A stretch of 64,000 bases of DNA. It comes from a virus (lineage: Duplodnaviria > Caudoviricetes). Location: the IMG/VR virus record IMGVR_UViG_3300048881_000780; one strand, written 5' to 3'. Shown here piece after piece: positions 1 through 64,000 of this stretch; the first letter of the stretch is position 1, and each line of letters opens with the position of its first letter. A model generated the notes under the pieces. It had not been told where the DNA came from. It was given only the letters and a program-made list of their open reading frames with translations, and ran no database searches. The position numbers were made by a program, and so were the translations under genes.

Positions 1-1
1 T

Positions 2-1498
2 TTCCTTAATTGTTTTTTTTATTTCTTGTAAAAATCCGTTATCAATGGAATATTTGTAACTACTAGGACAATTAGATCTCCATTCTTTAGTGCTACTAAA
101 TTTATTAACTATCACAGATAACTTTATTTTACTTTCCATTTCCTTTGGAGATCTAGATATAAGCTTTCTTGAGTCGTTAAATAGCTTGGTTATTTTTTCT
201 TCGATACAATTAATTGAATCTTTAATGTATATCTTACTAACACATTTTTTTAAATCATTTATTGTTTCGTATTGAGATATATTTAATTCATCTATAAGAT
301 TCCTGATGAATAAATTTTTCTTATTTTCTTCAATTTTATCTTTAACTTCCTGAGCCCACGTTTGCCTCAAAGAATATTTGTAAGATTTATAAGACAGTTC
401 GGACCATTGCTTACTTGAAGTAATTTTATTTTCTTCTATAAATTTTAAAACTTCCTCTTTGTTAACTGAAAACTTCTTAATTCTTAGGTTGTGAAGACTA
501 ACTACCTCCTCATACCATCCTTGTTTTCTCGCCCACCGAACTGATGATTCATCCTCTCTTTCCCACTCTCCAATACAAGAGAACATATTTTTATTTAATA
601 TTCTTTCGATTTGCTCTCTAGATCTCTTTTCTTTTTTTAAATTAAATTCATCCAACACTTCCTCAAACCAATCTTTTTTAGATGCCCATAAATATGAGTT
701 GCTATCTTTCCTTTTCCACTCTGTGATACTTGCAAAACTTTCATTAGTTAAAAGATTGATAATATCATCTTTAGTTCTGTTTAAGTTTCTCGTCTTGAGT
801 CCAAACTTGCTTGCTACATCAGTGTGCCAACTTTGAGATACTGAAAAATAGTAACTCTCTTGCTCTTGAATTTGCCACTCTGAAGTTTTCTGGAATTTAT
901 TTTTCTTTAAAATTTCCTCAATTTCTTGTCTGGTGAACTGTCTCTTATACGAGACTTTATTTCCTGTTGTCTTTAAATTATATCTATTTGCTACTTTGTG
1001 GTACCAAGATTGACTTCTTGCCCATCTAAGTGATGTGATATCTTTTTTCTCCCACTCTCCAATGCAAGAGAACTTATTTTTCTTTAAAATTTCTTCAATT
1101 TCTTGTCTGGTGAACTGTCTCTTATACGAGACTTTATTTCCTGTTGTCTTTAAATTATATCTTTTTGCTACTTTGTGGTACCAAGATTGACCTCTTGCCC
1201 ATCTAAGTGAAGCAATATCTTTTTTTTCCCATTCCCTAATACAAGAGAACTTATTCTTCTTTAAAAGTTCTTCAACGTCAAAACGGGTTAACTGTCTCTT
1301 GTAGGATATCTTATTTTCTCTTGTTCTTATATTATATTTAGTTGCAACTTCGTTGTACCAAGATTGACTACGTGCCCACATGTTAGAGGCGCAACTATAT
1401 CTACGCCACTCGACGACTGTGCTGAATCTCATTTCACGAAGCAGTTTTTCGATACCTTTTCTAGTTTTATTAAATTTATTTCTTTGATGTTTTTTCAT
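2..1498 (-). CDS. Tandem ~60-aa helical-repeat protein (W-x-K...S-x-x-W-A-R-x-Q-x-W-Y), runs off the left edge
   Basis: Not in the ORF track. ATG at 1498 (MKKHQRNKFNK...) reads in frame with ...YKYSIDNGFLQEIKKTIKE at the edge; near-identical 180-bp repeat units. Confidence 0.85.
   Translation of the reverse strand, partial: MKKHQRNKFNKTRKGIEKLLREMRFSTVVEWRRYSCASNMWARSQSWYNEVATKYNIRTRENKISYKRQLTRFDVEELLKKNKFSCIREWEKKDIASLRWARGQSWYHKVAKRYNLKTTGNKVSYKRQFTRQEIEEILKKNKFSCIGEWEKKDITSLRWARSQSWYHKVANRYNLKTTGNKVSYKRQFTRQEIEEILKKNKFQKTSEWQIQEQESYYFSVSQSWHTDVASKFGLKTRNLNRTKDDIINLLTNESFASITEWKRKDSNSYLWASKKDWFEEVLDEFNLKKEKRSREQIERILNKNMFSCIGEWEREDESSVRWARKQGWYEEVVSLHNLRIKKFSVNKEEVLKFIEENKITSSKQWSELSYKSYKYSLRQTWAQEVKDKIEENKKNLFIRNLIDELNISQYETINDLKKCVSKIYIKDSINCIEEKITKLFNDSRKLISRSPKEMESKIKLSVIVNKFSSTKEWRSNCPSSYKYSIDNGFLQEIKKTIKE
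895..1380. repeat. Intragenic 180-bp tandem repeats
   Basis: 901-1080 and 1081-1260 are near-identical; a third, more diverged unit follows. Confidence 0.85.
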
Positions 1499-1525
1499 GA
1501 CTTATATCTTAAGCTATATCAACAA

Positions 1526-1542
1526 CTAACACAAGATGTTAA
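1526..1542. promoter_or_regulatory. 17-bp palindromic operator (consensus TTRACR-N5-YGTYAA)
   Basis: CTAACACAAGATGTTAA upstream of the 1498(-) gene. Confidence 0.65.
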
Positions 1543-1556
1543 CTTATTGATTCTAA

Positions 1557-1907
1557 CTAGCACACTGAGTAAAGTTTAATGTACTTTGCTGGTATGTGAT
1601 CATATTGAATAGTCTCGTAAGATTCATGATCTTCCTTGTTGAACAACTTTGAGACTGGGAGTGAAATCTTTAATATTGCAACTTTAGAACCTTCCCCATA
1701 GTCTTCATCGAATTCCTCACCTAGCCAGTTCATTAAGGCGTTATTACAATCGTCTAGTGAATTAAAGAGGTATATCGCTGGAGTCTTTTCTTCGATCTTC
1801 TGTGATCTCGTTCCAATTTTTGGTTCAAGCCCCTTACTTAAAATTGAATATAGATTATCTAATGGTGTCACATGTAAGAAGACTTCAATATCATTATCTA
1901 AGTTCAT
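1557..1907 (-). CDS. ADP-ribosyltransferase-fold (Tpt1/KptA-like) protein
   Basis: FLHVT...NLYSILSKGL.P, IYLF, ILKI, IP..YI pattern. Confidence 0.55.
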   Translation of the reverse strand: MNLDNDIEVFLHVTPLDNLYSILSKGLEPKIGTRSQKIEEKTPAIYLFNSLDDCNNALMNWLGEEFDEDYGEGSKVAILKISLPVSKLFNKEDHESYETIQYDHIPAKYIKLYSVC

Positions 1908-2256
1908 ATTTTCCAGTATAATTATGCTTAGAAATGAAGGTTATAATTTCTCTTTTGAAATTTCCCATGTCTGCGCGAGATCCCTTTTGTAGTTTATCTA
2001 GAATTTTTGACAACTTTTGATCTAATGAAACTTCACCACAGTACCTAACAAAACCATCTTTATCGCTTACCTCAAAGAACTCTATACTTTCTCCACTATC
2101 TGAGAATCTGATTTCGCGAGTTAGCTCAATAATCTTGTCTTTAACGGCCTTCTTTGTTTTTTTCAATTTTTCATCTGTTTTAGTCGAAAAGTGTAAACCA
2201 AAGAGATTAAACGTATAATTATATGTAATTTCTTTTTCCTCAGTTATAAAACTCAT
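1894..2256 (-). CDS. Hypothetical protein
   Basis: ORF in an overlapping operon. Confidence 0.7.
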   Translation of the reverse strand: MSFITEEKEITYNYTFNLFGLHFSTKTDEKLKKTKKAVKDKIIELTREIRFSDSGESIEFFEVSDKDGFVRYCGEVSLDQKLSKILDKLQKGSRADMGNFKREIITFISKHNYTGKYELR

Positions 2257-2447
2257 TCTGACTTCCCTCTTTTAGATGTACTAACTAGCTTTATAGCTCC
2301 TTTTGCTAGTCTTCTACCATCCTCTTTTCCTTTTTCAAACCCCTCAAACATAGGAGCAAGAGTAAAGCCTAAAATGGCGCCAATTAGATAAAATGGCGTA
2401 AAAACTATAATTAAAATAATGTGCAGAATTAATTTAAGTATTTTCAT
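2253..2447 (-). CDS. Small membrane protein
   Basis: Hydrophobic N-terminus; coupled start/stop. Confidence 0.65.
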   Translation of the reverse strand: MKILKLILHIILIIVFTPFYLIGAILGFTLAPMFEGFEKGKEDGRRLAKGAIKLVSTSKRGKSE

Positions 2448-2878
2448 TAGGCAACCTTCTCTTTTCTTTGATCGCGCAATCTCTTTAATCTTAGTAGCCT
2501 TTCTCTTCCTCTTTCAGATATGTATTTAACTCTCTTTGTGAAAGTTGAATCACTTGGGTGAGAGACAACTTTAGACTGAGTACAGTATTTAAGTCCAGCT
2601 AGACGATCATGAGAGAATCTCAAGCATCTAGTTCTATAGATAGTGGTCTTTTTTTCAAATTCTTCATATGAGGTCATTTTTGAAAGATTTTCAAGCAGTA
2701 CTAACTCTTTTGCACAGAGGTCTTCTTTGGCCTTTTTTCTCATTAAGTTCGAGAGTTTTTTAAGATCATTTAACCTCTTTACTCTTCTATCTTCAAATTG
2801 TGCTCTTAGGCCTCTGGAACCCTTTCTTCGACTGATGACGTTATCTTGAAAGCGATTTCCTCTTTTTGTTTTAGACAT
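2447..2878 (-). CDS. Basic hypothetical protein
   Basis: AGGAGG RBS upstream; K/R-rich. Confidence 0.75.
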   Translation of the reverse strand: MSKTKRGNRFQDNVISRRKGSRGLRAQFEDRRVKRLNDLKKLSNLMRKKAKEDLCAKELVLLENLSKMTSYEEFEKKTTIYRTRCLRFSHDRLAGLKYCTQSKVVSHPSDSTFTKRVKYISERGRERLLRLKRLRDQRKEKVA

Positions 2879-2906
2879 AAGACCTCCTTAAATCAGTGTA
2901 CAGATA

Positions 2907-2923
2907 TTAACACAACTTGTCAA
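2907..2923. promoter_or_regulatory. 17-bp palindromic operator
   Basis: TTAACACAACTTGTCAA between divergent genes. Confidence 0.8.
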
Positions 2924-2980
2924 GATTTAAATTGACACATGGCAGCAAATATAGTAAAATTTAATTATCAAGGGGAATTC

Positions 2981-4690
2981 ATGTATAGAATAGAATCAAG
3001 TTTAGAAAAAGTTGGAAAAATTACTTCTGCTAAATATAACTTAATAGTTCATTTTGAAGGCAATGATGCCTATACGAATGGTAAAGAAATATATATTCCC
3101 TATTTGGAAAATCTAACTAAAGAGAATAAAATCCTTTTAAATGGTTATATGGACCATGAAGTCGCTCACTGCTTATTTACAGACTTCTCTTGTTTAAAAG
3201 ATTGTCTCAATGAATTTCACCACAAATTACTAAATATGGTTGAGGACGTTAGAATCGAGAGACTAATGATCTATAAATACCCAGGGTGTCGTTATTTTAT
3301 CGGAAAAATGAATGAGATTCTTCAAGATAGAACTGCTAAATCTTGGGATAAAGTACCATGGCCATTTCAATTTATTTGGAATGTTGGGTTATACATGCAG
3401 GGAATTGATTATTTAGATACAACTAATTGCCAAGAATATCTAGATTTAGTTCAAGATGAATTAGCAATGTTAAATAGTGCAACTAGTACTTCTGAGTTGT
3501 TACAGATTACTAAAGCAATGACTGATAAGATTTTAGAAGATTTACCTGAAGAAAACAAACTTCCTCATAAGCCTGGGAAATCTGAGGTTGCTTACAATGA
3601 GAGAATGGAGAGAGAATCTGAAGGTGACAAAGTTGAAAATAATAGCGGTCAGAAAGGTCAAAAAAGCTCTCAAAACGGCAAAGGACAAGAAGAGAAAGAA
3701 GGGTATCAGTTACCATCGGCCCACACTTTAATTAAAGAGGCAATAGAAGAAGAAATAGAGAGAGAATCTACTTCTAACATGAATATTGTTAATGATCACT
3801 CTCTAAAATCAAGACAAAGAATTATTGCATCAACGACAAGATTTGACATTGAGACAAATTACTCTAATAAAGGTAATTCTAGTCAATACTCCACTTTTAA
3901 ATCAAAGGTTCAACCTATGATTTCTAAAATTAGAAGGGATTTTGAGAGAGTTTTAAAAGTTAAGGAGAATTCTCACTGGAAGATAGAGAGAGAACGTGGA
4001 GTTTTAAATAATCGCTCACTATCTAGGTTAATCACTGATGGTGGATATAGAACTCCATTTAAACAAAAGTTTAAAAATGACACAACTAATGTAGCGGTAC
4101 AAATTTTAATTGATCAGTCTGGTTCTATGGGTGGTTCAAGAATTGAAACCGCAAAGCTATGTGCTGTGGCCATGGGAGAGGCATTAAATGACCTTGGCAT
4201 CTCTTTTGAAATTACAGGTTTTTCTAGTCAAGGCTGTAGTAAATTAATTAGCTATACCTCTCAAGTTAAGAATAACAAGAGATTTTCAAGAACTAGAGAG
4301 GCCTTGATTTTAGATATCTTTAAAGATTTTCAAACAAGTAATTTAAATGGGATTACTCGTCTATCTTCAAAGGCCATGAACCCCGATGGGGAATGTGTTA
4401 TTTGGGCCTCAAAGAGATTATTAAAGAGAAAAGAAAAAAGAAAGATATTATTTGTTCTAAGTGATGGCCAGCCAGCTACAGGTGAGAACGATTCTGCGGT
4501 TTTATGCAATGATCTAAAGCTTGCTCTAGATGTAGTAAAAAAAGAGGGAATTGAGACTATTGGGCTAGGTATTGAAAGTGATGCTGTTTCTAAGTTTTAT
4601 AAGGATTTTATTGTTATAAATAAATTAGAAGAGCTACCAAGGAGGGCATTAAAAAAGATGACAGATATTCTACTTAGAGAGGTCGCCTAA
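2981..4690 (+). CDS. CobT-like von Willebrand factor A domain protein
   Basis: N-terminal HEVAH and EDVRIE; C-terminal MIDAS DQSGSM and LSDGQP; RBS GGGGA before ATG 2981 (track starts at 2939). Confidence 0.85.
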   Translation: MYRIESSLEKVGKITSAKYNLIVHFEGNDAYTNGKEIYIPYLENLTKENKILLNGYMDHEVAHCLFTDFSCLKDCLNEFHHKLLNMVEDVRIERLMIYKYPGCRYFIGKMNEILQDRTAKSWDKVPWPFQFIWNVGLYMQGIDYLDTTNCQEYLDLVQDELAMLNSATSTSELLQITKAMTDKILEDLPEENKLPHKPGKSEVAYNERMERESEGDKVENNSGQKGQKSSQNGKGQEEKEGYQLPSAHTLIKEAIEEEIERESTSNMNIVNDHSLKSRQRIIASTTRFDIETNYSNKGNSSQYSTFKSKVQPMISKIRRDFERVLKVKENSHWKIERERGVLNNRSLSRLITDGGYRTPFKQKFKNDTTNVAVQILIDQSGSMGGSRIETAKLCAVAMGEALNDLGISFEITGFSSQGCSKLISYTSQVKNNKRFSRTREALILDIFKDFQTSNLNGITRLSSKAMNPDGECVIWASKRLLKRKEKRKILFVLSDGQPATGENDSAVLCNDLKLALDVVKKEGIETIGLGIESDAVSKFYKDFIVINKLEELPRRALKKMTDILLREVA

Positions 4691-4881
4691 TGAATGGTCT
4701 ACAGGCCAAGGGCCTTAGTTTCTATATCTGCTTTGGTAAGTATGGTGGATTTTCATGTATTAATGACAAGGTGTCTGTTCGAGTCGTTATGGGTTTCATA
4801 TCTATTGGTGTTTTTAAAAATGATATCGAAGAAACTCTATCAAATTGTCTAGAAAGGATTTCAGAACTTAAGGATAATTAA
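4690..4881 (+). CDS. Hypothetical protein
   Basis: TAATG coupling to the vWA gene. Confidence 0.65.
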   Translation: MNGLQAKGLSFYICFGKYGGFSCINDKVSVRVVMGFISIGVFKNDIEETLSNCLERISELKDN

Positions 4882-4883
4882 CA

Positions 4884-5768
4884 ATGAATAGACCTTTTGA
4901 GTTCGTGATTGATAATAGGTTTACAAACGAAGATACTTTTGAACTATACTTATTTGAAGATATTAATTATGACTTCTCTATTGATTGGGGCGATGGATCT
5001 ATTTCCTCAATAAGTAATAATGACAAAAGCTGTTCCCACGTCTATAAAAATAAAAAAAAATATACTATTAAAATTTGGGGAAATGTAGAGGTCCTACATT
5101 TTTCTTGGAAATCTAAAAAACAAATAGTATACGTTTTAGACTTAGGTGATTGTAACTGGAAATCTTTAAATGCCATGTTTCTTTCATGTTCAAATCTTAT
5201 ATCATTTCGTGGAGGGGTTACCTCAAGTGTTGCGGATATGAGTCGAATGTTTTACAGATGTTCTTCATTACATGATTTAGATTTAAGTAGCTTTAATACT
5301 TCTAATGTGACCAATATAAATTCAATGTTCAGTGGTTGTACATCTCTAGAGAATTTAAATCTATTAAATTTTAATACATCAAATGTATTAACTATGAGTT
5401 TTGTTTTTAATAAATGTTCTTCTTTGTTGAATTTAGATTTAAGTAGTTTTAATACATCCAAGGTGACTAGCATGGATTTAATGTTTAATAGATGTACATC
5501 TTTAGATAATTTAAATCTATCTAGCTTCAATACTTTAAATGTTAGTGATATGACAGGTATGTTTAGACGTACTTTTTCAATAAAGTACCTAGATCTAACT
5601 AACTTTTGCTTTAACTCTCCAAAAATTCAAAACTTTTGTAAACTTGGCCCTAAAAAAATAATCGTCAAAAGACCATATAAGAAGAAGTATTTTAAGAAAG
5701 ATGAGAATGTATTCTCTAGTTCTATAGATATTTCTAGTAACTTATGGATAAATTCACTGACCGACTAA
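4884..5768 (+). CDS. BspA/DUF285-type LRR protein with PKD-like N-domain (~6 repeats)
   Basis: IDWGDG...H.Y...YTI.I.G; LDLSSFNTSNV..M..MF repeats; C-terminal NLWINSLTD. Confidence 0.85.
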   Translation: MNRPFEFVIDNRFTNEDTFELYLFEDINYDFSIDWGDGSISSISNNDKSCSHVYKNKKKYTIKIWGNVEVLHFSWKSKKQIVYVLDLGDCNWKSLNAMFLSCSNLISFRGGVTSSVADMSRMFYRCSSLHDLDLSSFNTSNVTNINSMFSGCTSLENLNLLNFNTSNVLTMSFVFNKCSSLLNLDLSSFNTSKVTSMDLMFNRCTSLDNLNLSSFNTLNVSDMTGMFRRTFSIKYLDLTNFCFNSPKIQNFCKLGPKKIIVKRPYKKKYFKKDENVFSSSIDISSNLWINSLTD

Positions 5769-5785
5769 AAAACCTATTTACACTC

Positions 5786-5802
5786 ATAACGCTTCGTGTT
5801 AA
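5786..5802. promoter_or_regulatory. 17-bp palindromic operator
   Basis: ATAACGCTTCGTGTTAA upstream of the AAA+ gene. Confidence 0.65.
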
Positions 5803-5822
5803 AATATTAACAAGGAGTTTCT

Positions 5823-6755
5823 ATGACAAAAAAAGCATCACCTAATAAGGTAAAAAGCACAAAAACATTTAAAATTGGAGAAGTTGAACTTCCTGTTAGA
5901 GAGGGGGATTCTACTTTTGTTCCAAAGATTAATGAGGCATTTTACTTCACAGAAGTATCGCATTGTATTGCTCAAGATATTGTTGAAAATAAGAGAGTTC
6001 TATTAACTGGTCACTGTGGAACAGGAAAGACCTCTAATCCACAGCAGATTGCTGCGAGGATTAATCAACCTGTTACTAGGATCAATTTAAATGGTCAGGC
6101 CACAATTGGTGACCTTGTAGGGTTTTGGTCTGTAAAAGGTGGTGAAACTGTTTGGATTGATGGTGCGCTCCCGATGGCAATGAAAGAGGGACACTGGTTA
6201 ATTTTAGATGAAATTGACTTCGCAGAACCAGCAATTCTCTCAATTTTAAATGGCGTACTTGAAAAAGATGCACCACTAGTTTTAAAAGAAAAAGGAACTG
6301 AGATTGTAAGACCTCATAAAGATTTTAGAATTTTTGCTACGGCCAATACCGTTGGTGTTATGCAAGAGTTTAGATTCCTATATCAGGGAGCAAATATCTT
6401 AAATGAGGCATTTATAGATAGATGGAGAATCTACTTTGTAGATTACCTAGAACCTGATCAGGAAGTAGATGTCCTGATTAAGACTCTAGGACTAGAAGAG
6501 AAGAGAGATAAGGTAGAAAAGGGTATTAGAAGTGCCGTAGAGGTCGCTAATATGGCCAGAAGAGCTTTTGAAGAAGAAACTCTATCATGTACCTTTTCTA
6601 TGCGAAAACTGACTGATTGGGTCGAATTAATGTTTAAATATAAGGATCCAATTAAGGCCTGTAATATGGCCATTAAAAGTAAAGTCAGTCGCGTTGATGG
6701 AGATGCCATTTCTTCGATCATTCAGCGTGTATTAGAAGATTGTGAACAAGATTAA
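5823..6755 (+). CDS. CbbQ/NirQ/CobS-type (MoxR clade) AAA+ ATPase
   Basis: Walker A GHCGTGKT, Walker B LILDE, FATAN sensor, AFIDRW. Confidence 0.9.
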   Translation: MTKKASPNKVKSTKTFKIGEVELPVREGDSTFVPKINEAFYFTEVSHCIAQDIVENKRVLLTGHCGTGKTSNPQQIAARINQPVTRINLNGQATIGDLVGFWSVKGGETVWIDGALPMAMKEGHWLILDEIDFAEPAILSILNGVLEKDAPLVLKEKGTEIVRPHKDFRIFATANTVGVMQEFRFLYQGANILNEAFIDRWRIYFVDYLEPDQEVDVLIKTLGLEEKRDKVEKGIRSAVEVANMARRAFEEETLSCTFSMRKLTDWVELMFKYKDPIKACNMAIKSKVSRVDGDAISSIIQRVLEDCEQD

Positions 6756-6790
6756 ATTTCCCCTCAGTGGGAAAGAAACCCCTTAAGTAG

Positions 6791-6820
6791 AGGGTCTGGC
6801 ATTACGTCAGGCCCTTTATT
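6791..6820 (+). terminator. Intrinsic terminator
   Basis: AGGGTCTGGC-ATTAC-GTCAGGCCCT followed by a T-rich tract. Confidence 0.6.
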
Positions 6821-6835
6821 TTAAAGAGTTTATAT

Positions 6836-8263
6836 ATGACAACTAGACCTTTCAAATTCAAAATTAAAGTAAATAGAGATGAGATATTCGCATTTAATTT
6901 ATCAAAAGAAGAAGTATCATATGACTTCACTATTGATTGGGGTGATGGGGTTAAAGGCTCTGTAAATAGTAAATCCTGCAAGTGTGAACATACCTATAAA
7001 AAGGGTGGCGAATTTACTATTACAATTAATGGTAATGTAGAGTCTATAAACTTCGAGAATGAGTCAAAAAGGCTGATTATAGAAGTTCTAGATTTAGGCG
7101 ATTGCAACTGGAAGAGTCTTTATTTTATGTTTGGCAATTGTTCTAACTTGACCTCATTTTCTGGTGGAATAACTAATCGAGTTGTAGATATGGCCTGTAT
7201 GTTTTACGAGGCTAGCTCTCTTAAGAGATTAGATTTATCAAGCTTTGACACCTCTAATACTCGGGATATGCAATCTATGTTTGCAGAAATCAGCTCTTTA
7301 GAGGAATTAGATATATCAAATTTTGAAACATCTAATGTGACGGATATGCGCTTTATGTTTTCAGGAGCTACCTCTCTTGAAAAATTAGATCTATCCAGTT
7401 TTGATACTTCTAAAGTAACAGATATGAGAAACATGTTTAATAGAGCTAACTCTCTAGTAAATTTAGATTTATCCAGCTTTGATACTTCTAATGTTAGAAA
7501 TATGAGCTATATGTTTAATGAATCTAGCTCACTTAAGGATTTAAATTTATCAAATTTTAATACATCTAAAGTCACGGATATGAGTCATATGTTCTATGGA
7601 TCGTGTTCATTTAAGAATTTGAATATATCAAATTTTAATACCTCTAAAGTTCAAGATATGAGTCATATGTTCTATGAAGTTAGCTCTCTAGTGGATCTAG
7701 ATTTATCCAGTTTTGACACTTCTAATGTTATAAACATGAGCTACATGTTTAGTGGAGCTACAGATTTAATAAATCTAGATATATCAAGTTTTGAAACCAC
7801 TGAAGTTGAATATATGAAATGTATGTTCCATGGAGCTAGCTCTATAGTAAGCTTAGATTTATCAAGTTTTAATACATCTAAAGTGACGAATATGAGTTAT
7901 ATGTTCTGCTACACTACCTCTTTAAGAAATTTAGATATAACTGGTTTTAGTACTTTTGAGGTAAAAGATATGAGCTTTATGTTTCATGGAGCAAGTTCTC
8001 TAGTGAATTTAGATTTATCAAATTTTGATACTTTTAATGTTTCTGACATGTCTAGTATGCTCGCTGGTGCGACATCTATTTCAAGTTTAGATTTAACAAA
8101 TTTTAACTTTGATGAAGTTGATGTGAATATGTTTGAGCTTAATGGTCCTCTAGAAATTATCGTTAAGAAGAAATTTAAAGAAAAATATTTTAAAGATAGC
8201 GAGAACGTAATATTTAAAACACTTAATTTAGTGTCCAACTCATGGATAGATGCTATTTCTTAA
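6836..8263 (+). CDS. BspA/DUF285-type LRR protein (~13 repeats of 26 aa)
   Basis: IDWGDG domain, many LDLSSFDTS.V.DM..MF repeats; C-terminal NSWIDAIS. Confidence 0.9.
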   Translation: MTTRPFKFKIKVNRDEIFAFNLSKEEVSYDFTIDWGDGVKGSVNSKSCKCEHTYKKGGEFTITINGNVESINFENESKRLIIEVLDLGDCNWKSLYFMFGNCSNLTSFSGGITNRVVDMACMFYEASSLKRLDLSSFDTSNTRDMQSMFAEISSLEELDISNFETSNVTDMRFMFSGATSLEKLDLSSFDTSKVTDMRNMFNRANSLVNLDLSSFDTSNVRNMSYMFNESSSLKDLNLSNFNTSKVTDMSHMFYGSCSFKNLNISNFNTSKVQDMSHMFYEVSSLVDLDLSSFDTSNVINMSYMFSGATDLINLDISSFETTEVEYMKCMFHGASSIVSLDLSSFNTSKVTNMSYMFCYTTSLRNLDITGFSTFEVKDMSFMFHGASSLVNLDLSNFDTFNVSDMSSMLAGATSISSLDLTNFNFDEVDVNMFELNGPLEIIVKKKFKEKYFKDSENVIFKTLNLVSNSWIDAIS

Positions 8264-8284
8264 TTTAACAACCAGGGAGATTAT

Positions 8285-8554
8285 GTGGAAAAGGAAATTC
8301 TAGTTTGGGAAGATAAGACTTATGATCAAATACCTCTTCAAGATAACCCAGCCACATGCTCTGTGGATGAATATGGAAGAATAGAATGTTTTATAATTTG
8401 TCTATCCGACTCGAAATTAGTGAAGCCAATGGTTGCACTCTATAAAGTTAATAATTTTAAAAGTGATAAGGTTACGGTCGTTAAGACTTTTCACGATTTC
8501 GAGTACGCTCTTTCTTGGGCAAAGGTCTTAAATTTTGAGGAGTCGAATAAGTAA
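8285..8554 (+). CDS. Hypothetical protein
   Basis: AGGGAG RBS, GTG start. Confidence 0.65.
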   Translation: MEKEILVWEDKTYDQIPLQDNPATCSVDEYGRIECFIICLSDSKLVKPMVALYKVNNFKSDKVTVVKTFHDFEYALSWAKVLNFEESNK

Positions 8555-9051
8555 TGGACTTTTTAAAGAAGCTTGAATTTTTAATTACTCAAAATAAAGA
8601 GAATTTACTCGATTCACATTTGAAGTATGGAGGAGTTCGAGTGACCTGTATTTCACTATCAAATGACAAGAGTTCAATAGAAGTGGAGCTAGATACTGGA
8701 TCACTAGCTTTTTCTCTAGAAGTTGATCACGAAAGTTGTTTTGAGTGTGGAAATAGTGAATTTCATGCAACTCAAGAATACCGAGTAAATATCATTGTTA
8801 ATCAGAACGGAGAGTTTTTAAGAAATAGATTTAATGATATGGAGCGATCTCTAGAAGATGCTGATGTACCCAAGGGTCCATTTAGTTGTACAAAGTGCAG
8901 TAAACAATATAGTGAAATAAAAGATGGCGCCATATTAGATAGGATGATTGAAATTACTGAAGAGAAGCTACGAGAACTAGGAGTAGGCCTCTTTAATAGT
9001 TATGATAAATTTGAAGAAGCGGTATTTAACCATGAACAAAGTAACAACTAA
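8554..9051 (+). CDS. Hypothetical protein with zinc ribbon
   Basis: CFEC...CTKC. Confidence 0.7.
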   Translation: MDFLKKLEFLITQNKENLLDSHLKYGGVRVTCISLSNDKSSIEVELDTGSLAFSLEVDHESCFECGNSEFHATQEYRVNIIVNQNGEFLRNRFNDMERSLEDADVPKGPFSCTKCSKQYSEIKDGAILDRMIEITEEKLRELGVGLFNSYDKFEEAVFNHEQSNN

Positions 9052-9691
9052 GCATACCTCTTTTGAGTTTGAAGTAAATTTATCTAGTGGTAATTTCGTT
9101 ATGTTTCATGTAGATCGAAACTTTGATTTCAAATTTAATGTTGATTGGGGTGATGGTAAGCGTAATTATTATCACCGTGAAAAAGACGCTAGTACTATAA
9201 GTCATAAGTATAGAAATAGTGGATGCTATAAAGTTAAAATATCTGGAGATATCTACAAACTTAGGTTCGGAGTAAGAACTAAGGGTTTTATAACTAGAGT
9301 TTTCAATTTAGGTGATTGTGAGTGGATTGATACATCTTCAATGTTTGAAAATTGTGAAAAACTAATGAGTTTCGCTGGTGGCGCAACTGATGAGGTGACT
9401 GATATGTCTGCAATGTTTGCTGGTTGCTTTAGTCTAGTATTATTAGACTTGAGTACTTTTAATACATCAAACGTAGTATCAATGGACAGGATGCTGGAAA
9501 AGGTTTCCTTTACTCCCCCATTAGATCTCACTTCATTTGATTTTTCTAAGTCATCATTAGATAGATTTCTATATCTTGGTCCAGGAAAAGTGTTTGTCAG
9601 TAAAGTAGTAAAAAATAAGTATTTTAAAGGAATTGATGCCGTTAAATATAAGACAGGCACCAATTCATGGATAGAATCATTAAGTAATTAA
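9032..9691 (+). CDS. Short BspA/DUF285-type LRR protein (~3 repeats)
   Basis: VDWGDG domain; C-terminal NSWIESLSN; start could be 9002. Confidence 0.8.
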   Translation: MNKVTTKHTSFEFEVNLSSGNFVMFHVDRNFDFKFNVDWGDGKRNYYHREKDASTISHKYRNSGCYKVKISGDIYKLRFGVRTKGFITRVFNLGDCEWIDTSSMFENCEKLMSFAGGATDEVTDMSAMFAGCFSLVLLDLSTFNTSNVVSMDRMLEKVSFTPPLDLTSFDFSKSSLDRFLYLGPGKVFVSKVVKNKYFKGIDAVKYKTGTNSWIESLSN

Positions 9692-9706
9692 TTTAGAACA
9701 CTCACA

Positions 9707-10225
9707 CTATTTCAGTGCTTTTAACCAGGCGTTTTCATTAGTTATTTCGATATTATTTTTTTCTTCAATGACTATCCCAAATAGATCATAGAATTCCTGA
9801 TCTGTTTGTTCATACCAACGATCTGACACAATATTTACCGTTTGATGAAATTCCTCTTCACTTGGATCTAGGTCTTTAAAATGCAACTCTTCTGGTAAAT
9901 ATTCACTGGCCCATTCAGATAGAGAATACTTATTGTCAATTCCATTGTGACAAAAGAATCCCGATTCCTCTCCGTCATCAGTATAACCAACGATATTTCC
10001 AATATATTCTAATTCCTCATTGATAGCGTTAATTACTCTATGAAAGTTTCTCCATTGGTCCATATCAATATGAGAAATTTCTGCTTTTATATCAAAGATA
10101 AGATCTTTATTTTTAGGTAATGGTGACTCTTTTCTAAACCAATTTGTTATAATCTCTCTTGCTCGATCATACGAATATTGGTCTTTAAATTGGATTTTTC
10201 CATTCCAGTAACTATATCTTGCCAT
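9707..10225 (-). CDS. Hypothetical protein, family B
   Basis: Paralog of 31592 and 11217 (W.G...F.D..S...A); C-terminal NAWLKALK. Confidence 0.75.
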   Translation of the reverse strand: MARYSYWNGKIQFKDQYSYDRAREIITNWFRKESPLPKNKDLIFDIKAEISHIDMDQWRNFHRVINAINEELEYIGNIVGYTDDGEESGFFCHNGIDNKYSLSEWASEYLPEELHFKDLDPSEEEFHQTVNIVSDRWYEQTDQEFYDLFGIVIEEKNNIEITNENAWLKALK

Positions 10226-10237
10226 AAATACCTTTAT

Positions 10238-11203
10238 TTAATTAAGAGAGTTCAGCCATGCATTTTCTTTTGATGCTACATACTCCCGATATTTTATATT
10301 TTCATATTCTTTGAAATATAATTTTTTATATCTTTTTTTTACAATTATTTCACTTGGACCATTTTCGCAGAAGGCCTCTAAGTTTCCATTATCAAATGAG
10401 AATCCGTATAAATCTAAACTAATTAAAGAGTTTGTACCTCTTAACATCTGGCGAAAATCCGCAACTCTGTCTGTAATGAAACTTGATAAATTTAAGCTCC
10501 CAAGAGCTCTAGTTTTGCAAAACATACTGTTCATATTGGTAACGCTGGAAGTATCAAATTTTGATAAATCTAAACTCGTTAGAGAGTGGGCATCATGAAA
10601 CATGTAACTCATATCTAAGACATTGGAAGTGTTGAAGCTAGAAAGATCTAAATCAACGAGTGAGTATGTATCACAAAACATGTATCTCATATTGGTGACA
10701 GATGAAGTGTTAAATGATGATAAATCTATTTTTGCAATCGAGTATATATCGCAAAACATATGGCTCATATTTGTAACAGACGACGTATCAAATGACGATA
10801 AATCTATTTTTACAAGTGATTTTGCATTAACGAACATATGACTCATGTCGGTAACATTTTTTGTTACCCCTCCCGCCAATGAGGTTAAGTTGTAACAACT
10901 AGAAAACATCTTATTAAAACTAGTCCAATTACAGTCACCTAAGTCTATGACTTCTAAAATACAAGGTCTTGACTCATTTTTAAAATTTATTGATCCGATA
11001 TCTCCCGTAATTTTTATAGTGTACTCTCCCTCTTTGTCATATAGATGGTTACAATTAAGGGAGCCTTTGTATCCTGTTTGACTGATATTTCCATCTCCCC
11101 ACTCAACAAAGAGGAATTTCTTATCATCACTTGAGTTTTCTATAGAAAAAGAGAAAGACTTTAGTTTATCTATTTTTATTTTAAATATAAATGGTTTTTT
11201 CAT
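10238..11203 (-). CDS. BspA/DUF285-type LRR protein (~7 repeats)
   Basis: VEWGDG domain, LRR repeats; C-terminal NAWLNSLN. Confidence 0.85.
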   Translation of the reverse strand: MKKPFIFKIKIDKLKSFSFSIENSSDDKKFLFVEWGDGNISQTGYKGSLNCNHLYDKEGEYTIKITGDIGSINFKNESRPCILEVIDLGDCNWTSFNKMFSSCYNLTSLAGGVTKNVTDMSHMFVNAKSLVKIDLSSFDTSSVTNMSHMFCDIYSIAKIDLSSFNTSSVTNMRYMFCDTYSLVDLDLSSFNTSNVLDMSYMFHDAHSLTSLDLSKFDTSSVTNMNSMFCKTRALGSLNLSSFITDRVADFRQMLRGTNSLISLDLYGFSFDNGNLEAFCENGPSEIIVKKRYKKLYFKEYENIKYREYVASKENAWLNSLN

Positions 11204-11216
11204 ATTAATTTACTTC

Positions 11217-11741
11217 CTATTTTAGAGACTGAAGCCAAGAGTTAATTTTAGTATCCCTGTTTATTTCAAGGAAGTCTTTTTCATTTAGATTTAACCAGTG
11301 GTCAATAATTTCTTCTTTTATACTTTTAATTTCACTCTCGCTCTTTTTAAAACTCAGATTTAACCCCTTAGTTCTTCCCCATTTTTTAAGGTGACAAGTT
11401 TTGTATTGACCGTTAAAGATTATATTTCCTTGAAAAATATTCATCTCTTTTCTATTGCAAACGCTTTTTATAAAATGACTGTCACTTAGAGTGATTATTT
11501 TTTTCAGCGAGTTTTTAAATTTTTGAATATTTTTAAGAAAGTTTTTATCGCGACTATTTAGTTTTTTAATTTCCATTCCTAAATTAAATATATACTCATT
11601 ATTTAATTCCATTGTATGAATATTACTAACTAAAGATGAATCAAAATTATCCCTGAATATAGATACGGCCATATCTAATTTCTTTTTCGATATAAATCTC
11701 AGAATTCCTGTGTATACATACTTTGAATCTACATTATTCAT
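11217..11741 (-). CDS. Hypothetical protein, family B (divergent)
   Basis: YTGILRF...AVS; C-terminal NSWLQSLK. Confidence 0.7.
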   Translation of the reverse strand: MNNVDSKYVYTGILRFISKKKLDMAVSIFRDNFDSSLVSNIHTMELNNEYIFNLGMEIKKLNSRDKNFLKNIQKFKNSLKKIITLSDSHFIKSVCNRKEMNIFQGNIIFNGQYKTCHLKKWGRTKGLNLSFKKSESEIKSIKEEIIDHWLNLNEKDFLEINRDTKINSWLQSLK

Positions 11742-11750
11742 AAATAAATA

Positions 11751-11767
11751 TTAACACATATTGTCAA
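11751..11767. promoter_or_regulatory. 17-bp palindromic operator
   Basis: TTAACACATATTGTCAA. Confidence 0.8.
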
Positions 11768-11907
11768 TTAAGTATATCGATATCTATCCATCAGAGTGGT
11801 ACTCGATATATGGATAAAGTGAATTTCCCCCTATCACGGTGAACTAGAGATAGTACTGTATCTCCTGTGGACCAATGAAAGAGAATTTAAATCTGCTTTA
11901 AACAAAT

Positions 11908-11995
11908 AAAAAAGGGACTCTTTCGAATCCCTTTTTACACACACATACACACACATAAGGAGTAGGAGATTTGACCTAGAAGTGGTCGTTCCTAC
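11908..11995 (-). ncRNA. Putative 88-nt GU-rich sRNA, copy 1
   Basis: TTGACG-17-TATTAT promoter; 5' hairpin; UCCUU(AUGUGUGUGU)2 linker; GNRA-loop terminator with U-tract; duplicated at 26318-26405. Confidence 0.75.
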
Positions 11996-12013
11996 AAGTT
12001 TATAATATCGGCC

Positions 12014-12030
12014 CTAACGCAGGCCGTCAA
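12014..12030. promoter_or_regulatory. 17-bp operator overlapping the -35 of the GU-rich sRNA promoter
   Basis: CTAACGCAGGCCGTCAA. Confidence 0.65.
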
Positions 12031-12189
12031 CATATAAATCACATATATTTTATTTAATTACTCTATTTTTTAGTGATATTTATCAGTTAAACCTAGTAAC
12101 TTAAGAAGAATTTATTCCCTATAAGTCTTTGAATTTTGGCCGATACATAAGAAATACAAGAAAAACTAAAAAAATACATAATTTAATTA

Positions 12190-12218
12190 TTGACGCAATA
12201 TGTTAACATTGGTACTAT
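12190..12218 (+). promoter_or_regulatory. Sigma70-type promoter with embedded operator
   Basis: TTGACG-17-TACTAT; operator TTGACGCAATATGTTAA at 12190-12206. Confidence 0.8.
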
Positions 12219-12224
12219 AGTATT

Positions 12225-12351
12225 AAGAAATGAGCTGGCCACACACCAGCAATACTCACACTTTCAAAGAATTTAGAAAGAGTTTTTCTTGGCTTAAATA
12301 AGGGCACACTTAGGATTTGTGACCCTGGGATACACACCTGGGGTCACTTTT
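12225..12351 (+). ncRNA. Putative ~127-nt CA-loop sRNA (partner 1)
   Basis: Promoter; GCTGG-CCACACA-CCAGC hairpin; terminator GTGACCCTGGG-ATACACA-CCTGGGGTCAC-TTTT; no sizeable ORF. Confidence 0.65.
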
Positions 12352-12555
12352 AAGATTGGTACAAAATGAAGAATCTAATTATATTTTCCCTAGCGATAAT
12401 TTTAACATTTACGATATTTTACAAAGTATCTTGTCCAGTGGTGGAAATGGTCAAGGGAACAAGTTATGAAAATTTATTCTCCCCTTGCCTTAACTACTGT
12501 AAATTTCTAGATAATTTAAATTAAAATACGATAAGCTAATTACAGGAGCTTATTT

Positions 12556-12843
12556 ATGATCAACGTAAAAATAGAACTGCTAGCATTTGATGAAGAAGAG
12601 CGTTTTAGAGAAATCCAGTTCAAAGACGAAAATTTCACTCTTGAGGATATTTTTATCCAAGGCCAGAGTCACGGTGGACCAAATCGAGATTTACCCTCTG
12701 CGAGTGCAGGAGATGTAATTCATTTAAATGGGAAATTGATTCTTATTTCTAAGATAGGTTTTAAAGAGATCGATCAAGAACAGTACGAAAAATATAAAAA
12801 TATTCCAAGAAGAGATAGAACTTTTTATAAGTTTGATAGTTAA
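12556..12843 (+). CDS. Hypothetical protein
   Basis: AGGAG RBS; S.S.GDVI motif. Confidence 0.7.
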   Translation: MINVKIELLAFDEEERFREIQFKDENFTLEDIFIQGQSHGGPNRDLPSASAGDVIHLNGKLILISKIGFKEIDQEQYEKYKNIPRRDRTFYKFDS

Positions 12844-13025
12844 CTTCTTTTATTCTTTAATCGTTCTATATAGGATTTTAACTCATCGATTCTACCATTA
12901 GATATTCTCTCTCTTGTGTTGGAGTTTTCTTTTAATCTCTTGATCAATTCTACAAGTTCTTCTTTCTTTGTCATAAGCTCCTCTACTTTAATTATATACT
13001 CTTTCAAAGTGATACAATCTTCCTC

Positions 13026-13054
13026 TTGACACGGTACGTTAAAAAATATATAAT
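13026..13054 (+). promoter_or_regulatory. Consensus promoter with embedded operator
   Basis: TTGACA-17-TATAAT; operator TTGACACGGTACGTTAA at 13026-13042. Confidence 0.85.
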
Positions 13055-13072
13055 TTAACTACAGGGGGCATT

Positions 13073-13300
13073 ATGAATTTAAGTCTAAATCAAAAGATCA
13101 GTATCAAGGGTGAACTTGCAAAAAGGGGAATTGTCTCTCTCGCTGCTATGAATACTAAAAAAGAAGCCATTCACTATTGGAATATGGCATATGGAACAAG
13201 TATTCTTAAATTCTTAAATCCTACTAGATATAAGACTCTTCGTTTAGATATCAGAGGTCCTTCTTTTGGGATTGATTATCTTCAAAAAATGGCATCATAA
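13073..13300 (+). CDS. Hypothetical protein
   Basis: RBS AGGGGG; downstream of a consensus promoter. Confidence 0.7.
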   Translation: MNLSLNQKISIKGELAKRGIVSLAAMNTKKEAIHYWNMAYGTSILKFLNPTRYKTLRLDIRGPSFGIDYLQKMAS

Positions 13301-13566
13301 TGAAAGATTTAACTGATTACCAAAAGAGAGCTCTAGAAGAGCATAAAGAGTCCCTTACTGAACTTGGGTATACCCATCGAGGTGAAGAGGTTAAGGACGT
13401 CATTTTCGAGGTTCTAGATACCCTTGAGAGAAGATATAAGTTTGATCTCGAGATAAATAACGACTTAGAAGATGAAGTTGAATCAATAATTCATCAATAT
13501 ACTTTAGAGAAGTTAATTGAACTTGAAGAATTCAAGAAAGTGCTCAAATCGAGGACTCTTAAATGA
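13300..13566 (+). CDS. Hypothetical protein
   Basis: Coupled ORF. Confidence 0.7.
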   Translation: MKDLTDYQKRALEEHKESLTELGYTHRGEEVKDVIFEVLDTLERRYKFDLEINNDLEDEVESIIHQYTLEKLIELEEFKKVLKSRTLK

Positions 13567-13997
13567 AAACGAGATATCCAAGTATAGATAAAATTTTAAA
13601 AGAAATTAAGAAGCCTACTTTGATCGCAATAAATAAAGATCCCAATATCTCTAACGAAGAAATTTTAGACGATTTCTATGAAGTAGTAAGTGATCCAATG
13701 TGTGAAATTAATGAACTCTGTGATTTAGAGCTTATTATTGAGCGCAAGAACTCTGAGCCTCGTGTTTTAGTTAGGATTGTAGATGAACAACTAGAAATTC
13801 AGCTACTCGATAGTTGCGATCGCTGTGCTGGTACAGGCCAGAGTATGGAGATGGTGTGCTATGGGGATATGCCGATTGAAAAATATGGAGACTGTCCCGA
13901 TTGTGAGTCTACTGGATTTATCTATCCCTACAAAAAAGAGCTAAAACCTAAGGATGAATTACACCCTAATTTATGGATCAGATCTCTACTGTCCTAG
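13563..13997 (+). CDS. DnaJ-type zinc-finger protein
   Basis: CDRCAGTG...CPDCESTG; C-terminal NLWIRSLLS. Confidence 0.7.
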   Translation: MKTRYPSIDKILKEIKKPTLIAINKDPNISNEEILDDFYEVVSDPMCEINELCDLELIIERKNSEPRVLVRIVDEQLEIQLLDSCDRCAGTGQSMEMVCYGDMPIEKYGDCPDCESTGFIYPYKKELKPKDELHPNLWIRSLLS

Positions 13998-14046
13998 AAA
14001 TTACAAAAAGCTTGACGCGCTAAAGTACGTAATATAAATCCTAGTA

Positions 14047-14346
14047 ATGGATTATTTAATTAGACGCCTTGATTTTAAAATCAATAATTTACAAGAATAC
14101 AAGAAATTAGATGACTTCTTGAAGACTTTAAACTCTCCCTATGTGGAAGTCCCGATTGAGGAGAATTCTGACTCTCTAGGGATTCAAAAAATTTGCTCAT
14201 ATTGTAAAGTATCAAAGGATGCCACTAAGGAATTCTTCTTTAAAGATAAATCACGAAAAGACTCTCTCTCTTGCATTTGTAAGGACTGTAAAAGAATGGC
14301 CAATAGTGGTCTAAGTGTTGATGAAATAAGGGCCGTAATTGAGTGA
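14047..14346 (+). CDS. Zinc-finger protein (type found at the N-terminus of phage HNH proteins)
   Basis: KICSYCKVSK...FF.KD...CICKDC. Confidence 0.65.
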   Translation: MDYLIRRLDFKINNLQEYKKLDDFLKTLNSPYVEVPIEENSDSLGIQKICSYCKVSKDATKEFFFKDKSRKDSLSCICKDCKRMANSGLSVDEIRAVIE

Positions 14347-14347
14347 A

Positions 14348-14551
14348 TTACAGTAAGAATCCATTTATTTTAAATTCATCTATAATCTCTTGTCTTAAAT
14401 CACTTTCAGTATCTTGACCTAGTATTTTATGATCTAGAATCTTCTTAATATTTTCTCTCTTAAGAGCAATTTCCTTTTCAACGCTCTTAACTTCTTTCTT
14501 TTGTTCCATGGCCGAAGTGTTTATTGCTAGTAATAGAATAAGAATTTTCAT
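14348..14551 (-). CDS. Small putative exported protein
   Basis: MKILILLLAINTSA after a GAGG RBS. Confidence 0.55.
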   Translation of the reverse strand: MKILILLLAINTSAMEQKKEVKSVEKEIALKRENIKKILDHKILGQDTESDLRQEIIDEFKINGFLL

Positions 14552-14591
14552 AACAACCTCATATTGCAGTCTTTTTGTGTGTACATATATT

Positions 14592-14608
14592 TTAACACTA
14601 ACCGTCAA
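14592..14608. promoter_or_regulatory. 17-bp palindromic operator
   Basis: TTAACACTAACCGTCAA. Confidence 0.8.
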
Positions 14609-14659
14609 CTTTAACAAATTACTCAAACGCCTGATATAATATAAACAGGAGTTTTATTT

Positions 14660-15310
14660 ATGAGTGAACCAAAATCCTTTTTGATGGTCTATGTAGTGGG
14701 ATTAGTAACTGCATTATTAGTTATTCTCATCATTTCTATTTTATTTATCTTTTTCTATAGGGCCATTAGAGATAGGAGAAAGTATACCTGGGAATACGAG
14801 GTGACTCCTTGTGGATGGAACTCTCCTCTATTAATTAAATTTAAGACTAATTTGACCTATCTGGAGTCTCGCTACAAATGGGATATGCACTTATCTAAAT
14901 TATTTAAAAACCAAGCGAAAGAGCAAGAAATAGTGTTAAGAAATCCATACCACAATCTTAACTTGAAAATATTGGAGACACCATTTGAGGTGCTCTCAAT
15001 TAATAATTCAATAGTTGAAAAACCAGACCATTTTGAATGGTATTTAACCTCGGCAAATTTCTTTGGGGCGATGTATTTTGAATTTAACTTACACTTTTCA
15101 AGAAATGATCTCTTAAATCTTGATTATAGTGAAATACTCAAATTGATAAAAAGTGACGTTCCAAATGGCCTTAAAAAGAAACTCCAGGTTAAGGAGTATA
15201 TAGAACTTAAGATAAGAGATCGTATGGGAATTTTACCGATGGTAAAAGTTAGTGAACCTAGGGCCACATATTATCGAGATCGGTTCAAATATTATCGGTT
15301 TCGTAATTAG
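14660..15310 (+). CDS. N-terminally membrane-anchored protein (paralog of 43131)
   Basis: TM helix; shared NPYHN..LK.LE. Confidence 0.7.
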   Translation: MSEPKSFLMVYVVGLVTALLVILIISILFIFFYRAIRDRRKYTWEYEVTPCGWNSPLLIKFKTNLTYLESRYKWDMHLSKLFKNQAKEQEIVLRNPYHNLNLKILETPFEVLSINNSIVEKPDHFEWYLTSANFFGAMYFEFNLHFSRNDLLNLDYSEILKLIKSDVPNGLKKKLQVKEYIELKIRDRMGILPMVKVSEPRATYYRDRFKYYRFRN

Positions 15311-15753
15311 GACCATTTATCTTTATAAAAGTAGTCCGGAGTAATAGACTTTAGATACTCGAGTGATTCGTCTGAGAATAGTTGGTAGTTTTCGTGATAC
15401 TCTTTTAATTCATATGGAAGCTCTTTAAAAACTTTATAACTATTTATTCTCATCTTTGATAAGTTATCAACTTTAGAGCTTATTACAGAGCCAGGCTCTT
15501 CAATTGTGTAAGAGTAATCACCCTCTTTATTTTCATTATTTAATTCAATTATATAGTATTTATCTTTTATTTCTTCACCACCAAAGTAATACTCCTCTAC
15601 TTTTACTTCGTATTTAGAGGCCCTATAGGCCCTCGCAACTAATTCACCATTAAGTAAGGCATCTTCTCTCTTTGTGTGAATACTTGCAATATATGTATGA
15701 CCAGTCTCTTCGTTTCCCCAACGACAAAGCCTAGCGATATAGAGACTACTCAT
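15307..15753 (-). CDS. Hypothetical protein
   Basis: ORF in an operon. Confidence 0.7.
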   Translation of the reverse strand: MSSLYIARLCRWGNEETGHTYIASIHTKREDALLNGELVARAYRASKYEVKVEEYYFGGEEIKDKYYIIELNNENKEGDYSYTIEEPGSVISSKVDNLSKMRINSYKVFKELPYELKEYHENYQLFSDESLEYLKSITPDYFYKDKWS

Positions 15754-15931
15754 TATAGTTGGACCTTTTATGTTTTACTTTTCTAGAGTATTTTTTCTTA
15801 TCTTTTTCTACTCTAGTTGGCTTTGGTAGTACGCGAGGTTTATACATACTCTTATATAATAGTAAACACTCCAAGCACTTGTTCTTTGGAGAGGATTTTC
15901 CATTATATTTAGGATGTTTCTTGCATTTCAT
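15746..15931 (-). CDS. Small basic Cys/His protein
   Basis: CKKHPKY...CLEC; KKKYSRK.KHK tail. Confidence 0.6.
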   Translation of the reverse strand: MKCKKHPKYNGKSSPKNKCLECLLLYKSMYKPRVLPKPTRVEKDKKKYSRKVKHKRSNYNE

Positions 15932-15944
15932 GATTACATTATAA

Positions 15945-16190
15945 TTATTTAAGGTTATTTATAAAATCCGATATTTTTACATTTGCTTTATTGTTAACAA
16001 AGCTATCAAGAGTTAAGAAATTCGTAATATCACTAGTGTCTAAATCTAGTTTATCGGCAAGAGTTGATTTCGCTAGATTATTATCTTTAAGATATAGGGC
16101 CAATTTCTCTTGTTCTATAAATAGCAACTCATAATTCGCTAGAGAATCCATGAGTCTATTATCTATCACTTTTCCAAGTACACTAGCCAT
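15945..16190 (-). CDS. Possible XRE-like helix-turn-helix protein
   Basis: YLKDNNLAKSTLADKLDLDTSDITNFL. Confidence 0.5.
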   Translation of the reverse strand: MASVLGKVIDNRLMDSLANYELLFIEQEKLALYLKDNNLAKSTLADKLDLDTSDITNFLTLDSFVNNKANVKISDFINNLK

Positions 16191-16779
16191 TATTCCTCTC
16201 TAGCTCCTTGTATATTTTTGAAACGTATTTAATTTGGTGAGAACAGTCATCTAGTCCCTTGTGGGCAGTTCCTACAAACTTCATAGTTTTCTTTGGATCA
16301 ATATCTAAAATACTTTTACCCAAATCAACCATAGTTCTAACATCTCTATAATGTCTAAAGTGAACAGGACACTTAGCTCCAACAGCTTTATAGGCATTCT
16401 CGATCCAAACACAGTCTGCACTTGAACCATTTCCCCATAAAGTAGCGTGATCAACATCGTGCTCTTTTAAACACTCCTGAAACCAATTATTAAAGCGCTC
16501 TAAGACAAATGGTAGTTCTAATCCCGTTTGAATGGCACTAACGAATACTTCGTTAACTGCATCTCTATCTTGAGTGAGCCACCACTTTACAGTCTCTCCA
16601 GCAACATCAAGACCATGTTTAACGGAAGAGGCAGGATCAACAAGCATTGTAAATCTACTTAAGTTCTTTCCTGTTTTTATATTGAACATAATAGCTGAAA
16701 TTTCAATTAATGCTGGTTTATCAGAGTCTCCATCTAGGCACTCTAAATCTATCATACAGTCTAGTCTATTCATCTCCAT
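16183..16779 (-). CDS. DEDDh 3'-5' exonuclease (exonuclease VIII / Rv2179c-like)
   Basis: MIDLECL, WGNGSSAD, RDVRT, H..LDD..HQ. Confidence 0.85.
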   Translation of the reverse strand: MEMNRLDCMIDLECLDGDSDKPALIEISAIMFNIKTGKNLSRFTMLVDPASSVKHGLDVAGETVKWWLTQDRDAVNEVFVSAIQTGLELPFVLERFNNWFQECLKEHDVDHATLWGNGSSADCVWIENAYKAVGAKCPVHFRHYRDVRTMVDLGKSILDIDPKKTMKFVGTAHKGLDDCSHQIKYVSKIYKELERNNG

Positions 16780-16919
16780 CCTCTTGTTTGTAAGCGCAAT
16801 GATCCCATGGGCAGGGTTCAGTGCAATATGGACATTTACTCTCTTCTTTAACTTCTTCTTTGATTTTTTCTTGGTTTTGTTGTGTGTTCATATTGATATT
16901 ATATATCATTTTCTCAATC

Positions 16920-16936
16920 TTGACAAACCGTGTTAA
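16920..16936. promoter_or_regulatory. 17-bp palindromic operator
   Basis: TTGACAAACCGTGTTAA. Confidence 0.8.
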
Positions 16937-17076
16937 ATACAAGATTACACAACAATGTAAAAATAATGATTTAGGATGAACTGATTGAGAATACACTAGA
17001 TAGTAATATTAGATCTTAGAAAATTTGAAATGGTAGAATATATAGAGATAATGTAAGTTAATTATCTAGTAGAAGG

Positions 17077-17098
17077 ATGTCCTCCACTTGGAGGACAT
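17077..17098 (-). terminator. Hairpin downstream of the oxidase gene
   Basis: ATGTCCTCC-ACTT-GGAGGACAT. Confidence 0.55.
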
Positions 17099-17105
17099 TG
17101 TATTT

Positions 17106-17717
17106 TTAGGCCACGGCCTTATTATTTGCCATTCGAGCGCAGGCCCTAAGCATCTCACAGTAAATATCAGCAGATAATTCAATATTCTTCTTTACTCCCT
17201 CTGTATCACCAAGAAGCTCGACGGCCTTAAAGGCACTCTCTAAGTGATCTGGGTCCTCTTCTGAGTGAACAATAATGAATTTAGCACATCTCTCTCCATG
17301 AGCATTTCTAACATCTTCTACTAGTTTCTTATCTACGTAGGCCGCGAATCCCTCTAGTGCTAGGGCCCAACCAAATGGTGCAATTCCATCAGATTCTAAA
17401 GCGATTTTTCTTTGAACTTCATATACTTTCTTCGTTTCCATAAGTTCTGGGTAATTCTCTATACTCTCCCCCATTCTCTTGAGATCTCCCATTGCCAGGT
17501 TTTCATGACCCGCTTCTTCATCAGCGTGGGCCAGCCATCTCTTTTTTAATTCTGGAATCTTGGCACATTCACTAAAATGCCTAAGAAGTGATTCCGATTG
17601 AGATGAATAGTAGTAGGTTTGAGCAAGAAACCACTTGTAGACCTCTGGGTTTGTTAAATCTACTTCTCTAACTGTTGCGATCATCTTTTGTACATTCGCT
17701 TCAAGTAATTCTTTCAC
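17106..17717 (-). CDS. Heme-oxygenase-like (iron-containing redox enzyme) diiron oxidase
   Basis: H..EE.GHE, ALEG, H.EED..H ligand pattern. Confidence 0.8.
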   Translation of the reverse strand: MKELLEANVQKMIATVREVDLTNPEVYKWFLAQTYYYSSQSESLLRHFSECAKIPELKKRWLAHADEEAGHENLAMGDLKRMGESIENYPELMETKKVYEVQRKIALESDGIAPFGWALALEGFAAYVDKKLVEDVRNAHGERCAKFIIVHSEEDPDHLESAFKAVELLGDTEGVKKNIELSADIYCEMLRACARMANNKAVA

Positions 17718-17875
17718 TTTGTCTCCTATTTAAATATATGTTAAATAAATACATTTTATGCCAGCTTGTGTAATTATCAAAATACAGGCACTTATGACTA
17801 TTATCATTATAACATTCGTATATAAAAATTGCTTATTTACTGCAAATTTCATTTAGTTAAAGGTATAGTCGCGCT

Positions 17876-19249
17876 ATGAAGAAAACGGTGTCCAATATTG
17901 TATTTAAATGTCTTTTTAAGTTTATGCATTCTCATGGCGTGGATGAAGAAAAACTATTATTAGGAACTGACCTAGAAAAGAGAGACTTTAATAACTTACT
18001 ATCTCGTCAAACTTGGGATACCTATCTTCGGGTATTAGATAATCTAGAGCCATTCTTAGATGATCAGGCCATTGACGAAATTGGACTATACGGAGTAACT
18101 GGACGAGAGTACCAGAAATTAACAAATATCGTATCTGGAATCTTTTCAACTAAGTTACTATATTGGGCCCAATCGAAATTCATGGGCAATTACTTATTTA
18201 ATAATATTAAGTTCGAGTATAAAAAGGATAGTCGAAATTTAGTTTCCTTAGAAATGAGTGTAGAGGGAGAGCCACCGCCGATGTTCTTTTGGAAAGGATA
18301 CGTATCTGTTTATCGGCATTTTCCAAAAATATTCGACAACACTCTATCTTCTAAAGTGGTTCTAACTAAAGTAGATAGTAATACGGCCAGATTTTTAATC
18401 TCCCCTCCAATTCATCAAAGTATTTTTAAGAGGGTTTTATTAACACTGTCTGCACCCTTTAGAGCGAGCAATACTGTTGAACTTCTATCAGAGTTAGAAC
18501 AAAGTAAGCGAGAAGTTTCCGAGTTAAATATGCTCTTATCAGATAAACTTAATGATAAAAGTATTCAGCTTATGTCCCTATCGCACGACCTTTCAAATCC
18601 TCTTTTTATTATAACGGGACTAAAAAAGAGAATCGATCGAGCAAAGAGTTTAGAAGAAGTTAAAGGTTATATAGAGAGCATAAATTCTCATGCCACTATC
18701 ATGGCACATACGATAAAGCAGACTAGAAGTTTTCTAGAAAAAGAAAATAATGGTTATAAGAAGTGTCCTATTTCAATGAAGAAGCTAATTGATGACTCTA
18801 TTCAGTTAACGCAAGCTAGAGCAGATAAAAAAGAAATTGAGCTGAAGATTAATGTAGTTGACTCTACAATTTTAGGTGACGAGAGTGCTATCTCTTGTTC
18901 GGTTATAACTAATATTATAACTAATGCCATAAAATTTTCTAATACAGGTGGGACTATAGAAATTAATAGTTACCCCAAGTATCATGATGCCATTCTTGAG
19001 GTTATAGATTTTGGTACAGGGATGGATGAAGAAACAAGAAAGAGAATTCAAAATGGGGACAAAGTTATTTCCAAAGAAGGTACTGTAAAGGAGCAGGGTT
19101 CAGGCTTTGGAATGATGATAGCTAAGAATATAATTGAAAAATTTGACGGAACCATGCATATTGAAACTAACGAGAATATCGGAACAAAATTTACAATTGT
19201 ATGGCCACAAGCTATGCAACATCTTTCAAATCTTCACCCTTCGATGTAG
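17876..19249 (+). CDS. Soluble sensor histidine kinase
   Basis: SHDLSNPL, NIITNAIKF, DFGTG, GSGFG; no TM segment. Confidence 0.9.
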   Translation: MKKTVSNIVFKCLFKFMHSHGVDEEKLLLGTDLEKRDFNNLLSRQTWDTYLRVLDNLEPFLDDQAIDEIGLYGVTGREYQKLTNIVSGIFSTKLLYWAQSKFMGNYLFNNIKFEYKKDSRNLVSLEMSVEGEPPPMFFWKGYVSVYRHFPKIFDNTLSSKVVLTKVDSNTARFLISPPIHQSIFKRVLLTLSAPFRASNTVELLSELEQSKREVSELNMLLSDKLNDKSIQLMSLSHDLSNPLFIITGLKKRIDRAKSLEEVKGYIESINSHATIMAHTIKQTRSFLEKENNGYKKCPISMKKLIDDSIQLTQARADKKEIELKINVVDSTILGDESAISCSVITNIITNAIKFSNTGGTIEINSYPKYHDAILEVIDFGTGMDEETRKRIQNGDKVISKEGTVKEQGSGFGMMIAKNIIEKFDGTMHIETNENIGTKFTIVWPQAMQHLSNLHPSM

Positions 19250-19889
19250 TCTTAGTTAAATCAATTCTATTTTTCCATAGATGATCAAGGACCTTTTGGA
19301 AAGGAATGTGAGAAACCTGTTTTATCTCATGTTTATTAATCATTAAAATGTCACACAATAAACCCTTATAATTAACATCACTACAAAGTACTTCAGTTCC
19401 CGACTTTAGGCCAAGACTGCTGGCCTTATTTGTTTTTACAACAGGTGCAACTATATAATCGTAAGAGTACTCGAGAGTAGCTTTATAGCTCAAATAAGTG
19501 AGAAGATTTGAAATAGTTACCCCATCCACTGGCCCTCTATACTTAGGGTGAACCGTTAGAGACTCAAATGTTATCAACTTATCAAGGCCTCTATCTTTAC
19601 AAACATCAAAGAAGTAATCAGGATAGTCAGAGAAATAGTTATGTGAAGTATGGGCCAGAGACTTTAAATCAAAGAAACTATGAGAACATATACCAATGGC
19701 CTCTCCCTTATATGTAATTACCACCATCCTTCTTTGTCTAACAAATGAATCAGATGAGAACTTATTCTTAAATATTGGTTGCCATACATCCTTAAATAAT
19801 TTCCAAGCGTGATTATATATATCACTCTCTCTATCTGTTTGAGGACAGGTAGTAATGAAGTAAAATTTTAAATCTTTTAGCTTAAACAT
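19212..19889 (-). CDS. LuxI/FeeM-like (GNAT-fold) N-acyltransferase
   Basis: ESLTVHPKYRG motif; size and layout of acyl-amide synthases. Confidence 0.5.
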   Translation of the reverse strand: MFKLKDLKFYFITTCPQTDRESDIYNHAWKLFKDVWQPIFKNKFSSDSFVRQRRMVVITYKGEAIGICSHSFFDLKSLAHTSHNYFSDYPDYFFDVCKDRGLDKLITFESLTVHPKYRGPVDGVTISNLLTYLSYKATLEYSYDYIVAPVVKTNKASSLGLKSGTEVLCSDVNYKGLLCDILMINKHEIKQVSHIPFQKVLDHLWKNRIDLTKTTSKGEDLKDVA

Positions 19890-20152
19890 GGAGATATAAT
19901 GCCTTTGTTATATGTTATTACCAAAGGAAATCTCAAGTTATGAGAATCTCTGATGTATAACCTTAAATTAGTGAGTATTAATATTGGCAGAGTCACTTCC
20001 TTTTGCCTGTTTTTTATTTTCCAACTATATAGGCCTTATCGTAATTTCAATAACAATGTGGGAAAATCATCATTTTTGCATTAACTTAAGTCCAAATTTG
20101 AATATTTAATATAATGAGTGGTTCTTCCATGTTCGATACTCTATATTATTTT

Positions 20153-20169
20153 ATGACAAAATGTGTTAT
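20153..20169. promoter_or_regulatory. Degenerate 17-bp operator
   Basis: ATGACAAAATGTGTTAT. Confidence 0.5.
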
Positions 20170-20190
20170 AATTTCAATAGGAGGCAAAAA

Positions 20191-20547
20191 ATGAAAAATG
20201 ATTTTTTTGATAAATTAGGAACATCTATTATCCATATACTAGCACTCCCTTTATATTGTTATTTCTTTACTATTCACACCTATGAAGAAGTTATGAAGAA
20301 TAACGACAATTTCAGAGATAAGTTATTTTTAAAGAAGATGAATCTATTAGACAATAAACACGTAAGTGACTTTTTAGAGTGGAATAAGAGATACCTGTAC
20401 GAGCGAGAAAATGGCCCCCAGGATGATATAGAGTCAAAGTTTGAAAGGCTTCAAATAGAAAACGAGGAATTGCTTAGTTTTATATCTGAAAATGAATTAG
20501 ATGATCAACTCGTAGAATTTAAAAAGATTCCAAAACTTATCAAATAG
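20191..20547 (+). CDS. Hypothetical protein
   Basis: AGGAGG RBS before ATG 20191. Confidence 0.65.
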   Translation: MKNDFFDKLGTSIIHILALPLYCYFFTIHTYEEVMKNNDNFRDKLFLKKMNLLDNKHVSDFLEWNKRYLYERENGPQDDIESKFERLQIENEELLSFISENELDDQLVEFKKIPKLIK

Positions 20548-20556
20548 GTAAACATT

Positions 20557-20889
20557 ATGAAAATAGAGTATTATCAAGAACAAAAAAAGGCCTTACGAGA
20601 TCAAGCTTGTGAAGAATTAATGATTTTTCTAAGAGATTGGTTTAAATCTCATCCAAACCTTAGACTTGTTGGTGGAAATGCCACCTGGCTACTTGAAGTA
20701 AATTATAAAGATACTGGTAAGTGGGTCACAGTGGATGAGAGAGGTGGGAAGTTTTGCTACAGCGATATGGAGAGTGATGATCTAGATCCTATCTACATTA
20801 CCCATGAGTGGAGAATGATAGAAGATTTACTGCTAGATTGGAGTTGTGAAAATGTCTACCCTTTTGGTGAAATTAATCACGATATTTAA
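20557..20889 (+). CDS. Hypothetical protein
   Basis: ORF. Confidence 0.7.
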   Translation: MKIEYYQEQKKALRDQACEELMIFLRDWFKSHPNLRLVGGNATWLLEVNYKDTGKWVTVDERGGKFCYSDMESDDLDPIYITHEWRMIEDLLLDWSCENVYPFGEINHDI

Positions 20890-21079
20890 CAATAATACAC
20901 ATTAGAAATTGAGTTATATATGAATAAGAAGAAGAAAAAAGAAGAACTATTAGAAGAAGTTGATATTGATGCTGTTAACGCCTTTGATGAATTAGAACAT
21001 GAAAAAGATATTTCATCAGGTCTACTGGTCCCCCGTGGAAATAAGGATCAATTCAAAAAAACAAAAAGAAGGGTGAAAA

Positions 21080-21430
21080 ATGATTAAAGTAATTAGAACT
21101 CTTGTTTTGGGTTACGATCAAGATAGCGACTCATTTTATCTAAAAGGTAGAGATATAAATAAAAGTTTAAAAAGAATTGATCTAGAGGAAACTGATCAAA
21201 TAAGTAAGCTTATAGAAGAATATTCCAAAGATTTTCACATTAATACATCTTCTTCTCTTCATGAATTAGTACTATCAAAGAAAGATCTACTCTGGAGTGC
21301 AGAAGGAATTCTTTTAAATAAAAAGAATCTTAAATATAATAGGTCCAAAAAGCACTATGACTATCATTTACTGAGTAAAGTTATAAACTTTAAAAAAGAT
21401 AATAATGGATACTTTCATATGATCATTTAA
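21080..21430 (+). CDS. Hypothetical protein
   Basis: ORF with RBS. Confidence 0.65.
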   Translation: MIKVIRTLVLGYDQDSDSFYLKGRDINKSLKRIDLEETDQISKLIEEYSKDFHINTSSSLHELVLSKKDLLWSAEGILLNKKNLKYNRSKKHYDYHLLSKVINFKKDNNGYFHMII

Positions 21431-21496
21431 AATGAAATCAATGTAGATGATGTTAACTAATTTAGTAATCAGGAATAAGAAGAGGTAATCGATACT

Positions 21497-21877
21497 ATGA
21501 ATGATAAAAAGCTAAATGATCTAGCTTGTAACTCTCCTGCTTCTCTTGCAGAGTACATCCAATCTGATAATATTAAAAGTTTAACTAAAGCTATGGCCAT
21601 TGTCGCGCTAGGAGAAAGGGTTTATCCAAGTTATTTTAATTTCTTAAAAAACTATATTTCTGATAAAGAGGATATTGTTAGAGAGTTAGCTTTTAGAGCG
21701 CTCTCTTTTTATTATACTGAGTGTAATAACGGACAATATGATTACCTTTTAGCGGAATTTAGAGAAAGATTGCAGACTGAAAAGGCCCCTGGAGTTAGAA
21801 GACGTCTAGAGTCTCTAATAAAATTTATGCAAAAGTATGAAGATCTAGATAACTTTAATAAATTCTCAACCAGTTAA
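21497..21877 (+). CDS. HEAT-repeat-like protein (paralog of 48997)
   Basis: AIVALGER...VRELAFRAL. Confidence 0.65.
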   Translation: MNDKKLNDLACNSPASLAEYIQSDNIKSLTKAMAIVALGERVYPSYFNFLKNYISDKEDIVRELAFRALSFYYTECNNGQYDYLLAEFRERLQTEKAPGVRRRLESLIKFMQKYEDLDNFNKFSTS

Positions 21878-21892
21878 CAATTAAGGAAAATC

Positions 21893-21909
21893 TTAACGAC
21901 TTGCGTTAA
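21893..21909. promoter_or_regulatory. 17-bp palindromic operator
   Basis: TTAACGACTTGCGTTAA. Confidence 0.8.
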
Positions 21910-21948
21910 AATCTAAATCATGGTAAACTTTATACAAGCGAGGTTATT

Positions 21949-22182
21949 ATGATTGAAAGAGAAGTTATTAATTCAAACAATAATGTATCACTAATTAAAG
22001 AAAACCATGAAGATGAATTCTGCTACGTTGTAGAAATCATCGGTACAGATAACTCTAAGAGTTTCTTTGATTGTGGTGAATCAAAAAATAAGGCCTCTGA
22101 TTTATACGATAAATTATCAAGTATTTCATACAGTAAGAGTGTGGATGTTAAGATGAGTGAAAACTCTCATCTTGTGGCATAA
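21949..22182 (+). CDS. Hypothetical protein
   Basis: GAGG RBS. Confidence 0.65.
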   Translation: MIEREVINSNNNVSLIKENHEDEFCYVVEIIGTDNSKSFFDCGESKNKASDLYDKLSSISYSKSVDVKMSENSHLVA

Positions 22183-22258
22183 GTTATTAAATGAGCGCAA
22201 AAGAGAATATTCTTAAAATAGCAACTAATAGCGTGATCTAAAAGACTGGGAGTAAGAA

Positions 22259-22480
22259 ATGGAAGAATTAGATTATTACCAACGAAAATATGACCTCGAT
22301 GTCGAAATGTCTCATTTTAGTGAGTTCTCATCTCTTAAAGGTGTTATATCGGTTGAAGGTGATACATTCTTTGCTACTGTAGGCGAAGGAGATGCTCAGT
22401 GTATTGGATCTGGAAGCACTAGGGCACACGCACTTGTAGACTGTATGAATAATTTTTGGACAGAGAAAGCTAAAGCTTAA
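22259..22480 (+). CDS. Hypothetical protein
   Basis: GGGAG RBS. Confidence 0.65.
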   Translation: MEELDYYQRKYDLDVEMSHFSEFSSLKGVISVEGDTFFATVGEGDAQCIGSGSTRAHALVDCMNNFWTEKAKA

Positions 22481-22901
22481 TGATGCGACCCTTCTCTCTT
22501 TTAAAGTATTTATCAAAATCTGGAAACTTTCCTCTGATATTTGATAAGTGAGTGCTTAATAACTGTCCTGAAAGTGGCAAGTGAATATCATCTTCGTCCT
22601 TGCTTAATGCCACTTTCAATATTCTTATTTCATTATTTGTGAATTTTATTAACTCGCTCTTATACTTTAGGGTTTTATTATCAACGTCTAAAATCATTCT
22701 CTTATACTTAATTATTGGAGATCCCTTTTTTACCAAGTCAGATATTTCATTAATTTCTAAAAGCAGTGAGTTCTTTGTGCTCTTCTTTAGTTCGGTAGAA
22801 TTTTTTATTGCAAAGGATAACTTCTTTAGTTTTGAATCTAAGTTACTTTTATTATTCTTATTCTCTATGGTGGAAACTAATACTCCCCTATCTTTTATCA
22901 T
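22470..22901 (-). CDS. Protein with an OmpR/PhoB-type winged-helix domain and no receiver domain
   Basis: LDVDNKTL....IKFT..E.RIL..L...THLSNIRGK. Confidence 0.6.
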   Translation of the reverse strand: MIKDRGVLVSTIENKNNKSNLDSKLKKLSFAIKNSTELKKSTKNSLLLEINEISDLVKKGSPIIKYKRMILDVDNKTLKYKSELIKFTNNEIRILKVALSKDEDDIHLPLSGQLLSTHLSNIRGKFPDFDKYFKREKGRIIKL

Positions 22902-23076
22902 CGAAAAACTCCTTATATAAATAATATCTAATCAAAGGCATAAATCAAATAGAAATCACTTAAGAAATCTTAAGTGAATAATTCTTGCAACTTGCCGTAA
23001 TATAAGAGGAAAATTAGATATATTGAGGCCTAAATAAATTAATGTTAGTATCTCTATATTAGAAGAAGGAGTTTTT

Positions 23077-23973
23077 ATGAGTTTTAAAAAGTTTTTATCA
23101 TATTTTTTTCAATATCTATTTGTCTTAATTATTGTTGTAACCCCTTTTGGTGCTCAAGAGACTCCAAGTATTAAATATATACTACTATTGCTCATTCCCA
23201 TGTTGATTATGTCACCTCACCTAATTTCTAAATTAGAGTCAAAGTTGAAACTCAATATTAAGACCAAGCATAGAGTAATTGTTTCAATGATTCTCTACTC
23301 TACTTTTAGCTCATTTATTATTAACGAAGATGCTAATAGAAGAGAAATTGCTAAGGAGAGTCAAGATCGTGAAGATTTTACAAAAAATAAAAAAGAAAAA
23401 TTAGATTATATTAAAAGGTTAAACTCTCAAAAGAAATATGATCGTGCATTAGTTGTAATTAAAGAATATGAAAAATTTAATGATGACGATGTAAAGAAAC
23501 TAAGAAGAGAGTTGAATTCAAAAATTAGAAAAAGAGATATTAAAAAATTAGATAAACTTGCTAGAAGTACAAGTTCAAAACAACCAAAGCTTCTACTTGA
23601 TACATATAGAAAGCTTTTAAAGCTCGATCCTCAAAATAAGAGATACAAGAAGAAAGTAGCCCATTATCAAGAAGTGGTAGATAAAATCATTATGGAAAAG
23701 AGATTAGCAGATGTTCGAGCAAAGAAGATTTCTAATCAGTTCAGTGGTTGGGATGGCGCCCATATAAAATTAGAGAGACTGGTTAAAGAAAATCTAAAAG
23801 ACCCTGATTCTTACGAACACGTAAAGAGTCTATATAATGATCACAAAACGTATTTAATAGTAGAACTTACTTATAGGGCCAAGAATAGTTTTGGTGCAAA
23901 GGTTCTTGGTAGCGTTCAAGCAAAAGTTGATATTAATTCAGGTACAGTATTAAAAATAATTAATCAAAAGTAA
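23077..23973 (+). CDS. Membrane protein
   Basis: N-terminal TM helices; C-terminal LKDPDSY...YRAKNSFGA domain. Confidence 0.75.
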   Translation: MSFKKFLSYFFQYLFVLIIVVTPFGAQETPSIKYILLLLIPMLIMSPHLISKLESKLKLNIKTKHRVIVSMILYSTFSSFIINEDANRREIAKESQDREDFTKNKKEKLDYIKRLNSQKKYDRALVVIKEYEKFNDDDVKKLRRELNSKIRKRDIKKLDKLARSTSSKQPKLLLDTYRKLLKLDPQNKRYKKKVAHYQEVVDKIIMEKRLADVRAKKISNQFSGWDGAHIKLERLVKENLKDPDSYEHVKSLYNDHKTYLIVELTYRAKNSFGAKVLGSVQAKVDINSGTVLKIINQK

Positions 23974-24540
23974 CTAAATCAGGGACTTGATCCAAGGGTT
24001 ATCAGGTCCCACTTTAAAAGGGCCCGAACTCTCTCTATTTTCAAAACCAAAGATATTATCCAATTCGCTCCATTTGATATTTTTAATAACTTCACTAACC
24101 ATGACCATTTTATCTCTCATACCTACTGACATTAGAAAGTCTTCTTTTGATATAGTGAAATCTAGTTTTTTCTGTTTCTTGCACTCATTTGGTGATAATT
24201 TTCTATAGAAGTAAATTAAGTTCGTTTCTCTGTAAAAGGCAATAACTTGTGCACTCGATAGCCTGTTAAATGCAAATAAATCTGCCAATACTCGGATGAG
24301 ATTATCACATGACTCAAATATTTTATCTGAAGAATCCATTAGCCCAATTTTTTCATATGCATCCGAATGGATTATCTTACAAACTTCTGCAAGATCAATT
24401 ATCATTTTATCAGTATCTACCTGATAAGAAATTCCAAGTTCTCTATTTAAATAATTTCGATCATCAAAAAGATCGTTAAGATTGGAATATTTAAAATGTC
24501 CTTTTATATGTAAAATACTCACTATAGCTCCCCTTTTCAT
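23974..24540 (-). CDS. Hypothetical protein carrying the shared C-terminal motif
   Basis: Ends NPWIKSLI. Confidence 0.7.
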   Translation of the reverse strand: MKRGAIVSILHIKGHFKYSNLNDLFDDRNYLNRELGISYQVDTDKMIIDLAEVCKIIHSDAYEKIGLMDSSDKIFESCDNLIRVLADLFAFNRLSSAQVIAFYRETNLIYFYRKLSPNECKKQKKLDFTISKEDFLMSVGMRDKMVMVSEVIKNIKWSELDNIFGFENRESSGPFKVGPDNPWIKSLI

Positions 24541-24563
24541 AATTATATCACATTAGTTAAATA

Positions 24564-24592
24564 TTGACAAATTGCGTTAATACATATATTAT
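24564..24592 (+). promoter_or_regulatory. Promoter with embedded operator
   Basis: TTGACA-17-TATTAT; TTGACAAATTGCGTTAA at 24564-24580. Confidence 0.85.
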
Positions 24593-24607
24593 AAAAAAGA
24601 GGTTTCT

Positions 24608-24940
24608 ATGTTAAATTCTAAAAGTATAAAAAATGCTAAAGTAATTGATCGTCTAATTGCCTATGATGGAATTTGTTCATCATATTTAATCGATGGTTCT
24701 TACTATGTGTCACATTTCTATAATCAAGATAGTAAATTCTATTATGACTACTATTTTAAAGCTTCTAAGAGTTTAATTGATGAGCTTAAAGAGGAGCAGA
24801 TAGATTTTAAGACTTTTATAGAGTCAGCTAGTGAAATTTATAAGGTGAGATTCTGCATCAAATTAAAAGAGTATCTCGTAGATAAAATTTCAATATCTGA
24901 TCTTGGGAATTTTATGCCACAGGCCGGAGAGTATCTATAA
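24608..24940 (+). CDS. Hypothetical protein
   Basis: GAGG RBS; coupled to the MTase. Confidence 0.7.
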   Translation: MLNSKSIKNAKVIDRLIAYDGICSSYLIDGSYYVSHFYNQDSKFYYDYYFKASKSLIDELKEEQIDFKTFIESASEIYKVRFCIKLKEYLVDKISISDLGNFMPQAGEYL

Positions 24941-25827
24941 TGCAATCTATTGCGACTAGAATTTATCTCATGGCCAGAAAGAATGGAAATCAATTTAAGA
25001 TATCGGATATCTACAAATACTTCCCAAAAAACAAAAGAGAGACTGTTAGAGCTAGAGTTTACACTAATTTAGGTTCGCTCTTTGAAAAGGTTTCTAGAGG
25101 CGTATACTGTATAAAAAGAAATGAAAATAGCGCTCTACTAATTAATGGAGACGGCAGAGATTTATCAAGTATTCCGGATGCTTCCATTGATGCCATTATT
25201 ACTGATCACCCATGGGTAGATAATTTAGCGCTCAAGGGTACTAGAAAAAATATGGCCAAGTACGATGGGTTTTTATATGAATTTGAAGATTTCTTAGAAA
25301 AGTATCGAGTACTAAAAGATGGATCCTTTTTAATTGAGAACTTACCTCAAGAGAGTGAAACAAATTTTGAATATCTCCATCAGATCAAGAAAATGGCAAT
25401 TAAAGCTGGTTTTAAGTTTTGGTGTGTCACAGTTTGGAAAAAAGGTAAACTAGTTCACAACACGGGAAGAGTTGCTAAGAATAAAGAATTCCTATATTTC
25501 TTCACTAAGGGAAAGGCCAGAAAATTAAGAGTCAATAAGAATACGAGACAATCTGATTTAATGTCAGGGACAACTCAAATAGTCCCATGTGAACTTAATT
25601 TTCAACCAGCTTCTCCAAAGAATAAAAAACACCAGGCCGAGAAGCCAATTGAATTACTCAAGGCACTTATCGAATTGGTTACCAATAAAGGCGAATTGGT
25701 TTTAGATCAATTTGCAGGCAGTTTTAATATTGTAGATGCCTGTCTTGAGACACAGAGAGATTGCATCGCAATAGAGATCAATGAAGAATTCTTTAATAGA
25801 TACACAAGAGAGAAAGAGGCCAGCTAA
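24940..25827 (+). CDS. Beta-class N4-C/N6-A DNA methyltransferase with N-terminal winged-helix-like extension
   Basis: IITDHPW (motif IV variant), H.AEKP..LL, VLDQFAGS. Confidence 0.85.
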   Translation: MQSIATRIYLMARKNGNQFKISDIYKYFPKNKRETVRARVYTNLGSLFEKVSRGVYCIKRNENSALLINGDGRDLSSIPDASIDAIITDHPWVDNLALKGTRKNMAKYDGFLYEFEDFLEKYRVLKDGSFLIENLPQESETNFEYLHQIKKMAIKAGFKFWCVTVWKKGKLVHNTGRVAKNKEFLYFFTKGKARKLRVNKNTRQSDLMSGTTQIVPCELNFQPASPKNKKHQAEKPIELLKALIELVTNKGELVLDQFAGSFNIVDACLETQRDCIAIEINEEFFNRYTREKEAS

Positions 25828-25830
25828 TAA

Positions 25831-26118
25831 CTATATTGTTTTCTCTGAACTCACGATGTGATCAATTTCTTTTTCACTTAAGTTTCCGGAAAATTTTAAA
25901 AGTTCTCTTATATTGAATTTAACCTCAATAAATCTAAGTCTAAATGATTGTTTCCTGATTTCTTGATAGAGTTCTCTACTGCTTTTATCGGGGTAGCCAT
26001 AGCACAAAATTAGACCACGAATCGAAAAATTTATTACTATAAATAGAGATAATGGCACGAGCACAATATAGATGAAAATATTTAATAGTATTAACGGTAT
26101 ATATAGAAGTCGATACAT
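25831..26118 (-). CDS. Small membrane protein
   Basis: Hydrophobic N-terminus. Confidence 0.55.
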   Translation of the reverse strand: MYRLLYIPLILLNIFIYIVLVPLSLFIVINFSIRGLILCYGYPDKSSRELYQEIRKQSFRLRFIEVKFNIRELLKFSGNLSEKEIDHIVSSEKTI

Positions 26119-26281
26119 AAACTCTACTCTCTAGTTAAGATGAATTTTACACCATTAATTACCGATCTAATTAGATAAAGCCAGTGCCCTGCGTAAGCTG
26201 TAAGAATCTGACTCGCTCCAATCAAAAAGAAAATAATGATCAATACATTTAATACGTTCATAAGAATTCCTTTCTTTTATT

Positions 26282-26298
26282 ATAACACCTCATGTTAA
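26282..26298. promoter_or_regulatory. 17-bp palindromic operator
   Basis: ATAACACCTCATGTTAA. Confidence 0.65.
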
Positions 26299-26317
26299 TT
26301 AAAAATACACCAGAAAT

Positions 26318-26405
26318 AAAAAAAGGGACTCTCTCGAATCCCTTTTTTACACACATACACACACATAAGGAGTAGGAGATTTGACCTAGAATTGGTCGTT
26401 CCTAC
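26318..26405 (-). ncRNA. Putative 88-nt GU-rich sRNA, copy 2
   Basis: Near-identical to 11908-11995 including the promoter; changes confined to loops and linker (GAAA to GAGA tetraloop). Confidence 0.75.
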
Positions 26406-26423
26406 AAGTTTATAATATCGGCC

Positions 26424-26440
26424 CTAACGCAGGCCGTCAA
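26424..26440. promoter_or_regulatory. 17-bp operator overlapping the sRNA -35
   Basis: CTAACGCAGGCCGTCAA. Confidence 0.65.
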
Positions 26441-26567
26441 CAAATAAAAACAAATAAAAGTCGTTTAAAATGCATATTTATATGATTTTTAATACTTAGG
26501 AACGATAACTTAAGTGGCCAAAATTAGGCCGATTGTGAATATTTTTTGATATTTTATAGATTTTATT

Positions 26568-26596
26568 TTGACACAATGTGTTAATAAATATAAACT
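26568..26596 (+). promoter_or_regulatory. Promoter with embedded operator
   Basis: TTGACA-17-TAAACT; TTGACACAATGTGTTAA at 26568-26584. Confidence 0.75.
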
Positions 26597-26602
26597 AATA
26601 TT

Positions 26603-26728
26603 ACACAAACGGAACGAAAGTACCGCTGTAGACGCACTCTTCGAGTTTTTCCCAACAAAAAGAGAGCACACATTCACACAATAAGGAAAGGCCCTCTCAC
26701 ACACACATCACACAAGGGGGCCTTTTTT
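26603..26728 (+). ncRNA. Putative ~126-nt CA-rich sRNA (partner 2)
   Basis: Promoter; GCACACATTCACACAATAAGGA; terminator AAAGGCCCTCT-(CA-rich 17-nt loop)-AGGGGGCCTTTTTT. Confidence 0.65.
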
Positions 26729-27052
26729 ATTAAATCCTCAAATTTTTCATCAATGATTTCTAGTAAGCTCTAAATAGCTCTCTAATGCACTTGGAATAAT
26801 AATTATCTAGTAACGAGATAGTTCTCTTAAATGACGTGAAAAGGCCTTTAAATAGCTCTAAGTATATACCTAGTGATGTTTCTAAGCTTATTCTTCTAGA
26901 TATACATACCTAGCTAATTAAATTGAATAAAACTGCCAATAAATTCAAACGTTTATAGATATACCTAGTTTTAGGTATATAAAGTAAAAAGTGATCACAA
27001 TATACACATATCTATTATATCTAAATGAATATACTAAGCTCTCTTGGTTTCA

Positions 27053-27113
27053 GATTATACCCGATAGGGTATAATCCCTTTAAAAAGCCTTGTTTTATAC
27101 CCTATCGGATATA
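27053..27113. promoter_or_regulatory. Paired palindromic operators upstream of the RHH gene
   Basis: GATTATACCC-GATA-GGGTATAATC and the inverted near-copy TATACCCTATCGGATATA. Confidence 0.6.
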
Positions 27114-27166
27114 GTTTTCTGTTATCTAGGTATGAAAACTTATAATTAATTCATAGAGGTGTTCAT

Positions 27167-27391
27167 ATGAATAGAATGAAATTTAGTTTAAAAAAAGAAG
27201 AAGATAGTAAAATTCAAAAAATGTTAGATACAACTAATAGTAGTGAAAAAGAATTAATTAATAATGCTTTAACACTTCTTGAGTGGGCCATTGAGGAAGT
27301 TAAAAATCAGAGAGAAATTGGTTCTCTAAGTAAAGATGACGAATTTAAAGAAGTTTTACTTCCCATGTTTAAGAGAGTTGCGAAGAGTTAA
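27167..27391 (+). CDS. Ribbon-helix-helix (CopG-like) DNA-binding protein
   Basis: RMKFSL strand then helices, ELINNALTLLEWA. Confidence 0.65.
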   Translation: MNRMKFSLKKEEDSKIQKMLDTTNSSEKELINNALTLLEWAIEEVKNQREIGSLSKDDEFKEVLLPMFKRVAKS

Positions 27392-27588
27392 TCATCCTTA
27401 TAAAAGATGATTGACCAGATATAGAAGGGAATAGTCGCAGCACCAATCGTTAGAATTGCGGCCATAACTATTTTGATAGATTTAGTCTCAATATGATCAA
27501 CTAGGTGAGCTAGAAATAAAATTAAAAGAATAGAGAAGATTCTAAGTGACCAAGTTTTAAGCCAATCAATCTCACCTTTGAAATTCAA
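27388..27588 (-). CDS. Small 2-TM protein
   Basis: Two hydrophobic segments. Confidence 0.6.
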   Translation of the reverse strand: MNFKGEIDWLKTWSLRIFSILLILFLAHLVDHIETKSIKIVMAAILTIGAATIPFYIWSIIFYKDD

Positions 27589-28082
27589 TTAACACCTCGA
27601 GAGTCATAATTTAGAGAGAATAACCAATTATCTTTTTTATAGGAATATAATAACATAATTAAATTTAGAGTCGACCACATTAATATTGAGAAGTAGCTAT
27701 AGTAGAAACAAAAGGCGATATAGTAAATATAACACAGAACAAATCTACTTTTAATAATACTAGCATTTTCTCCACCCCTGGCCCAAAAGGGAATCAGGCC
27801 AATTAGCGCGTAGAATACCGATGTTTTTAAAGTGATGTAGACCAGTGTAAAAGGAATTAACCAATAGTAGTAACCCTTTAAGCTTTTAGAACTGTGAATA
27901 CCTGAGAAGACGCTTAGTGCCGTTATAATGGCGATATCTAGTCTATCCTCGAGAATCCAAAATACTAAATTTGAAATACTTCCAAGAATTTGTAAAAGAA
28001 GAATTGTATTTCTCTTTTTTGTATACATCGAGGAGAACTTAAAAAGTCCTCCAAGAAATGCTAAATCAAAGAAGTTGTTCAT
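27585..28082 (-). CDS. Multi-pass membrane protein (YgjV-like)
   Basis: Multiple TM helices. Confidence 0.6.
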   Translation of the reverse strand: MNNFFDLAFLGGLFKFSSMYTKKRNTILLLQILGSISNLVFWILEDRLDIAIITALSVFSGIHSSKSLKGYYYWLIPFTLVYITLKTSVFYALIGLIPFWARGGENASIIKSRFVLCYIYYIAFCFYYSYFSILMWSTLNLIMLLYSYKKDNWLFSLNYDSRGVN

Positions 28083-28084
28083 AA

Positions 28085-29440
28085 TTAGGCAACCATCTTT
28101 ATGTTATTTTCTTCTCTTAGTTTTAAAATATGCTCACAGATTTTTCTTACAATAACATAAGCATGAGAGTAAAGAATCGACTGTCCTAGTCCCTCATGAG
28201 CAACAGTATCGGAAATTCCTCTAACTAGGTCAGCGGGAATTCCCTTTATTCTGGCGTGTTCTACTGGATTAAATAATCTTATATCTCCGCTGATCCCATC
28301 TTGGTAATGTGGGTTTGAAATTTGTCTCTTAGAATAATTTCTTGGAATAACTCCAACTAATTCACATTCGTCACTAACAAAGTTTCTCTTAAATCCTCTA
28401 CCCTTTTTTAAATTCTCAACTTCTCTTTTTTGAAAGTACTCTCCGCTAAAGAATCTATCTTCATTTTTATCTAAGAGCTCGCCAATATTATTAAATTCTC
28501 TCTTAGGTAGAAAATCTTTAATATTATCAAAGTTAAAACCATTGGCCATCTTTTCGCTTATAGCGACAAACCAGTATCTCTTTCTCTTTTCAAGAGAGTT
28601 TGAGTGTGTTTCATCTAGATTAATTTCAAAAACTCTATAACCAAGTCTTCTGAGTTCTGACTTAAATAGAACGTAGGTGGCAGAAGTTCTCGCTTGAATA
28701 ACATTTTCAGAAATAATTATTGAAGGATTAGTTTTGTAGATAACTTTAATGGCACCAAAGATAGCAGTTGAATCTTTTGAGTGATCCTCTGCCTTTTTGA
28801 TTTTATTACTAGTTTTTCCAGCTGGAGAGTGTCCCGTACAAGGTAGCGAGAGTGATAGTATATCTAGAGAGCTCAAATCTCTAGTATCACAATCTTCTAA
28901 ATTACCTTGAATAACCAGAGAGTCCTCACTTAGAGTTACATTATTCTTTTTCGCGGCCTGAAGATACTTGGCCTCTCTCTCCATAATTAGAGATACTTTA
29001 CTATTTATATTGGAGTCTTCCATCGCTTTATTAATAGCGTGAGCAGATACTCCAATTCCGTAACAAAGAGCTCCCTCGTGAAGAGTTTCATTATTAAGTA
29101 GTCTATAATCACGCTCTCTTTTGGCCATTCCCTCTGCGTGTCTTCTAATTGTTATTTTTCCGTCAAACACTCTAGCAGTTATTAATTCATCAACTTCAAA
29201 GATATCTAGAAGCCATTTTCCACAAAGATCAATAATAGCAACGCTCTCACCATTTCTTCTCTTGCCAGATACTTTTCTCTTACCCTTTCTATCGAGAATT
29301 AGAGAAATCTCATCATTAGTTACTTTCATCGAGTACTTAGAGTCTCTTTTGAACCCACCTGAATCGAGTTTTACCCCCTCAAACCATGCCCTACCGCCCT
29401 TTGCAGTTAATGATACTCTAGTGTTGATAATCTCTCTCAT
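28085..29440 (-). CDS. C5-cytosine DNA methyltransferase with N-terminal extension
   Basis: SLPCTGHS (PC motif), SENV, R.RYW, RLF.P.EHARIKG, LGQS; GGAG RBS before ATG 29440. Confidence 0.85.
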   Translation of the reverse strand: MREIINTRVSLTAKGGRAWFEGVKLDSGGFKRDSKYSMKVTNDEISLILDRKGKRKVSGKRRNGESVAIIDLCGKWLLDIFEVDELITARVFDGKITIRRHAEGMAKRERDYRLLNNETLHEGALCYGIGVSAHAINKAMEDSNINSKVSLIMEREAKYLQAAKKNNVTLSEDSLVIQGNLEDCDTRDLSSLDILSLSLPCTGHSPAGKTSNKIKKAEDHSKDSTAIFGAIKVIYKTNPSIIISENVIQARTSATYVLFKSELRRLGYRVFEINLDETHSNSLEKRKRYWFVAISEKMANGFNFDNIKDFLPKREFNNIGELLDKNEDRFFSGEYFQKREVENLKKGRGFKRNFVSDECELVGVIPRNYSKRQISNPHYQDGISGDIRLFNPVEHARIKGIPADLVRGISDTVAHEGLGQSILYSHAYVIVRKICEHILKLREENNIKMVA

Positions 29441-29501
29441 GTGGATCTCCTTAGAAATGTATATCTTTCTATACAAAATATGTATAAATACACACACAAT
29501 C

Positions 29502-29518
29502 TTAACACATTGCGTTAC
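29502..29518. promoter_or_regulatory. 17-bp palindromic operator
   Basis: TTAACACATTGCGTTAC upstream of the C5 MTase. Confidence 0.7.
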
Positions 29519-29586
29519 CATTGTAAATACAAATAAAAGAAATGTTTTCTAATCAAGTACTCGAAGTAACTTGATTAAAAATAGTA

Positions 29587-29721
29587 ATATTACGATTGTT
29601 TATATTACGATTGTTTATATTACGATTGTTTATATTACGATTGTTTATATTACGATTGTTTATATTACGATTGTTTATATTACGATTGTTTATATTACGA
29701 TTGTTTATATTACGATTGTTT
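29587..29721. repeat. Perfect tandem repeat, 9 x 15 bp (ATATTACGATTGTTT)
   Basis: Direct reading. Confidence 0.95.
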
Positions 29722-30021
29722 AATTAGTTTGAATTTCTTAAAACTTAAAACATCGGAAATTGCTTCATCAAGATCATACTCTTCATTTAAAATCTCCAAT
29801 AGCCTTGATTCTGTGTAATTATTACCAAAAGATCCAGAGCACCACTCTCTAACTTCTCTTTCTGTAATAAGATTAAGTTGTTTATCTTCATCATCGGAAT
29901 ACTTATTAAAGCAAGAAGAGCAGTAATCTTTCTTGTCTTCCCTGTTTTCATAGTAATCAACGCTATCAACAATGTGAGAACCACAAATGTCACATAAGAG
30001 CTTGTCTTCTTCGTTATACAT
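29710..30021 (-). CDS. Zinc-binding hypothetical protein
   Basis: CDICG...YCSSC; the stop lies inside the tandem repeat. Confidence 0.7.
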   Translation of the reverse strand: MYNEEDKLLCDICGSHIVDSVDYYENREDKKDYCSSCFNKYSDDEDKQLNLITEREVREWCSGSFGNNYTESRLLEILNEEYDLDEAISDVLSFKKFKLIKQS

Positions 30022-30048
30022 ACTACTCTTCCATTAATCCAAAGTAAT

Positions 30049-30392
30049 TTAATTCCAAATTTCTGGGATAGTTTGAATATGCTCAATTCCATCACTTTCA
30101 ACTAACTCAATGCCATCCTTTGGTCCATGGGGACAGTCAATAATCTTTAATTCACTAATTCTTGAATTGGCCTCTTCTCCAAGCTCTGTTACACAATCAA
30201 TAATATCTGGATGAGATCTAAATGCTAGTGTTCTTGTGAAACTATTTGTATAGTCTCCACTACCAACCTCATAGAGATAGTAAGGATTTCCTTTACGTGC
30301 ACCTTTAGTCCAACCACGCTCTTTACGAGCCAGTCAACCGCTTTTTCTGATAAACTAAATCCACCATGTTTAATATTAATTACATATTTCAT
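30049..30392 (-). pseudogene. Frameshifted phage-type protein, tandem paralog B
   Basis: MKYVINIKHGGFSLSEKAVDWL then a 1-bp deficit near 30328; continues ...FRSHPDIIDCVTELGEEA...DGIEHI...W. Confidence 0.75.
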
Positions 30393-30393
30393 T

Positions 30394-30745
30394 TTATTCC
30401 CCCACCTCTCTTATAGATTCTAGGCCGTGTTCATTAATTAACTCAATTTCAATCTCATCATCAAAGAAGTATTCGCTAATTTGCAAATTCGAGCCTCTGC
30501 CACTGGCCTGATCACCTAGATATGTTACACAGTCGATTAGATCACTATTTTTTCTAAAATCTAAATTGTCAGTATTTGTATTCACTCGGTAATGATCAAC
30601 GCTATCTTCAACTAAAAAGAAATCAATTTCCTCATCACCTTCTTTACCGACTCTCCAGTCTCCAGTCTCTATTCTCTTTTAGCCACTCAAGGGCCTTATT
30701 ACTAAGTTTAAATGCCCCATTGGACCTATTTATTACATATTTCAA
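30394..30745 (-). pseudogene. Frameshifted phage-type protein, tandem paralog A
   Basis: TTG-KYVINRSNGAFKLSNKALEWL; the 7-bp duplication TCCAGTC (30654-30667) breaks the frame. Confidence 0.75.
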
Positions 30746-30790
30746 AGATAACTCCTTTTTTATCTTATCGTAAAATCCATAAACTAAACA

Positions 30791-30819
30791 TTGACACCTT
30801 ATGTTAACAATGATAAAAT
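30791..30819 (+). promoter_or_regulatory. Promoter with embedded operator
   Basis: TTGACA-17-TAAAAT; TTGACACCTTATGTTAA. Confidence 0.85.
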
Positions 30820-30838
30820 ATTATAACCGGAGAATAGT

Positions 30839-31123
30839 ATGAGCGAAAGAAGAACTTTAAATAGTATTAAGAGAGTTAATTACTACCTACTAACTAAAGC
30901 GATCGAGAAAGTTAATTGCTCATATCATTTAACAATACTTAAAGGAATAGATTTAAATAATCTATCGCAATCAGATATTGATACAATAAATTTATTTATC
31001 TTTGAAGAGACTCATCCAGAGGTATTCATAGATGTTAAAAAAACTCCCAAATTAAAAGAGTGTAATATGGAAAATATCGCCAAATTAATTAGTGAAAAGT
31101 CTAGGAGTTTAAATGTATTCTAA
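30839..31123 (+). CDS. Hypothetical protein
   Basis: GGAG RBS. Confidence 0.65.
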   Translation: MSERRTLNSIKRVNYYLLTKAIEKVNCSYHLTILKGIDLNNLSQSDIDTINLFIFEETHPEVFIDVKKTPKLKECNMENIAKLISEKSRSLNVF

Positions 31124-31541
31124 AAATGTAGAAACTTTCTTAACTATGTATAGAGATTCCATTAAATATAATGATTTTAAAATTGATGGTCCTCTATTTA
31201 TATTCTTTGAAAATTTTAGAGATAGAAAAGATGAGTATGATAGACCTTCTCATACTAAAGAAGAATTAGAACTTGCCAATCAGGTATCCAGAGAAAGAGA
31301 TTTTATTCTAACTTCAAGTGAAGTTAAGGAAATAAATCAGGCCATTAAAGAGATGGGCTATTATAGTGAAGTGGTTATTGATCCTCCCTCGTGTGGAAGT
31401 AGACCGGCCTCAAGTCATTTTAAAGTATTAAATAGTCCCATTTGGATGGAAAGAAGTAGACTAAAGAGTATTTTGACAAAGACTATTTTTATGGTCATTG
31501 TTATTGGTTTAATCGTCTTTAAAACTAATTCTAACTTATAA
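31113..31541 (+). CDS. Hypothetical protein with C-terminal TM helix
   Basis: AGGAG RBS. Confidence 0.7.
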   Translation: MYSKNVETFLTMYRDSIKYNDFKIDGPLFIFFENFRDRKDEYDRPSHTKEELELANQVSRERDFILTSSEVKEINQAIKEMGYYSEVVIDPPSCGSRPASSHFKVLNSPIWMERSRLKSILTKTIFMVIVIGLIVFKTNSNL

Positions 31542-31591
31542 ATTTTAAATAACAATGTGAAACTAAGTTTCATTTATAGAGAGATAATTTT

Positions 31592-32122
31592 ATGAGTCAC
31601 TATACAAATTGGAGAGGATATTTAGAGTTTGAAGATGAGAAGTCTTTAAAGCAAGCGGTCTCAAAAATTGAGAAATGGAATGAAAGCAAGGATAAATTAA
31701 AATATAGAGTAGAAAATGGATTAAGTGTCGTTATTACTCCTGTTTTATCATTATTTAGTGATGACTCTAATATTGTCCCATGTGAAGATCATGAATCATT
31801 AATTAGGAATCTAATTACTCTAACTAATAATCACCTACTTATTGGAACCAGTGAAGATGCAGAGTTTGAAGGATATCTCTACTACAATAGAAAGAGTTTT
31901 GTTATTGATTTGGCAGACTGGGGAGAGTCTAAGGATTTTGAAAATTTAAATCTAAGTAAGTATGCTCTGGATGATCCCAATTATGCATCGACAGAAATTG
32001 CCATAAAGAAGGCCTGGTATAGTGAGAAGGTAACTAAGATTTTATCTTATGCGGGGATTAATGTACTTAAAGATTTTAAATCTAATGGGAAGAATTCTTG
32101 GATCAACTCTCTTGAGAAATAA
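31592..32122 (+). CDS. Hypothetical protein, family B
   Basis: Paralog of 9707; C-terminal NSWINSLEK. Confidence 0.75.
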   Translation: MSHYTNWRGYLEFEDEKSLKQAVSKIEKWNESKDKLKYRVENGLSVVITPVLSLFSDDSNIVPCEDHESLIRNLITLTNNHLLIGTSEDAEFEGYLYYNRKSFVIDLADWGESKDFENLNLSKYALDDPNYASTEIAIKKAWYSEKVTKILSYAGINVLKDFKSNGKNSWINSLEK

Positions 32123-32126
32123 TATC

Positions 32127-32333
32127 TTACTTTTCTAGTATTTCGTTAATATCTATCTTTATGGGATTTTCTACTTCCTGAATTCTTCTTGCCAATATTG
32201 AGTTGTAAAATAGGTTTGCCGGATTATCAATATACTTAACTTGCCCTTCAAAGAGCCACTCACATTTTCTAACCTTGGATAGTAATTTCTTTACCCTCTC
32301 GACCTTATTTTCTTTTGATTCTATATTTTTCAT
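32127..32333 (-). CDS. Hypothetical protein
   Basis: GAGG RBS. Confidence 0.55.
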   Translation of the reverse strand: MKNIESKENKVERVKKLLSKVRKCEWLFEGQVKYIDNPANLFYNSILARRIQEVENPIKIDINEILEK

Positions 32334-32524
32334 TAGATATAACCTCTATATATTAAGTACGACCTCTTTGCTCCTGAAAACGATTCTTGTAAGTCTGGAG
32401 AGTTACAAAAAAGTGGACAGAAATTTGGATGTGTCACTTTTTTAAACCAAACTTCATGTCTTAAGTAGTCATCAATCAGAAAGTAATATAGATACATGAG
32501 GTATTTCATATACATATTATAACT

Positions 32525-33067
32525 TTATTCACTATCTTTAACTTTCTTTAAAAGTTTTCTGGCCTTCTCAATAGTTGAAAAGTTGTACTCACAGATATAA
32601 TTTCCATCGCCGCAACCACCATGCATTCTAATCATCTCACCATTTGGAAAAGTATCGTTTTTTTGATCGGTAAACATTTCAATGCATCTGATTAGCTCCA
32701 AGATGGTTTGATCCTTTTTGGAATTAATATCTTCATTATTACCTAGATTATCAAGGGCGTACTCTAGGGCCTCAGTAAATCCGATTCCACCGTTATAGTA
32801 CTTAACCTGGAATCGATACTTATTGTCGCCAATTTCAAAGATATTAAATACATCTAGATTTTCATCAGCTTCTTTCTTTAATATTTTCCAAAGCTCATTA
32901 TTTAAAACTATGAATTCTTTATCTAGATCACATTGAACGAATTCAATATAATCATCGTGATAGTCCTCTTTTTTATATCCTAAAGATTTAATATAGTTAG
33001 CGATATCATCTTCTCCAATTATATTTAATTTTTTGATAATACCTTTATAGTGAACATCAGAACTCAC
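32525..33067 (-). CDS. Phage-type hypothetical protein
   Basis: F.V.YYNGG..F.EALE motif. Confidence 0.7.
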   Translation of the reverse strand: MSSDVHYKGIIKKLNIIGEDDIANYIKSLGYKKEDYHDDYIEFVQCDLDKEFIVLNNELWKILKKEADENLDVFNIFEIGDNKYRFQVKYYNGGIGFTEALEYALDNLGNNEDINSKKDQTILELIRCIEMFTDQKNDTFPNGEMIRMHGGCGDGNYICEYNFSTIEKARKLLKKVKDSE

Positions 33068-33068
33068 A

Positions 33069-33965
33069 TTACTCTCCTTTTGAATGTTTTTTGATTACTT
33101 CATTAATAATTGTATTTTCTAGTAAGTCTCTCTTACTCTTAGATTCACAGGTACAAGAGTCGAGATCCTCTCCTACTTTCATTTTACAATCTGAGTCATG
33201 CCAATTCTTTTTAATGGACAGTACTCTATGGGCCTCAATTAGTAATTTTTCTAAATCGTAGATGATATCGTTTTTCTCTTGAGACTGATGACAAAATGTC
33301 GTCGCAGACTTTCTCTCTCTTTGATAATCTTCTCTTAGTTTAGTAATTTCTTGCTCTTTCTCATTGAGTTTAAATTTCATCTGTTGATGTTTATACATCC
33401 AGCCTTGCATAAATGGAGATCCATATTTTTCATGATTTCCATACTTAATATGCTTATCAGCAAACTCAAGCGCAGAAGTATCTTCAATTTCTTTGTACTT
33501 AGAGATATTACAAACACACTCTTTTGCTAGAGAACGATTACACCTTTTACAAATTGTTTCTTGAGATACCTTTATAACTTTATGATTATGTTTTCTAGAG
33601 GTATTAACTGTATTTTCTACATCTATATATTCACTACTTTCTATCTCTTCTTGTAAAGAGGAGAGTTTTTGTGATAGTTCTTCAATTTTGGATTTATCTT
33701 CAGAGCTTTCAAGACATGAGCGACATATACTATTGTCTACCCCAACACTACCACCACTAGATGGGTCAAATAGAGAGTCGCATGAATCGCAGGATGCTAG
33801 TTTATCGTAATCTTTTTCTAAATACTTCCATGCATAACGACTACCCTCTTCAAGTATTTTAGTTATAAGCTCTTTTGGTATTTTTGTTTCTCCTACTCTA
33901 AATAAGTCAATATCAATTGGCATATCTTGAGATTTAAACCACTCTTTAAAATTAGGTCTCTTCAT
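33069..33965 (-). CDS. Coiled-coil / Cys-containing hypothetical protein
   Basis: Likely start MKRPNF at 33965 (track starts at 34013). Confidence 0.7.
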   Translation of the reverse strand: MKRPNFKEWFKSQDMPIDIDLFRVGETKIPKELITKILEEGSRYAWKYLEKDYDKLASCDSCDSLFDPSSGGSVGVDNSICRSCLESSEDKSKIEELSQKLSSLQEEIESSEYIDVENTVNTSRKHNHKVIKVSQETICKRCNRSLAKECVCNISKYKEIEDTSALEFADKHIKYGNHEKYGSPFMQGWMYKHQQMKFKLNEKEQEITKLREDYQRERKSATTFCHQSQEKNDIIYDLEKLLIEAHRVLSIKKNWHDSDCKMKVGEDLDSCTCESKSKRDLLENTIINEVIKKHSKGE

Positions 33966-34194
33966 TGTTATCTCTTTGTGAGGCAAATCTTTGATCACCT
34001 TTTTTTGGTTCAATACTGAATTTAAGAGTTGTTATATCATAACCTCTAGCTTCTAATACTCTGGCCATATCTTCAGTAATGAATCCAGATAAAAATCCGG
34101 CATCGCTCTTAGTTTGACTCCCTAGCGGGAAGTGGTATGAGACGGTGTCATCCTTTTTACTCCAGGTCGCTCTTAATTTATCCTTTGCTTTCAT
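33952..34194 (-). CDS. Hypothetical protein
   Basis: AGGAG RBS; ARGYDITTLKFSI motif. Confidence 0.65.
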   Translation of the reverse strand: MKAKDKLRATWSKKDDTVSYHFPLGSQTKSDAGFLSGFITEDMARVLEARGYDITTLKFSIEPKKGDQRFASQRDNNEET

Positions 34195-34202
34195 TAATAC
34201 TC

Positions 34203-36353
34203 CTACTCAAAGAAATCTAAAAAATATGAATTACTTGTGTTAATTGTTAAATTACCCTTTTTGGATTTAAGGGTTTCTCCATTTAAAAGCTTCTTTAGAG
34301 ATGTTTTAGAAATAGGCCCAAACTTATTATGCTTCTTAAAAAGAGAAAACTTACAGCTTCCCTCCCAACTCTTCTTTTTTGGATCAAATTTACCAGTCTC
34401 TACACATCTATAAGTTTTAGGGCTTTCTATTATGCCACTTTGACAGATGGGACATTTAATATCCTTTAATTCAGGTTTAGATCCCTTACTCTTTATTTCG
34501 ATATGAGAGAGTTTAGTGCTGGAAATTTCTTTTAACTCTTTAATTGATAATTTTAAACTTTCAAAGTTTTTAGAAATAATATCTCTATGATCAATCTCAC
34601 CATTTAAGATTTCGGATAACTCTCTTTCCATTTGAGCTCTAGTAAGAGGGCTCTTTAATTGATTTGGGAGATATTTATTGATATTTCTAGCTTTAGTGGT
34701 TGAAACAAGAAACTTCTTATCATATTTTAGATAACCACCTTTAACGAGAGCTTCAAGAATGATGGCCCTTGTGGCAACTGTACCAAGTGACATCTTGGTT
34801 TGTTTGAGCTTTGAGAACTCCTCATTACTCATGCTTTCAGGGCGCTTCATTGAGCGATAAATATTTTCCATAGACTCTAGTAGAGTTGCATCTGTATACC
34901 TAGGTCTTGGTTTTGTCTCACCCGTCGCTATTTCAAATTTATCACTGATTAATAGATCACCTTTTTCAATTAAAGGTAGCTTTACTTCACTATCACTCTT
35001 TCTATTGACTTTATTATCAAAAGACTTCCAGCCATGATTAACGACTTCCACAATAGATGAGCTAAAGTTAACTCCTTTTAAATTCGTCTTTCCCACTATG
35101 GTCATCTTTTTTGATTCCTGATCTGGCATAAATTGCATCAGATATCTATTTAGAACCAATTTATAAATATTTTTCTCCTCTTCTGATCTAAAAGAGGCGG
35201 GAATTTCAGATGTAATTGATATGGCGGTATGACTGCTCTTTTCTAATTTCTTGTCATTGAATATGTCTCTTTTTAATAGTGGTCTGGGAAGTTGGTCCAC
35301 TATCTTAGAGAAGACTGATATTTTGCTAGCTAGGTTACTTAAGTACTCGTCGGCATTATCATACTCTGATTCTGAGAAGTAATTTGAATCCGTTCTTGGA
35401 TAAGAGAGGAATTTATTGTCATATAGAGATTGTGCGTACTCAAGAGCTTTCTTGGCCTTAATAGAGTGCTTCTTATTTGATTCTGATTGTAGAGAAGTTA
35501 ATGAATGTGGTTTCTTTGGTGGAGTTACTTTATCTTCAATTTTAACCTTTGACACGGTAAATTCTAATAGCTGATCTCGAATATCTTCAACTTCTTTCTT
35601 TGTTTCAAATTTATTTTCACCATCTTTATCAAATATAACAGAAATTAATTGGTCATCCTTTTTAAGAACTCCTTTTAATTGAAAGAACTCTCTTTTGTTA
35701 AAGTTCTCAAATTCGATATCTCTTTCAATAACTAATTGTACGGTAGGAGTTTTTACTCCTCCAATATGAGCAACATGGTTACTCTCATCTTGTAGGATTG
35801 GCCGTAAACTAACTGTGGCCTGAATGGTCATTTGAATAGATAACCAATCTAGCGTGGATCTAGTTAGACCCGCTAGATGCATTTCTTTATAGGGAATTTT
35901 ATTTTCAATATGAACCTCTTTTTCAAGACTTTTTAAGTCCATTTTGGTCATATTAATCATTCCTCTAACCAATTTCTCTTTTTTTAGCAACTTGAGCACA
36001 CTCATAACAAGGAGAACCCCCTCATTATCAGCATCACTAGCAATAACGATTTCATCACATCTTGAAACAGCTTCTTTTACATTTTGATAAATCTCTTTGG
36101 ACTTCTTATCTCTCTTACAAGATCTCTTTAATTCACTTTTGGGTAAAAAGGGGAATTTATCACTTTGAGCAATTTGATACCAAGGCGTTTTAAATACTTC
36201 CTTAACCTCTTTATAACCCTCTGGTCCCAAGGTTTCTGTGATATGACCTGAGAGCGCAACTATTTCATAATTTTCAAATTTTTGAGAAACGAGGGCCGAT
36301 TTCAAGTTCTTAACCTGTGACCCTTTTTCAGTAATATAGAGCGTTTTTTTCAT
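34203..36353 (-). CDS. topB: Type IA DNA topoisomerase (topoisomerase III-like)
   Basis: TOPRIM ITEK...GHI...DADNEG; catalytic SYPRTDS; LGTVATRA; C-terminal zinc ribbon. Confidence 0.9.
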   Translation of the reverse strand: MKKTLYITEKGSQVKNLKSALVSQKFENYEIVALSGHITETLGPEGYKEVKEVFKTPWYQIAQSDKFPFLPKSELKRSCKRDKKSKEIYQNVKEAVSRCDEIVIASDADNEGVLLVMSVLKLLKKEKLVRGMINMTKMDLKSLEKEVHIENKIPYKEMHLAGLTRSTLDWLSIQMTIQATVSLRPILQDESNHVAHIGGVKTPTVQLVIERDIEFENFNKREFFQLKGVLKKDDQLISVIFDKDGENKFETKKEVEDIRDQLLEFTVSKVKIEDKVTPPKKPHSLTSLQSESNKKHSIKAKKALEYAQSLYDNKFLSYPRTDSNYFSESEYDNADEYLSNLASKISVFSKIVDQLPRPLLKRDIFNDKKLEKSSHTAISITSEIPASFRSEEEKNIYKLVLNRYLMQFMPDQESKKMTIVGKTNLKGVNFSSSIVEVVNHGWKSFDNKVNRKSDSEVKLPLIEKGDLLISDKFEIATGETKPRPRYTDATLLESMENIYRSMKRPESMSNEEFSKLKQTKMSLGTVATRAIILEALVKGGYLKYDKKFLVSTTKARNINKYLPNQLKSPLTRAQMERELSEILNGEIDHRDIISKNFESLKLSIKELKEISSTKLSHIEIKSKGSKPELKDIKCPICQSGIIESPKTYRCVETGKFDPKKKSWEGSCKFSLFKKHNKFGPISKTSLKKLLNGETLKSKKGNLTINTSNSYFLDFFE

Positions 36354-36397
36354 ATCTTTATTATAAGTGTGATTTCAGAACTATATCAATTTATTTT

Positions 36398-36414
36398 TTA
36401 ACATCATGTGTTAA
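36398..36414. promoter_or_regulatory. 17-bp palindromic operator
   Basis: TTAACATCATGTGTTAA. Confidence 0.8.
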
Positions 36415-36702
36415 TAAATCTTTACAGCCTCACTCTAAAGTGATAAAATACAAGAGAAGAAAGGTTAATTTACTCTATGTGGGGTTCGATTCCTCTATTG
36501 GTATTACCAAAACTAGCGTTGGCGGTACGCGATTAGATAAAATTAAAAATGCAACACTATTCTTTGACGGACATAGTATCGATACTATGGCGAGAAATGG
36601 GAATTTCTGTAGGGATACTAAGAAGAAAAAGAGGCCTTAAAACTTATTCAACTGGTGGGGTGAGATATCGCACTCTGCCTTCTAGACACTCAGGGATTAT
36701 CC

Positions 36703-36984
36703 ATGTTAGACGTAAAGAAAAAGAATGAAAGACTAATTTTGACGCAAAAGCGTTTAACTCCAAACAAGAAACTTTCCTTATTAATTGGCAGTGATACAAG
36801 GACTAAGTCAAAGATAATGAAAGATGTCTTCAACTACATTAAAATTAACAAGCTTCATGACTCTCTTGATAGAAATTATATTATTACAGATAAGAAACTT
36901 AAATCTATCGTAAAGAAGAATAGGGTCTCTATTAGAAGTATTCACGTTCAAGTTTTTAAAAACACAACACAAGAAGGTATTTAG
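36703..36984 (+). CDS. SWIB/MDM2 domain protein
   Basis: P..KLS.LIG....K..IMK.VFNYIK.NKL.D...R..I.TDKKLK.I. Confidence 0.75.
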   Translation: MLDVKKKNERLILTQKRLTPNKKLSLLIGSDTRTKSKIMKDVFNYIKINKLHDSLDRNYIITDKKLKSIVKKNRVSIRSIHVQVFKNTTQEGI

Positions 36985-36985
36985 G

Positions 36986-37228
36986 ATGGGTTCTTTTGAT
37001 ACAGTAAATATTAAGTGTCCTTGGTGTGGCGAGACTCATGGTGAACAAATTAAATCTGGCCCTTGTGATTTTATAACTAGAGACTTAGAGAGTGCTCCTT
37101 CAGTATTAAAAGTAGGGGTATCTAATTACCCTATTGAGTGTGATAATTGTGGAGAAAAGTTTCAAGTAAAAGTTCAATCAATCGCGAGAGTATATAAGTG
37201 TAAAGCCGATGATGATTTGATGGATTAA
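36986..37228 (+). CDS. Zinc-ribbon protein
   Basis: MG.FD.V..KCPWCG...Q.K.GPC...CDNCG. Confidence 0.7.
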   Translation: MGSFDTVNIKCPWCGETHGEQIKSGPCDFITRDLESAPSVLKVGVSNYPIECDNCGEKFQVKVQSIARVYKCKADDDLMD

Positions 37229-37250
37229 TTTAGAATGTACGAGAAATCTA

Positions 37251-37685
37251 ATGAAAATAAAGATAAATTATAGCCCCAAAACAGATTACTTAGAGTTCTT
37301 CTTTAAGAATGAAAGTGGTTATTTTGAAGCTAGTGATTTATCCCCTGGTTCATATACGACCTTTATTGGTGACGATAGTAAAGAAGTCATAGGATACGGG
37401 ATTTATGACGCTGTTAAAATATTAAATACTCTAGATGATATTGATAGTCATATAAGATTCGCTGTATATTCATATTTAATTAAAAAGAAATATAGAATAT
37501 CACAAGAGGAATTCTTCCAATCAGTTAAAAGAGAATATACTTACTGTAGTAACCCACCTATTGAAGAGTTAAAAAAGGCCGTCTTAGTTGCTCCTTATAT
37601 ATACCTTTACAACCACCTTCTATTTTTCCATGGGAGTAAATCTGAGTTTGATGTTAATGATATGATTTTAAACTATAATAATTAA
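37251..37685 (+). CDS. Hypothetical protein
   Basis: ORF. Confidence 0.65.
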   Translation: MKIKINYSPKTDYLEFFFKNESGYFEASDLSPGSYTTFIGDDSKEVIGYGIYDAVKILNTLDDIDSHIRFAVYSYLIKKKYRISQEEFFQSVKREYTYCSNPPIEELKKAVLVAPYIYLYNHLLFFHGSKSEFDVNDMILNYNN

Positions 37686-37839
37686 ATCGCTACTGGGTAA
37701 AACATGGAAGAAGTATTTGTTTTTAAATGTAAGAGTTGTCATGAAAGCTACACAGACAGTGCAATTGGTGAAGATTCTATGGAGTCTGAGTGTGTAAACT
37801 GTGGCCAGTGAAACTACTCTAGTGAAAAGGTTGATTAAA

Positions 37840-38052
37840 ATGAGAAAGGTTAAGTACTTTAAAGATCGAGAAGAAATTTATGAAGATGGGAAATTAGTTA
37901 AAAGAATTAACTATACTCCAGAATTAATTAGAAAGAATGAGTCCATAGCGAACGGAACTTATAAGAAATCAAAGAAGAAGCGCTCATTTAAAAAGAAAGG
38001 CCTTAGAAGAAGTGGCGCCGTCGGATCGGGTGATGAGTTTGGAGTTGGATAA
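37840..38052 (+). CDS. Small basic protein
   Basis: Likely ATG at 37840. Confidence 0.55.
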   Translation: MRKVKYFKDREEIYEDGKLVKRINYTPELIRKNESIANGTYKKSKKKRSFKKKGLRRSGAVGSGDEFGVG

Positions 38053-38053
38053 T

Positions 38054-38851
38054 TTAAGATAGATCCCTCTTTTTAAGCTCTTGAATAATCTCTCTATTTT
38101 GATCAATTATTATATTATTTTGCTTAACCACATAGTCGTTATTGTCCATAGTAAAAACATCAGTAATTGAGGCAACTAAAATTGCAACTCCAAATATTCC
38201 AAGTGTTAAAAGCTGAAAAGAGAACCACACAAGAGTTAAAAATGGATAGTTTGAACTCTCCATAATCTTTTCTGTTAACTCAAATCCCTCACCCATGATG
38301 AGCTTCTGAAGGGCCAAGATACTACTGGTCATATCTGAAAACTCTTCAATGTCACTATAATAAGTATTATTAATTAAACCAAATATTAAAAAGAGAAATG
38401 AGATTATTAGAATAATACCCATTGAAGTTTTTATAGCTTTGTATAGAGACTTCATTATGTGATCAAGATTTGGGATAAAACTAAGTATCCTAAGGAGCCT
38501 TATTAATCTAAATAATATAACAAAAGTTGGGCTATTTAATTCCTTTAAAAAGAAAGTAAATATTATAAAAGTCACTAGAGATACAACAACGATTGTAAAA
38601 TCAAATTTATTCCAGTGATCATCCCAGAACTTAGAAAACCCGTCTCTAAAACTACAACTGCAAGTCATATATTGCTTAACACTAAAAAAAATCTCTAGGC
38701 TAAATAGTCCAATAAAGAATGTCTCTAGAGTTATTAATTGTGAGTTATTTATGACCTGAAATCCATTTAAAATGACCAGAATACTATTAATGATAATTAA
38801 CCATATTATGGCAACTTCATTTAATAGAATCTTCTCCAATTTCTTTATCAT
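38054..38851 (-). CDS. 6-TM voltage-gated-type ion channel (bacterial NaV-like)
   Basis: WNKFDF..V; S4 FRLIRLLRILSFIP; S5-pore-S6; C-terminal coiled coil. Confidence 0.8.
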   Translation of the reverse strand: MIKKLEKILLNEVAIIWLIIINSILVILNGFQVINNSQLITLETFFIGLFSLEIFFSVKQYMTCSCSFRDGFSKFWDDHWNKFDFTIVVVSLVTFIIFTFFLKELNSPTFVILFRLIRLLRILSFIPNLDHIMKSLYKAIKTSMGIILIISFLFLIFGLINNTYYSDIEEFSDMTSSILALQKLIMGEGFELTEKIMESSNYPFLTLVWFSFQLLTLGIFGVAILVASITDVFTMDNNDYVVKQNNIIIDQNREIIQELKKRDLS

Positions 38852-38926
38852 GAATATATTTTAATTATATTTAAGCGTTAATTTATACCACTATGTTAAG
38901 TGATAAAATGTAAGTAGAGGTAATAC

Positions 38927-39958
38927 ATGAAAAAGTACAATTACGAAGAAGCTTACAATATTACACAAAAATATCGGGTTTTATATCGCTTTAAGGGTGA
39001 ATATAATGATTTACATAACTGGATATGCAAGAATGGTTTATCTCAAGAACTATATTCACATATGGATAGAACTGAATGGACTATCGAATCAGCTCAAAAA
39101 GAAATTAGTAAATTTAACAACAGAGATGAGTGTATTAAAAACTGTAGAAGTATTTTTAATTGGGCTTCCTTTACTAATAACAGGATAGAAGTGTTGTCCA
39201 TTTTAGATAAGGTTCGACCTGGTAAAAAATCTAAATGGACTCTAGAAAAGGTAAAAATTGAGGCAATGAAGTATGGTCGATCTATCGATTTTGTGAAAGG
39301 GAGCCCAAGTGCTTACAGATGGGCAGTGAGACAAAAATTAACAAAAGAACTTCAATATAATCCATCTATAAAAACGAAATCCTCTCGTTTTCAATGGAAC
39401 TTAGAGAAAGTAATAGAAGAAGCATCTAAGTATGAATACTGTAGAGATTTTTATTATTCATCTAGAGGAGCTTATTCTTGGGCATCAAAGAGAGGGTTAA
39501 TAAAAGAAATCACAAAAGACATGAAGAGGAAACCACATAAATACAATAATACAACTTTAGAAACTGTTTCTAGAGAAGTCAAAGAATTTAAAACAAGAAA
39601 GTCATTAAAAAAACATAGACCAGATTCTTATCATTGGTTAATTAAAAATAAACTTTTAGAGGAATTGTTACCATCTTCAGCAGAAGAGTGGAATATAGAA
39701 AAAATAATGAAAGAAATTGAGGGGATGTCTACTTTTTTAGAATTAAAAAAGAAATCTCCTTGTGCCTACCGATGGCTGTGTCGGAATAATAAATTGAAGA
39801 TTGTCTCGAATAGGTTTTATGACCTACGATACCAAAAAGTCAAAAAGGAAGCACTTAAATATAAGCAGAGGATTGAGTTCTACAAGGAATCAAACTCCGA
39901 ATATCAGTGGGCCCATAGAAATAATCTTCTAGATGAATTCTGTGATCATATGAAATAA
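38927..39958 (+). CDS. Helical-repeat protein (WT.E.V..EA.KY.....F......AY.WA repeats)
   Basis: About six to seven repeats; resembles the protein at 2-1498. Confidence 0.8.
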   Translation: MKKYNYEEAYNITQKYRVLYRFKGEYNDLHNWICKNGLSQELYSHMDRTEWTIESAQKEISKFNNRDECIKNCRSIFNWASFTNNRIEVLSILDKVRPGKKSKWTLEKVKIEAMKYGRSIDFVKGSPSAYRWAVRQKLTKELQYNPSIKTKSSRFQWNLEKVIEEASKYEYCRDFYYSSRGAYSWASKRGLIKEITKDMKRKPHKYNNTTLETVSREVKEFKTRKSLKKHRPDSYHWLIKNKLLEELLPSSAEEWNIEKIMKEIEGMSTFLELKKKSPCAYRWLCRNNKLKIVSNRFYDLRYQKVKKEALKYKQRIEFYKESNSEYQWAHRNNLLDEFCDHMK

Positions 39959-40143
39959 ATTATTTACTCTGTATTTTCTCTAAAATATGTTTTGGCACTA
40001 TCAATTTTATATAAGAAATCTTTTCCTCTAGATTCTTTATGGCATTATTAATCAAGTCTTGATCATTCTCTATCGTGGAAACGCCACCCCTATATGTCCA
40101 CTCTAATTTCTTAATATCTTTCTTCTTCATTATACTGTCCATA

Positions 40144-40228
40144 TAGCGAGCGTCAGAGTTGAACTGAAATACAGAACTTTCTGTCCTCGGGCCTTATTTC
40201 CTTATGGAATAAAAATACCCTCTCGCCC
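40144..40228 (-). other. Degenerate tRNA-like element
   Basis: Acceptor-like GGCGAG/CTCGCT; T-arm TCAG-TTCAACT-CTGA; non-canonical D and anticodon arms. Confidence 0.35.
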
Positions 40229-40244
40229 ATTAATTATAAAACTT

Positions 40245-42131
40245 TTAGAGCATTTTTTTCATTTCTTCGATAGCGATAATCTCAGTGCCATTCTTCTTTG
40301 CTTTGGTTATTTTACTTGAAGTCCCGTTTACATCCTTTACTACTAGATAACTTAAATCCTTAGTAACAGATGATTTAATCTCTGCTCCAAGTGAAACTAA
40401 TTTTTCTTGAGACTCAGCATCTCTAAAACCAGTAAAGCAAAAGGTCTTTCCTGACAATTTACCGTCACTAACTACTTCAGTTATTGTAACGAACTTCAGT
40501 AGCTCATCGATAAGCTTTTCATTATCTTTAAGACCCTCAATTAAACAATTTGCAGTAATTTCAGCAATGCCATCTACTTTTGACAATTCTTCAACGGTTG
40601 CACCTCTTAAATCTTTTAGAGTTGGATAAACTGTCATGGCCTTTTTAGTAGAAGATGAACCAAAACCATTAATTGATAAACTTTTAATGAATTGAGGAAG
40701 TGCTACACTCTTGCTTTTAAGTTCTAACTCTTTCATTAGCTTATCAACAACTTTAGAACTCATTTTCTCAAGAGTAGAAAATTTCTCTCTATCAACTGTG
40801 TATAAGTCAGCTGGGGTTTCTATTAATTTTGCATCCAGAAGTTTTTCAATAGTGGAAGAGGCCATTCCCTTAACTCCAAGAGCTTTTAAAAAGCCAATAA
40901 ACTTACCAAGCGATTGACTTGGACACTCTTTTGAGTTCGGACAAAATAACTGGGCCTTTGAATCAGTAATTTCTTTATTGATTTCAGTAATATCACGATC
41001 ATCAAGAGTAATTTCATTCTTTCGGTCTACTAACTTAGTTGCGCTTCCACAACTTGGACAGATTCTTGGAATTTCAAAAGGCCCACTCTTATTCTCAATG
41101 AGTGCCCTGATTTTTGGAATTACATCATTTGCTCTAACTAACTCAGCTCTACATCCAGGGCCCAGTCCCATTTTAGCGATGAGAGCGGGATTATTTAAGA
41201 TAACTCTACTAACTGTAACACCAGCTAATTCAGTAGGTTCTAGTAGCCCCACAGGCGTTATAACGCCAGTTTTACCAACTTGCCAAACAATGTCCTTAAT
41301 TATCGTCTCAGAGGCCTGATCGGCGAATTTAAAGGCCCTCGCGGCCCTTGGGCGATTAGATACAATACCTAATTTCTCAAAGTGGACTAAATCATCAGCG
41401 TCAAATACAATTCCATCAACCTCATAAGGTAGAGAGTTTCTATCTTGGGTTGCTTTTAGCACAACCTCTTTGAGTTCACTTCTCTTTACTTTTCCGTAAT
41501 TGGGCATTTCAAAACCAAGCTCTTTTAGATCATTAAATTTATCAAACTTAGAAGTATACTCTTTGTTTTCATCAATAATATCAAAAGCAATACATCTTAA
41601 GTGTTCACAATTTGTTCCATCAAGTTTATTAACCGCTCCAGTCGCAGCGTTTCTTGGGTTCTTTTTATCACTAAAGTGCTTCTGCCAATCTGAGATATGA
41701 AGGATATACTCACACCTTACGACCACTCTACCCTTTCTTTTGATAGTTTTTGGAACATTCATTTTTAGAACATTTGGCGTAATATTATTCCCAACCTCTC
41801 CATTCCCGCCTCTTGTGGCCCCTTGAATGAGCTTTCCATCTTGATAAGTTAACTCACCCGAACTACCATCCAGCTTGTCACTCCATAGGATAAAGTCTGA
41901 ACCATACTTAAGGGCCCATTCGTTTAGTTCATCGACATTATTCTTTATTTTTAATAGAGAACCCATAAAGATACTTAATTTAACCTGAGGCCAGACGCTA
42001 TTATCCTCAATTTCAGTATCAATATCTGAAGCATTTAGGCCAAACATCTCATCATATTGAGAATCACTAATTATTGGATTACCTTCTCTATAGGCCTTAT
42101 CTGCCTGCTCTTTTGTGATTTTCTTAGTCAT
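40245..42131 (-). CDS. ligA: NAD-dependent DNA ligase
   Basis: ISDSQYD, KLDG, ATRG, NPRNAA.G, DGIV, AFKF, zinc finger, HhH, BRCT. Confidence 0.95.
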   Translation of the reverse strand: MTKKITKEQADKAYREGNPIISDSQYDEMFGLNASDIDTEIEDNSVWPQVKLSIFMGSLLKIKNNVDELNEWALKYGSDFILWSDKLDGSSGELTYQDGKLIQGATRGGNGEVGNNITPNVLKMNVPKTIKRKGRVVVRCEYILHISDWQKHFSDKKNPRNAATGAVNKLDGTNCEHLRCIAFDIIDENKEYTSKFDKFNDLKELGFEMPNYGKVKRSELKEVVLKATQDRNSLPYEVDGIVFDADDLVHFEKLGIVSNRPRAARAFKFADQASETIIKDIVWQVGKTGVITPVGLLEPTELAGVTVSRVILNNPALIAKMGLGPGCRAELVRANDVIPKIRALIENKSGPFEIPRICPSCGSATKLVDRKNEITLDDRDITEINKEITDSKAQLFCPNSKECPSQSLGKFIGFLKALGVKGMASSTIEKLLDAKLIETPADLYTVDREKFSTLEKMSSKVVDKLMKELELKSKSVALPQFIKSLSINGFGSSSTKKAMTVYPTLKDLRGATVEELSKVDGIAEITANCLIEGLKDNEKLIDELLKFVTITEVVSDGKLSGKTFCFTGFRDAESQEKLVSLGAEIKSSVTKDLSYLVVKDVNGTSSKITKAKKNGTEIIAIEEMKKML

Positions 42132-42135
42132 TTTA

Positions 42136-42381
42136 TTAATCCTTTCTGAGAGTTTGAAGACTATCGAAAACTATTAAAGATTGTTTCTTCTTTAAATTTG
42201 GAATGGATGCTTTTAGATCATTGAATACTTTATCGATATCACATGACAAATGCGAATAAGAGTTAAGGTTATCCAAATTATTTTTCGTAACCTCACTTAT
42301 AGTCTCAGTATCAATATTAAATGATTTAACTCCAGTTACAAACGCTGTTCCAAATATTGAAAAAACTCTCATCTCACTCAT
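42136..42381 (-). CDS. Hypothetical protein
   Basis: AGGAG RBS. Confidence 0.6.
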   Translation of the reverse strand: MSEMRVFSIFGTAFVTGVKSFNIDTETISEVTKNNLDNLNSYSHLSCDIDKVFNDLKASIPNLKKKQSLIVFDSLQTLRKD

Positions 42382-42442
42382 CTTAACTCCTCTCTTTTGT
42401 ATAGAATAAGTTTAACATTCCAACCTCCAGAAGTAAAGATAT

Positions 42443-42459
42443 TTAACAAATTGCGTTAA
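42443..42459. promoter_or_regulatory. 17-bp palindromic operator
   Basis: TTAACAAATTGCGTTAA. Confidence 0.8.
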
Positions 42460-42506
42460 GAAATAAATTATGTTAAAATAGGTATATATCAAAAAGAGAG
42501 GACTGT

Positions 42507-42872
42507 ATGGGAAATTATTTTTTAGGTCTAATAGTAATTTGTGCATTTAGTGTAGCTCTAAATGTAAATTTGCTTACTTCCAAAGGTGAAACCTCGAATA
42601 TTGAAAAAGTAATATATATAATTAGCTGTGATGATCAACTTAAAGAAGAAGTGTTTGAACACTTTGAAAGATCCTCACACGGCGAGATGTATGCTTCTAA
42701 AAGTGGTGTCGCAACGGATCTTTCAAAATTTAAAGAGTGTCAGGTGGTAACAAGATCATATCTAACAGTTATTAAAGATGAGGGAACTGAATACGAGTCT
42801 GTTATGAATAAGATTAGCGAAAAGAAATCTATCTACTCTAACCCAGATTATACTATACCTATTTCTCTGTAA
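42507..42872 (+). CDS. Putative exported/membrane protein
   Basis: Hydrophobic N-terminus. Confidence 0.65.
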   Translation: MGNYFLGLIVICAFSVALNVNLLTSKGETSNIEKVIYIISCDDQLKEEVFEHFERSSHGEMYASKSGVATDLSKFKECQVVTRSYLTVIKDEGTEYESVMNKISEKKSIYSNPDYTIPISL

Positions 42873-43130
42873 TCATCTAGCTATCTCTTTAAAAGAGATA
42901 GTGCTAAAAGAGAGTATTTTAAAACTCTAAATACAATAACAATCAAAGCGAAGTGATTATCATCACTTGTCTTCTTTTTTAATAATTCTTCTGCCACGTC
43001 TAAAATTGTAATAATAAATAATTCTTCCATGACCATTAAATGGATAAAATTAATTAAAATATTGCTTTTTTCTAAATGAATACAAAGGAACCACTCTAGC
43101 TAGTGATAAAATTGTATAGAAGGAGAGTTT

Positions 43131-43739
43131 ATGAGTGAACTTTATGGGCTAACGACACTGGTCGGAATATTTTTAATTACTCTAGGGGCCATAAAGATCA
43201 TGGAGCTTTTACTTTTTAGAAAGGTTGAAATGAAAATAACTTTCAATGGAATCTCTTATCCAGTTAGAATTGATTATGAGTGCAAACCGCTTTCAAAAGC
43301 TTTCTTTAGTTGGAATAATGAAGAACACTTTATGAATCAAATAAAAAATAACTTAGAATTTGAAGATATGGATATACACAAACTGTCCTCTTTAATGAAT
43401 AACCCATATCACAATTTCAAACTTAAAGAGCTTGAGAGGGTCGGAATTAGAACTGTTGGCAAATTTGGAGAACGTAATGTATCTGGAATATTATTTACAA
43501 GACTAAAAAATAAAGAAAAACCACAAGAAGTCATCCGCATAAGATTTAGATTTGAGGCCAGTATTGATCCTGACTATGTCGCAGTAAAGAAATTTGGTGA
43601 AGTCATGGGAAACAATACGAAGCTAGAAGGTGAGTTTTTTACAAAGGAAGACATCGAAAATACTTTATTAGAAATCATAGAAAAACAATTTCCAAAGTCT
43701 AATCCTAAAGTATCGGTATCAGAAATAGAGGCATCTTAA
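43131..43739 (+). CDS. N-terminally anchored protein (paralog of 14660)
   Basis: TM helix; NPYHNF.LK.LE. Confidence 0.7.
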   Translation: MSELYGLTTLVGIFLITLGAIKIMELLLFRKVEMKITFNGISYPVRIDYECKPLSKAFFSWNNEEHFMNQIKNNLEFEDMDIHKLSSLMNNPYHNFKLKELERVGIRTVGKFGERNVSGILFTRLKNKEKPQEVIRIRFRFEASIDPDYVAVKKFGEVMGNNTKLEGEFFTKEDIENTLLEIIEKQFPKSNPKVSVSEIEAS

Positions 43740-43813
43740 CGAAGGCGAGACAAGTATAAGTAAACGAGGAAACTCATAGAACCCCAACTAGAGCACCTTA
43801 TCGAAAATAGAGC

Positions 43814-43830
43814 TTAACACTTCTTGTTAA
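43814..43830. promoter_or_regulatory. 17-bp palindromic operator
   Basis: TTAACACTTCTTGTTAA. Confidence 0.8.
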
Positions 43831-44042
43831 AAATTATATACAAATAATAGAAATAGTGATATAATGGAGTTGAGTCTTTATTGTATTTTGGCAATAGAGT
43901 CTAACTTAGGTGAAGACCTAGCTCTGCGAATATCACTAGTTGATAGGCAAAACAATTTGAGAATTCATTAATTTTAAAACTAATAATTCTATACTTTGAC
44001 AACTCGCAGACTCAATTAATTTGTATAGTATTGGAGTTAGTT

Positions 44043-44774
44043 TTGAAAAATCTAAAAATCACCAACAAGAATGAACTTATTAAATTAAAAGAAGATTTCT
44101 CGAAAGAGTATAAGAAGTTCTTTAATCAAGATCTCAAGAATTCAAAAGTGGAACAATTTCTAGCACAACTATATGGGGCAAAGAACTTTAATACCCTCAT
44201 GGGATCTTTTGAAAATAGCGAAAATATCGAATTCAAATCTTTTGAAGAATTCCAATTATTTATTGAAGATCAGGAAAACCCATATTCTAAGAGAAAACTA
44301 GCGCTCGTTGAGTATTTTCCCTCTCCTTATATTGAAATAGAAGTTACTGAAAATTATGATAAAAGCGGAAATTTTAATACTAATAGAATTCATTATATAG
44401 ATGGTGACGCAATTGCCGATTGTGAAGAAATTTCTAAATTAAAGGCCTTTTTAAAGAATTTGAAGCTCTCTGGAAAAGAATCTGAGTTATCTATTATCTA
44501 TGCTCGCTTAATGGATTTAGATACTGATTATACGGCCCAGGCGATATTTCAAGGTTACGCTGGTGCAGACTATCTTGAATGGGAAGAGTGTATGAATAGT
44601 ATAATTAATACCTTTAATTTCTATAGAGAGATATTCAGTGGAGACCTCTTCGGTGCTCTAATGTTCTCTATGGATTTTCTATTATTTTGTAATGATGGTA
44701 TGATCAGCGATAGCGTTGTTACCCTACTCGATAATACTTTCACTCATGTCGATATAAATAGATCATTTTCATAA
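44043..44774 (+). CDS. Hypothetical protein (paralog of 63492; Glyoxalase_8-like N-terminus)
   Basis: MKNLKI...KNSKVEQFLAQLYGAKNFNTL; TTG start after GGAG. Confidence 0.7.
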   Translation: MKNLKITNKNELIKLKEDFSKEYKKFFNQDLKNSKVEQFLAQLYGAKNFNTLMGSFENSENIEFKSFEEFQLFIEDQENPYSKRKLALVEYFPSPYIEIEVTENYDKSGNFNTNRIHYIDGDAIADCEEISKLKAFLKNLKLSGKESELSIIYARLMDLDTDYTAQAIFQGYAGADYLEWEECMNSIINTFNFYREIFSGDLFGALMFSMDFLLFCNDGMISDSVVTLLDNTFTHVDINRSFS

Positions 44775-44831
44775 TTTGTGCTCTAAGTGGTGGTAAAATA
44801 TAACTATAATTATCACCACTTGGAGATTTAA

Positions 44832-45230
44832 ATGAGTGAGATGTTAAATGACACGAGACTTCAATTATTGATGACAGGATACAATGACACTGTATTACTG
44901 GTGGTCCTTACTCTGGTACTCATCGGGTTGGGTTTATCCTTCATTCAAAAAAATCAAATTTCATTTCTTGTTCTATTAATTGCGACACCTATGGTGATTT
45001 TTATAAGTATCAAAACTGATCCAGTTTGTTTATCTAAAGCTCCTTTCATGAAAACTCAAGCGATTGACTTTTCAAAATATCTCCATAAATTCCCAGTGTA
45101 TGACTTAAAAAGTAAGAAGTTTGTCAAAGTTGACTATTCTGACTATAAGATAGTCAAGTGTTCCCTGGAAGATTTGGATACAATTAAGTCGAAAACATCA
45201 TTAATAAAAAAGATCAAAGGTCATTATTAA
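44832..45230 (+). CDS. Membrane protein (paralog of 60563)
   Basis: Two TM helices; CLSK...IDFSKY...P.YDLK.KKF...VKCS. Confidence 0.7.
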   Translation: MSEMLNDTRLQLLMTGYNDTVLLVVLTLVLIGLGLSFIQKNQISFLVLLIATPMVIFISIKTDPVCLSKAPFMKTQAIDFSKYLHKFPVYDLKSKKFVKVDYSDYKIVKCSLEDLDTIKSKTSLIKKIKGHY

Positions 45231-45243
45231 CAAATTGCGTTAA
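45227..45243. promoter_or_regulatory. 17-bp palindromic operator
   Basis: TTAACAAATTGCGTTAA. Confidence 0.8.
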
Positions 45244-45269
45244 AACATAAAACACGATAAACTAGATAC

Positions 45270-45461
45270 ATGAAAAATAGTCAAACCTATTCTATTCATG
45301 AGATCTTATTTGGTGAACAAATTCATCAAATGATCTTATCTAACTTGGCCTACTACTTAATGGGGTATTTCTTTCTAATAAGAGAAGCTAGTCTAAGTTT
45401 TTGGCTATGGGGCTTTATTTGCATACTTCTTTCAAGAATTAAGGTGACTAGAGTTAAGTAG
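45270..45461 (+). CDS. Small membrane protein
   Basis: Hydrophobic ORF. Confidence 0.5.
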   Translation: MKNSQTYSIHEILFGEQIHQMILSNLAYYLMGYFFLIREASLSFWLWGFICILLSRIKVTRVK

Positions 45462-45566
45462 AAGTAACGGGGGATTTATGTTGTCAAATTTTAATGATTT
45501 ATTTTATAGCTCATACTCTGGCATTTCTCTACCTTCCCTATATTTTCTTTAAATAAGAGAGACTAT

Positions 45567-45866
45567 ATGATCACTCTAGATGATGACTGCATTTTTATTG
45601 ACGTTGACGATACTCTCATTCAAAAGATGACACCTAATTTCAATCTTATTGGAAAGATTAAGCAGTGGAAAGATGCTGGACGTACCATTATTGTATGGAC
45701 CAGTAATGCTGATGGAGTAAATCACGCTCTAAAGGCTATTAATCTTTGTCAAATAGAATATCTGGTTGATGTAGTTATGCCTAAACCTCGAACGATAGTT
45801 GATGACGATCACTTAGAGTATTACCAGGTAATCGATCCCGATACATTAACATGGAGAGACAAGTAG
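45567..45866 (+). CDS. Minimal HAD-superfamily phosphatase
   Basis: IDVDDTL, WTS, KP...VDD. Confidence 0.75.
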   Translation: MITLDDDCIFIDVDDTLIQKMTPNFNLIGKIKQWKDAGRTIIVWTSNADGVNHALKAINLCQIEYLVDVVMPKPRTIVDDDHLEYYQVIDPDTLTWRDK

Positions 45867-46492
45867 TGAAGCTTATAAAATTAAAAGAAAACCTTTTCCA
45901 AGTAGATTTTGATACTCAAAGAGAATTAACCAGAACAATGCTTCGTTTTCAAGAATTTTATGAGTCTCCAAAATTTAGAGGGAGAGCTTTTTCTTTAAGA
46001 GAATTTAAAGAATGGTATCGAAAAGAAAATGGCGTTTTTAATTATTACTCTTACTGGGAAGGGTTTAATTTTCCTGATTACATTGTAAATGATTTCAGAT
46101 TTGGAAAGTTTAAATATTTAACAAAAAGAGAGATGGACCTACTTAAAATATTACCAATCGGCTTTAAATACTATGTCATTGGAACTTTTAATGGTGGGGA
46201 TAACGATGTTATTGAGCATGAACTATGTCATGCCGAGTTTTATATAAATAGTAACTACGCTAAAGAGGTAACTGATCTCATACTGTCATACAAAAAAGAG
46301 ACACTTCCTCTAAGAGAATTCCTATCTAAAGAAGGTTATCACGATGGGGTACATATCGACGAGATCAATGCATATCTCGTAATAGATAAAGAGTTTCTAC
46401 TTGAAAAAGGGGTCTCTTTCCCTGGAAATCTTCAAGTAGAACTATCTAACCTAGCAAAAAAGTATAAGGTTCTGAAGATTTTAGATCAGTAA
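45851..46492 (+). CDS. Phage-type putative zinc metallopeptidase
   Basis: RFQEFYESP, HELCH, DE..AY. Confidence 0.6.
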   Translation: MERQVVKLIKLKENLFQVDFDTQRELTRTMLRFQEFYESPKFRGRAFSLREFKEWYRKENGVFNYYSYWEGFNFPDYIVNDFRFGKFKYLTKREMDLLKILPIGFKYYVIGTFNGGDNDVIEHELCHAEFYINSNYAKEVTDLILSYKKETLPLREFLSKEGYHDGVHIDEINAYLVIDKEFLLEKGVSFPGNLQVELSNLAKKYKVLKILDQ

Positions 46493-46504
46493 AAAGGAGA
46501 TCAA

Positions 46505-46765
46505 ATGAAATATATTATCTTGTTATTAATTTCCTCACCTGTTTTTGCCATTAATATTCCAGTTAGTCGGGTTTGTTACAAAGTTAAATTAGTTGATTCT
46601 TCTGATGGTGGGACTTTTAGAGGTACCACTTTTTATAGTGGTGAAATCTGTAAAGAGACTTTTATGAAAGAGGCAATATGCTTTAGGAGTGGGTATAGAT
46701 ATGCCTTCTCCATTGATTGTAAAGTATTTGATCAGTACAAGGAAGAGGTTTCAAGTGAGTACTAA
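46505..46765 (+). CDS. Small exported protein
   Basis: Signal-peptide-like MKYIILLLISSPVFA. Confidence 0.65.
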   Translation: MKYIILLLISSPVFAINIPVSRVCYKVKLVDSSDGGTFRGTTFYSGEICKETFMKEAICFRSGYRYAFSIDCKVFDQYKEEVSSEY

Positions 46766-46970
46766 AGTTACCATTGAATTTGATGATGAAGAAATGGCCA
46801 GCGCCTTTGTCGCGAACTTACTCGATGGCGGAGGGGGTCAACTTCTATGTGATTTTAACGAAAAAACAAATGAGCTTGAGTACTTTGATTTTGATAGTGA
46901 TAATTCAATAAAAGATAATAACGGACGCTATAAGACTTTAAGATATAGAAGAGCAAGTGAGGATAAGTAA
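46755..46970 (+). CDS. Hypothetical protein
   Basis: GTG after GAGG. Confidence 0.55.
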   Translation: MSTKVTIEFDDEEMASAFVANLLDGGGGQLLCDFNEKTNELEYFDFDSDNSIKDNNGRYKTLRYRRASEDK

Positions 46971-47914
46971 TGGATACTCAAACTGAAAAAACGGAACTTA
47001 GTTTTAGTTTATCTGGAGAAAATTTCACTAGATATATTCGCGATCTTACTTTAGAACCCAACCTAACTAAAGCATGGAAAGTTTTTCAGCAAACTTTCTT
47101 GGATCTAGATTTAAGCACTCTAAAAGAAGCATTTACTCTAATAATTGATGGCAGCATGGAATTCACTGGTGTTAATAATCTGGAGTTGATTGAATCCGAC
47201 AATTGCTCTCTAATTGAGCAATTTAAAGAAAATCTCTTAATTTCTAAGGAAATTGGACATAATGATAGTTCATTCTTTACTAGAGAGCTTAAAACTCTTT
47301 TATTTATTGGTCATCTTCCTAAAGAAGAAAGGGATGAATTCTTTCTAGATATAGTAGCTGGAGAATTTTCAGATCAAGAATTTGCATGGATTACAGGTAA
47401 TGGTAAATTCATTCCTGTTTCTTATCAGGGACATATAGCAATGCTTGATAGAATTCGAAAAGAAGACCTAGTAGATGAAAAGTACCCTATCGGAGAAAAC
47501 CATTGGATTAAAATTACAACTGGAAATACCATTTTTTGCTTGGGCCAAAAGATTACCGATCAACAGAAAAATACTCTATGTAATTTTTTAAAGTTTAAAA
47601 AGAAAGACTTCTTTAGGTTTAACTCTGAGATTGAGATTATTGGATTTGGTTACGCTAAATTAGCTAATAATGAGGTTGAGCTGATTGACTTATGGGGAGA
47701 TGATCAAGACCTTGATAGAGAGAAATATCTCGAGCGCCCAAAGGGAGCAGTTAAAAGAGTTGATCTCGAACGTGCTCTGGTTCTTTATGGATACCAAGTT
47801 CCCCTATTTACTTATATAGATGGAGAATACAGACGACTTAAGTCCTGCGATTTTCACTATCGTGGAAGCAGGGAGATTTACTGCCAAGTTAGTGATTTAT
47901 ATGGCCACTTTTAG
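46970..47914 (+). CDS. Hypothetical protein
   Basis: Long ORF; WI..NG.F....GH motif. Confidence 0.75.
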   Translation: MDTQTEKTELSFSLSGENFTRYIRDLTLEPNLTKAWKVFQQTFLDLDLSTLKEAFTLIIDGSMEFTGVNNLELIESDNCSLIEQFKENLLISKEIGHNDSSFFTRELKTLLFIGHLPKEERDEFFLDIVAGEFSDQEFAWITGNGKFIPVSYQGHIAMLDRIRKEDLVDEKYPIGENHWIKITTGNTIFCLGQKITDQQKNTLCNFLKFKKKDFFRFNSEIEIIGFGYAKLANNEVELIDLWGDDQDLDREKYLERPKGAVKRVDLERALVLYGYQVPLFTYIDGEYRRLKSCDFHYRGSREIYCQVSDLYGHF

Positions 47915-47976
47915 TAACTGCTTGTAATTTATTCACAGGTTGATAAAAAATCTTTAGGTCGTGGTATTTAGTTTCC

Positions 47977-48879
47977 ATGATTTGTTATAGAGATTTTTTA
48001 CAAAGTCTTCACTCTAACTCCTGTCAGATTGTAAGATATCATAGTGACTTAGAAAGTCCTAAGTATATGCCCGCTAAAGAGCATGAAGTCGAGAAGGTTA
48101 CTGGGGCCTTAGTGGGAATGCTTGGGCCATCGAATATCTTTATTGTAGATAAATTTTCCAACGAATTTAAACACTCAGAATTAGACATTGATCTATCTTC
48201 AATCGAATTAGATCTGCCATTTCACAATATATTTATCGAATCAAGACCTGAGAATCAATTATTTTGGTCAGAAGAGTATATTATCTCCGGTCTCAATCTC
48301 TTATATAGTTCTACGACCGATGAATACTATTACATGATTGTTTCGCCAGGTAAGGTTATTGAAGATATTGATATTCCGCTTGGTAGATCTAGTACAGACT
48401 ATATTGACTATATCCCCAGGTGCTTTGTTGGGACATTTAAAATAAGTGAAATTGCAAAAGAGCTAAAGAGGACAACTGATTACGGGAATCACCCTGCATT
48501 TGCTTCATACGTACTAGCAAAGAAGTTCTGTGAATCTCTTGATCATAGCTCTTTTGCTAAAGAAGTGGTCTCAAAAGGGGTTAAAGTTCCAAAGAAGAAT
48601 AATCCTAAGAAGAGTAAAACTCAATATGTAGAAAAAGAGGTTATTTACATAAGTAGTGATCAGAATCAGAAGTACTTTAAGTCTCCCCTTTCTGGAAGAA
48701 CTGTTGAGTGGAAAGTTAAGTTTAAAAGAAGGGGTACCTGGAGAAAGATCTCTCCAAACAGCCTTGGAAAGAATCATAAGGGAGAGAGAGTTGTTTGGGG
48801 AAAAACTTGGGTAAAGGATTCAATTGTTAATGAAGATACCCTTTTACCAGATAAATCACAATTAAGAGTTTTTAGATAA
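47977..48879 (+). CDS. Phage/plasmid-type hypothetical protein
   Basis: C-terminal RRGTWR...TWVKD.IV motif. Confidence 0.75.
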   Translation: MICYRDFLQSLHSNSCQIVRYHSDLESPKYMPAKEHEVEKVTGALVGMLGPSNIFIVDKFSNEFKHSELDIDLSSIELDLPFHNIFIESRPENQLFWSEEYIISGLNLLYSSTTDEYYYMIVSPGKVIEDIDIPLGRSSTDYIDYIPRCFVGTFKISEIAKELKRTTDYGNHPAFASYVLAKKFCESLDHSSFAKEVVSKGVKVPKKNNPKKSKTQYVEKEVIYISSDQNQKYFKSPLSGRTVEWKVKFKRRGTWRKISPNSLGKNHKGERVVWGKTWVKDSIVNEDTLLPDKSQLRVFR

Positions 48880-48996
48880 CCTTAATGGGTATTTAGCACA
48901 GTGATAATATTTCCCTGAATGATTAAGTGGTATTATATGAATTCAGAAACTTAATTAACTAACTACCGTAATCTTCTATTTTTAATAACCAACAAA

Positions 48997-49458
48997 TTAA
49001 CCTACATCCATAAAGTTATAAAGTTTAATTAAACATTCTTTAACTTCCTCGTCTTCGCAAGTGGTGATTTCATCTAGAAAGAATTCATTTAACTCTCTAT
49101 ACTTAGAAGTATTGGAAACAAAGTATTGATATAGGGCCCTATAGGAGGCTACCTTGATAAACTTCGACTCAATGGAAGCGAAATCCTTAATTCTCTCAAA
49201 GAGATTTTCATCCTTTCGTTCTCCTAGTATCCTTATGACTTCGGCCCTGCCTATTTCAGGTATGCTATCATCTAAGATTAGATCAATTACTAAATGATAT
49301 TTTTCCTTATCTAATGCTTTTAGAATGTTTTTTTTACTTGTTGGTCCAAATGTGTCGTTAAATCTCTGTTCAGATGATTTAACTTTAGAAATCATATTTT
49401 TGACAACAGTTTCTTGGTATTTCTTTTTCTTTACATTTTTTTTGTTTTTAGAGTTCAC
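48997..49458 (-). CDS. HEAT-repeat-like protein (paralog of 21497)
   Basis: VIRILGER...ASYRALYQY. Confidence 0.65.
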   Translation of the reverse strand: MNSKNKKNVKKKKYQETVVKNMISKVKSSEQRFNDTFGPTSKKNILKALDKEKYHLVIDLILDDSIPEIGRAEVIRILGERKDENLFERIKDFASIESKFIKVASYRALYQYFVSNTSKYRELNEFFLDEITTCEDEEVKECLIKLYNFMDVG

Positions 49459-49470
49459 TTAGTCATCCTG

Positions 49471-49656
49471 TTAATTGAGTGTTCGTTTAAATCTTCTCGT
49501 GCTTTTCCTTACATTCCTTGTCTTGGTAACTTTAACTTCCACTACTCCACACTCTTTTGAACAAGATATATTTTCCAATAAACTCTCTTCACTAGGAAAA
49601 ATCTTGTTGCCATTTCTTGATATACCTAATTCGTTATCGAAATCAGTCATATCCAT
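49471..49656 (-). CDS. Hypothetical protein
   Basis: ORF in an operon. Confidence 0.55.
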   Translation of the reverse strand: MDMTDFDNELGISRNGNKIFPSEESLLENISCSKECGVVEVKVTKTRNVRKSTRRFKRTLN

Positions 49657-49734
49657 AAACCCAGTTTTAGAGTCTAATTCTTCGACTCTCTTTAACTTTC
49701 ACTTCTTTACAATATTCTTCAAAGCTTATTATTT

Positions 49735-49971
49735 TCATTTAAGTAAATCCTTTAATAGAAATAGAAGACCTACTAATATAAATCCAAAAGTCATAACTGT
49801 TTCTGGACTAGTGATACAATCTATCAATTTATCTCTAGAAGACTTCTCTCTGGTTGGAGTTTTATCGACCCTATCTAATATCTCTATAGCTAATTTCTCA
49901 CTCTTGAGTCTAGAGAAACCTTCCACTAGTAAGATATTTTCTATTTCGTTTAATTTTTCTTCTTTAGTCAT
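49735..49971 (-). CDS. Small protein with C-terminal TM helix
   Basis: Overlaps the HD gene stop. Confidence 0.6.
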   Translation of the reverse strand: MTKEEKLNEIENILLVEGFSRLKSEKLAIEILDRVDKTPTREKSSRDKLIDCITSPETVMTFGFILVGLLFLLKDLLK

Positions 49972-50428
49972 TTAATTCTCTCAGGTTCTTGCAATACTTT
50001 TCAATTCTTCTACTTTCTCCACTTCTTAAGGAATGGATTAAGTTAGATGTACTGTCGGCAATTTTAACTCTCTTTGCGATATAATTAGTTTTTAGTTCTT
50101 TAATATATTTAGATCGGCTCTGATTTTTCTTCTTTGTTAGAAGATCAATTGATTTAATTAAATTATTCGGCACACCTAGTGAGCTTAATTTCTCGAGTGT
50201 AACATCTGTATCCTCTACTAGATCATGGCACTCTATAACAATTTTTTCTTCAATAGTAATACTTTTAAAGATCTCACAAAATGTATTTTTAACATGATTA
50301 AGGTGATAACCGTATGGAAAGGATAAATACATTTGATTTCTATGCTCTTCTCTAGCTAGCACAGTAACTTTAGTTAAAACTTCATTTAAATTATCAATTT
50401 TATCTTGAATGTCTTTTAAGCTACTCAC
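49964..50428 (-). CDS. HD-domain hydrolase (small alarmone hydrolase / Mesh1-like)
   Basis: H..Q...PY..HL..V, HDLVEDT, LLTK, VKIAD...NL. Confidence 0.8.
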   Translation of the reverse strand: MSSLKDIQDKIDNLNEVLTKVTVLAREEHRNQMYLSFPYGYHLNHVKNTFCEIFKSITIEEKIVIECHDLVEDTDVTLEKLSSLGVPNNLIKSIDLLTKKKNQSRSKYIKELKTNYIAKRVKIADSTSNLIHSLRSGESRRIEKYCKNLRELND

Positions 50429-50476
50429 AATATCTCCAATTGTCTGGCATTTTACAATTATACATTAGTTCAGAAA

Positions 50477-50493
50477 TTAACACAATACGTTAA
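50477..50493. promoter_or_regulatory. 17-bp palindromic operator
   Basis: TTAACACAATACGTTAA. Confidence 0.8.
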
Positions 50494-50548
50494 AAAACCA
50501 TTTACATCCCTCAGTATTTCATGTATTATTTAATTGAGGGGAGAATCT

Positions 50549-50773
50549 ATGCTAAAGTCAAAATCTCATAAGAAGGCGATTTCAGATAAAGAGGTCGCTC
50601 AAGCTCAATTACAAGAGCTAGAGGATAAAGTTAGGCGTCTGATTTGGAATATAGCAAACCAAAGAGAGAAAGTTCCTTCAAATCTTCTATCTCTTGTGAA
50701 AGATATTTATCCTACTAGATCAAGCGAAGAACAAAGAGTTATCGTAGAGGGTTTTATAACTAACTTAAAATAG
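50549..50773 (+). CDS. Hypothetical protein
   Basis: GAGGGGAG RBS before ATG 50549. Confidence 0.6.
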   Translation: MLKSKSHKKAISDKEVAQAQLQELEDKVRRLIWNIANQREKVPSNLLSLVKDIYPTRSSEEQRVIVEGFITNLK

Positions 50774-50781
50774 GATTACTT

Positions 50782-51414
50782 ATGAATATTAAAACATTAA
50801 TTAAAGACATTTCTCTATTTAACTTCAATTACGATAAAAACACTCTAGATATAGATGCTTTTATGCATGAGGTATCAAATTTTTCTGACAAAATTAATCA
50901 TAAAGACCAGTTTGGAACTTGTTTGATGGGAACATTAAACCTAGGTCTATTAAAGTATATCCACTCTCTAGGTGGCGACATTAATGCTACGACAAATACC
51001 AAGGGAATGATTATGTCCCTATTAGGGCAGTCTTTTTATTGGGGAAAACCCGATATCAGTGAATATCTTCTAAAAAATGGGGCCTTATTAGAAAATTCTA
51101 ATGGCGACGGCAATGCTCTAACAGAGATGGCGGATACTATATGTCAAAATACTAAGTGCTTAGATGTTTTGAAGAAGTATAATGATCCTACCACTTGGAT
51201 AAACGAGAAGTATATGTTTTGTAGAGAAGAGCAGGACTTACTATCAATATCAATTAATTCTGGAAATTATATTGTATCACTCTGGTTATTAAGAAATGGA
51301 TTTAAAGTAAATAATCCTGCGTCAATTTTAAATAAACTTACAGGTTCTAGCTATCAATCTAATGAGTCTGGTTACGAAGATTTACTAAGTGAGCTTAAAT
51401 CCCTAAGTCACTAA
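50782..51414 (+). CDS. Ankyrin-repeat-like protein
   Basis: LGGDIN, EYLLKNGA, GN..VS.WLL.NG. Confidence 0.6.
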   Translation: MNIKTLIKDISLFNFNYDKNTLDIDAFMHEVSNFSDKINHKDQFGTCLMGTLNLGLLKYIHSLGGDINATTNTKGMIMSLLGQSFYWGKPDISEYLLKNGALLENSNGDGNALTEMADTICQNTKCLDVLKKYNDPTTWINEKYMFCREEQDLLSISINSGNYIVSLWLLRNGFKVNNPASILNKLTGSSYQSNESGYEDLLSELKSLSH

Positions 51415-52465
51415 AGTGATCTTTGTGTTTATCTAGGATATATAATTTTATGGCCATAAAAATATTGAGATCATCAATACTTTTAACTCTAATATGATCA
51501 TCCAATTCAGATAAATCCCCTACTGTTTCTTCAAATATTTCGCGGGGAAAGTTACATAGTTTAACAAAGTTTTCCTCGGCCTTACCAAAGTCAAATTCAT
51601 TTCCGTAAAAACAAGGACAATCTGGCGGGTCTATATTTTCGACTTCCTCATCTAGGTCATTCTTGTCAAATTGATAGAAGAATACGCCATTAATCTCTTG
51701 AGCTTTAAGGCTTTCTTTTATGTAACTAGTATACTCAGTAGAGAGCTCTCTCATTTTTTCACAAGCACTACGAAGACTCTCTCCTTTGTCTGAATTTCTC
51801 TCTAGATCCTCTTTTCTCTCCTCAAGTTCAGTTATTTCCTCATTTATCTCGTCTAATCTCTCTCTTACGTCTTCCTCCCCTCCGTAAGCGTCAATATTTG
51901 CATCAATATCATCGGATTCCTTTTCTAGCTCTTTTATCTCATCTTCAATATCTGAGATGGCCTCAGTTATTTTATCGATCTCCCTGTCAATATCTGGACA
52001 GGTATTGTGCGGGTAAGTTAATCCAAGTTTACTCGTTAGGGATTCAATTTGATAAATATCTTTAAATTCCTTAGTTTGTCTAAAAGGATTTTTCTCTATA
52101 ATATTGGCGACTAAATCCAGTATTTCAATATTTCTTATGTTAAGATCTAATAGAAAGTATTCACAAACTTCAGGGATGTCGTCGTGATTCATATTATTAG
52201 TGTCTAGTTTATTAGTAGCACATTCTATAAACTCTGAAGAAGAGATTCCTTCTTTCATTGCCTCATAGAGTTCTCTATTTAATTTGTGATCATCAATAAA
52301 ATCGTGAGAGATATAATCTTTTATCTCCTCGAAGATATCTTCTCCAAAGTAGTCTCTATTTTCATATAATTCACTAATTATATGGCCAAATAGCTTCATT
52401 GAGCACTTATCTAAAACTGTAATCATTGCTCCTAAGTGATTGGCCTTCTTTGTTAGATCTAGCAT
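51395..52465 (-). CDS. Acidic coiled-coil protein
   Basis: D/E-rich heptads; TCPDID motif. Confidence 0.75.
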   Translation of the reverse strand: MLDLTKKANHLGAMITVLDKCSMKLFGHIISELYENRDYFGEDIFEEIKDYISHDFIDDHKLNRELYEAMKEGISSSEFIECATNKLDTNNMNHDDIPEVCEYFLLDLNIRNIEILDLVANIIEKNPFRQTKEFKDIYQIESLTSKLGLTYPHNTCPDIDREIDKITEAISDIEDEIKELEKESDDIDANIDAYGGEEDVRERLDEINEEITELEERKEDLERNSDKGESLRSACEKMRELSTEYTSYIKESLKAQEINGVFFYQFDKNDLDEEVENIDPPDCPCFYGNEFDFGKAEENFVKLCNFPREIFEETVGDLSELDDHIRVKSIDDLNIFMAIKLYILDKHKDHFSDLGI

Positions 52466-52510
52466 TTTAACTCCTTGGATGTCTTATCGTAATTATATCT
52501 ATCTACATTA

Positions 52511-52539
52511 TTGACACAACTCGTTAACTATTGTACAAT
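52511..52539 (+). promoter_or_regulatory. Promoter with embedded operator
   Basis: TTGACA-17-TACAAT; TTGACACAACTCGTTAA. Confidence 0.85.
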
Positions 52540-52555
52540 AATTAAAGAGGTAATT

Positions 52556-52777
52556 ATGATCGACACTCAAAAAACTGTAAAAAATTTAAAAGAATATAAA
52601 GACTTACTTGAGATGGAGAAGTCTCAGTATAAAAATACTCTTGAACACCGAATAAGAGAAAGTCACGGTAATGGCCTAGATCCAATGATGAAAAAGCGTG
52701 AAACTCAAATTGAAGATATTGAAAACTGTATACTTTCAATATCTAATTTATATAGGAATTCAAATGGACAAATGTAA
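52556..52777 (+). CDS. Hypothetical protein
   Basis: GAGG RBS before ATG 52556. Confidence 0.6.
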   Translation: MIDTQKTVKNLKEYKDLLEMEKSQYKNTLEHRIRESHGNGLDPMMKKRETQIEDIENCILSISNLYRNSNGQM

Positions 52778-53489
52778 TCACACTATTGCCTTTGAATATG
52801 GAGAAGAGTATGGATCGTCCACGGGTAGTATTATTTCTCTATCCTATCTAGAAAGTGATCCAAATTATTTAAAAAATAATGTAAATAATATTCAAGAGTG
52901 CAACTTCTGTCCTCACTGTGGCGAAAAATTAGAAGCTCTAATTAAAAAGACTATTAAAAAGTCTAAATCTAGAATTAAAAAAGAAAAAGAAGAGAAGGAA
53001 AGAAAGCTGAAAGCTAAAAAAGAAGCGTTCGCTAAGAAAGTCTCTGATTTTTCTGAACGTCTAAAGTTTAACAAGTTAACTGAAGACGCTTCATACCATG
53101 TTATATTTTTTAACGACGGAAACAAAAGAATAACGATCGGACAACCAGATTTTTTAGCCAGGTCAATTATTAACGACTTTGAAATTAGAGGAAGAAAAGT
53201 TCCTGATCACTTTAAAGTCGACAAGATTATTAAGTGCCCGACCTTTGAAGTATTTCAAGAATCTTGTGAAAAAATGGGTTGGGAAAGAAAGAAAAGAGCA
53301 ATGGTTAAGAAGACCTCAAAGTACACAACAACTGAGCTTGAGTATCACTACAATGATGGAATAGTTTACGTTACTGAGATATACGAAGATAGTGATGGTG
53401 ACATTAATAAATCATACGATAGGGCCAGTGTTATTACTATCTGTCATGAATATTCGATTGATATAGATATTGAGGTAATTGACTTATAA
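52764..53489 (+). CDS. Hypothetical protein with zinc ribbon
   Basis: MDKCNH...NFCPHCGEKL; AGGA RBS. Confidence 0.7.
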   Translation: MDKCNHTIAFEYGEEYGSSTGSIISLSYLESDPNYLKNNVNNIQECNFCPHCGEKLEALIKKTIKKSKSRIKKEKEEKERKLKAKKEAFAKKVSDFSERLKFNKLTEDASYHVIFFNDGNKRITIGQPDFLARSIINDFEIRGRKVPDHFKVDKIIKCPTFEVFQESCEKMGWERKKRAMVKKTSKYTTTELEYHYNDGIVYVTEIYEDSDGDINKSYDRASVITICHEYSIDIDIEVIDL

Positions 53490-53572
53490 AAACGTTACTT
53501 TAACAATCTCCTAGAGACTTCCTTAACTCCAAATACAAGACAATCCTTTGCTTATTGATTTTGAAAGAAATA

Positions 53573-53622
53573 TTTTATCCCCAAAATGGGATAAAATTAA
53601 GATATCCCAATAAGGGGATAAA
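53573..53622. promoter_or_regulatory. Tandem inverted repeats (TATCCC...GGGATA) upstream of the NTase operon
   Basis: TTTTATCCCCAAAATGGGATAAAA and ATATCCCAATAAGGGGATAAA. Confidence 0.6.
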
Positions 53623-53680
53623 TCTCTATATAATTTAATAATATATATAATTTTTCTATACACCATGCTATAATATCTTT

Positions 53681-54223
53681 ATGAGAAAGGTAGTGTCGGG
53701 ATTGGCGTCCTTAAATAAATGGCTAAATACTAATAACTTAAAGATAGATCTTTTTATTATAGGTAGCTACGCTCTCCATCTACAAGGTGTACAAATAGAG
53801 AGGGAAACTGATATCGATCCAGTCAACGCCATAAATGATGAAGATATCGAAAATGAAATCCATAAAATATCACAAGAATTGGGTTATCAGTGGTTTGATC
53901 TAGGAGCGTCAAGTATTATCCTTCCGGATGGGTACGAAGATAGACTTGAACTAAAGGAAACTCTCACAAATATAAATATTTACACTCTAAGTTTAAAAGA
54001 CTTAACCATCCTTAAAGTCGCGGCCTACTTTCATCGAAAAGAACAGGGAATCATTAGAGACTTAGAAGACCTTATTCATATTGACCCATCAATGACAGAT
54101 GTAAATCAGGCCTTTGATTTTATTTTGGATAAGCATGGGGATAATCTCCCCGATCGATTCAAACAAAATCTAGCCGAAGACTTGGAGGAATTAAGAGATG
54201 AACTCTCTAACTACTTTAAATAA
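53681..54223 (+). CDS. DUF6036-like nucleotidyltransferase (putative toxin)
   Basis: IIGSYAL.L....ERETDID; LP.GYEDRL; DL.ILKV; RDLEDL. Confidence 0.7.
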   Translation: MRKVVSGLASLNKWLNTNNLKIDLFIIGSYALHLQGVQIERETDIDPVNAINDEDIENEIHKISQELGYQWFDLGASSIILPDGYEDRLELKETLTNINIYTLSLKDLTILKVAAYFHRKEQGIIRDLEDLIHIDPSMTDVNQAFDFILDKHGDNLPDRFKQNLAEDLEELRDELSNYFK

Positions 54224-54896
54224 CCAGGAGGATGTTGCTTGGCACTTAAGCTCCCTTGGAATGCTGATTTCTACAACTGTTGAGAGAGATAGAAATTATA
54301 TTGATTTAGAAATGTTTCTCATTAAGTCCACTAAGTTTCTGTTTAACGATCTTAGATTATCAAGATCTATGGAGTATTGGTGTTTGGCCTATGGGAGGTT
54401 TCTATCGTTTAAGAAACTAAACCAATATCTATCTAATATTGACTCCCGTCATTATGATAGCGCCGTACTGGGAGCACTCTTGTCGATAGCTGACTCAAAA
54501 TTTCCAGAAAAAGGAAAATTCTCTAAGCTGTCAAAATTTTGTTCTTCAAATGAAGTGCCTGTGAAGTTATCTAAATTATTTTCAAGTAAGAAGAAGTCTG
54601 ACCCAAGGTGGCTTAAGTATGGAGTCATTGCTCCCATATTTATTGCAAATGAGATAGAGAATAATCTCTGTTATAAATCATACCTAGTAAAAAATGTTCC
54701 TGAAATCTATTATAGAATAATTGGACTCCCAAGTGCTATCGCAGATATTAAGTCAATTCTAAGATTCAACAAAGAGATCTCTATATATAAGCTGGCGAAA
54801 ATGGCCAACTTAACTTATGCTACAGCATTTAATCACATGAAGAATTACGAACTAGTGGATATTAAACCTAATAATAAAGAGTTCATTAGAGTGTAG
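54198..54896 (+). CDS. Partner protein with C-terminal HTH (putative antitoxin)
   Basis: ADI..IL...ISIYKLAKMANLTYATA; paralog of 59632. Confidence 0.6.
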   Translation: MNSLTTLNNQEDVAWHLSSLGMLISTTVERDRNYIDLEMFLIKSTKFLFNDLRLSRSMEYWCLAYGRFLSFKKLNQYLSNIDSRHYDSAVLGALLSIADSKFPEKGKFSKLSKFCSSNEVPVKLSKLFSSKKKSDPRWLKYGVIAPIFIANEIENNLCYKSYLVKNVPEIYYRIIGLPSAIADIKSILRFNKEISIYKLAKMANLTYATAFNHMKNYELVDIKPNNKEFIRV

Positions 54897-55169
54897 TTAT
54901 TTTAAACATCGTTATCTTTTAGACATTGTAAGTAGCTAGAAATTCGACAGATTAGTGGTTTAGACAGCATTCTATTCTACTGTATCTTTTGCAGTGCCTC
55001 AGTGTGAAAGATTTGGAGGCTGTGTGGACACACCCGCTTCCAATATAGAGGTTGTTGTTTCTATTATTTGGATTAGTTATATTGTAATCAAATTGATTCT
55101 AGATACAATAAAGGCAAAGAACTAAAAACGAGACTTAAGATATAATTGATTAAGTATTTCGAGAAGGTC

Positions 55170-55397
55170 CTAAAACTCTCCAGAATGTTTAATTTTAATT
55201 CTCTGGAGTACTTCATTTAAAGAAGAAATATTAGTAGATCCGCCATTTTTTACTTTTCCATTAGATTTAATCTTCTTCTTTATTCTAGTTTGATCAATGT
55301 GAAATAACTCTACCCCATCTCCCTCTTCCGCTGGTGTTGTGCTTGGGGAAATATAGCGCCCCTCTTTTAACCATTGCTTCTTAGTTTTAAGAGTCAT
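55170..55397 (-). CDS. Hypothetical protein
   Basis: KT..QW.KEGR...LF..DQT motif. Confidence 0.6.
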   Translation of the reverse strand: MTLKTKKQWLKEGRYISPSTTPAEEGDGVELFHIDQTRIKKKIKSNGKVKNGGSTNISSLNEVLQRIKIKHSGEF

Positions 55398-55728
55398 CTT
55401 GCTCTCCCGTGTAACTATATACTGGTTCTTTATTTACGTAAGAATACATTTCCTCTTTATTTAAAAAGATTTTCATAATAAGAGTGTTCTTTGACTTATT
55501 GACCATTGTATAGAAATTAGCGAAAGGTAGCTCTAGAACACCTAAATCCATTTCATTAAACTCGTACTCAAAGTGTAAGTTAGTATAATCGTCACCGCCA
55601 CTTTCATAGAATATGACATTATAAGCAAGGTATGGTAGATCTAAAACTAGAGTATAGACACTATCACTCTCTTTGTAGAGTTTGATATCTTTGATTTCCT
55701 TTCTTCCTTTTTTATAATTAAGCTTCAT
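55387..55728 (-). CDS. Hypothetical protein
   Basis: Coupled ORF. Confidence 0.65.
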   Translation of the reverse strand: MKLNYKKGRKEIKDIKLYKESDSVYTLVLDLPYLAYNVIFYESGGDDYTNLHFEYEFNEMDLGVLELPFANFYTMVNKSKNTLIMKIFLNKEEMYSYVNKEPVYSYTGEQDDS

Positions 55729-56089
55729 TACAATTCACCTGTGATAGTAACTCTTTTAGTCTCTTGTATAATTTTGGGGCCTTTTTTTTGGTACGCTCTT
55801 CCTCGTACAATCCTTCTAATTCACTCCAATTTTCAATAAGGATACTCCACTTCTTACTTACGCTCTTTAAACAATTGATCTTTTCCTTTAGTTCAGGAAG
55901 ATGCTGATTTACTAGGCGATAACATCTTCCAAAATCAGATGGATCCACTGGATAAGGTTGGTACTCCACATCTTTTGTAGATGGAATATTTAAAATCTTT
56001 TTGATCATCACTTTTGACGAGGCCCCGGCCTCTCTGGAATCCATCCAAGCGATGGCCTTTTTAAGTGTAACTACTTCTGAATTTTGCAT
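55718..56089 (-). CDS. Conserved phage-type hypothetical protein
   Basis: G.SSK.M...P.DPSDFGRC..L...W..L...W..LE.LY. Confidence 0.7.
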   Translation of the reverse strand: MQNSEVVTLKKAIAWMDSREAGASSKVMIKKILNIPSTKDVEYQPYPVDPSDFGRCYRLVNQHLPELKEKINCLKSVSKKWSILIENWSELEGLYEEERTKKKAPKLYKRLKELLSQVNCNEA

Positions 56090-56297
56090 AATATCTCCAA
56101 TTTACTTAATCACCTTTTTGATCTCTTCTCTAAAGAACTCGCAACGCTCTGGGATATACCCCAGAGTTTCACTGAGAGTCTTTTTTTAACTTCTCTATCT
56201 CTTGCTTTTGTTTGTAGATGATTTTGTCCTTTTCCTCACAAGAGTTATTAAGTCTTTGAATGTGTTCTTGCATATTGTAAGTCATTTAAAATCTCTC

Positions 56298-57110
56298 CTA
56301 GGCGCAAAGTGCCACTAAATCAGGCACTTGGGCTGTAGATGAAAACTCGAGGTACTCATCCATGTACTTTGGGTATTTAGCTCCCTTTACTTGCTTTAAT
56401 CTAAGAGTCTTTTTAAGATCTCTCTCTAAGTTGGCCATCTTCTTTCCAAGCTCTGGACGAAGTTTGGCCGCGTTCTTATGTTCAGAGATCCTGCCATTTA
56501 CACAGAATACACATGAGAGCCTAGAGAACCCAAGTGAGTAGACGTGATGAGGAGCTTGTCCAGCATTTTTAATCTCACTGAAGACTTCCTCAGTGTTATA
56601 TTCAAAGATTGGTAACCAATCATAGATTGTGTGAGTTGGGTGCTTTTTGGTCATATGCATCCCAGAAGTTCCCTTTCCCTTACTTAAAGTAAATGGTTCC
56701 TTTAACATTCTTCTTTTGGATTCATCAGCTCTCATTCCTGTGGCATTAATGGCCGTCTCTAAGTTGTTTTCATACATATAATTATGAATAAACTCTTTGA
56801 TTGGTTGAGTCTTTAAAAAATCTGTACAAAACTGGTGTTGACCACTAGGAAGTCTTCCGTATTTTCTTGCTAACTGAAAAAAGTCTAATTCCGCCTCTAC
56901 GACGTGAACAGGTAGACCAAAGCTATTTTCTTCGATCCATGGTTTCATCTCTTCCCACTCCATTTCCCCAAGATCAGCATGTACCAGAACAATTTTCTCT
57001 TTGAGCCCAAGTCTAACCAGCTTTGCTAGCATGGCCTGAGAATCTTTTCCACCAGAGTGTGAAACGAAAATTACATCTGCATTTGAAATTTCTTCATTAA
57101 GTTTTATCAT
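56298..57110 (-). CDS. Phosphoadenosine-phosphosulfate reductase family protein
   Basis: SHSGGKDSQ, CT..LK, GMRADES.RR, LPI, RLSCVFC; start at ATG 57110. Confidence 0.85.
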   Translation of the reverse strand: MIKLNEEISNADVIFVSHSGGKDSQAMLAKLVRLGLKEKIVLVHADLGEMEWEEMKPWIEENSFGLPVHVVEAELDFFQLARKYGRLPSGQHQFCTDFLKTQPIKEFIHNYMYENNLETAINATGMRADESKRRMLKEPFTLSKGKGTSGMHMTKKHPTHTIYDWLPIFEYNTEEVFSEIKNAGQAPHHVYSLGFSRLSCVFCVNGRISEHKNAAKLRPELGKKMANLERDLKKTLRLKQVKGAKYPKYMDEYLEFSSTAQVPDLVALCA

Positions 57111-57129
57111 AAATCCCCCTTCCTTAACC

Positions 57130-57146
57130 CTAACACGTTGTGTCAT
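57130..57146. promoter_or_regulatory. Degenerate 17-bp operator
   Basis: CTAACACGTTGTGTCAT. Confidence 0.55.
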
Positions 57147-57189
57147 AAAAATAAATAAGAATTTATAAATAAAAAACTTCTTTACAATA

Positions 57190-57206
57190 TTGACGCATCA
57201 TGTTAA
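57190..57206. promoter_or_regulatory. 17-bp palindromic operator
   Basis: TTGACGCATCATGTTAA. Confidence 0.8.
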
Positions 57207-57237
57207 TATTTATGTACACAACACAGGGAGACTATAT

Positions 57238-57462
57238 ATGAAAAAGACATTAATCATTATTTCACTATTTCTTAATTGTAATAATATTATTGCTCAAGAA
57301 GTCGTATCAAATAACTGTAGCGTTATAACTGTTAAAAAGGTTCCATATAAAGAAGTTTTAAAAAGGAGAAAATTTATTCCATCGGAATATATTCAATTTG
57401 AAAATAGCCATCAAGAAGTAAATTACTTCGTCTTTGAGTCAAAGAATAAGCCACTATATTAA
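57238..57462 (+). CDS. Small exported protein
   Basis: MKKTLIIISLFL; GGGAG RBS. Confidence 0.6.
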   Translation: MKKTLIIISLFLNCNNIIAQEVVSNNCSVITVKKVPYKEVLKRRKFIPSEYIQFENSHQEVNYFVFESKNKPLY

Positions 57463-57476
57463 TTTAGGAGAAGTTT

Positions 57477-57782
57477 ATGATTGTTGAATTATCAAATGCT
57501 GTTAAATCTATTTGTGAGAAAATTGAACACTTTATATCACCAATAAAAAGTTTTGGAACCTGTCATGCTGTATTTGTTGGCGATAGTTATTTTTTTGAAA
57601 CAATGAAGGTAGTCGATGGCCTTGGCAATTGCGGAAATATCTCATTAGATAATAAAGGACTATACGTCTACCGTGATAGCGATCAAATATCAATTAATGA
57701 AAAAAATGGAGATAGGGAATATCTAAGACCCCACGTACAAAAGCTTTATAAAGACTTTAAAGAGTCATCAAAGCTACATTAG
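57477..57782 (+). CDS. Hypothetical protein
   Basis: AGGAG RBS. Confidence 0.65.
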   Translation: MIVELSNAVKSICEKIEHFISPIKSFGTCHAVFVGDSYFFETMKVVDGLGNCGNISLDNKGLYVYRDSDQISINEKNGDREYLRPHVQKLYKDFKESSKLH

Positions 57783-57791
57783 GATTATTTT

Positions 57792-58019
57792 GTGCAAAGA
57801 TCTAAAATATCTCTAGAAGATGCCATTGACCATTTCTTTACTAGCTCTGAGATCATTAAACTTCTAAGAGACTATCGTGATATTAGAGCTGGTAATGGCC
57901 CTCATACGTCACCTTTTTATCAACTGGTGACACATCTTGAGGAAGCTGGATTTGGTAATCAAAGTAGAAATTTAGCTGAGTCTCTTGTGATTGACTACGT
58001 ATTTAATAGATATATCTAG
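57792..58019 (+). CDS. Hypothetical protein
   Basis: AGGA RBS. Confidence 0.6.
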   Translation: MQRSKISLEDAIDHFFTSSEIIKLLRDYRDIRAGNGPHTSPFYQLVTHLEEAGFGNQSRNLAESLVIDYVFNRYI

Positions 58020-58065
58020 AGATAATTTTTACGATAAGTAGTTTAAATATAGAATTGGAGAAATT

Positions 58066-58620
58066 ATGGGTTGGTGGTCAGAAGTTATTATAGGAGGAGA
58101 TCGTCCTCTAGATTGTAGAGCGATTCTATTAGAGAAAATGGGTGTTCCTCACTACGAAGAGAATTCATCAGATAAAGTTAAAAAGGCGCTAAATAGCAGT
58201 TTAGATTCTATTGATCATATGTGCTATGAACTTTTAGAGAGAGGGTATGATTCTATCTCTTACCAAGTGATTGGTGTTATGATTATGGAGTCAGGTGCCA
58301 ATTTTCCAGAAAGTTTAAAATCAAAAGTTATTAAAATGACGAAAATTGATGAATGGTATAGAGAAGGTGACGAGAAAAGAGTTTTCTTTATTGAAGAATT
58401 TATAAAACAAATTGAAGAGTATGACGGAACTGCTGTAGAAGTGGCCACAGAATCTCTTTATGAAGTCTTTTTAAAAAAGAGAACAGAAAAACAAGATGAA
58501 TTCATTCGCTCTCGCACTTACATTAATGGCGCTGAGTTTAAAGACTATAAAGCTGGATTAACTGACCCAGAAGTACTATTAGATGCCGATGATTTAATCG
58601 AGTTTCAAAAAATCAAGTAG
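58066..58620 (+). CDS. Hypothetical protein
   Basis: MGWW...I.GGD.PLD N-terminus. Confidence 0.7.
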   Translation: MGWWSEVIIGGDRPLDCRAILLEKMGVPHYEENSSDKVKKALNSSLDSIDHMCYELLERGYDSISYQVIGVMIMESGANFPESLKSKVIKMTKIDEWYREGDEKRVFFIEEFIKQIEEYDGTAVEVATESLYEVFLKKRTEKQDEFIRSRTYINGAEFKDYKAGLTDPEVLLDADDLIEFQKIK

Positions 58621-58717
58621 GTTAAAGACGAATCCAGTATATGAAATCCCCGAGGGAATAAAAGAGATATTTGATGAAAGAGATGCCCTTTATAAAATAA
58701 TAGACTATAGCTTTGAG

Positions 58718-59041
58718 ATGGATAATATTGAAGCTATGGACTGCTTCTTAAGTGAATCCCAAATCCATGAGTCTCATGTACTACTAAATGATGGTACTCA
58801 GGTCTCTCTATTTTTACCTGGGTATCGTTACTATATTGTCATAGATTCCAGTGGCCTTGGTGATACATTCTCTCATCAATTTGAAGTTACTCGCATTCCT
58901 CTAACTGGCTTAATAAAACAGGCCAGAGATAAGAATCAATCCATTGGAGCATCAAGCATCTCAAGTTCTCTAGAGCAAGAAATTGAGTCGCTTAGTGGTG
59001 ACCAAGTCAGAGAAATATTTAATTTTGTCTTCTTTAATTAA
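58718..59041 (+). CDS. Hypothetical protein
   Basis: ORF. Confidence 0.55.
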   Translation: MDNIEAMDCFLSESQIHESHVLLNDGTQVSLFLPGYRYYIVIDSSGLGDTFSHQFEVTRIPLTGLIKQARDKNQSIGASSISSSLEQEIESLSGDQVREIFNFVFFN

Positions 59042-59101
59042 CAACTTAGCTCTTTAGTTGTATTTTCTTACCATAATAGTATAATACTATAGAGGTAAAT
59101 A

Positions 59102-59629
59102 ATGGATATTAAAAGAGCTCTTGAAGCATTAGATTTTTACTTACTTAACGATGAGTCTAGTCAAAATTATCACTTAGTTATTGGTGGTGGCGCCGCCATG
59201 AATCTATTAAATATCTCTCATCGAGAAACGGAAGATATCGATGTCTTTACACCAAGAATCCTTGGATCTCTTAAGGAAGCAACTAAAGCTGTAGCAAGTA
59301 AATTATCAATTGAAGACGACTGGTTAAATAATGGCATCAACTTCTTTAAGGAAGCTCTTTTGCCAGGTTGGTCAGATAGGTTGGAAACTGTTTACACAGG
59401 TGAAAAAATTAAAGTATCCTCTGTATCTCGAATAGATTTAATTTCTCTTAAATTCATTTCTGAAATTCATCGTGAATCTGATATTATGGATATTAAAAAA
59501 CTGTGCCCCACTATTGAAGAGCTAACTCAAGTGGCCAATTATGTTAAAAAGTACCAATTACATTTAGTAAATGATCGAATATGGCACAAGGAAGTTGATC
59601 ATCTAGTTTCTAGAATCACCAAGGAATAG
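59102..59629 (+). CDS. DUF6036-like nucleotidyltransferase (putative toxin)
   Basis: IGGGAAM.L....RETEDIDV; WLNN; LP GW.DR; DLI.LK; D..DI. Confidence 0.8.
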   Translation: MDIKRALEALDFYLLNDESSQNYHLVIGGGAAMNLLNISHRETEDIDVFTPRILGSLKEATKAVASKLSIEDDWLNNGINFFKEALLPGWSDRLETVYTGEKIKVSSVSRIDLISLKFISEIHRESDIMDIKKLCPTIEELTQVANYVKKYQLHLVNDRIWHKEVDHLVSRITKE

Positions 59630-59631
59630 TT

Positions 59632-60327
59632 GTGAACGAAAGATCTCTAGAAAAGAAGTGGCGAACACTTGGTATCTCTTATCGCTTTAGAGATGAAAGT
59701 AGTGATATTTTCTACTTACCTGAGGATATATTAATTGCTAGTTGTAATTATGATTCCATCAAAGAAAATAAAACTTTCATATCTCATCTACTTATGTGGG
59801 TTGCTGATTATAATAAGTTAATCCATGTGGATCTAATAAAGAAGAAATTCCAAAATCTAACTCCTCTTGGGGTAGTTATTTTATGGAGAGTAATAAAAGA
59901 AATTCAAGATCATGAGTTCGATTCTAGGTGGAATGTTATTTTAAAGATGTGTGAACAATCAATGAATGATAATGACTTATCTAACTTGTCTTTAAGTAGA
60001 GATTCTAAACGAGGTTTTAAAGGGGAAGATTCTCACTTATCAACTTTGGGAGTCTATTCAATACCTCTTACCCCTACTCATAAGAAGAAAATTTATAAGA
60101 GAGAGAGGGTTTTAGGGAGTAATATCTGGCTAAGAAATAGAGTCTTGTTTGGTACTAATTTAAGGGCAGATATCTTCACTATAATTGAAAATGAGATCTG
60201 CTCAAGTCCCTATCAGTGCTCTAAATATCTAGATATATCTCTTAAGACCGCCTACCAACACTGGAATAGCATTAAAGAATTTCAATCTCTAGAAATTAAT
60301 AAAGATTACGAAAATATCGAATTTTAA
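59632..60327 (+). CDS. Partner protein with C-terminal HTH (putative antitoxin)
   Basis: NR.LFG.NLRADI......SPYQ.SK.L.IS..TA. Confidence 0.65.
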   Translation: MNERSLEKKWRTLGISYRFRDESSDIFYLPEDILIASCNYDSIKENKTFISHLLMWVADYNKLIHVDLIKKKFQNLTPLGVVILWRVIKEIQDHEFDSRWNVILKMCEQSMNDNDLSNLSLSRDSKRGFKGEDSHLSTLGVYSIPLTPTHKKKIYKRERVLGSNIWLRNRVLFGTNLRADIFTIIENEICSSPYQCSKYLDISLKTAYQHWNSIKEFQSLEINKDYENIEF

Positions 60328-60395
60328 ATGTTCATATATGTTGCATTAACCCCCGATATCTACGATAAATGATCATATATGATCATTAAATAATT

Positions 60396-60486
60396 TATAT
60401 CTTCAATATATTGTATATTAAATAACATCTATATCTTCAATATATTGTATATTAAATAACATCTGTATCTTCAATATATTGTATAT
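60396..60486. repeat. 34-bp tandem repeat, about 2.7 copies
   Basis: TATATCTTCAATATATTGTATATTAAATAACATC. Confidence 0.85.
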
Positions 60487-60511
60487 ATCCCCTCATTAAA
60501 TAACTTAAATA

Positions 60512-60540
60512 TTGACACATCATGTTAAAAAGATTAAGAT
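60512..60540 (+). promoter_or_regulatory. Promoter with embedded operator
   Basis: TTGACA-17-TAAGAT; TTGACACATCATGTTAA. Confidence 0.85.
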
Positions 60541-60562
60541 AGAGGTAACACCGGGGATAATT

Positions 60563-61039
60563 ATGACAGATTTACTAGATTCGATATATTTCTATTTAAC
60601 ACTAAGGGAGCAAGGTTCTGTTGTTCATGCTGTTGCGTTTGGGTTTCTCTTGACTGGAATAGGGGCCTCGATAATATCTTATAACCATGATTACGATGGG
60701 GTACATGGGAGAACTTTAACTTTCATCACGACTATACTTACTGGTTTAATTGTACTGACTCTAGTATCTGGACTTCACAAACCAGAGGCTCCTTATTGTC
60801 TAAGTAAAAAGATTGATCTTTTAAACAATATTGTTTCAAATGAGTCAAGAAATACGATCATAGATTTCTCTAAGTATTCAGCTGACTACCCTCACTATGA
60901 CCTAAAAACTAAAAAGTTCTCACGTCTAAATTATAAAAAGTTAGAGTTAGTAAAGTGTTCAGAAAGCGAGAAGTTTTTAATTGGTGAAATTTCTAGAAAA
61001 TTTGAGAGTTCTCATTTTTACGATGGGAAACCTATATGA
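60563..61039 (+). CDS. Membrane protein (paralog of 44832)
   Basis: Two TM helices; shared C-terminal domain; ATG 60563. Confidence 0.7.
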   Translation: MTDLLDSIYFYLTLREQGSVVHAVAFGFLLTGIGASIISYNHDYDGVHGRTLTFITTILTGLIVLTLVSGLHKPEAPYCLSKKIDLLNNIVSNESRNTIIDFSKYSADYPHYDLKTKKFSRLNYKKLELVKCSESEKFLIGEISRKFESSHFYDGKPI

Positions 61040-61611
61040 AATATAAAGTATCCGAAGTACCTCAGTATATTAGTGTTGAATATAATACCGAAATTGGTTT
61101 TGGTCACCTCAGAGAGTGGCTAGAAGCTCTAGATCAAGAAACTAAAGAAAACTTTGGCAGTAATTACTGTCTAGATCTTATCCCCGACTTCCAAAGAGGA
61201 CATGTTTGGTCACTGGATCAAAAGGTGGCCTTTGTCGAGCACGTTTTAATGGGTGGTCGATCGGGACTGGAAATTCTATTTAATGCAACCTTTTACGCTA
61301 AATCTAGTGATGGAATCCCAATGGATTCATACTGCGTAGATGGTCTACAGAGAATAAGTGCAGTTCTAGATTTTTTAGACGAGAAGTTTAAAGTATTTCC
61401 TCATTTAAACAATGGTGGATTGTTAGCATCTGACTTTAGAGATCAAAGAAGACTTAAGCAATTTAGATTTAAAGTTCAAGTTGGATCATTTCAAACTAGA
61501 GCAGAAATTCTAGAGTGGTACCTCCAAGTTAATAGTGGTGGAACCCCACACACTAAAGAAGAGCTTGAAAGAGTTAGAAAGCTTCTTAAAAATGAATCCT
61601 CGAGAAAGTAG
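61036..61611 (+). CDS. DUF262 (ParB-like) domain protein
   Basis: PDFQRGHVW, VDGLQR, NSGGT.H. Confidence 0.85.
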   Translation: MKYKVSEVPQYISVEYNTEIGFGHLREWLEALDQETKENFGSNYCLDLIPDFQRGHVWSLDQKVAFVEHVLMGGRSGLEILFNATFYAKSSDGIPMDSYCVDGLQRISAVLDFLDEKFKVFPHLNNGGLLASDFRDQRRLKQFRFKVQVGSFQTRAEILEWYLQVNSGGTPHTKEELERVRKLLKNESSRK

Positions 61612-62339
61612 TGATTCAGAAGAGGCCATTAATTATTCACATTAACTTTAGAATGGATAGAGATTATGAACCTCTTATTTTACCAAATATAGAAAAAGGG
61701 TCGTGGATTCAATTTACAGACTTAGAAAAAGATAGAATTTATCTAAAGGAAAATAGCACAGAAGATCTCCCCTATACAACTGATGGCCTATATAAAATTA
61801 AGACCCATGGAAATATCCCAATTGCAAGACTAATTAAAGACTGTAAACAACTTAGAAAATCGATTTTCAAGATAGAAAGTGGTGATCACCACTTCTATGG
61901 CAATTCAATCATTAAAGGGTGCTCTAATCTTAAAGAATTTATCTCCACTGGTTCTTGCCAAGTTTATAATGCTGGCAGTATGTTTGAAAATTGCACCTCC
62001 TTAGGTATTGTAGATATACAAACTATGTCATTTTTTGAATGTCACTTTATGAGTTATATGTTTTACAATTGTAAAAAATTAAAAGAGATAAAGTTCCCCA
62101 CTAACTTTGGTCGACAAATTGGAAATCTTCACTCTATGTTTTATGGGTGTAATTCTCTAAAAGATATTGATATGGAAGGCTTTAGACCAACTCTTTCAAA
62201 TTGTAACATCGAAGATATCAGAAAGTACTGCCCTGCTAGAATAAGAATTAATAAAACCCTAAGAAAGTGGTCCCCTTTTAAAGATAACCTGGATTTCTAC
62301 ACTCAATCTGTAAATGATTGGATTCAATCGATATCGTAG
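61611..62339 (+). CDS. Divergent BspA-like LRR protein
   Basis: SMFENCTSL, YMFYNCKKL, SMFYGCNSL; C-terminal NDWIQSIS. Confidence 0.75.
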   Translation: MIQKRPLIIHINFRMDRDYEPLILPNIEKGSWIQFTDLEKDRIYLKENSTEDLPYTTDGLYKIKTHGNIPIARLIKDCKQLRKSIFKIESGDHHFYGNSIIKGCSNLKEFISTGSCQVYNAGSMFENCTSLGIVDIQTMSFFECHFMSYMFYNCKKLKEIKFPTNFGRQIGNLHSMFYGCNSLKDIDMEGFRPTLSNCNIEDIRKYCPARIRINKTLRKWSPFKDNLDFYTQSVNDWIQSIS

Positions 62340-62366
62340 GATATTAAGCAAGAGTAAAAAAACATC

Positions 62367-62395
62367 TTAACACCTTACGTTAAAAAATGTATAAT
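62367..62395 (+). promoter_or_regulatory. Promoter with embedded operator
   Basis: TTAACA-17-TATAAT; TTAACACCTTACGTTAA. Confidence 0.8.
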
Positions 62396-62414
62396 ACTAT
62401 ACAAAGGGGAGCAC

Positions 62415-62807
62415 ATGAAAAAAATATACATAATTAAAGTCACAGATCCAGAAGAAGGCACTTTCTATGCTAGCTCATACGATGATAAAGAGAAAGCTGA
62501 ACTTTATATGGTTAAAACTAATCTCGAGGTAAATTCTGACAATATCCAAAAAGCAGAATTAGCTTCCGTGCAGTTAGAATACTTTTATAAAAATATTTAT
62601 TACAACCCAAAAACATTAGAGATATCGGCCCGCATGTCTGATGCGTTTAATACAAGAATCTTTTTTGACGAGGGGAAACTTAGAGCAGAAAGAAAGTCTG
62701 AATTACTTGATAACATTAAGACTCTCAAAGCGATACAAGATGCAAAACCTGTTATCCCAGTAAGCGAGGACGTTCCATCTTTTGATGATATCATAGGTAG
62801 GTTATAG
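62415..62807 (+). CDS. Hypothetical protein
   Basis: GGGGAG RBS. Confidence 0.7.
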   Translation: MKKIYIIKVTDPEEGTFYASSYDDKEKAELYMVKTNLEVNSDNIQKAELASVQLEYFYKNIYYNPKTLEISARMSDAFNTRIFFDEGKLRAERKSELLDNIKTLKAIQDAKPVIPVSEDVPSFDDIIGRL

Positions 62808-63206
62808 TTTATCTTTACTTCTATTTAATAAATCTTTATTCGTAGAAGATAAGAAGCTCTTACACCAAGAAATCAAATCTTTTCTGAAATCTGCAAAGAG
62901 ATCGAACTTAAAGACTTTTGTCTCGGTCTCTTTTTGCCATGGGTATTTATAGTAGAAAACAATTAATTCAGAATCGGCTATCTCAAATTTGTAATTGGCA
63001 AAAGAAAAGGATTCTTTAGTACCTGTAAAAAGCTCTAAGAGTCCTCTTAATTCTCTTCTTGATAATTCTATTTCATCTATTCTGGTTATTCTGTTTTTTA
63101 AAAACAGAATAGGTCTAACTATATCACTTTCTACAATTTCAAAGTACATTACAACCCTTGATTTATCAGTGACTAGCTCTGTTATACCTCTTCTGTCTTC
63201 GAACAT
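62802..63206 (-). CDS. Hypothetical protein
   Basis: ORF convergent with 62415. Confidence 0.6.
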   Translation of the reverse strand: MFEDRRGITELVTDKSRVVMYFEIVESDIVRPILFLKNRITRIDEIELSRRELRGLLELFTGTKESFSFANYKFEIADSELIVFYYKYPWQKETETKVFKFDLFADFRKDLISWCKSFLSSTNKDLLNRSKDKL

Positions 63207-63262
63207 AAATATTTCTCACTACTATTGTTATATATCTGTAATTATACCATATTAGCAATTAG

Positions 63263-63279
63263 TTAACACAACTTGTTAA
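63263..63279. promoter_or_regulatory. 17-bp palindromic operator
   Basis: TTAACACAACTTGTTAA. Confidence 0.8.
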
Positions 63280-63491
63280 TAATTAATTGACCATTATCAG
63301 ATTAATAAGTTATACTTAGATTGATCCAATGTGAATCTCACCTCTTGGTTCAAACAGAGGAGACTCTGGCCCTAGGACTCATAAGCGAGATGGCGATATC
63401 TTTGATCATTTAATTGCTTAAAATCTTTATAATTATGCAATTTTGATAATTCCTAGACTCAGATTTATACTTGCATTGGTGCGGAGATTTT

Positions 63492-64000
63492 ATGAAAAAC
63501 CTAATTATTCAAACAAAAGAAGATCTACAAAAAGCGAAAGAGGATTTTAAAAACTCCTACTTTAATAACTTTAATCAAAAAATAAGAAACTCAAAAGTTG
63601 AAGCCTTTATGGCCGACTTCTATGGTTTCAAAGATTATAATTCGCTACTTGGTTCATTTAAGAATGAAGCTATGAAATTTAGCAGTTTTAATGAAATGCT
63701 CTCCTATTTTCAAGGTGAAAGTGCCACTTATGAAGAAAAGGTTCATATTGCGTCAAAATACTTTCCATTAAATATGGGAATGGTTGAATCTTCGGGCAAT
63801 AAAAACTTGGGGGTAATTGTAGCAGTTGAAGATGGACCTACTATGAGTTGTTATCGGGACGTAGAAGAGCTTTATGTGTGGTTTAACTTCTTTAATAGGT
63901 CTAAGCTCAATAAATCTATTGAGAAGGCCGTAGAGCGCTCTAGAGAGCCCGTATTATCTAAATCAAGGAAGAGATATGCTCTCGATGATATACTTCCTCA
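63492..64000 (+). CDS. Hypothetical protein (paralog of 44043), runs off the right edge
   Basis: MKNLIIQTKEDL...RNSKVEAFMADFYGFKDYNSLLGSF; open to the window end; GGAG RBS. Confidence 0.8.
   Translation, partial: MKNLIIQTKEDLQKAKEDFKNSYFNNFNQKIRNSKVEAFMADFYGFKDYNSLLGSFKNEAMKFSSFNEMLSYFQGESATYEEKVHIASKYFPLNMGMVESSGNKNLGVIVAVEDGPTMSCYRDVEELYVWFNFFNRSKLNKSIEKAVERSREPVLSKSRKRYALDDILP

What the first reader, a model, noticed from the sequence alone, without database searches (positions are those of the whole stretch)
11908..26728. Each GU-rich sRNA faces a divergent ~126-nt CA-rich RNA: a repeated sRNA / anti-sRNA module
Seen: at both loci, 130-160 bp away, a plus-strand promoter drives a non-coding unit of similar length (12225-12351 and 26603-26728) ending in a terminator whose loop displays ACACA. 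Partner 2 contains CACACATTCACACAATAAGGA (26667-26687), which nearly matches the exact complement of the GU seed (CACACATACACACACATAAGGA), plus a 17-nt CA loop. Partner 1 shows ACAC four times, twice in hairpin loops. The two partners share architecture but little sequence, and all four promoters contain the 17-bp operator. Inference: a sponge/seed pair forming a threshold switch, or CsrB-like decoys for a protein that binds ACAC loops. I know of no described system with this layout.
Basis: partly seen in the sequence, partly recalled or inferred. Interest (0 to 1): 0.8.

Follow-up and report, generated by a model that had tools for sequence, protein, structure and literature searches.

The report
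Small RNA genes facing decoy RNAs
On a giant, uncultivated plasmid-like element from a hydrothermal vent, each of two copies of a small regulatory RNA gene sits back-to-back with a short unit that carries mimics of that RNA's target site; these units most likely act as decoys, a known kind of control in an unusual paired layout, but no expression or conservation could be shown.

Summary
Two 95%-identical promoter-to-terminator sRNA genes lie on the minus strand (11903-12030 and 26312-26440). Each faces a divergent plus-strand unit of about 126 nt (12226-12351 and 26603-26728).

These two units are the only CACAC clusters in 64 kb. Each has 4 copies per 130 nt; 100 dinucleotide shuffles never reached 4.

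Partner 2 is non-coding. It has the best operator promoter in the window, a strong terminator, and two tandem mimics of a "CA tract + Shine-Dalgarno" site. It is the best non-self match to the sRNA seed on either strand. Its cofold gain is -23 kcal/mol, matched by at most 1 of 100 composition-matched shuffles.

Partner 1 has the same layout, but its sites are short and its pairing is not better than shuffles. It has a weak U4 terminator and runs into a 52-aa hydrophobic ORF, so it may be a regulated leader.

The sRNA promoters carry only a degenerate operator.

Best reading: an sRNA with a cognate anti-sRNA (sponge), working like GcvB with AgvB/SroC or RoxS with RosA. What is new is the back-to-back, repeated, element-encoded layout.

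No relatives and no RNA data exist, so function is inferred. The scan had already noted the same pairing on this DNA (e1-5762689).

The parts
11903..12030 (-). sRNA gene copy 1. The -35 box is at 12025-12030 and the -10 box at 12002-12007, with the start near 11996. The RNA has a 5' hairpin, a single-stranded anti-SD plus GU-repeat seed, and a terminator at 11909-11936 with a GAAA loop.
   Evidence: z = -3.96
26312..26440 (-). sRNA gene copy 2, 95% identical to copy 1. The differences are one loop base, one CA unit in the seed, and the tetraloop (GAGA, still GNRA).
   Evidence: D9; z = -4.15
12190..12218 (+). Partner 1 promoter, TTGACG-17-TACTAT. The 17-bp global operator overlaps the -35 box and spacer (20.4 bits, rank 8 in the window).
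12226..12351 (+). Partner 1 RNA or leader, about 126 nt. It has four CACAC motifs, a hairpin at 12234-12250 with loop CCACACA, and a terminator-like hairpin at 12319-12347 with loop AUACACA followed by U4.
   Evidence: (z = -2.49)
12304..12345 (+). Partner 1 target mimics. Site A is CACAC-UU-AGGA at 12304-12315. Site B is the terminator loop plus the G-rich 3' arm at 12329-12345. Both are weak (-15 to -16 kcal/mol).
12366..12524 (+). A 52-aa ORF with an N-terminal hydrophobic helix, no Shine-Dalgarno sequence and no family match. It starts 15 nt after the partner 1 hairpin and is the possible cargo if partner 1 is a leader.
26568..26596 (+). Partner 2 promoter, TTGACA-17-TAAACT. It carries the best-scoring operator of the window (23.4 bits, rank 1).
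26603..26728 (+). Partner 2 RNA, about 126 nt. It has no ATG, GTG or TTG start codon and two 5' hairpins. Its terminator stem (26690-26697 with 26715-26722) has a 17-nt CA loop and is followed by U6.
   Evidence: (z = -4.28)
26665..26688 (+). Partner 2 site A. This single-stranded stretch matches the antisense of the sRNA seed at 20 of 22 aligned positions (duplex -28.4 / -28.9 kcal/mol).
26692..26721 (+). Partner 2 site B. It combines the CA loop with the AAGGGGG 3' arm of the terminator and forms a second full seed match (-31.6 / -27.5 kcal/mol).
12007..12144 (.). Module 1 inverted pair of GGCCGAT. One copy lies beside the sRNA -10 box (12007-12013, minus strand). The other lies in the spacer between the divergent promoters (12138-12144, plus strand).
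   Evidence: 7 in the window against 1.3 expected; 4 lie in the two modules
26417..26533 (.). Module 2 inverted pair of GGCCGAT (26417-26423 minus strand, 26527-26533 plus strand). Its centre-to-centre spacing is 21 bp shorter than in module 1.

Best explanation
Each module pairs a trans-acting sRNA gene with a divergent unit that presents mimics of the sRNA's target site.

The sRNA is about 90 nt. It exposes an anti-Shine-Dalgarno UCCUU followed by a GU repeat, the kind of seed that masks a ribosome-binding site preceded by a CA tract.

Partner 2 is a stand-alone non-coding RNA with two tandem mimics (a CA tract followed by AAGGA or AAGGGGG) and no start codon. It most likely binds up to two sRNA molecules and acts as an anti-sRNA (sponge).

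Partner 1 has the same layout with much weaker sites. It is either a low-affinity decoy or a leader whose read-through into the 52-aa and 95-aa ORFs is tuned by the sRNA.

Both partner promoters carry strong copies of the element's global operator, whereas the sRNA promoters carry only a degenerate one. Loss of the global repressor would therefore switch on the decoys and lift the sRNA's translational brake at the same time as transcription opens.

Shown in silico: gene anatomy, folds, complementarity, motif statistics and operator scores. Inferred: expression, pairing in vivo, the direction of control and the regulatory logic.
For: - Unit boundaries. Identity between the sRNA copies starts and stops at the promoter and terminator, and all differences lie in unpaired positions.
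- CACAC clusters. There are 4 per 130 nt at both partners and nowhere else; the shuffle maximum was 3, reached in 2 of 100 shuffles.
- Partner 2 is the best non-self seed match in 128 kb of sequence. Its cofold gain of -23 kcal/mol is matched by 0-1 of 100 dinucleotide shuffles, and it has two separate sites.
- The complementarity is confined to the seed. It is not part of a larger duplication.
- Partner 2 has no start codon and folds well (z = -4.3), with site A unpaired.
- The two partners have the same architecture at the same offsets: AGGA at +86 and +81, loop centre at +108 and +103, and 126 nt in total.
- The motif 'ACAC, 0-6 nt, G-rich SD' occurs twice in each partner and otherwise mainly at real start sites such as 36703, 55397(-) and 60571.
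- Operator strength is asymmetric between partner and sRNA promoters.
- The logic has precedent in GcvB/AgvB/SroC and in RoxS/RosA under CcpA (PMC3879156, PMC4474525, PMC8216469).
Against: - No transcript evidence exists. No related sequence was found anywhere, so neither the units nor the pairing could be tested for conservation.
- Partner 1 pairing is explained by its composition alone. Its hairpin has only U4, and an ORF follows.
- There are only two modules. They may descend from one duplication (weak similarity in the spacer), so they are not independent.
- CA-rich leaders are not enriched at start sites in this window (GU part alone, p = 0.085). The sRNA's natural mRNA targets are therefore unidentified.
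- In the best mRNA candidate (57238) the CA tract may lie in the -10 region rather than in the transcript.
Confidence: 0.4

Rival explanations
1. The partners are targets, not decoys. They would be 5' leaders regulated by the divergent sRNA, as in the 'unconventional' type I toxin-antitoxin loci (zorO-orzO/zorP-orzP, tisB-istR-1, shoB-ohsC). Alternatively the sRNA could control termination at the leader hairpin. In module 1 the sRNA would then control the 52-aa hydrophobic peptide.
For: - The sRNA and target are divergent and non-overlapping, in duplicated loci. This matches the zor-orz layout with 18-21 nt pairing to a long 5' UTR (PMC3919570).
- Partner 1 is followed after 15 nt by a 52-aa ORF with an N-terminal hydrophobic helix and no SD.
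- The partner 1 hairpin has only U4, so read-through is plausible.
- Site B overlaps the terminator loop and 3' arm in both partners, so pairing could interfere with hairpin formation.
Against: - The module with the ORF has the poor complementarity (at most about 11 interrupted nt, not better than shuffles).
- The module with 22-nt complementarity has no ORF. The sequence after its strong U6 terminator holds only non-hydrophobic 25-29-aa frames.
- The 52-aa ORF matches no toxin family even at E = 10 and has no paralogue in the window.
Confidence: 0.25
2. The CA-rich units are decoys for an RNA-binding protein that recognises CACAC (or ACA...GGA) elements, in the manner of CsrB/RsmZ or CrcZ. 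The GU sRNA would be a competitor or be unrelated.
For: - Short repeated motifs are kept while the rest of the sequence is free to diverge. This is the pattern of protein-titrating RNAs.
- Some motifs sit in hairpin loops.
- ACA followed by GGA resembles CsrA-type sites (my own knowledge, not tested).
Against: - There are only 2-4 motifs per RNA.
- The loops display CACAC, not GGA.
- None of about 80 window proteins matched Hfq, CsrA, ProQ/FinO or any other RNA-chaperone family, although only 64 of 361 kb is visible.
- The 20-of-22 seed match and the second full site of partner 2 go far beyond what a short protein motif needs.
Confidence: 0.1
3. There is no dedicated function. The CA tracts would be low-complexity debris or partial copies of the sRNA seed that happen to lie between an ordinary operator promoter and a hairpin.
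For: - There are only two cases, possibly from one duplication.
- The element is an orphan and nothing is shown to be expressed.
- Operator promoters are everywhere on this element: about 24 sites in 64 kb.
Against: - Both units are significantly structured.
- The units share length and site positions while sharing no sequence.
- Partner 2 has the best operator in the window and a clean terminator.
- The two top CACAC clusters both lie beside the two sRNA genes, on the divergent strand. This is roughly a 5e-4 coincidence by simple arithmetic on window fractions (inference).
Confidence: 0.2

Closest known systems
GcvB sRNA with its sponges AgvB (independent gene in phage-derived DNA of EHEC) and SroC (mRNA-derived)
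   Same: An unstructured GU-rich seed pairs with CA-rich elements at or just upstream of ribosome-binding sites. A CA-rich anti-sRNA mimics the target and sequesters the sRNA. AgvB is a stand-alone gene on a mobile element (PMC3879156, PMC4474525, bioRxiv 10.1101/2021.04.25.441314).
   Different: There is no sequence or Rfam relation. Here the seed also contains an anti-SD. The sRNA and its decoy are both encoded by the same element, back-to-back and in repeated modules. Any dependence on Hfq is unknown.
RoxS/FsrA with the sponge RosA in Bacillus subtilis (and RsaI in S. aureus)
   Same: A stand-alone sponge carries two SD-like sites that bind the anti-SD-like regions of the sRNA. The sponge is held off by a transcriptional repressor (CcpA) that also represses the sRNA's target genes, so derepression acts at both levels (PMC8216469).
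   Different: The seed chemistry differs (C-rich with G-rich there, GU with CA here). RosA and roxS are not neighbours and are chromosomal. The repressor here is an unidentified element-wide operator-binding protein.
Divergent ('unconventional') type I toxin-antitoxin loci: zorO-orzO/zorP-orzP, tisB-istR-1, shoB-ohsC
   Same: The sRNA gene is divergent from, and does not overlap, the RNA it pairs with. Complementarity is short (18-21 nt). The loci are duplicated (PMC3919570).
   Different: Partner 2 encodes no peptide at all. The module that has a small hydrophobic ORF shows only weak pairing. No toxin family match was found.
csRNAs (cia-dependent sRNAs) of Streptococcus
   Same: Several near-identical copies of a roughly 90-nt sRNA with an anti-SD segment (my own knowledge). 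Rfam csRNA gave only a chance-level hit, 21.8 bits against a gathering score of 57, and that hit was on partner 2.
   Different: There is no homology, and csRNAs are not described with adjacent decoy genes.
KorA/KorB-type global operator regulons of large plasmids
   Same: One palindromic operator sits on many core promoters, including both partner promoters.
   Different: The motif differs and the regulator is unidentified. This concerns the wiring of the modules, not the RNA pair itself.

Membership tests
Anti-sRNA / sponge RNA (functional class) | Independent transcript with its own promoter and terminator | tested here: inconclusive
   Promoters and hairpins are predicted for both units. 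The partner 1 terminator is weak (U4). No RNA data exist.
Anti-sRNA / sponge RNA (functional class) | Extended complementarity to the seed of the cognate sRNA, beyond what composition gives | tested here: met
   Met for partner 2: 20 of 22 aligned positions, two sites, and a cofold gain of -23 kcal/mol matched by 0-1 of 100 shuffles. Not met for partner 1: 8-13 of 100 shuffles do as well.
Anti-sRNA / sponge RNA (functional class) | Lowers the level or activity of the sRNA in vivo | not testable with these tools
   This needs co-expression and reporter or northern experiments.
GcvB family (Rfam) | Match to the family covariance model | tested here: not met
   No Rfam family reached its gathering score in the window. 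No GcvB hit appeared even at E up to 5 around either module.
Type I toxin-antitoxin, divergent class | A small hydrophobic toxin ORF on the RNA targeted by the sRNA | tested here: not met
   Module 2 has no such ORF. Module 1 has a 52-aa ORF with a hydrophobic helix, but no family match and no SD.
Type I toxin-antitoxin, divergent class | About 18-21 nt of sRNA complementarity to the toxin mRNA 5' UTR | tested here: not met
   In the only module with an ORF, pairing is at most about 11 interrupted nt, at -15 to -16 kcal/mol.
CsrB/RsmZ-type protein-titrating RNA | Many GGA motifs displayed in hairpin loops | tested here: not met
   There are one or two GGA per RNA, in linkers or stems. The loops display CACAC instead.
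CsrB/RsmZ-type protein-titrating RNA | A cognate RNA-binding protein gene | tested here: inconclusive
   About 80 proteins of the window were scanned and none matched CsrA, Hfq or ProQ/FinO. About 300 kb of the element is not visible.
Element-wide operator regulon | The 17-bp palindrome overlapping the -35 box and spacer | tested here: met
   Partner 2 scores 23.4 bits (rank 1) and partner 1 scores 20.4 bits (rank 8). The sRNA promoters score only 11.9 bits, below all 24 clear sites.

The most novel reading that the evidence does not exclude
A self-contained post-transcriptional toggle carried by a giant mobile element. It would consist of several back-to-back sRNA/anti-sRNA gene pairs. The anti-sRNA is locked by the element's global repressor, while the sRNA lies largely outside that regulon and has its own GGCCGAT sites. 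Loss of the repressor, for example on entry into a naive cell, would then open transcription and at the same moment neutralise the sRNA's translational brake.
Probability: 0.2. Interest if true: 0.75.

Novelty: new variant of a known kind. Interest (0 to 1): 0.5.

Why it matters
Sponge RNAs are usually found by interactome experiments and lie far from the sRNA they control. A case in which the sRNA and its decoy are encoded as a compact, repeated gene pair on a mobile element would have several uses. It would give a sequence signature for finding sponge pairs by genomics alone. It would provide a portable two-RNA switch. It would also show how a giant plasmid layers translational control on top of a global repressor. 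If the units turn out to be ordinary leaders, the finding reduces to an orphan sRNA with a few local targets.

Tried and rejected
Searches for relatives:
- Rfam at gathering scores over the whole window, and at E up to 5 around both modules, gave nothing meaningful.
- blastn of both modules against plasmid and phage records gave no match.
- Exact seed words: viral contigs gave 0 hits. Metagenome contigs gave one unrelated high-GC hit, L001. GTDB genome contigs gave five chance hits, L002-L006.
- The neighbouring 95-aa protein has no relative in viral contigs. In the 5.8-billion-protein set it matches only itself, on a 361,129-bp contig.

Tools and data that were unavailable:
- No whole genome is held for the window.
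The rest of the contig, including the further sRNA copies reported by other notes, could therefore not be read.
- Sequencing runs: no RNA holder is listed.
- Laying the two DNA runs gave identical sequence and no variants, so there was no comparative signal.

Ideas tested and dropped:
- Partner 2 as a relic of a larger inverted or direct copy of the sRNA gene. Rejected, because similarity is confined to the 22-nt seed.
- Partner 1 as a classical leader-peptide attenuator. A 23-codon ORF at 12230-12301 holds two of the CACAC motifs as His-Thr codons. Judged to be chance: the other two motifs lie outside it, and the downstream genes are ORFans.
- A general enrichment of CA-rich leaders at start sites in this window. 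Not significant.
- A module-specific kissing pair between the variable sRNA loop base and the cognate partner. Nothing convincing on inspection.
- Complex prediction, structure prediction and the protein atlas were not used, because no protein claim is made.

Full report
**Context.** The window has 32% GC and holds about 24 copies of a 17-bp palindromic operator on core promoters. It also holds a 15-bp iteron array, topoisomerase, NAD-ligase, methylase and BspA/DUF285 genes, and mostly ORFan proteins. The DNA occurs in two hydrothermal-vent metagenome runs, and one of its proteins is on record on a single 361,129-bp contig. Earlier notes of this scan call it a giant plasmid-like element (e1-5758077). 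I did not re-test that.

**The sRNA genes.**
- Minus-strand units at 11903-12030 and 26312-26440 are 95% identical. The identity stops just upstream of the -35 box and at the terminator.
- Each has a TTGACG-17-TATTAT promoter.
- Each folds into a 5' hairpin, a roughly 25-nt unpaired stretch (anti-SD UCCUU followed by a GU repeat) and a terminator. The z-scores are -4.0 and -4.2, and no shuffle out of 200 folds as well.
- The few differences lie in a loop, in the number of CA units and in the tetraloop (GAAA to GAGA, still GNRA).

**The partners: the observation.**
- Plus-strand promoters start at 12190 and 26568, which is 160 and 128 bp from the sRNA -35 boxes. They would give transcripts of about 126 nt ending at hairpins: 12319-12347 followed by U4, and 26690-26722 followed by U6.
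- CACAC occurs at the expected background rate in the window overall. The only clusters, apart from the antisense of the sRNA genes, are these two units. Each has 4 non-overlapping copies in 130 nt, while the maximum in 100 dinucleotide shuffles of the whole window was 1-3.
- Stable hairpins that display CACAC in a loop of 20 nt or less lie in the two partners, apart from one inside a gene at 55006(-).
- The two top clusters both sit next to the two sRNA genes, on the divergent strand. I estimate this coincidence at roughly 5e-4.

**Pairing.**
- I scanned every 45-nt window on both strands with the single-stranded seed. Partner 2 is the best non-self site, at -28.4 against a next best of -22.4 kcal/mol (mean -8.0, sd 3.4). 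Two partner 1 sites are in the top 13.
- With full-length RNAs, the gain on dimerisation is -23 kcal/mol for partner 2. That is matched by 1 and 0 of 100 dinucleotide shuffles, which keep its CA richness.
- For partner 1 the gain is only -14 to -16 kcal/mol, matched by 8-13 of 100 shuffles.
- Local alignment shows that the complementarity of partner 2 is confined to 22 nt (20 matches and one gap). The two partners share nothing but the operator promoter. So this is not the remnant of a larger duplication.

Suboptimal duplexes show two separate full sites in partner 2.
- Site A (26665-26688) lies in the unpaired linker.
- Site B (26692-26721) combines the 17-nt CA loop with the AAGGGGG 3' arm of the terminator.
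- Each site is a 'CA tract followed by an SD-like purine run', that is, a ribosome-binding-site mimic without a start codon.
- Partner 1 has the same two elements at almost the same offsets from its start: CACAC-UU-AGGA at 12304-12315, and loop AUACACA plus CCUGGGG at 12329-12345. These are short and weak (-15 to -16 kcal/mol).
- The composite motif ACAC, 0-6 nt, then AGGA/GGAG/GGGG/GGGA occurs 19 times against 9 +/- 3 in shuffles. It occurs twice in each partner and otherwise mostly at real start sites such as 36703, 55397(-) and 60571.

**Coding capacity.**
- Partner 2 contains no ATG, GTG or TTG on its strand, and no plausible ORF follows its terminator.
- Partner 1 contains a 23-codon frame from 12230. 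After 15 nt it is followed by a 52-aa ORF with a hydrophobic N-terminus but no SD, and then by a 95-aa ORFan with a good SD.
- Partner 1 may therefore be a leader.

**Promoter wiring.**
- A weight matrix from 24 clear operator sites scores partner 2 at 23.4 bits (rank 1 of all window positions) and partner 1 at 20.4 bits (rank 8).
- The sRNA promoters score only 11.9 bits, below every clear site. The claim that all four promoters contain the operator is therefore only half right.
- The asymmetry suggests that the partners, not the sRNA, are under tight global repression.
- The sRNA promoters instead carry GGCCGAT beside the -10 box. An inverted second copy lies in the spacer of each module. 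Four of the seven copies in the window lie in the modules, against 1.3 expected in the whole window.

**What it most likely is.** The best-supported reading is an sRNA with a cognate anti-sRNA. Partner 2 would be a two-site target mimic, and partner 1 a weak decoy or a regulated leader. Only the anatomy and the thermodynamics are shown. Expression, pairing in vivo and the direction of control are inferred.

**Targets.** I could not identify convincing mRNA targets in this window.
- Start regions pair better than internal controls with the full seed (p = 4e-5), as any anti-SD would. They do not pair better with the GU part alone (p = 0.085).
- In the best candidate (57238) the CA tract may fall in the -10 region rather than in the transcript.

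**Comparison with known systems.**
- The logic is not new. The GU-rich R1 region of GcvB pairs with CA-rich translational enhancers at ribosome-binding sites (PMC3879156). GcvB is sequestered by SroC (PMC4474525) and by AgvB, an independently transcribed gene in phage-derived DNA (bioRxiv 10.1101/2021.04.25.441314).
[quoted passage not shown] It is repressed by CcpA, which links the transcriptional and post-transcriptional layers (PMC8216469). This is the same wiring I infer here.
- The gene layout recalls the divergent type I toxin-antitoxin loci zorO-orzO/zorP-orzP, which are duplicated, non-overlapping and pair over 18 nt with a long 5' UTR (PMC3919570). Membership fails, however. The module with strong pairing has no ORF, and the module with an ORF has weak pairing and no toxin family match.
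- A CsrB-like protein decoy is not supported. GGA motifs are few, the loops show CACAC, and no chaperone gene was found among about 80 proteins scanned.

**Limits.**
- No relatives exist in any collection I could search.
- No RNA run is listed, and the laid DNA contigs are identical to the window.
The further sRNA copies, and the third divergent partner reported by another reading of this contig (e1-5762689, e1-5762680), could therefore not be inspected.
- With two modules that may share ancestry (weak spacer similarity), the 'repeated module' claim rests on n = 2.

**Verdict.** The feature is real and non-random. Partner 2 is a credible anti-sRNA and partner 1 is uncertain. This is a new variant of a known kind, of moderate interest pending expression data.

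Noticed in passing
window 12007-12013(-), 12138-12144(+), 26417-26423(-), 26527-26533(+): GGCCGAT occurs 7 times in the window against 1.3 expected. Four copies form an inverted pair in each module: one beside the sRNA -10 box and one in the spacer. The centre-to-centre spacings are 131 and 110 bp, which differ by 21 bp (two helical turns). This may be a module-specific regulator site.
   Followed up: partly
window 26730-27166: A 440-nt non-coding stretch lies downstream of partner 2. It is full of TATACCTAG-type repeats and palindromes, for example 26959-26980 and 27055-27113. It may be a protein-binding region such as a partition or origin-type site.
   Followed up: partly
window 29574-29737: About ten tandem 15-bp iterons lie just upstream of a 478-aa minus-strand gene whose C-terminal part is a C5 cytosine methylase domain.
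   Followed up: no
window 26124-26261 (-): A 45-aa strongly hydrophobic ORF with a good SD and its own operator promoter (26282-26298) lies directly downstream of sRNA copy 2 on the same strand. It has no family match.
   Followed up: partly
window 16183-16779 (-): An element-encoded Rv2179c-like 3'-5' exoribonuclease (Pfam E = 4e-42) lies between the two modules. It could matter for sRNA turnover.
   Followed up: no
window 36703-36984 (+): A small SWIB/MDM2-domain protein (E = 7e-14) is encoded about 350 bp from the start of a type IA topoisomerase gene (34203-36353, minus strand), transcribed divergently from it. Its start site carries the ACAC plus GGGA motif.
   Followed up: no
window 57190-57221, 2923-2895 (-), 14608-14578 (-): Three operator promoters have (G)TACAC at the position where the -10 hexamer is expected. 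CA tracts that look like leader sequence there may therefore be promoter sequence.
   Followed up: partly
L004:1384-1520, L005 (minus strand, around 7535-7680), L006:880-1020: Three Bacteroidales MAG contigs were fetched by a chance 18-mer hit. They share a conserved intergenic block of about 100 nt around that word. It is unrelated to this element and may be a conserved leader or sRNA of its own.
   Followed up: no
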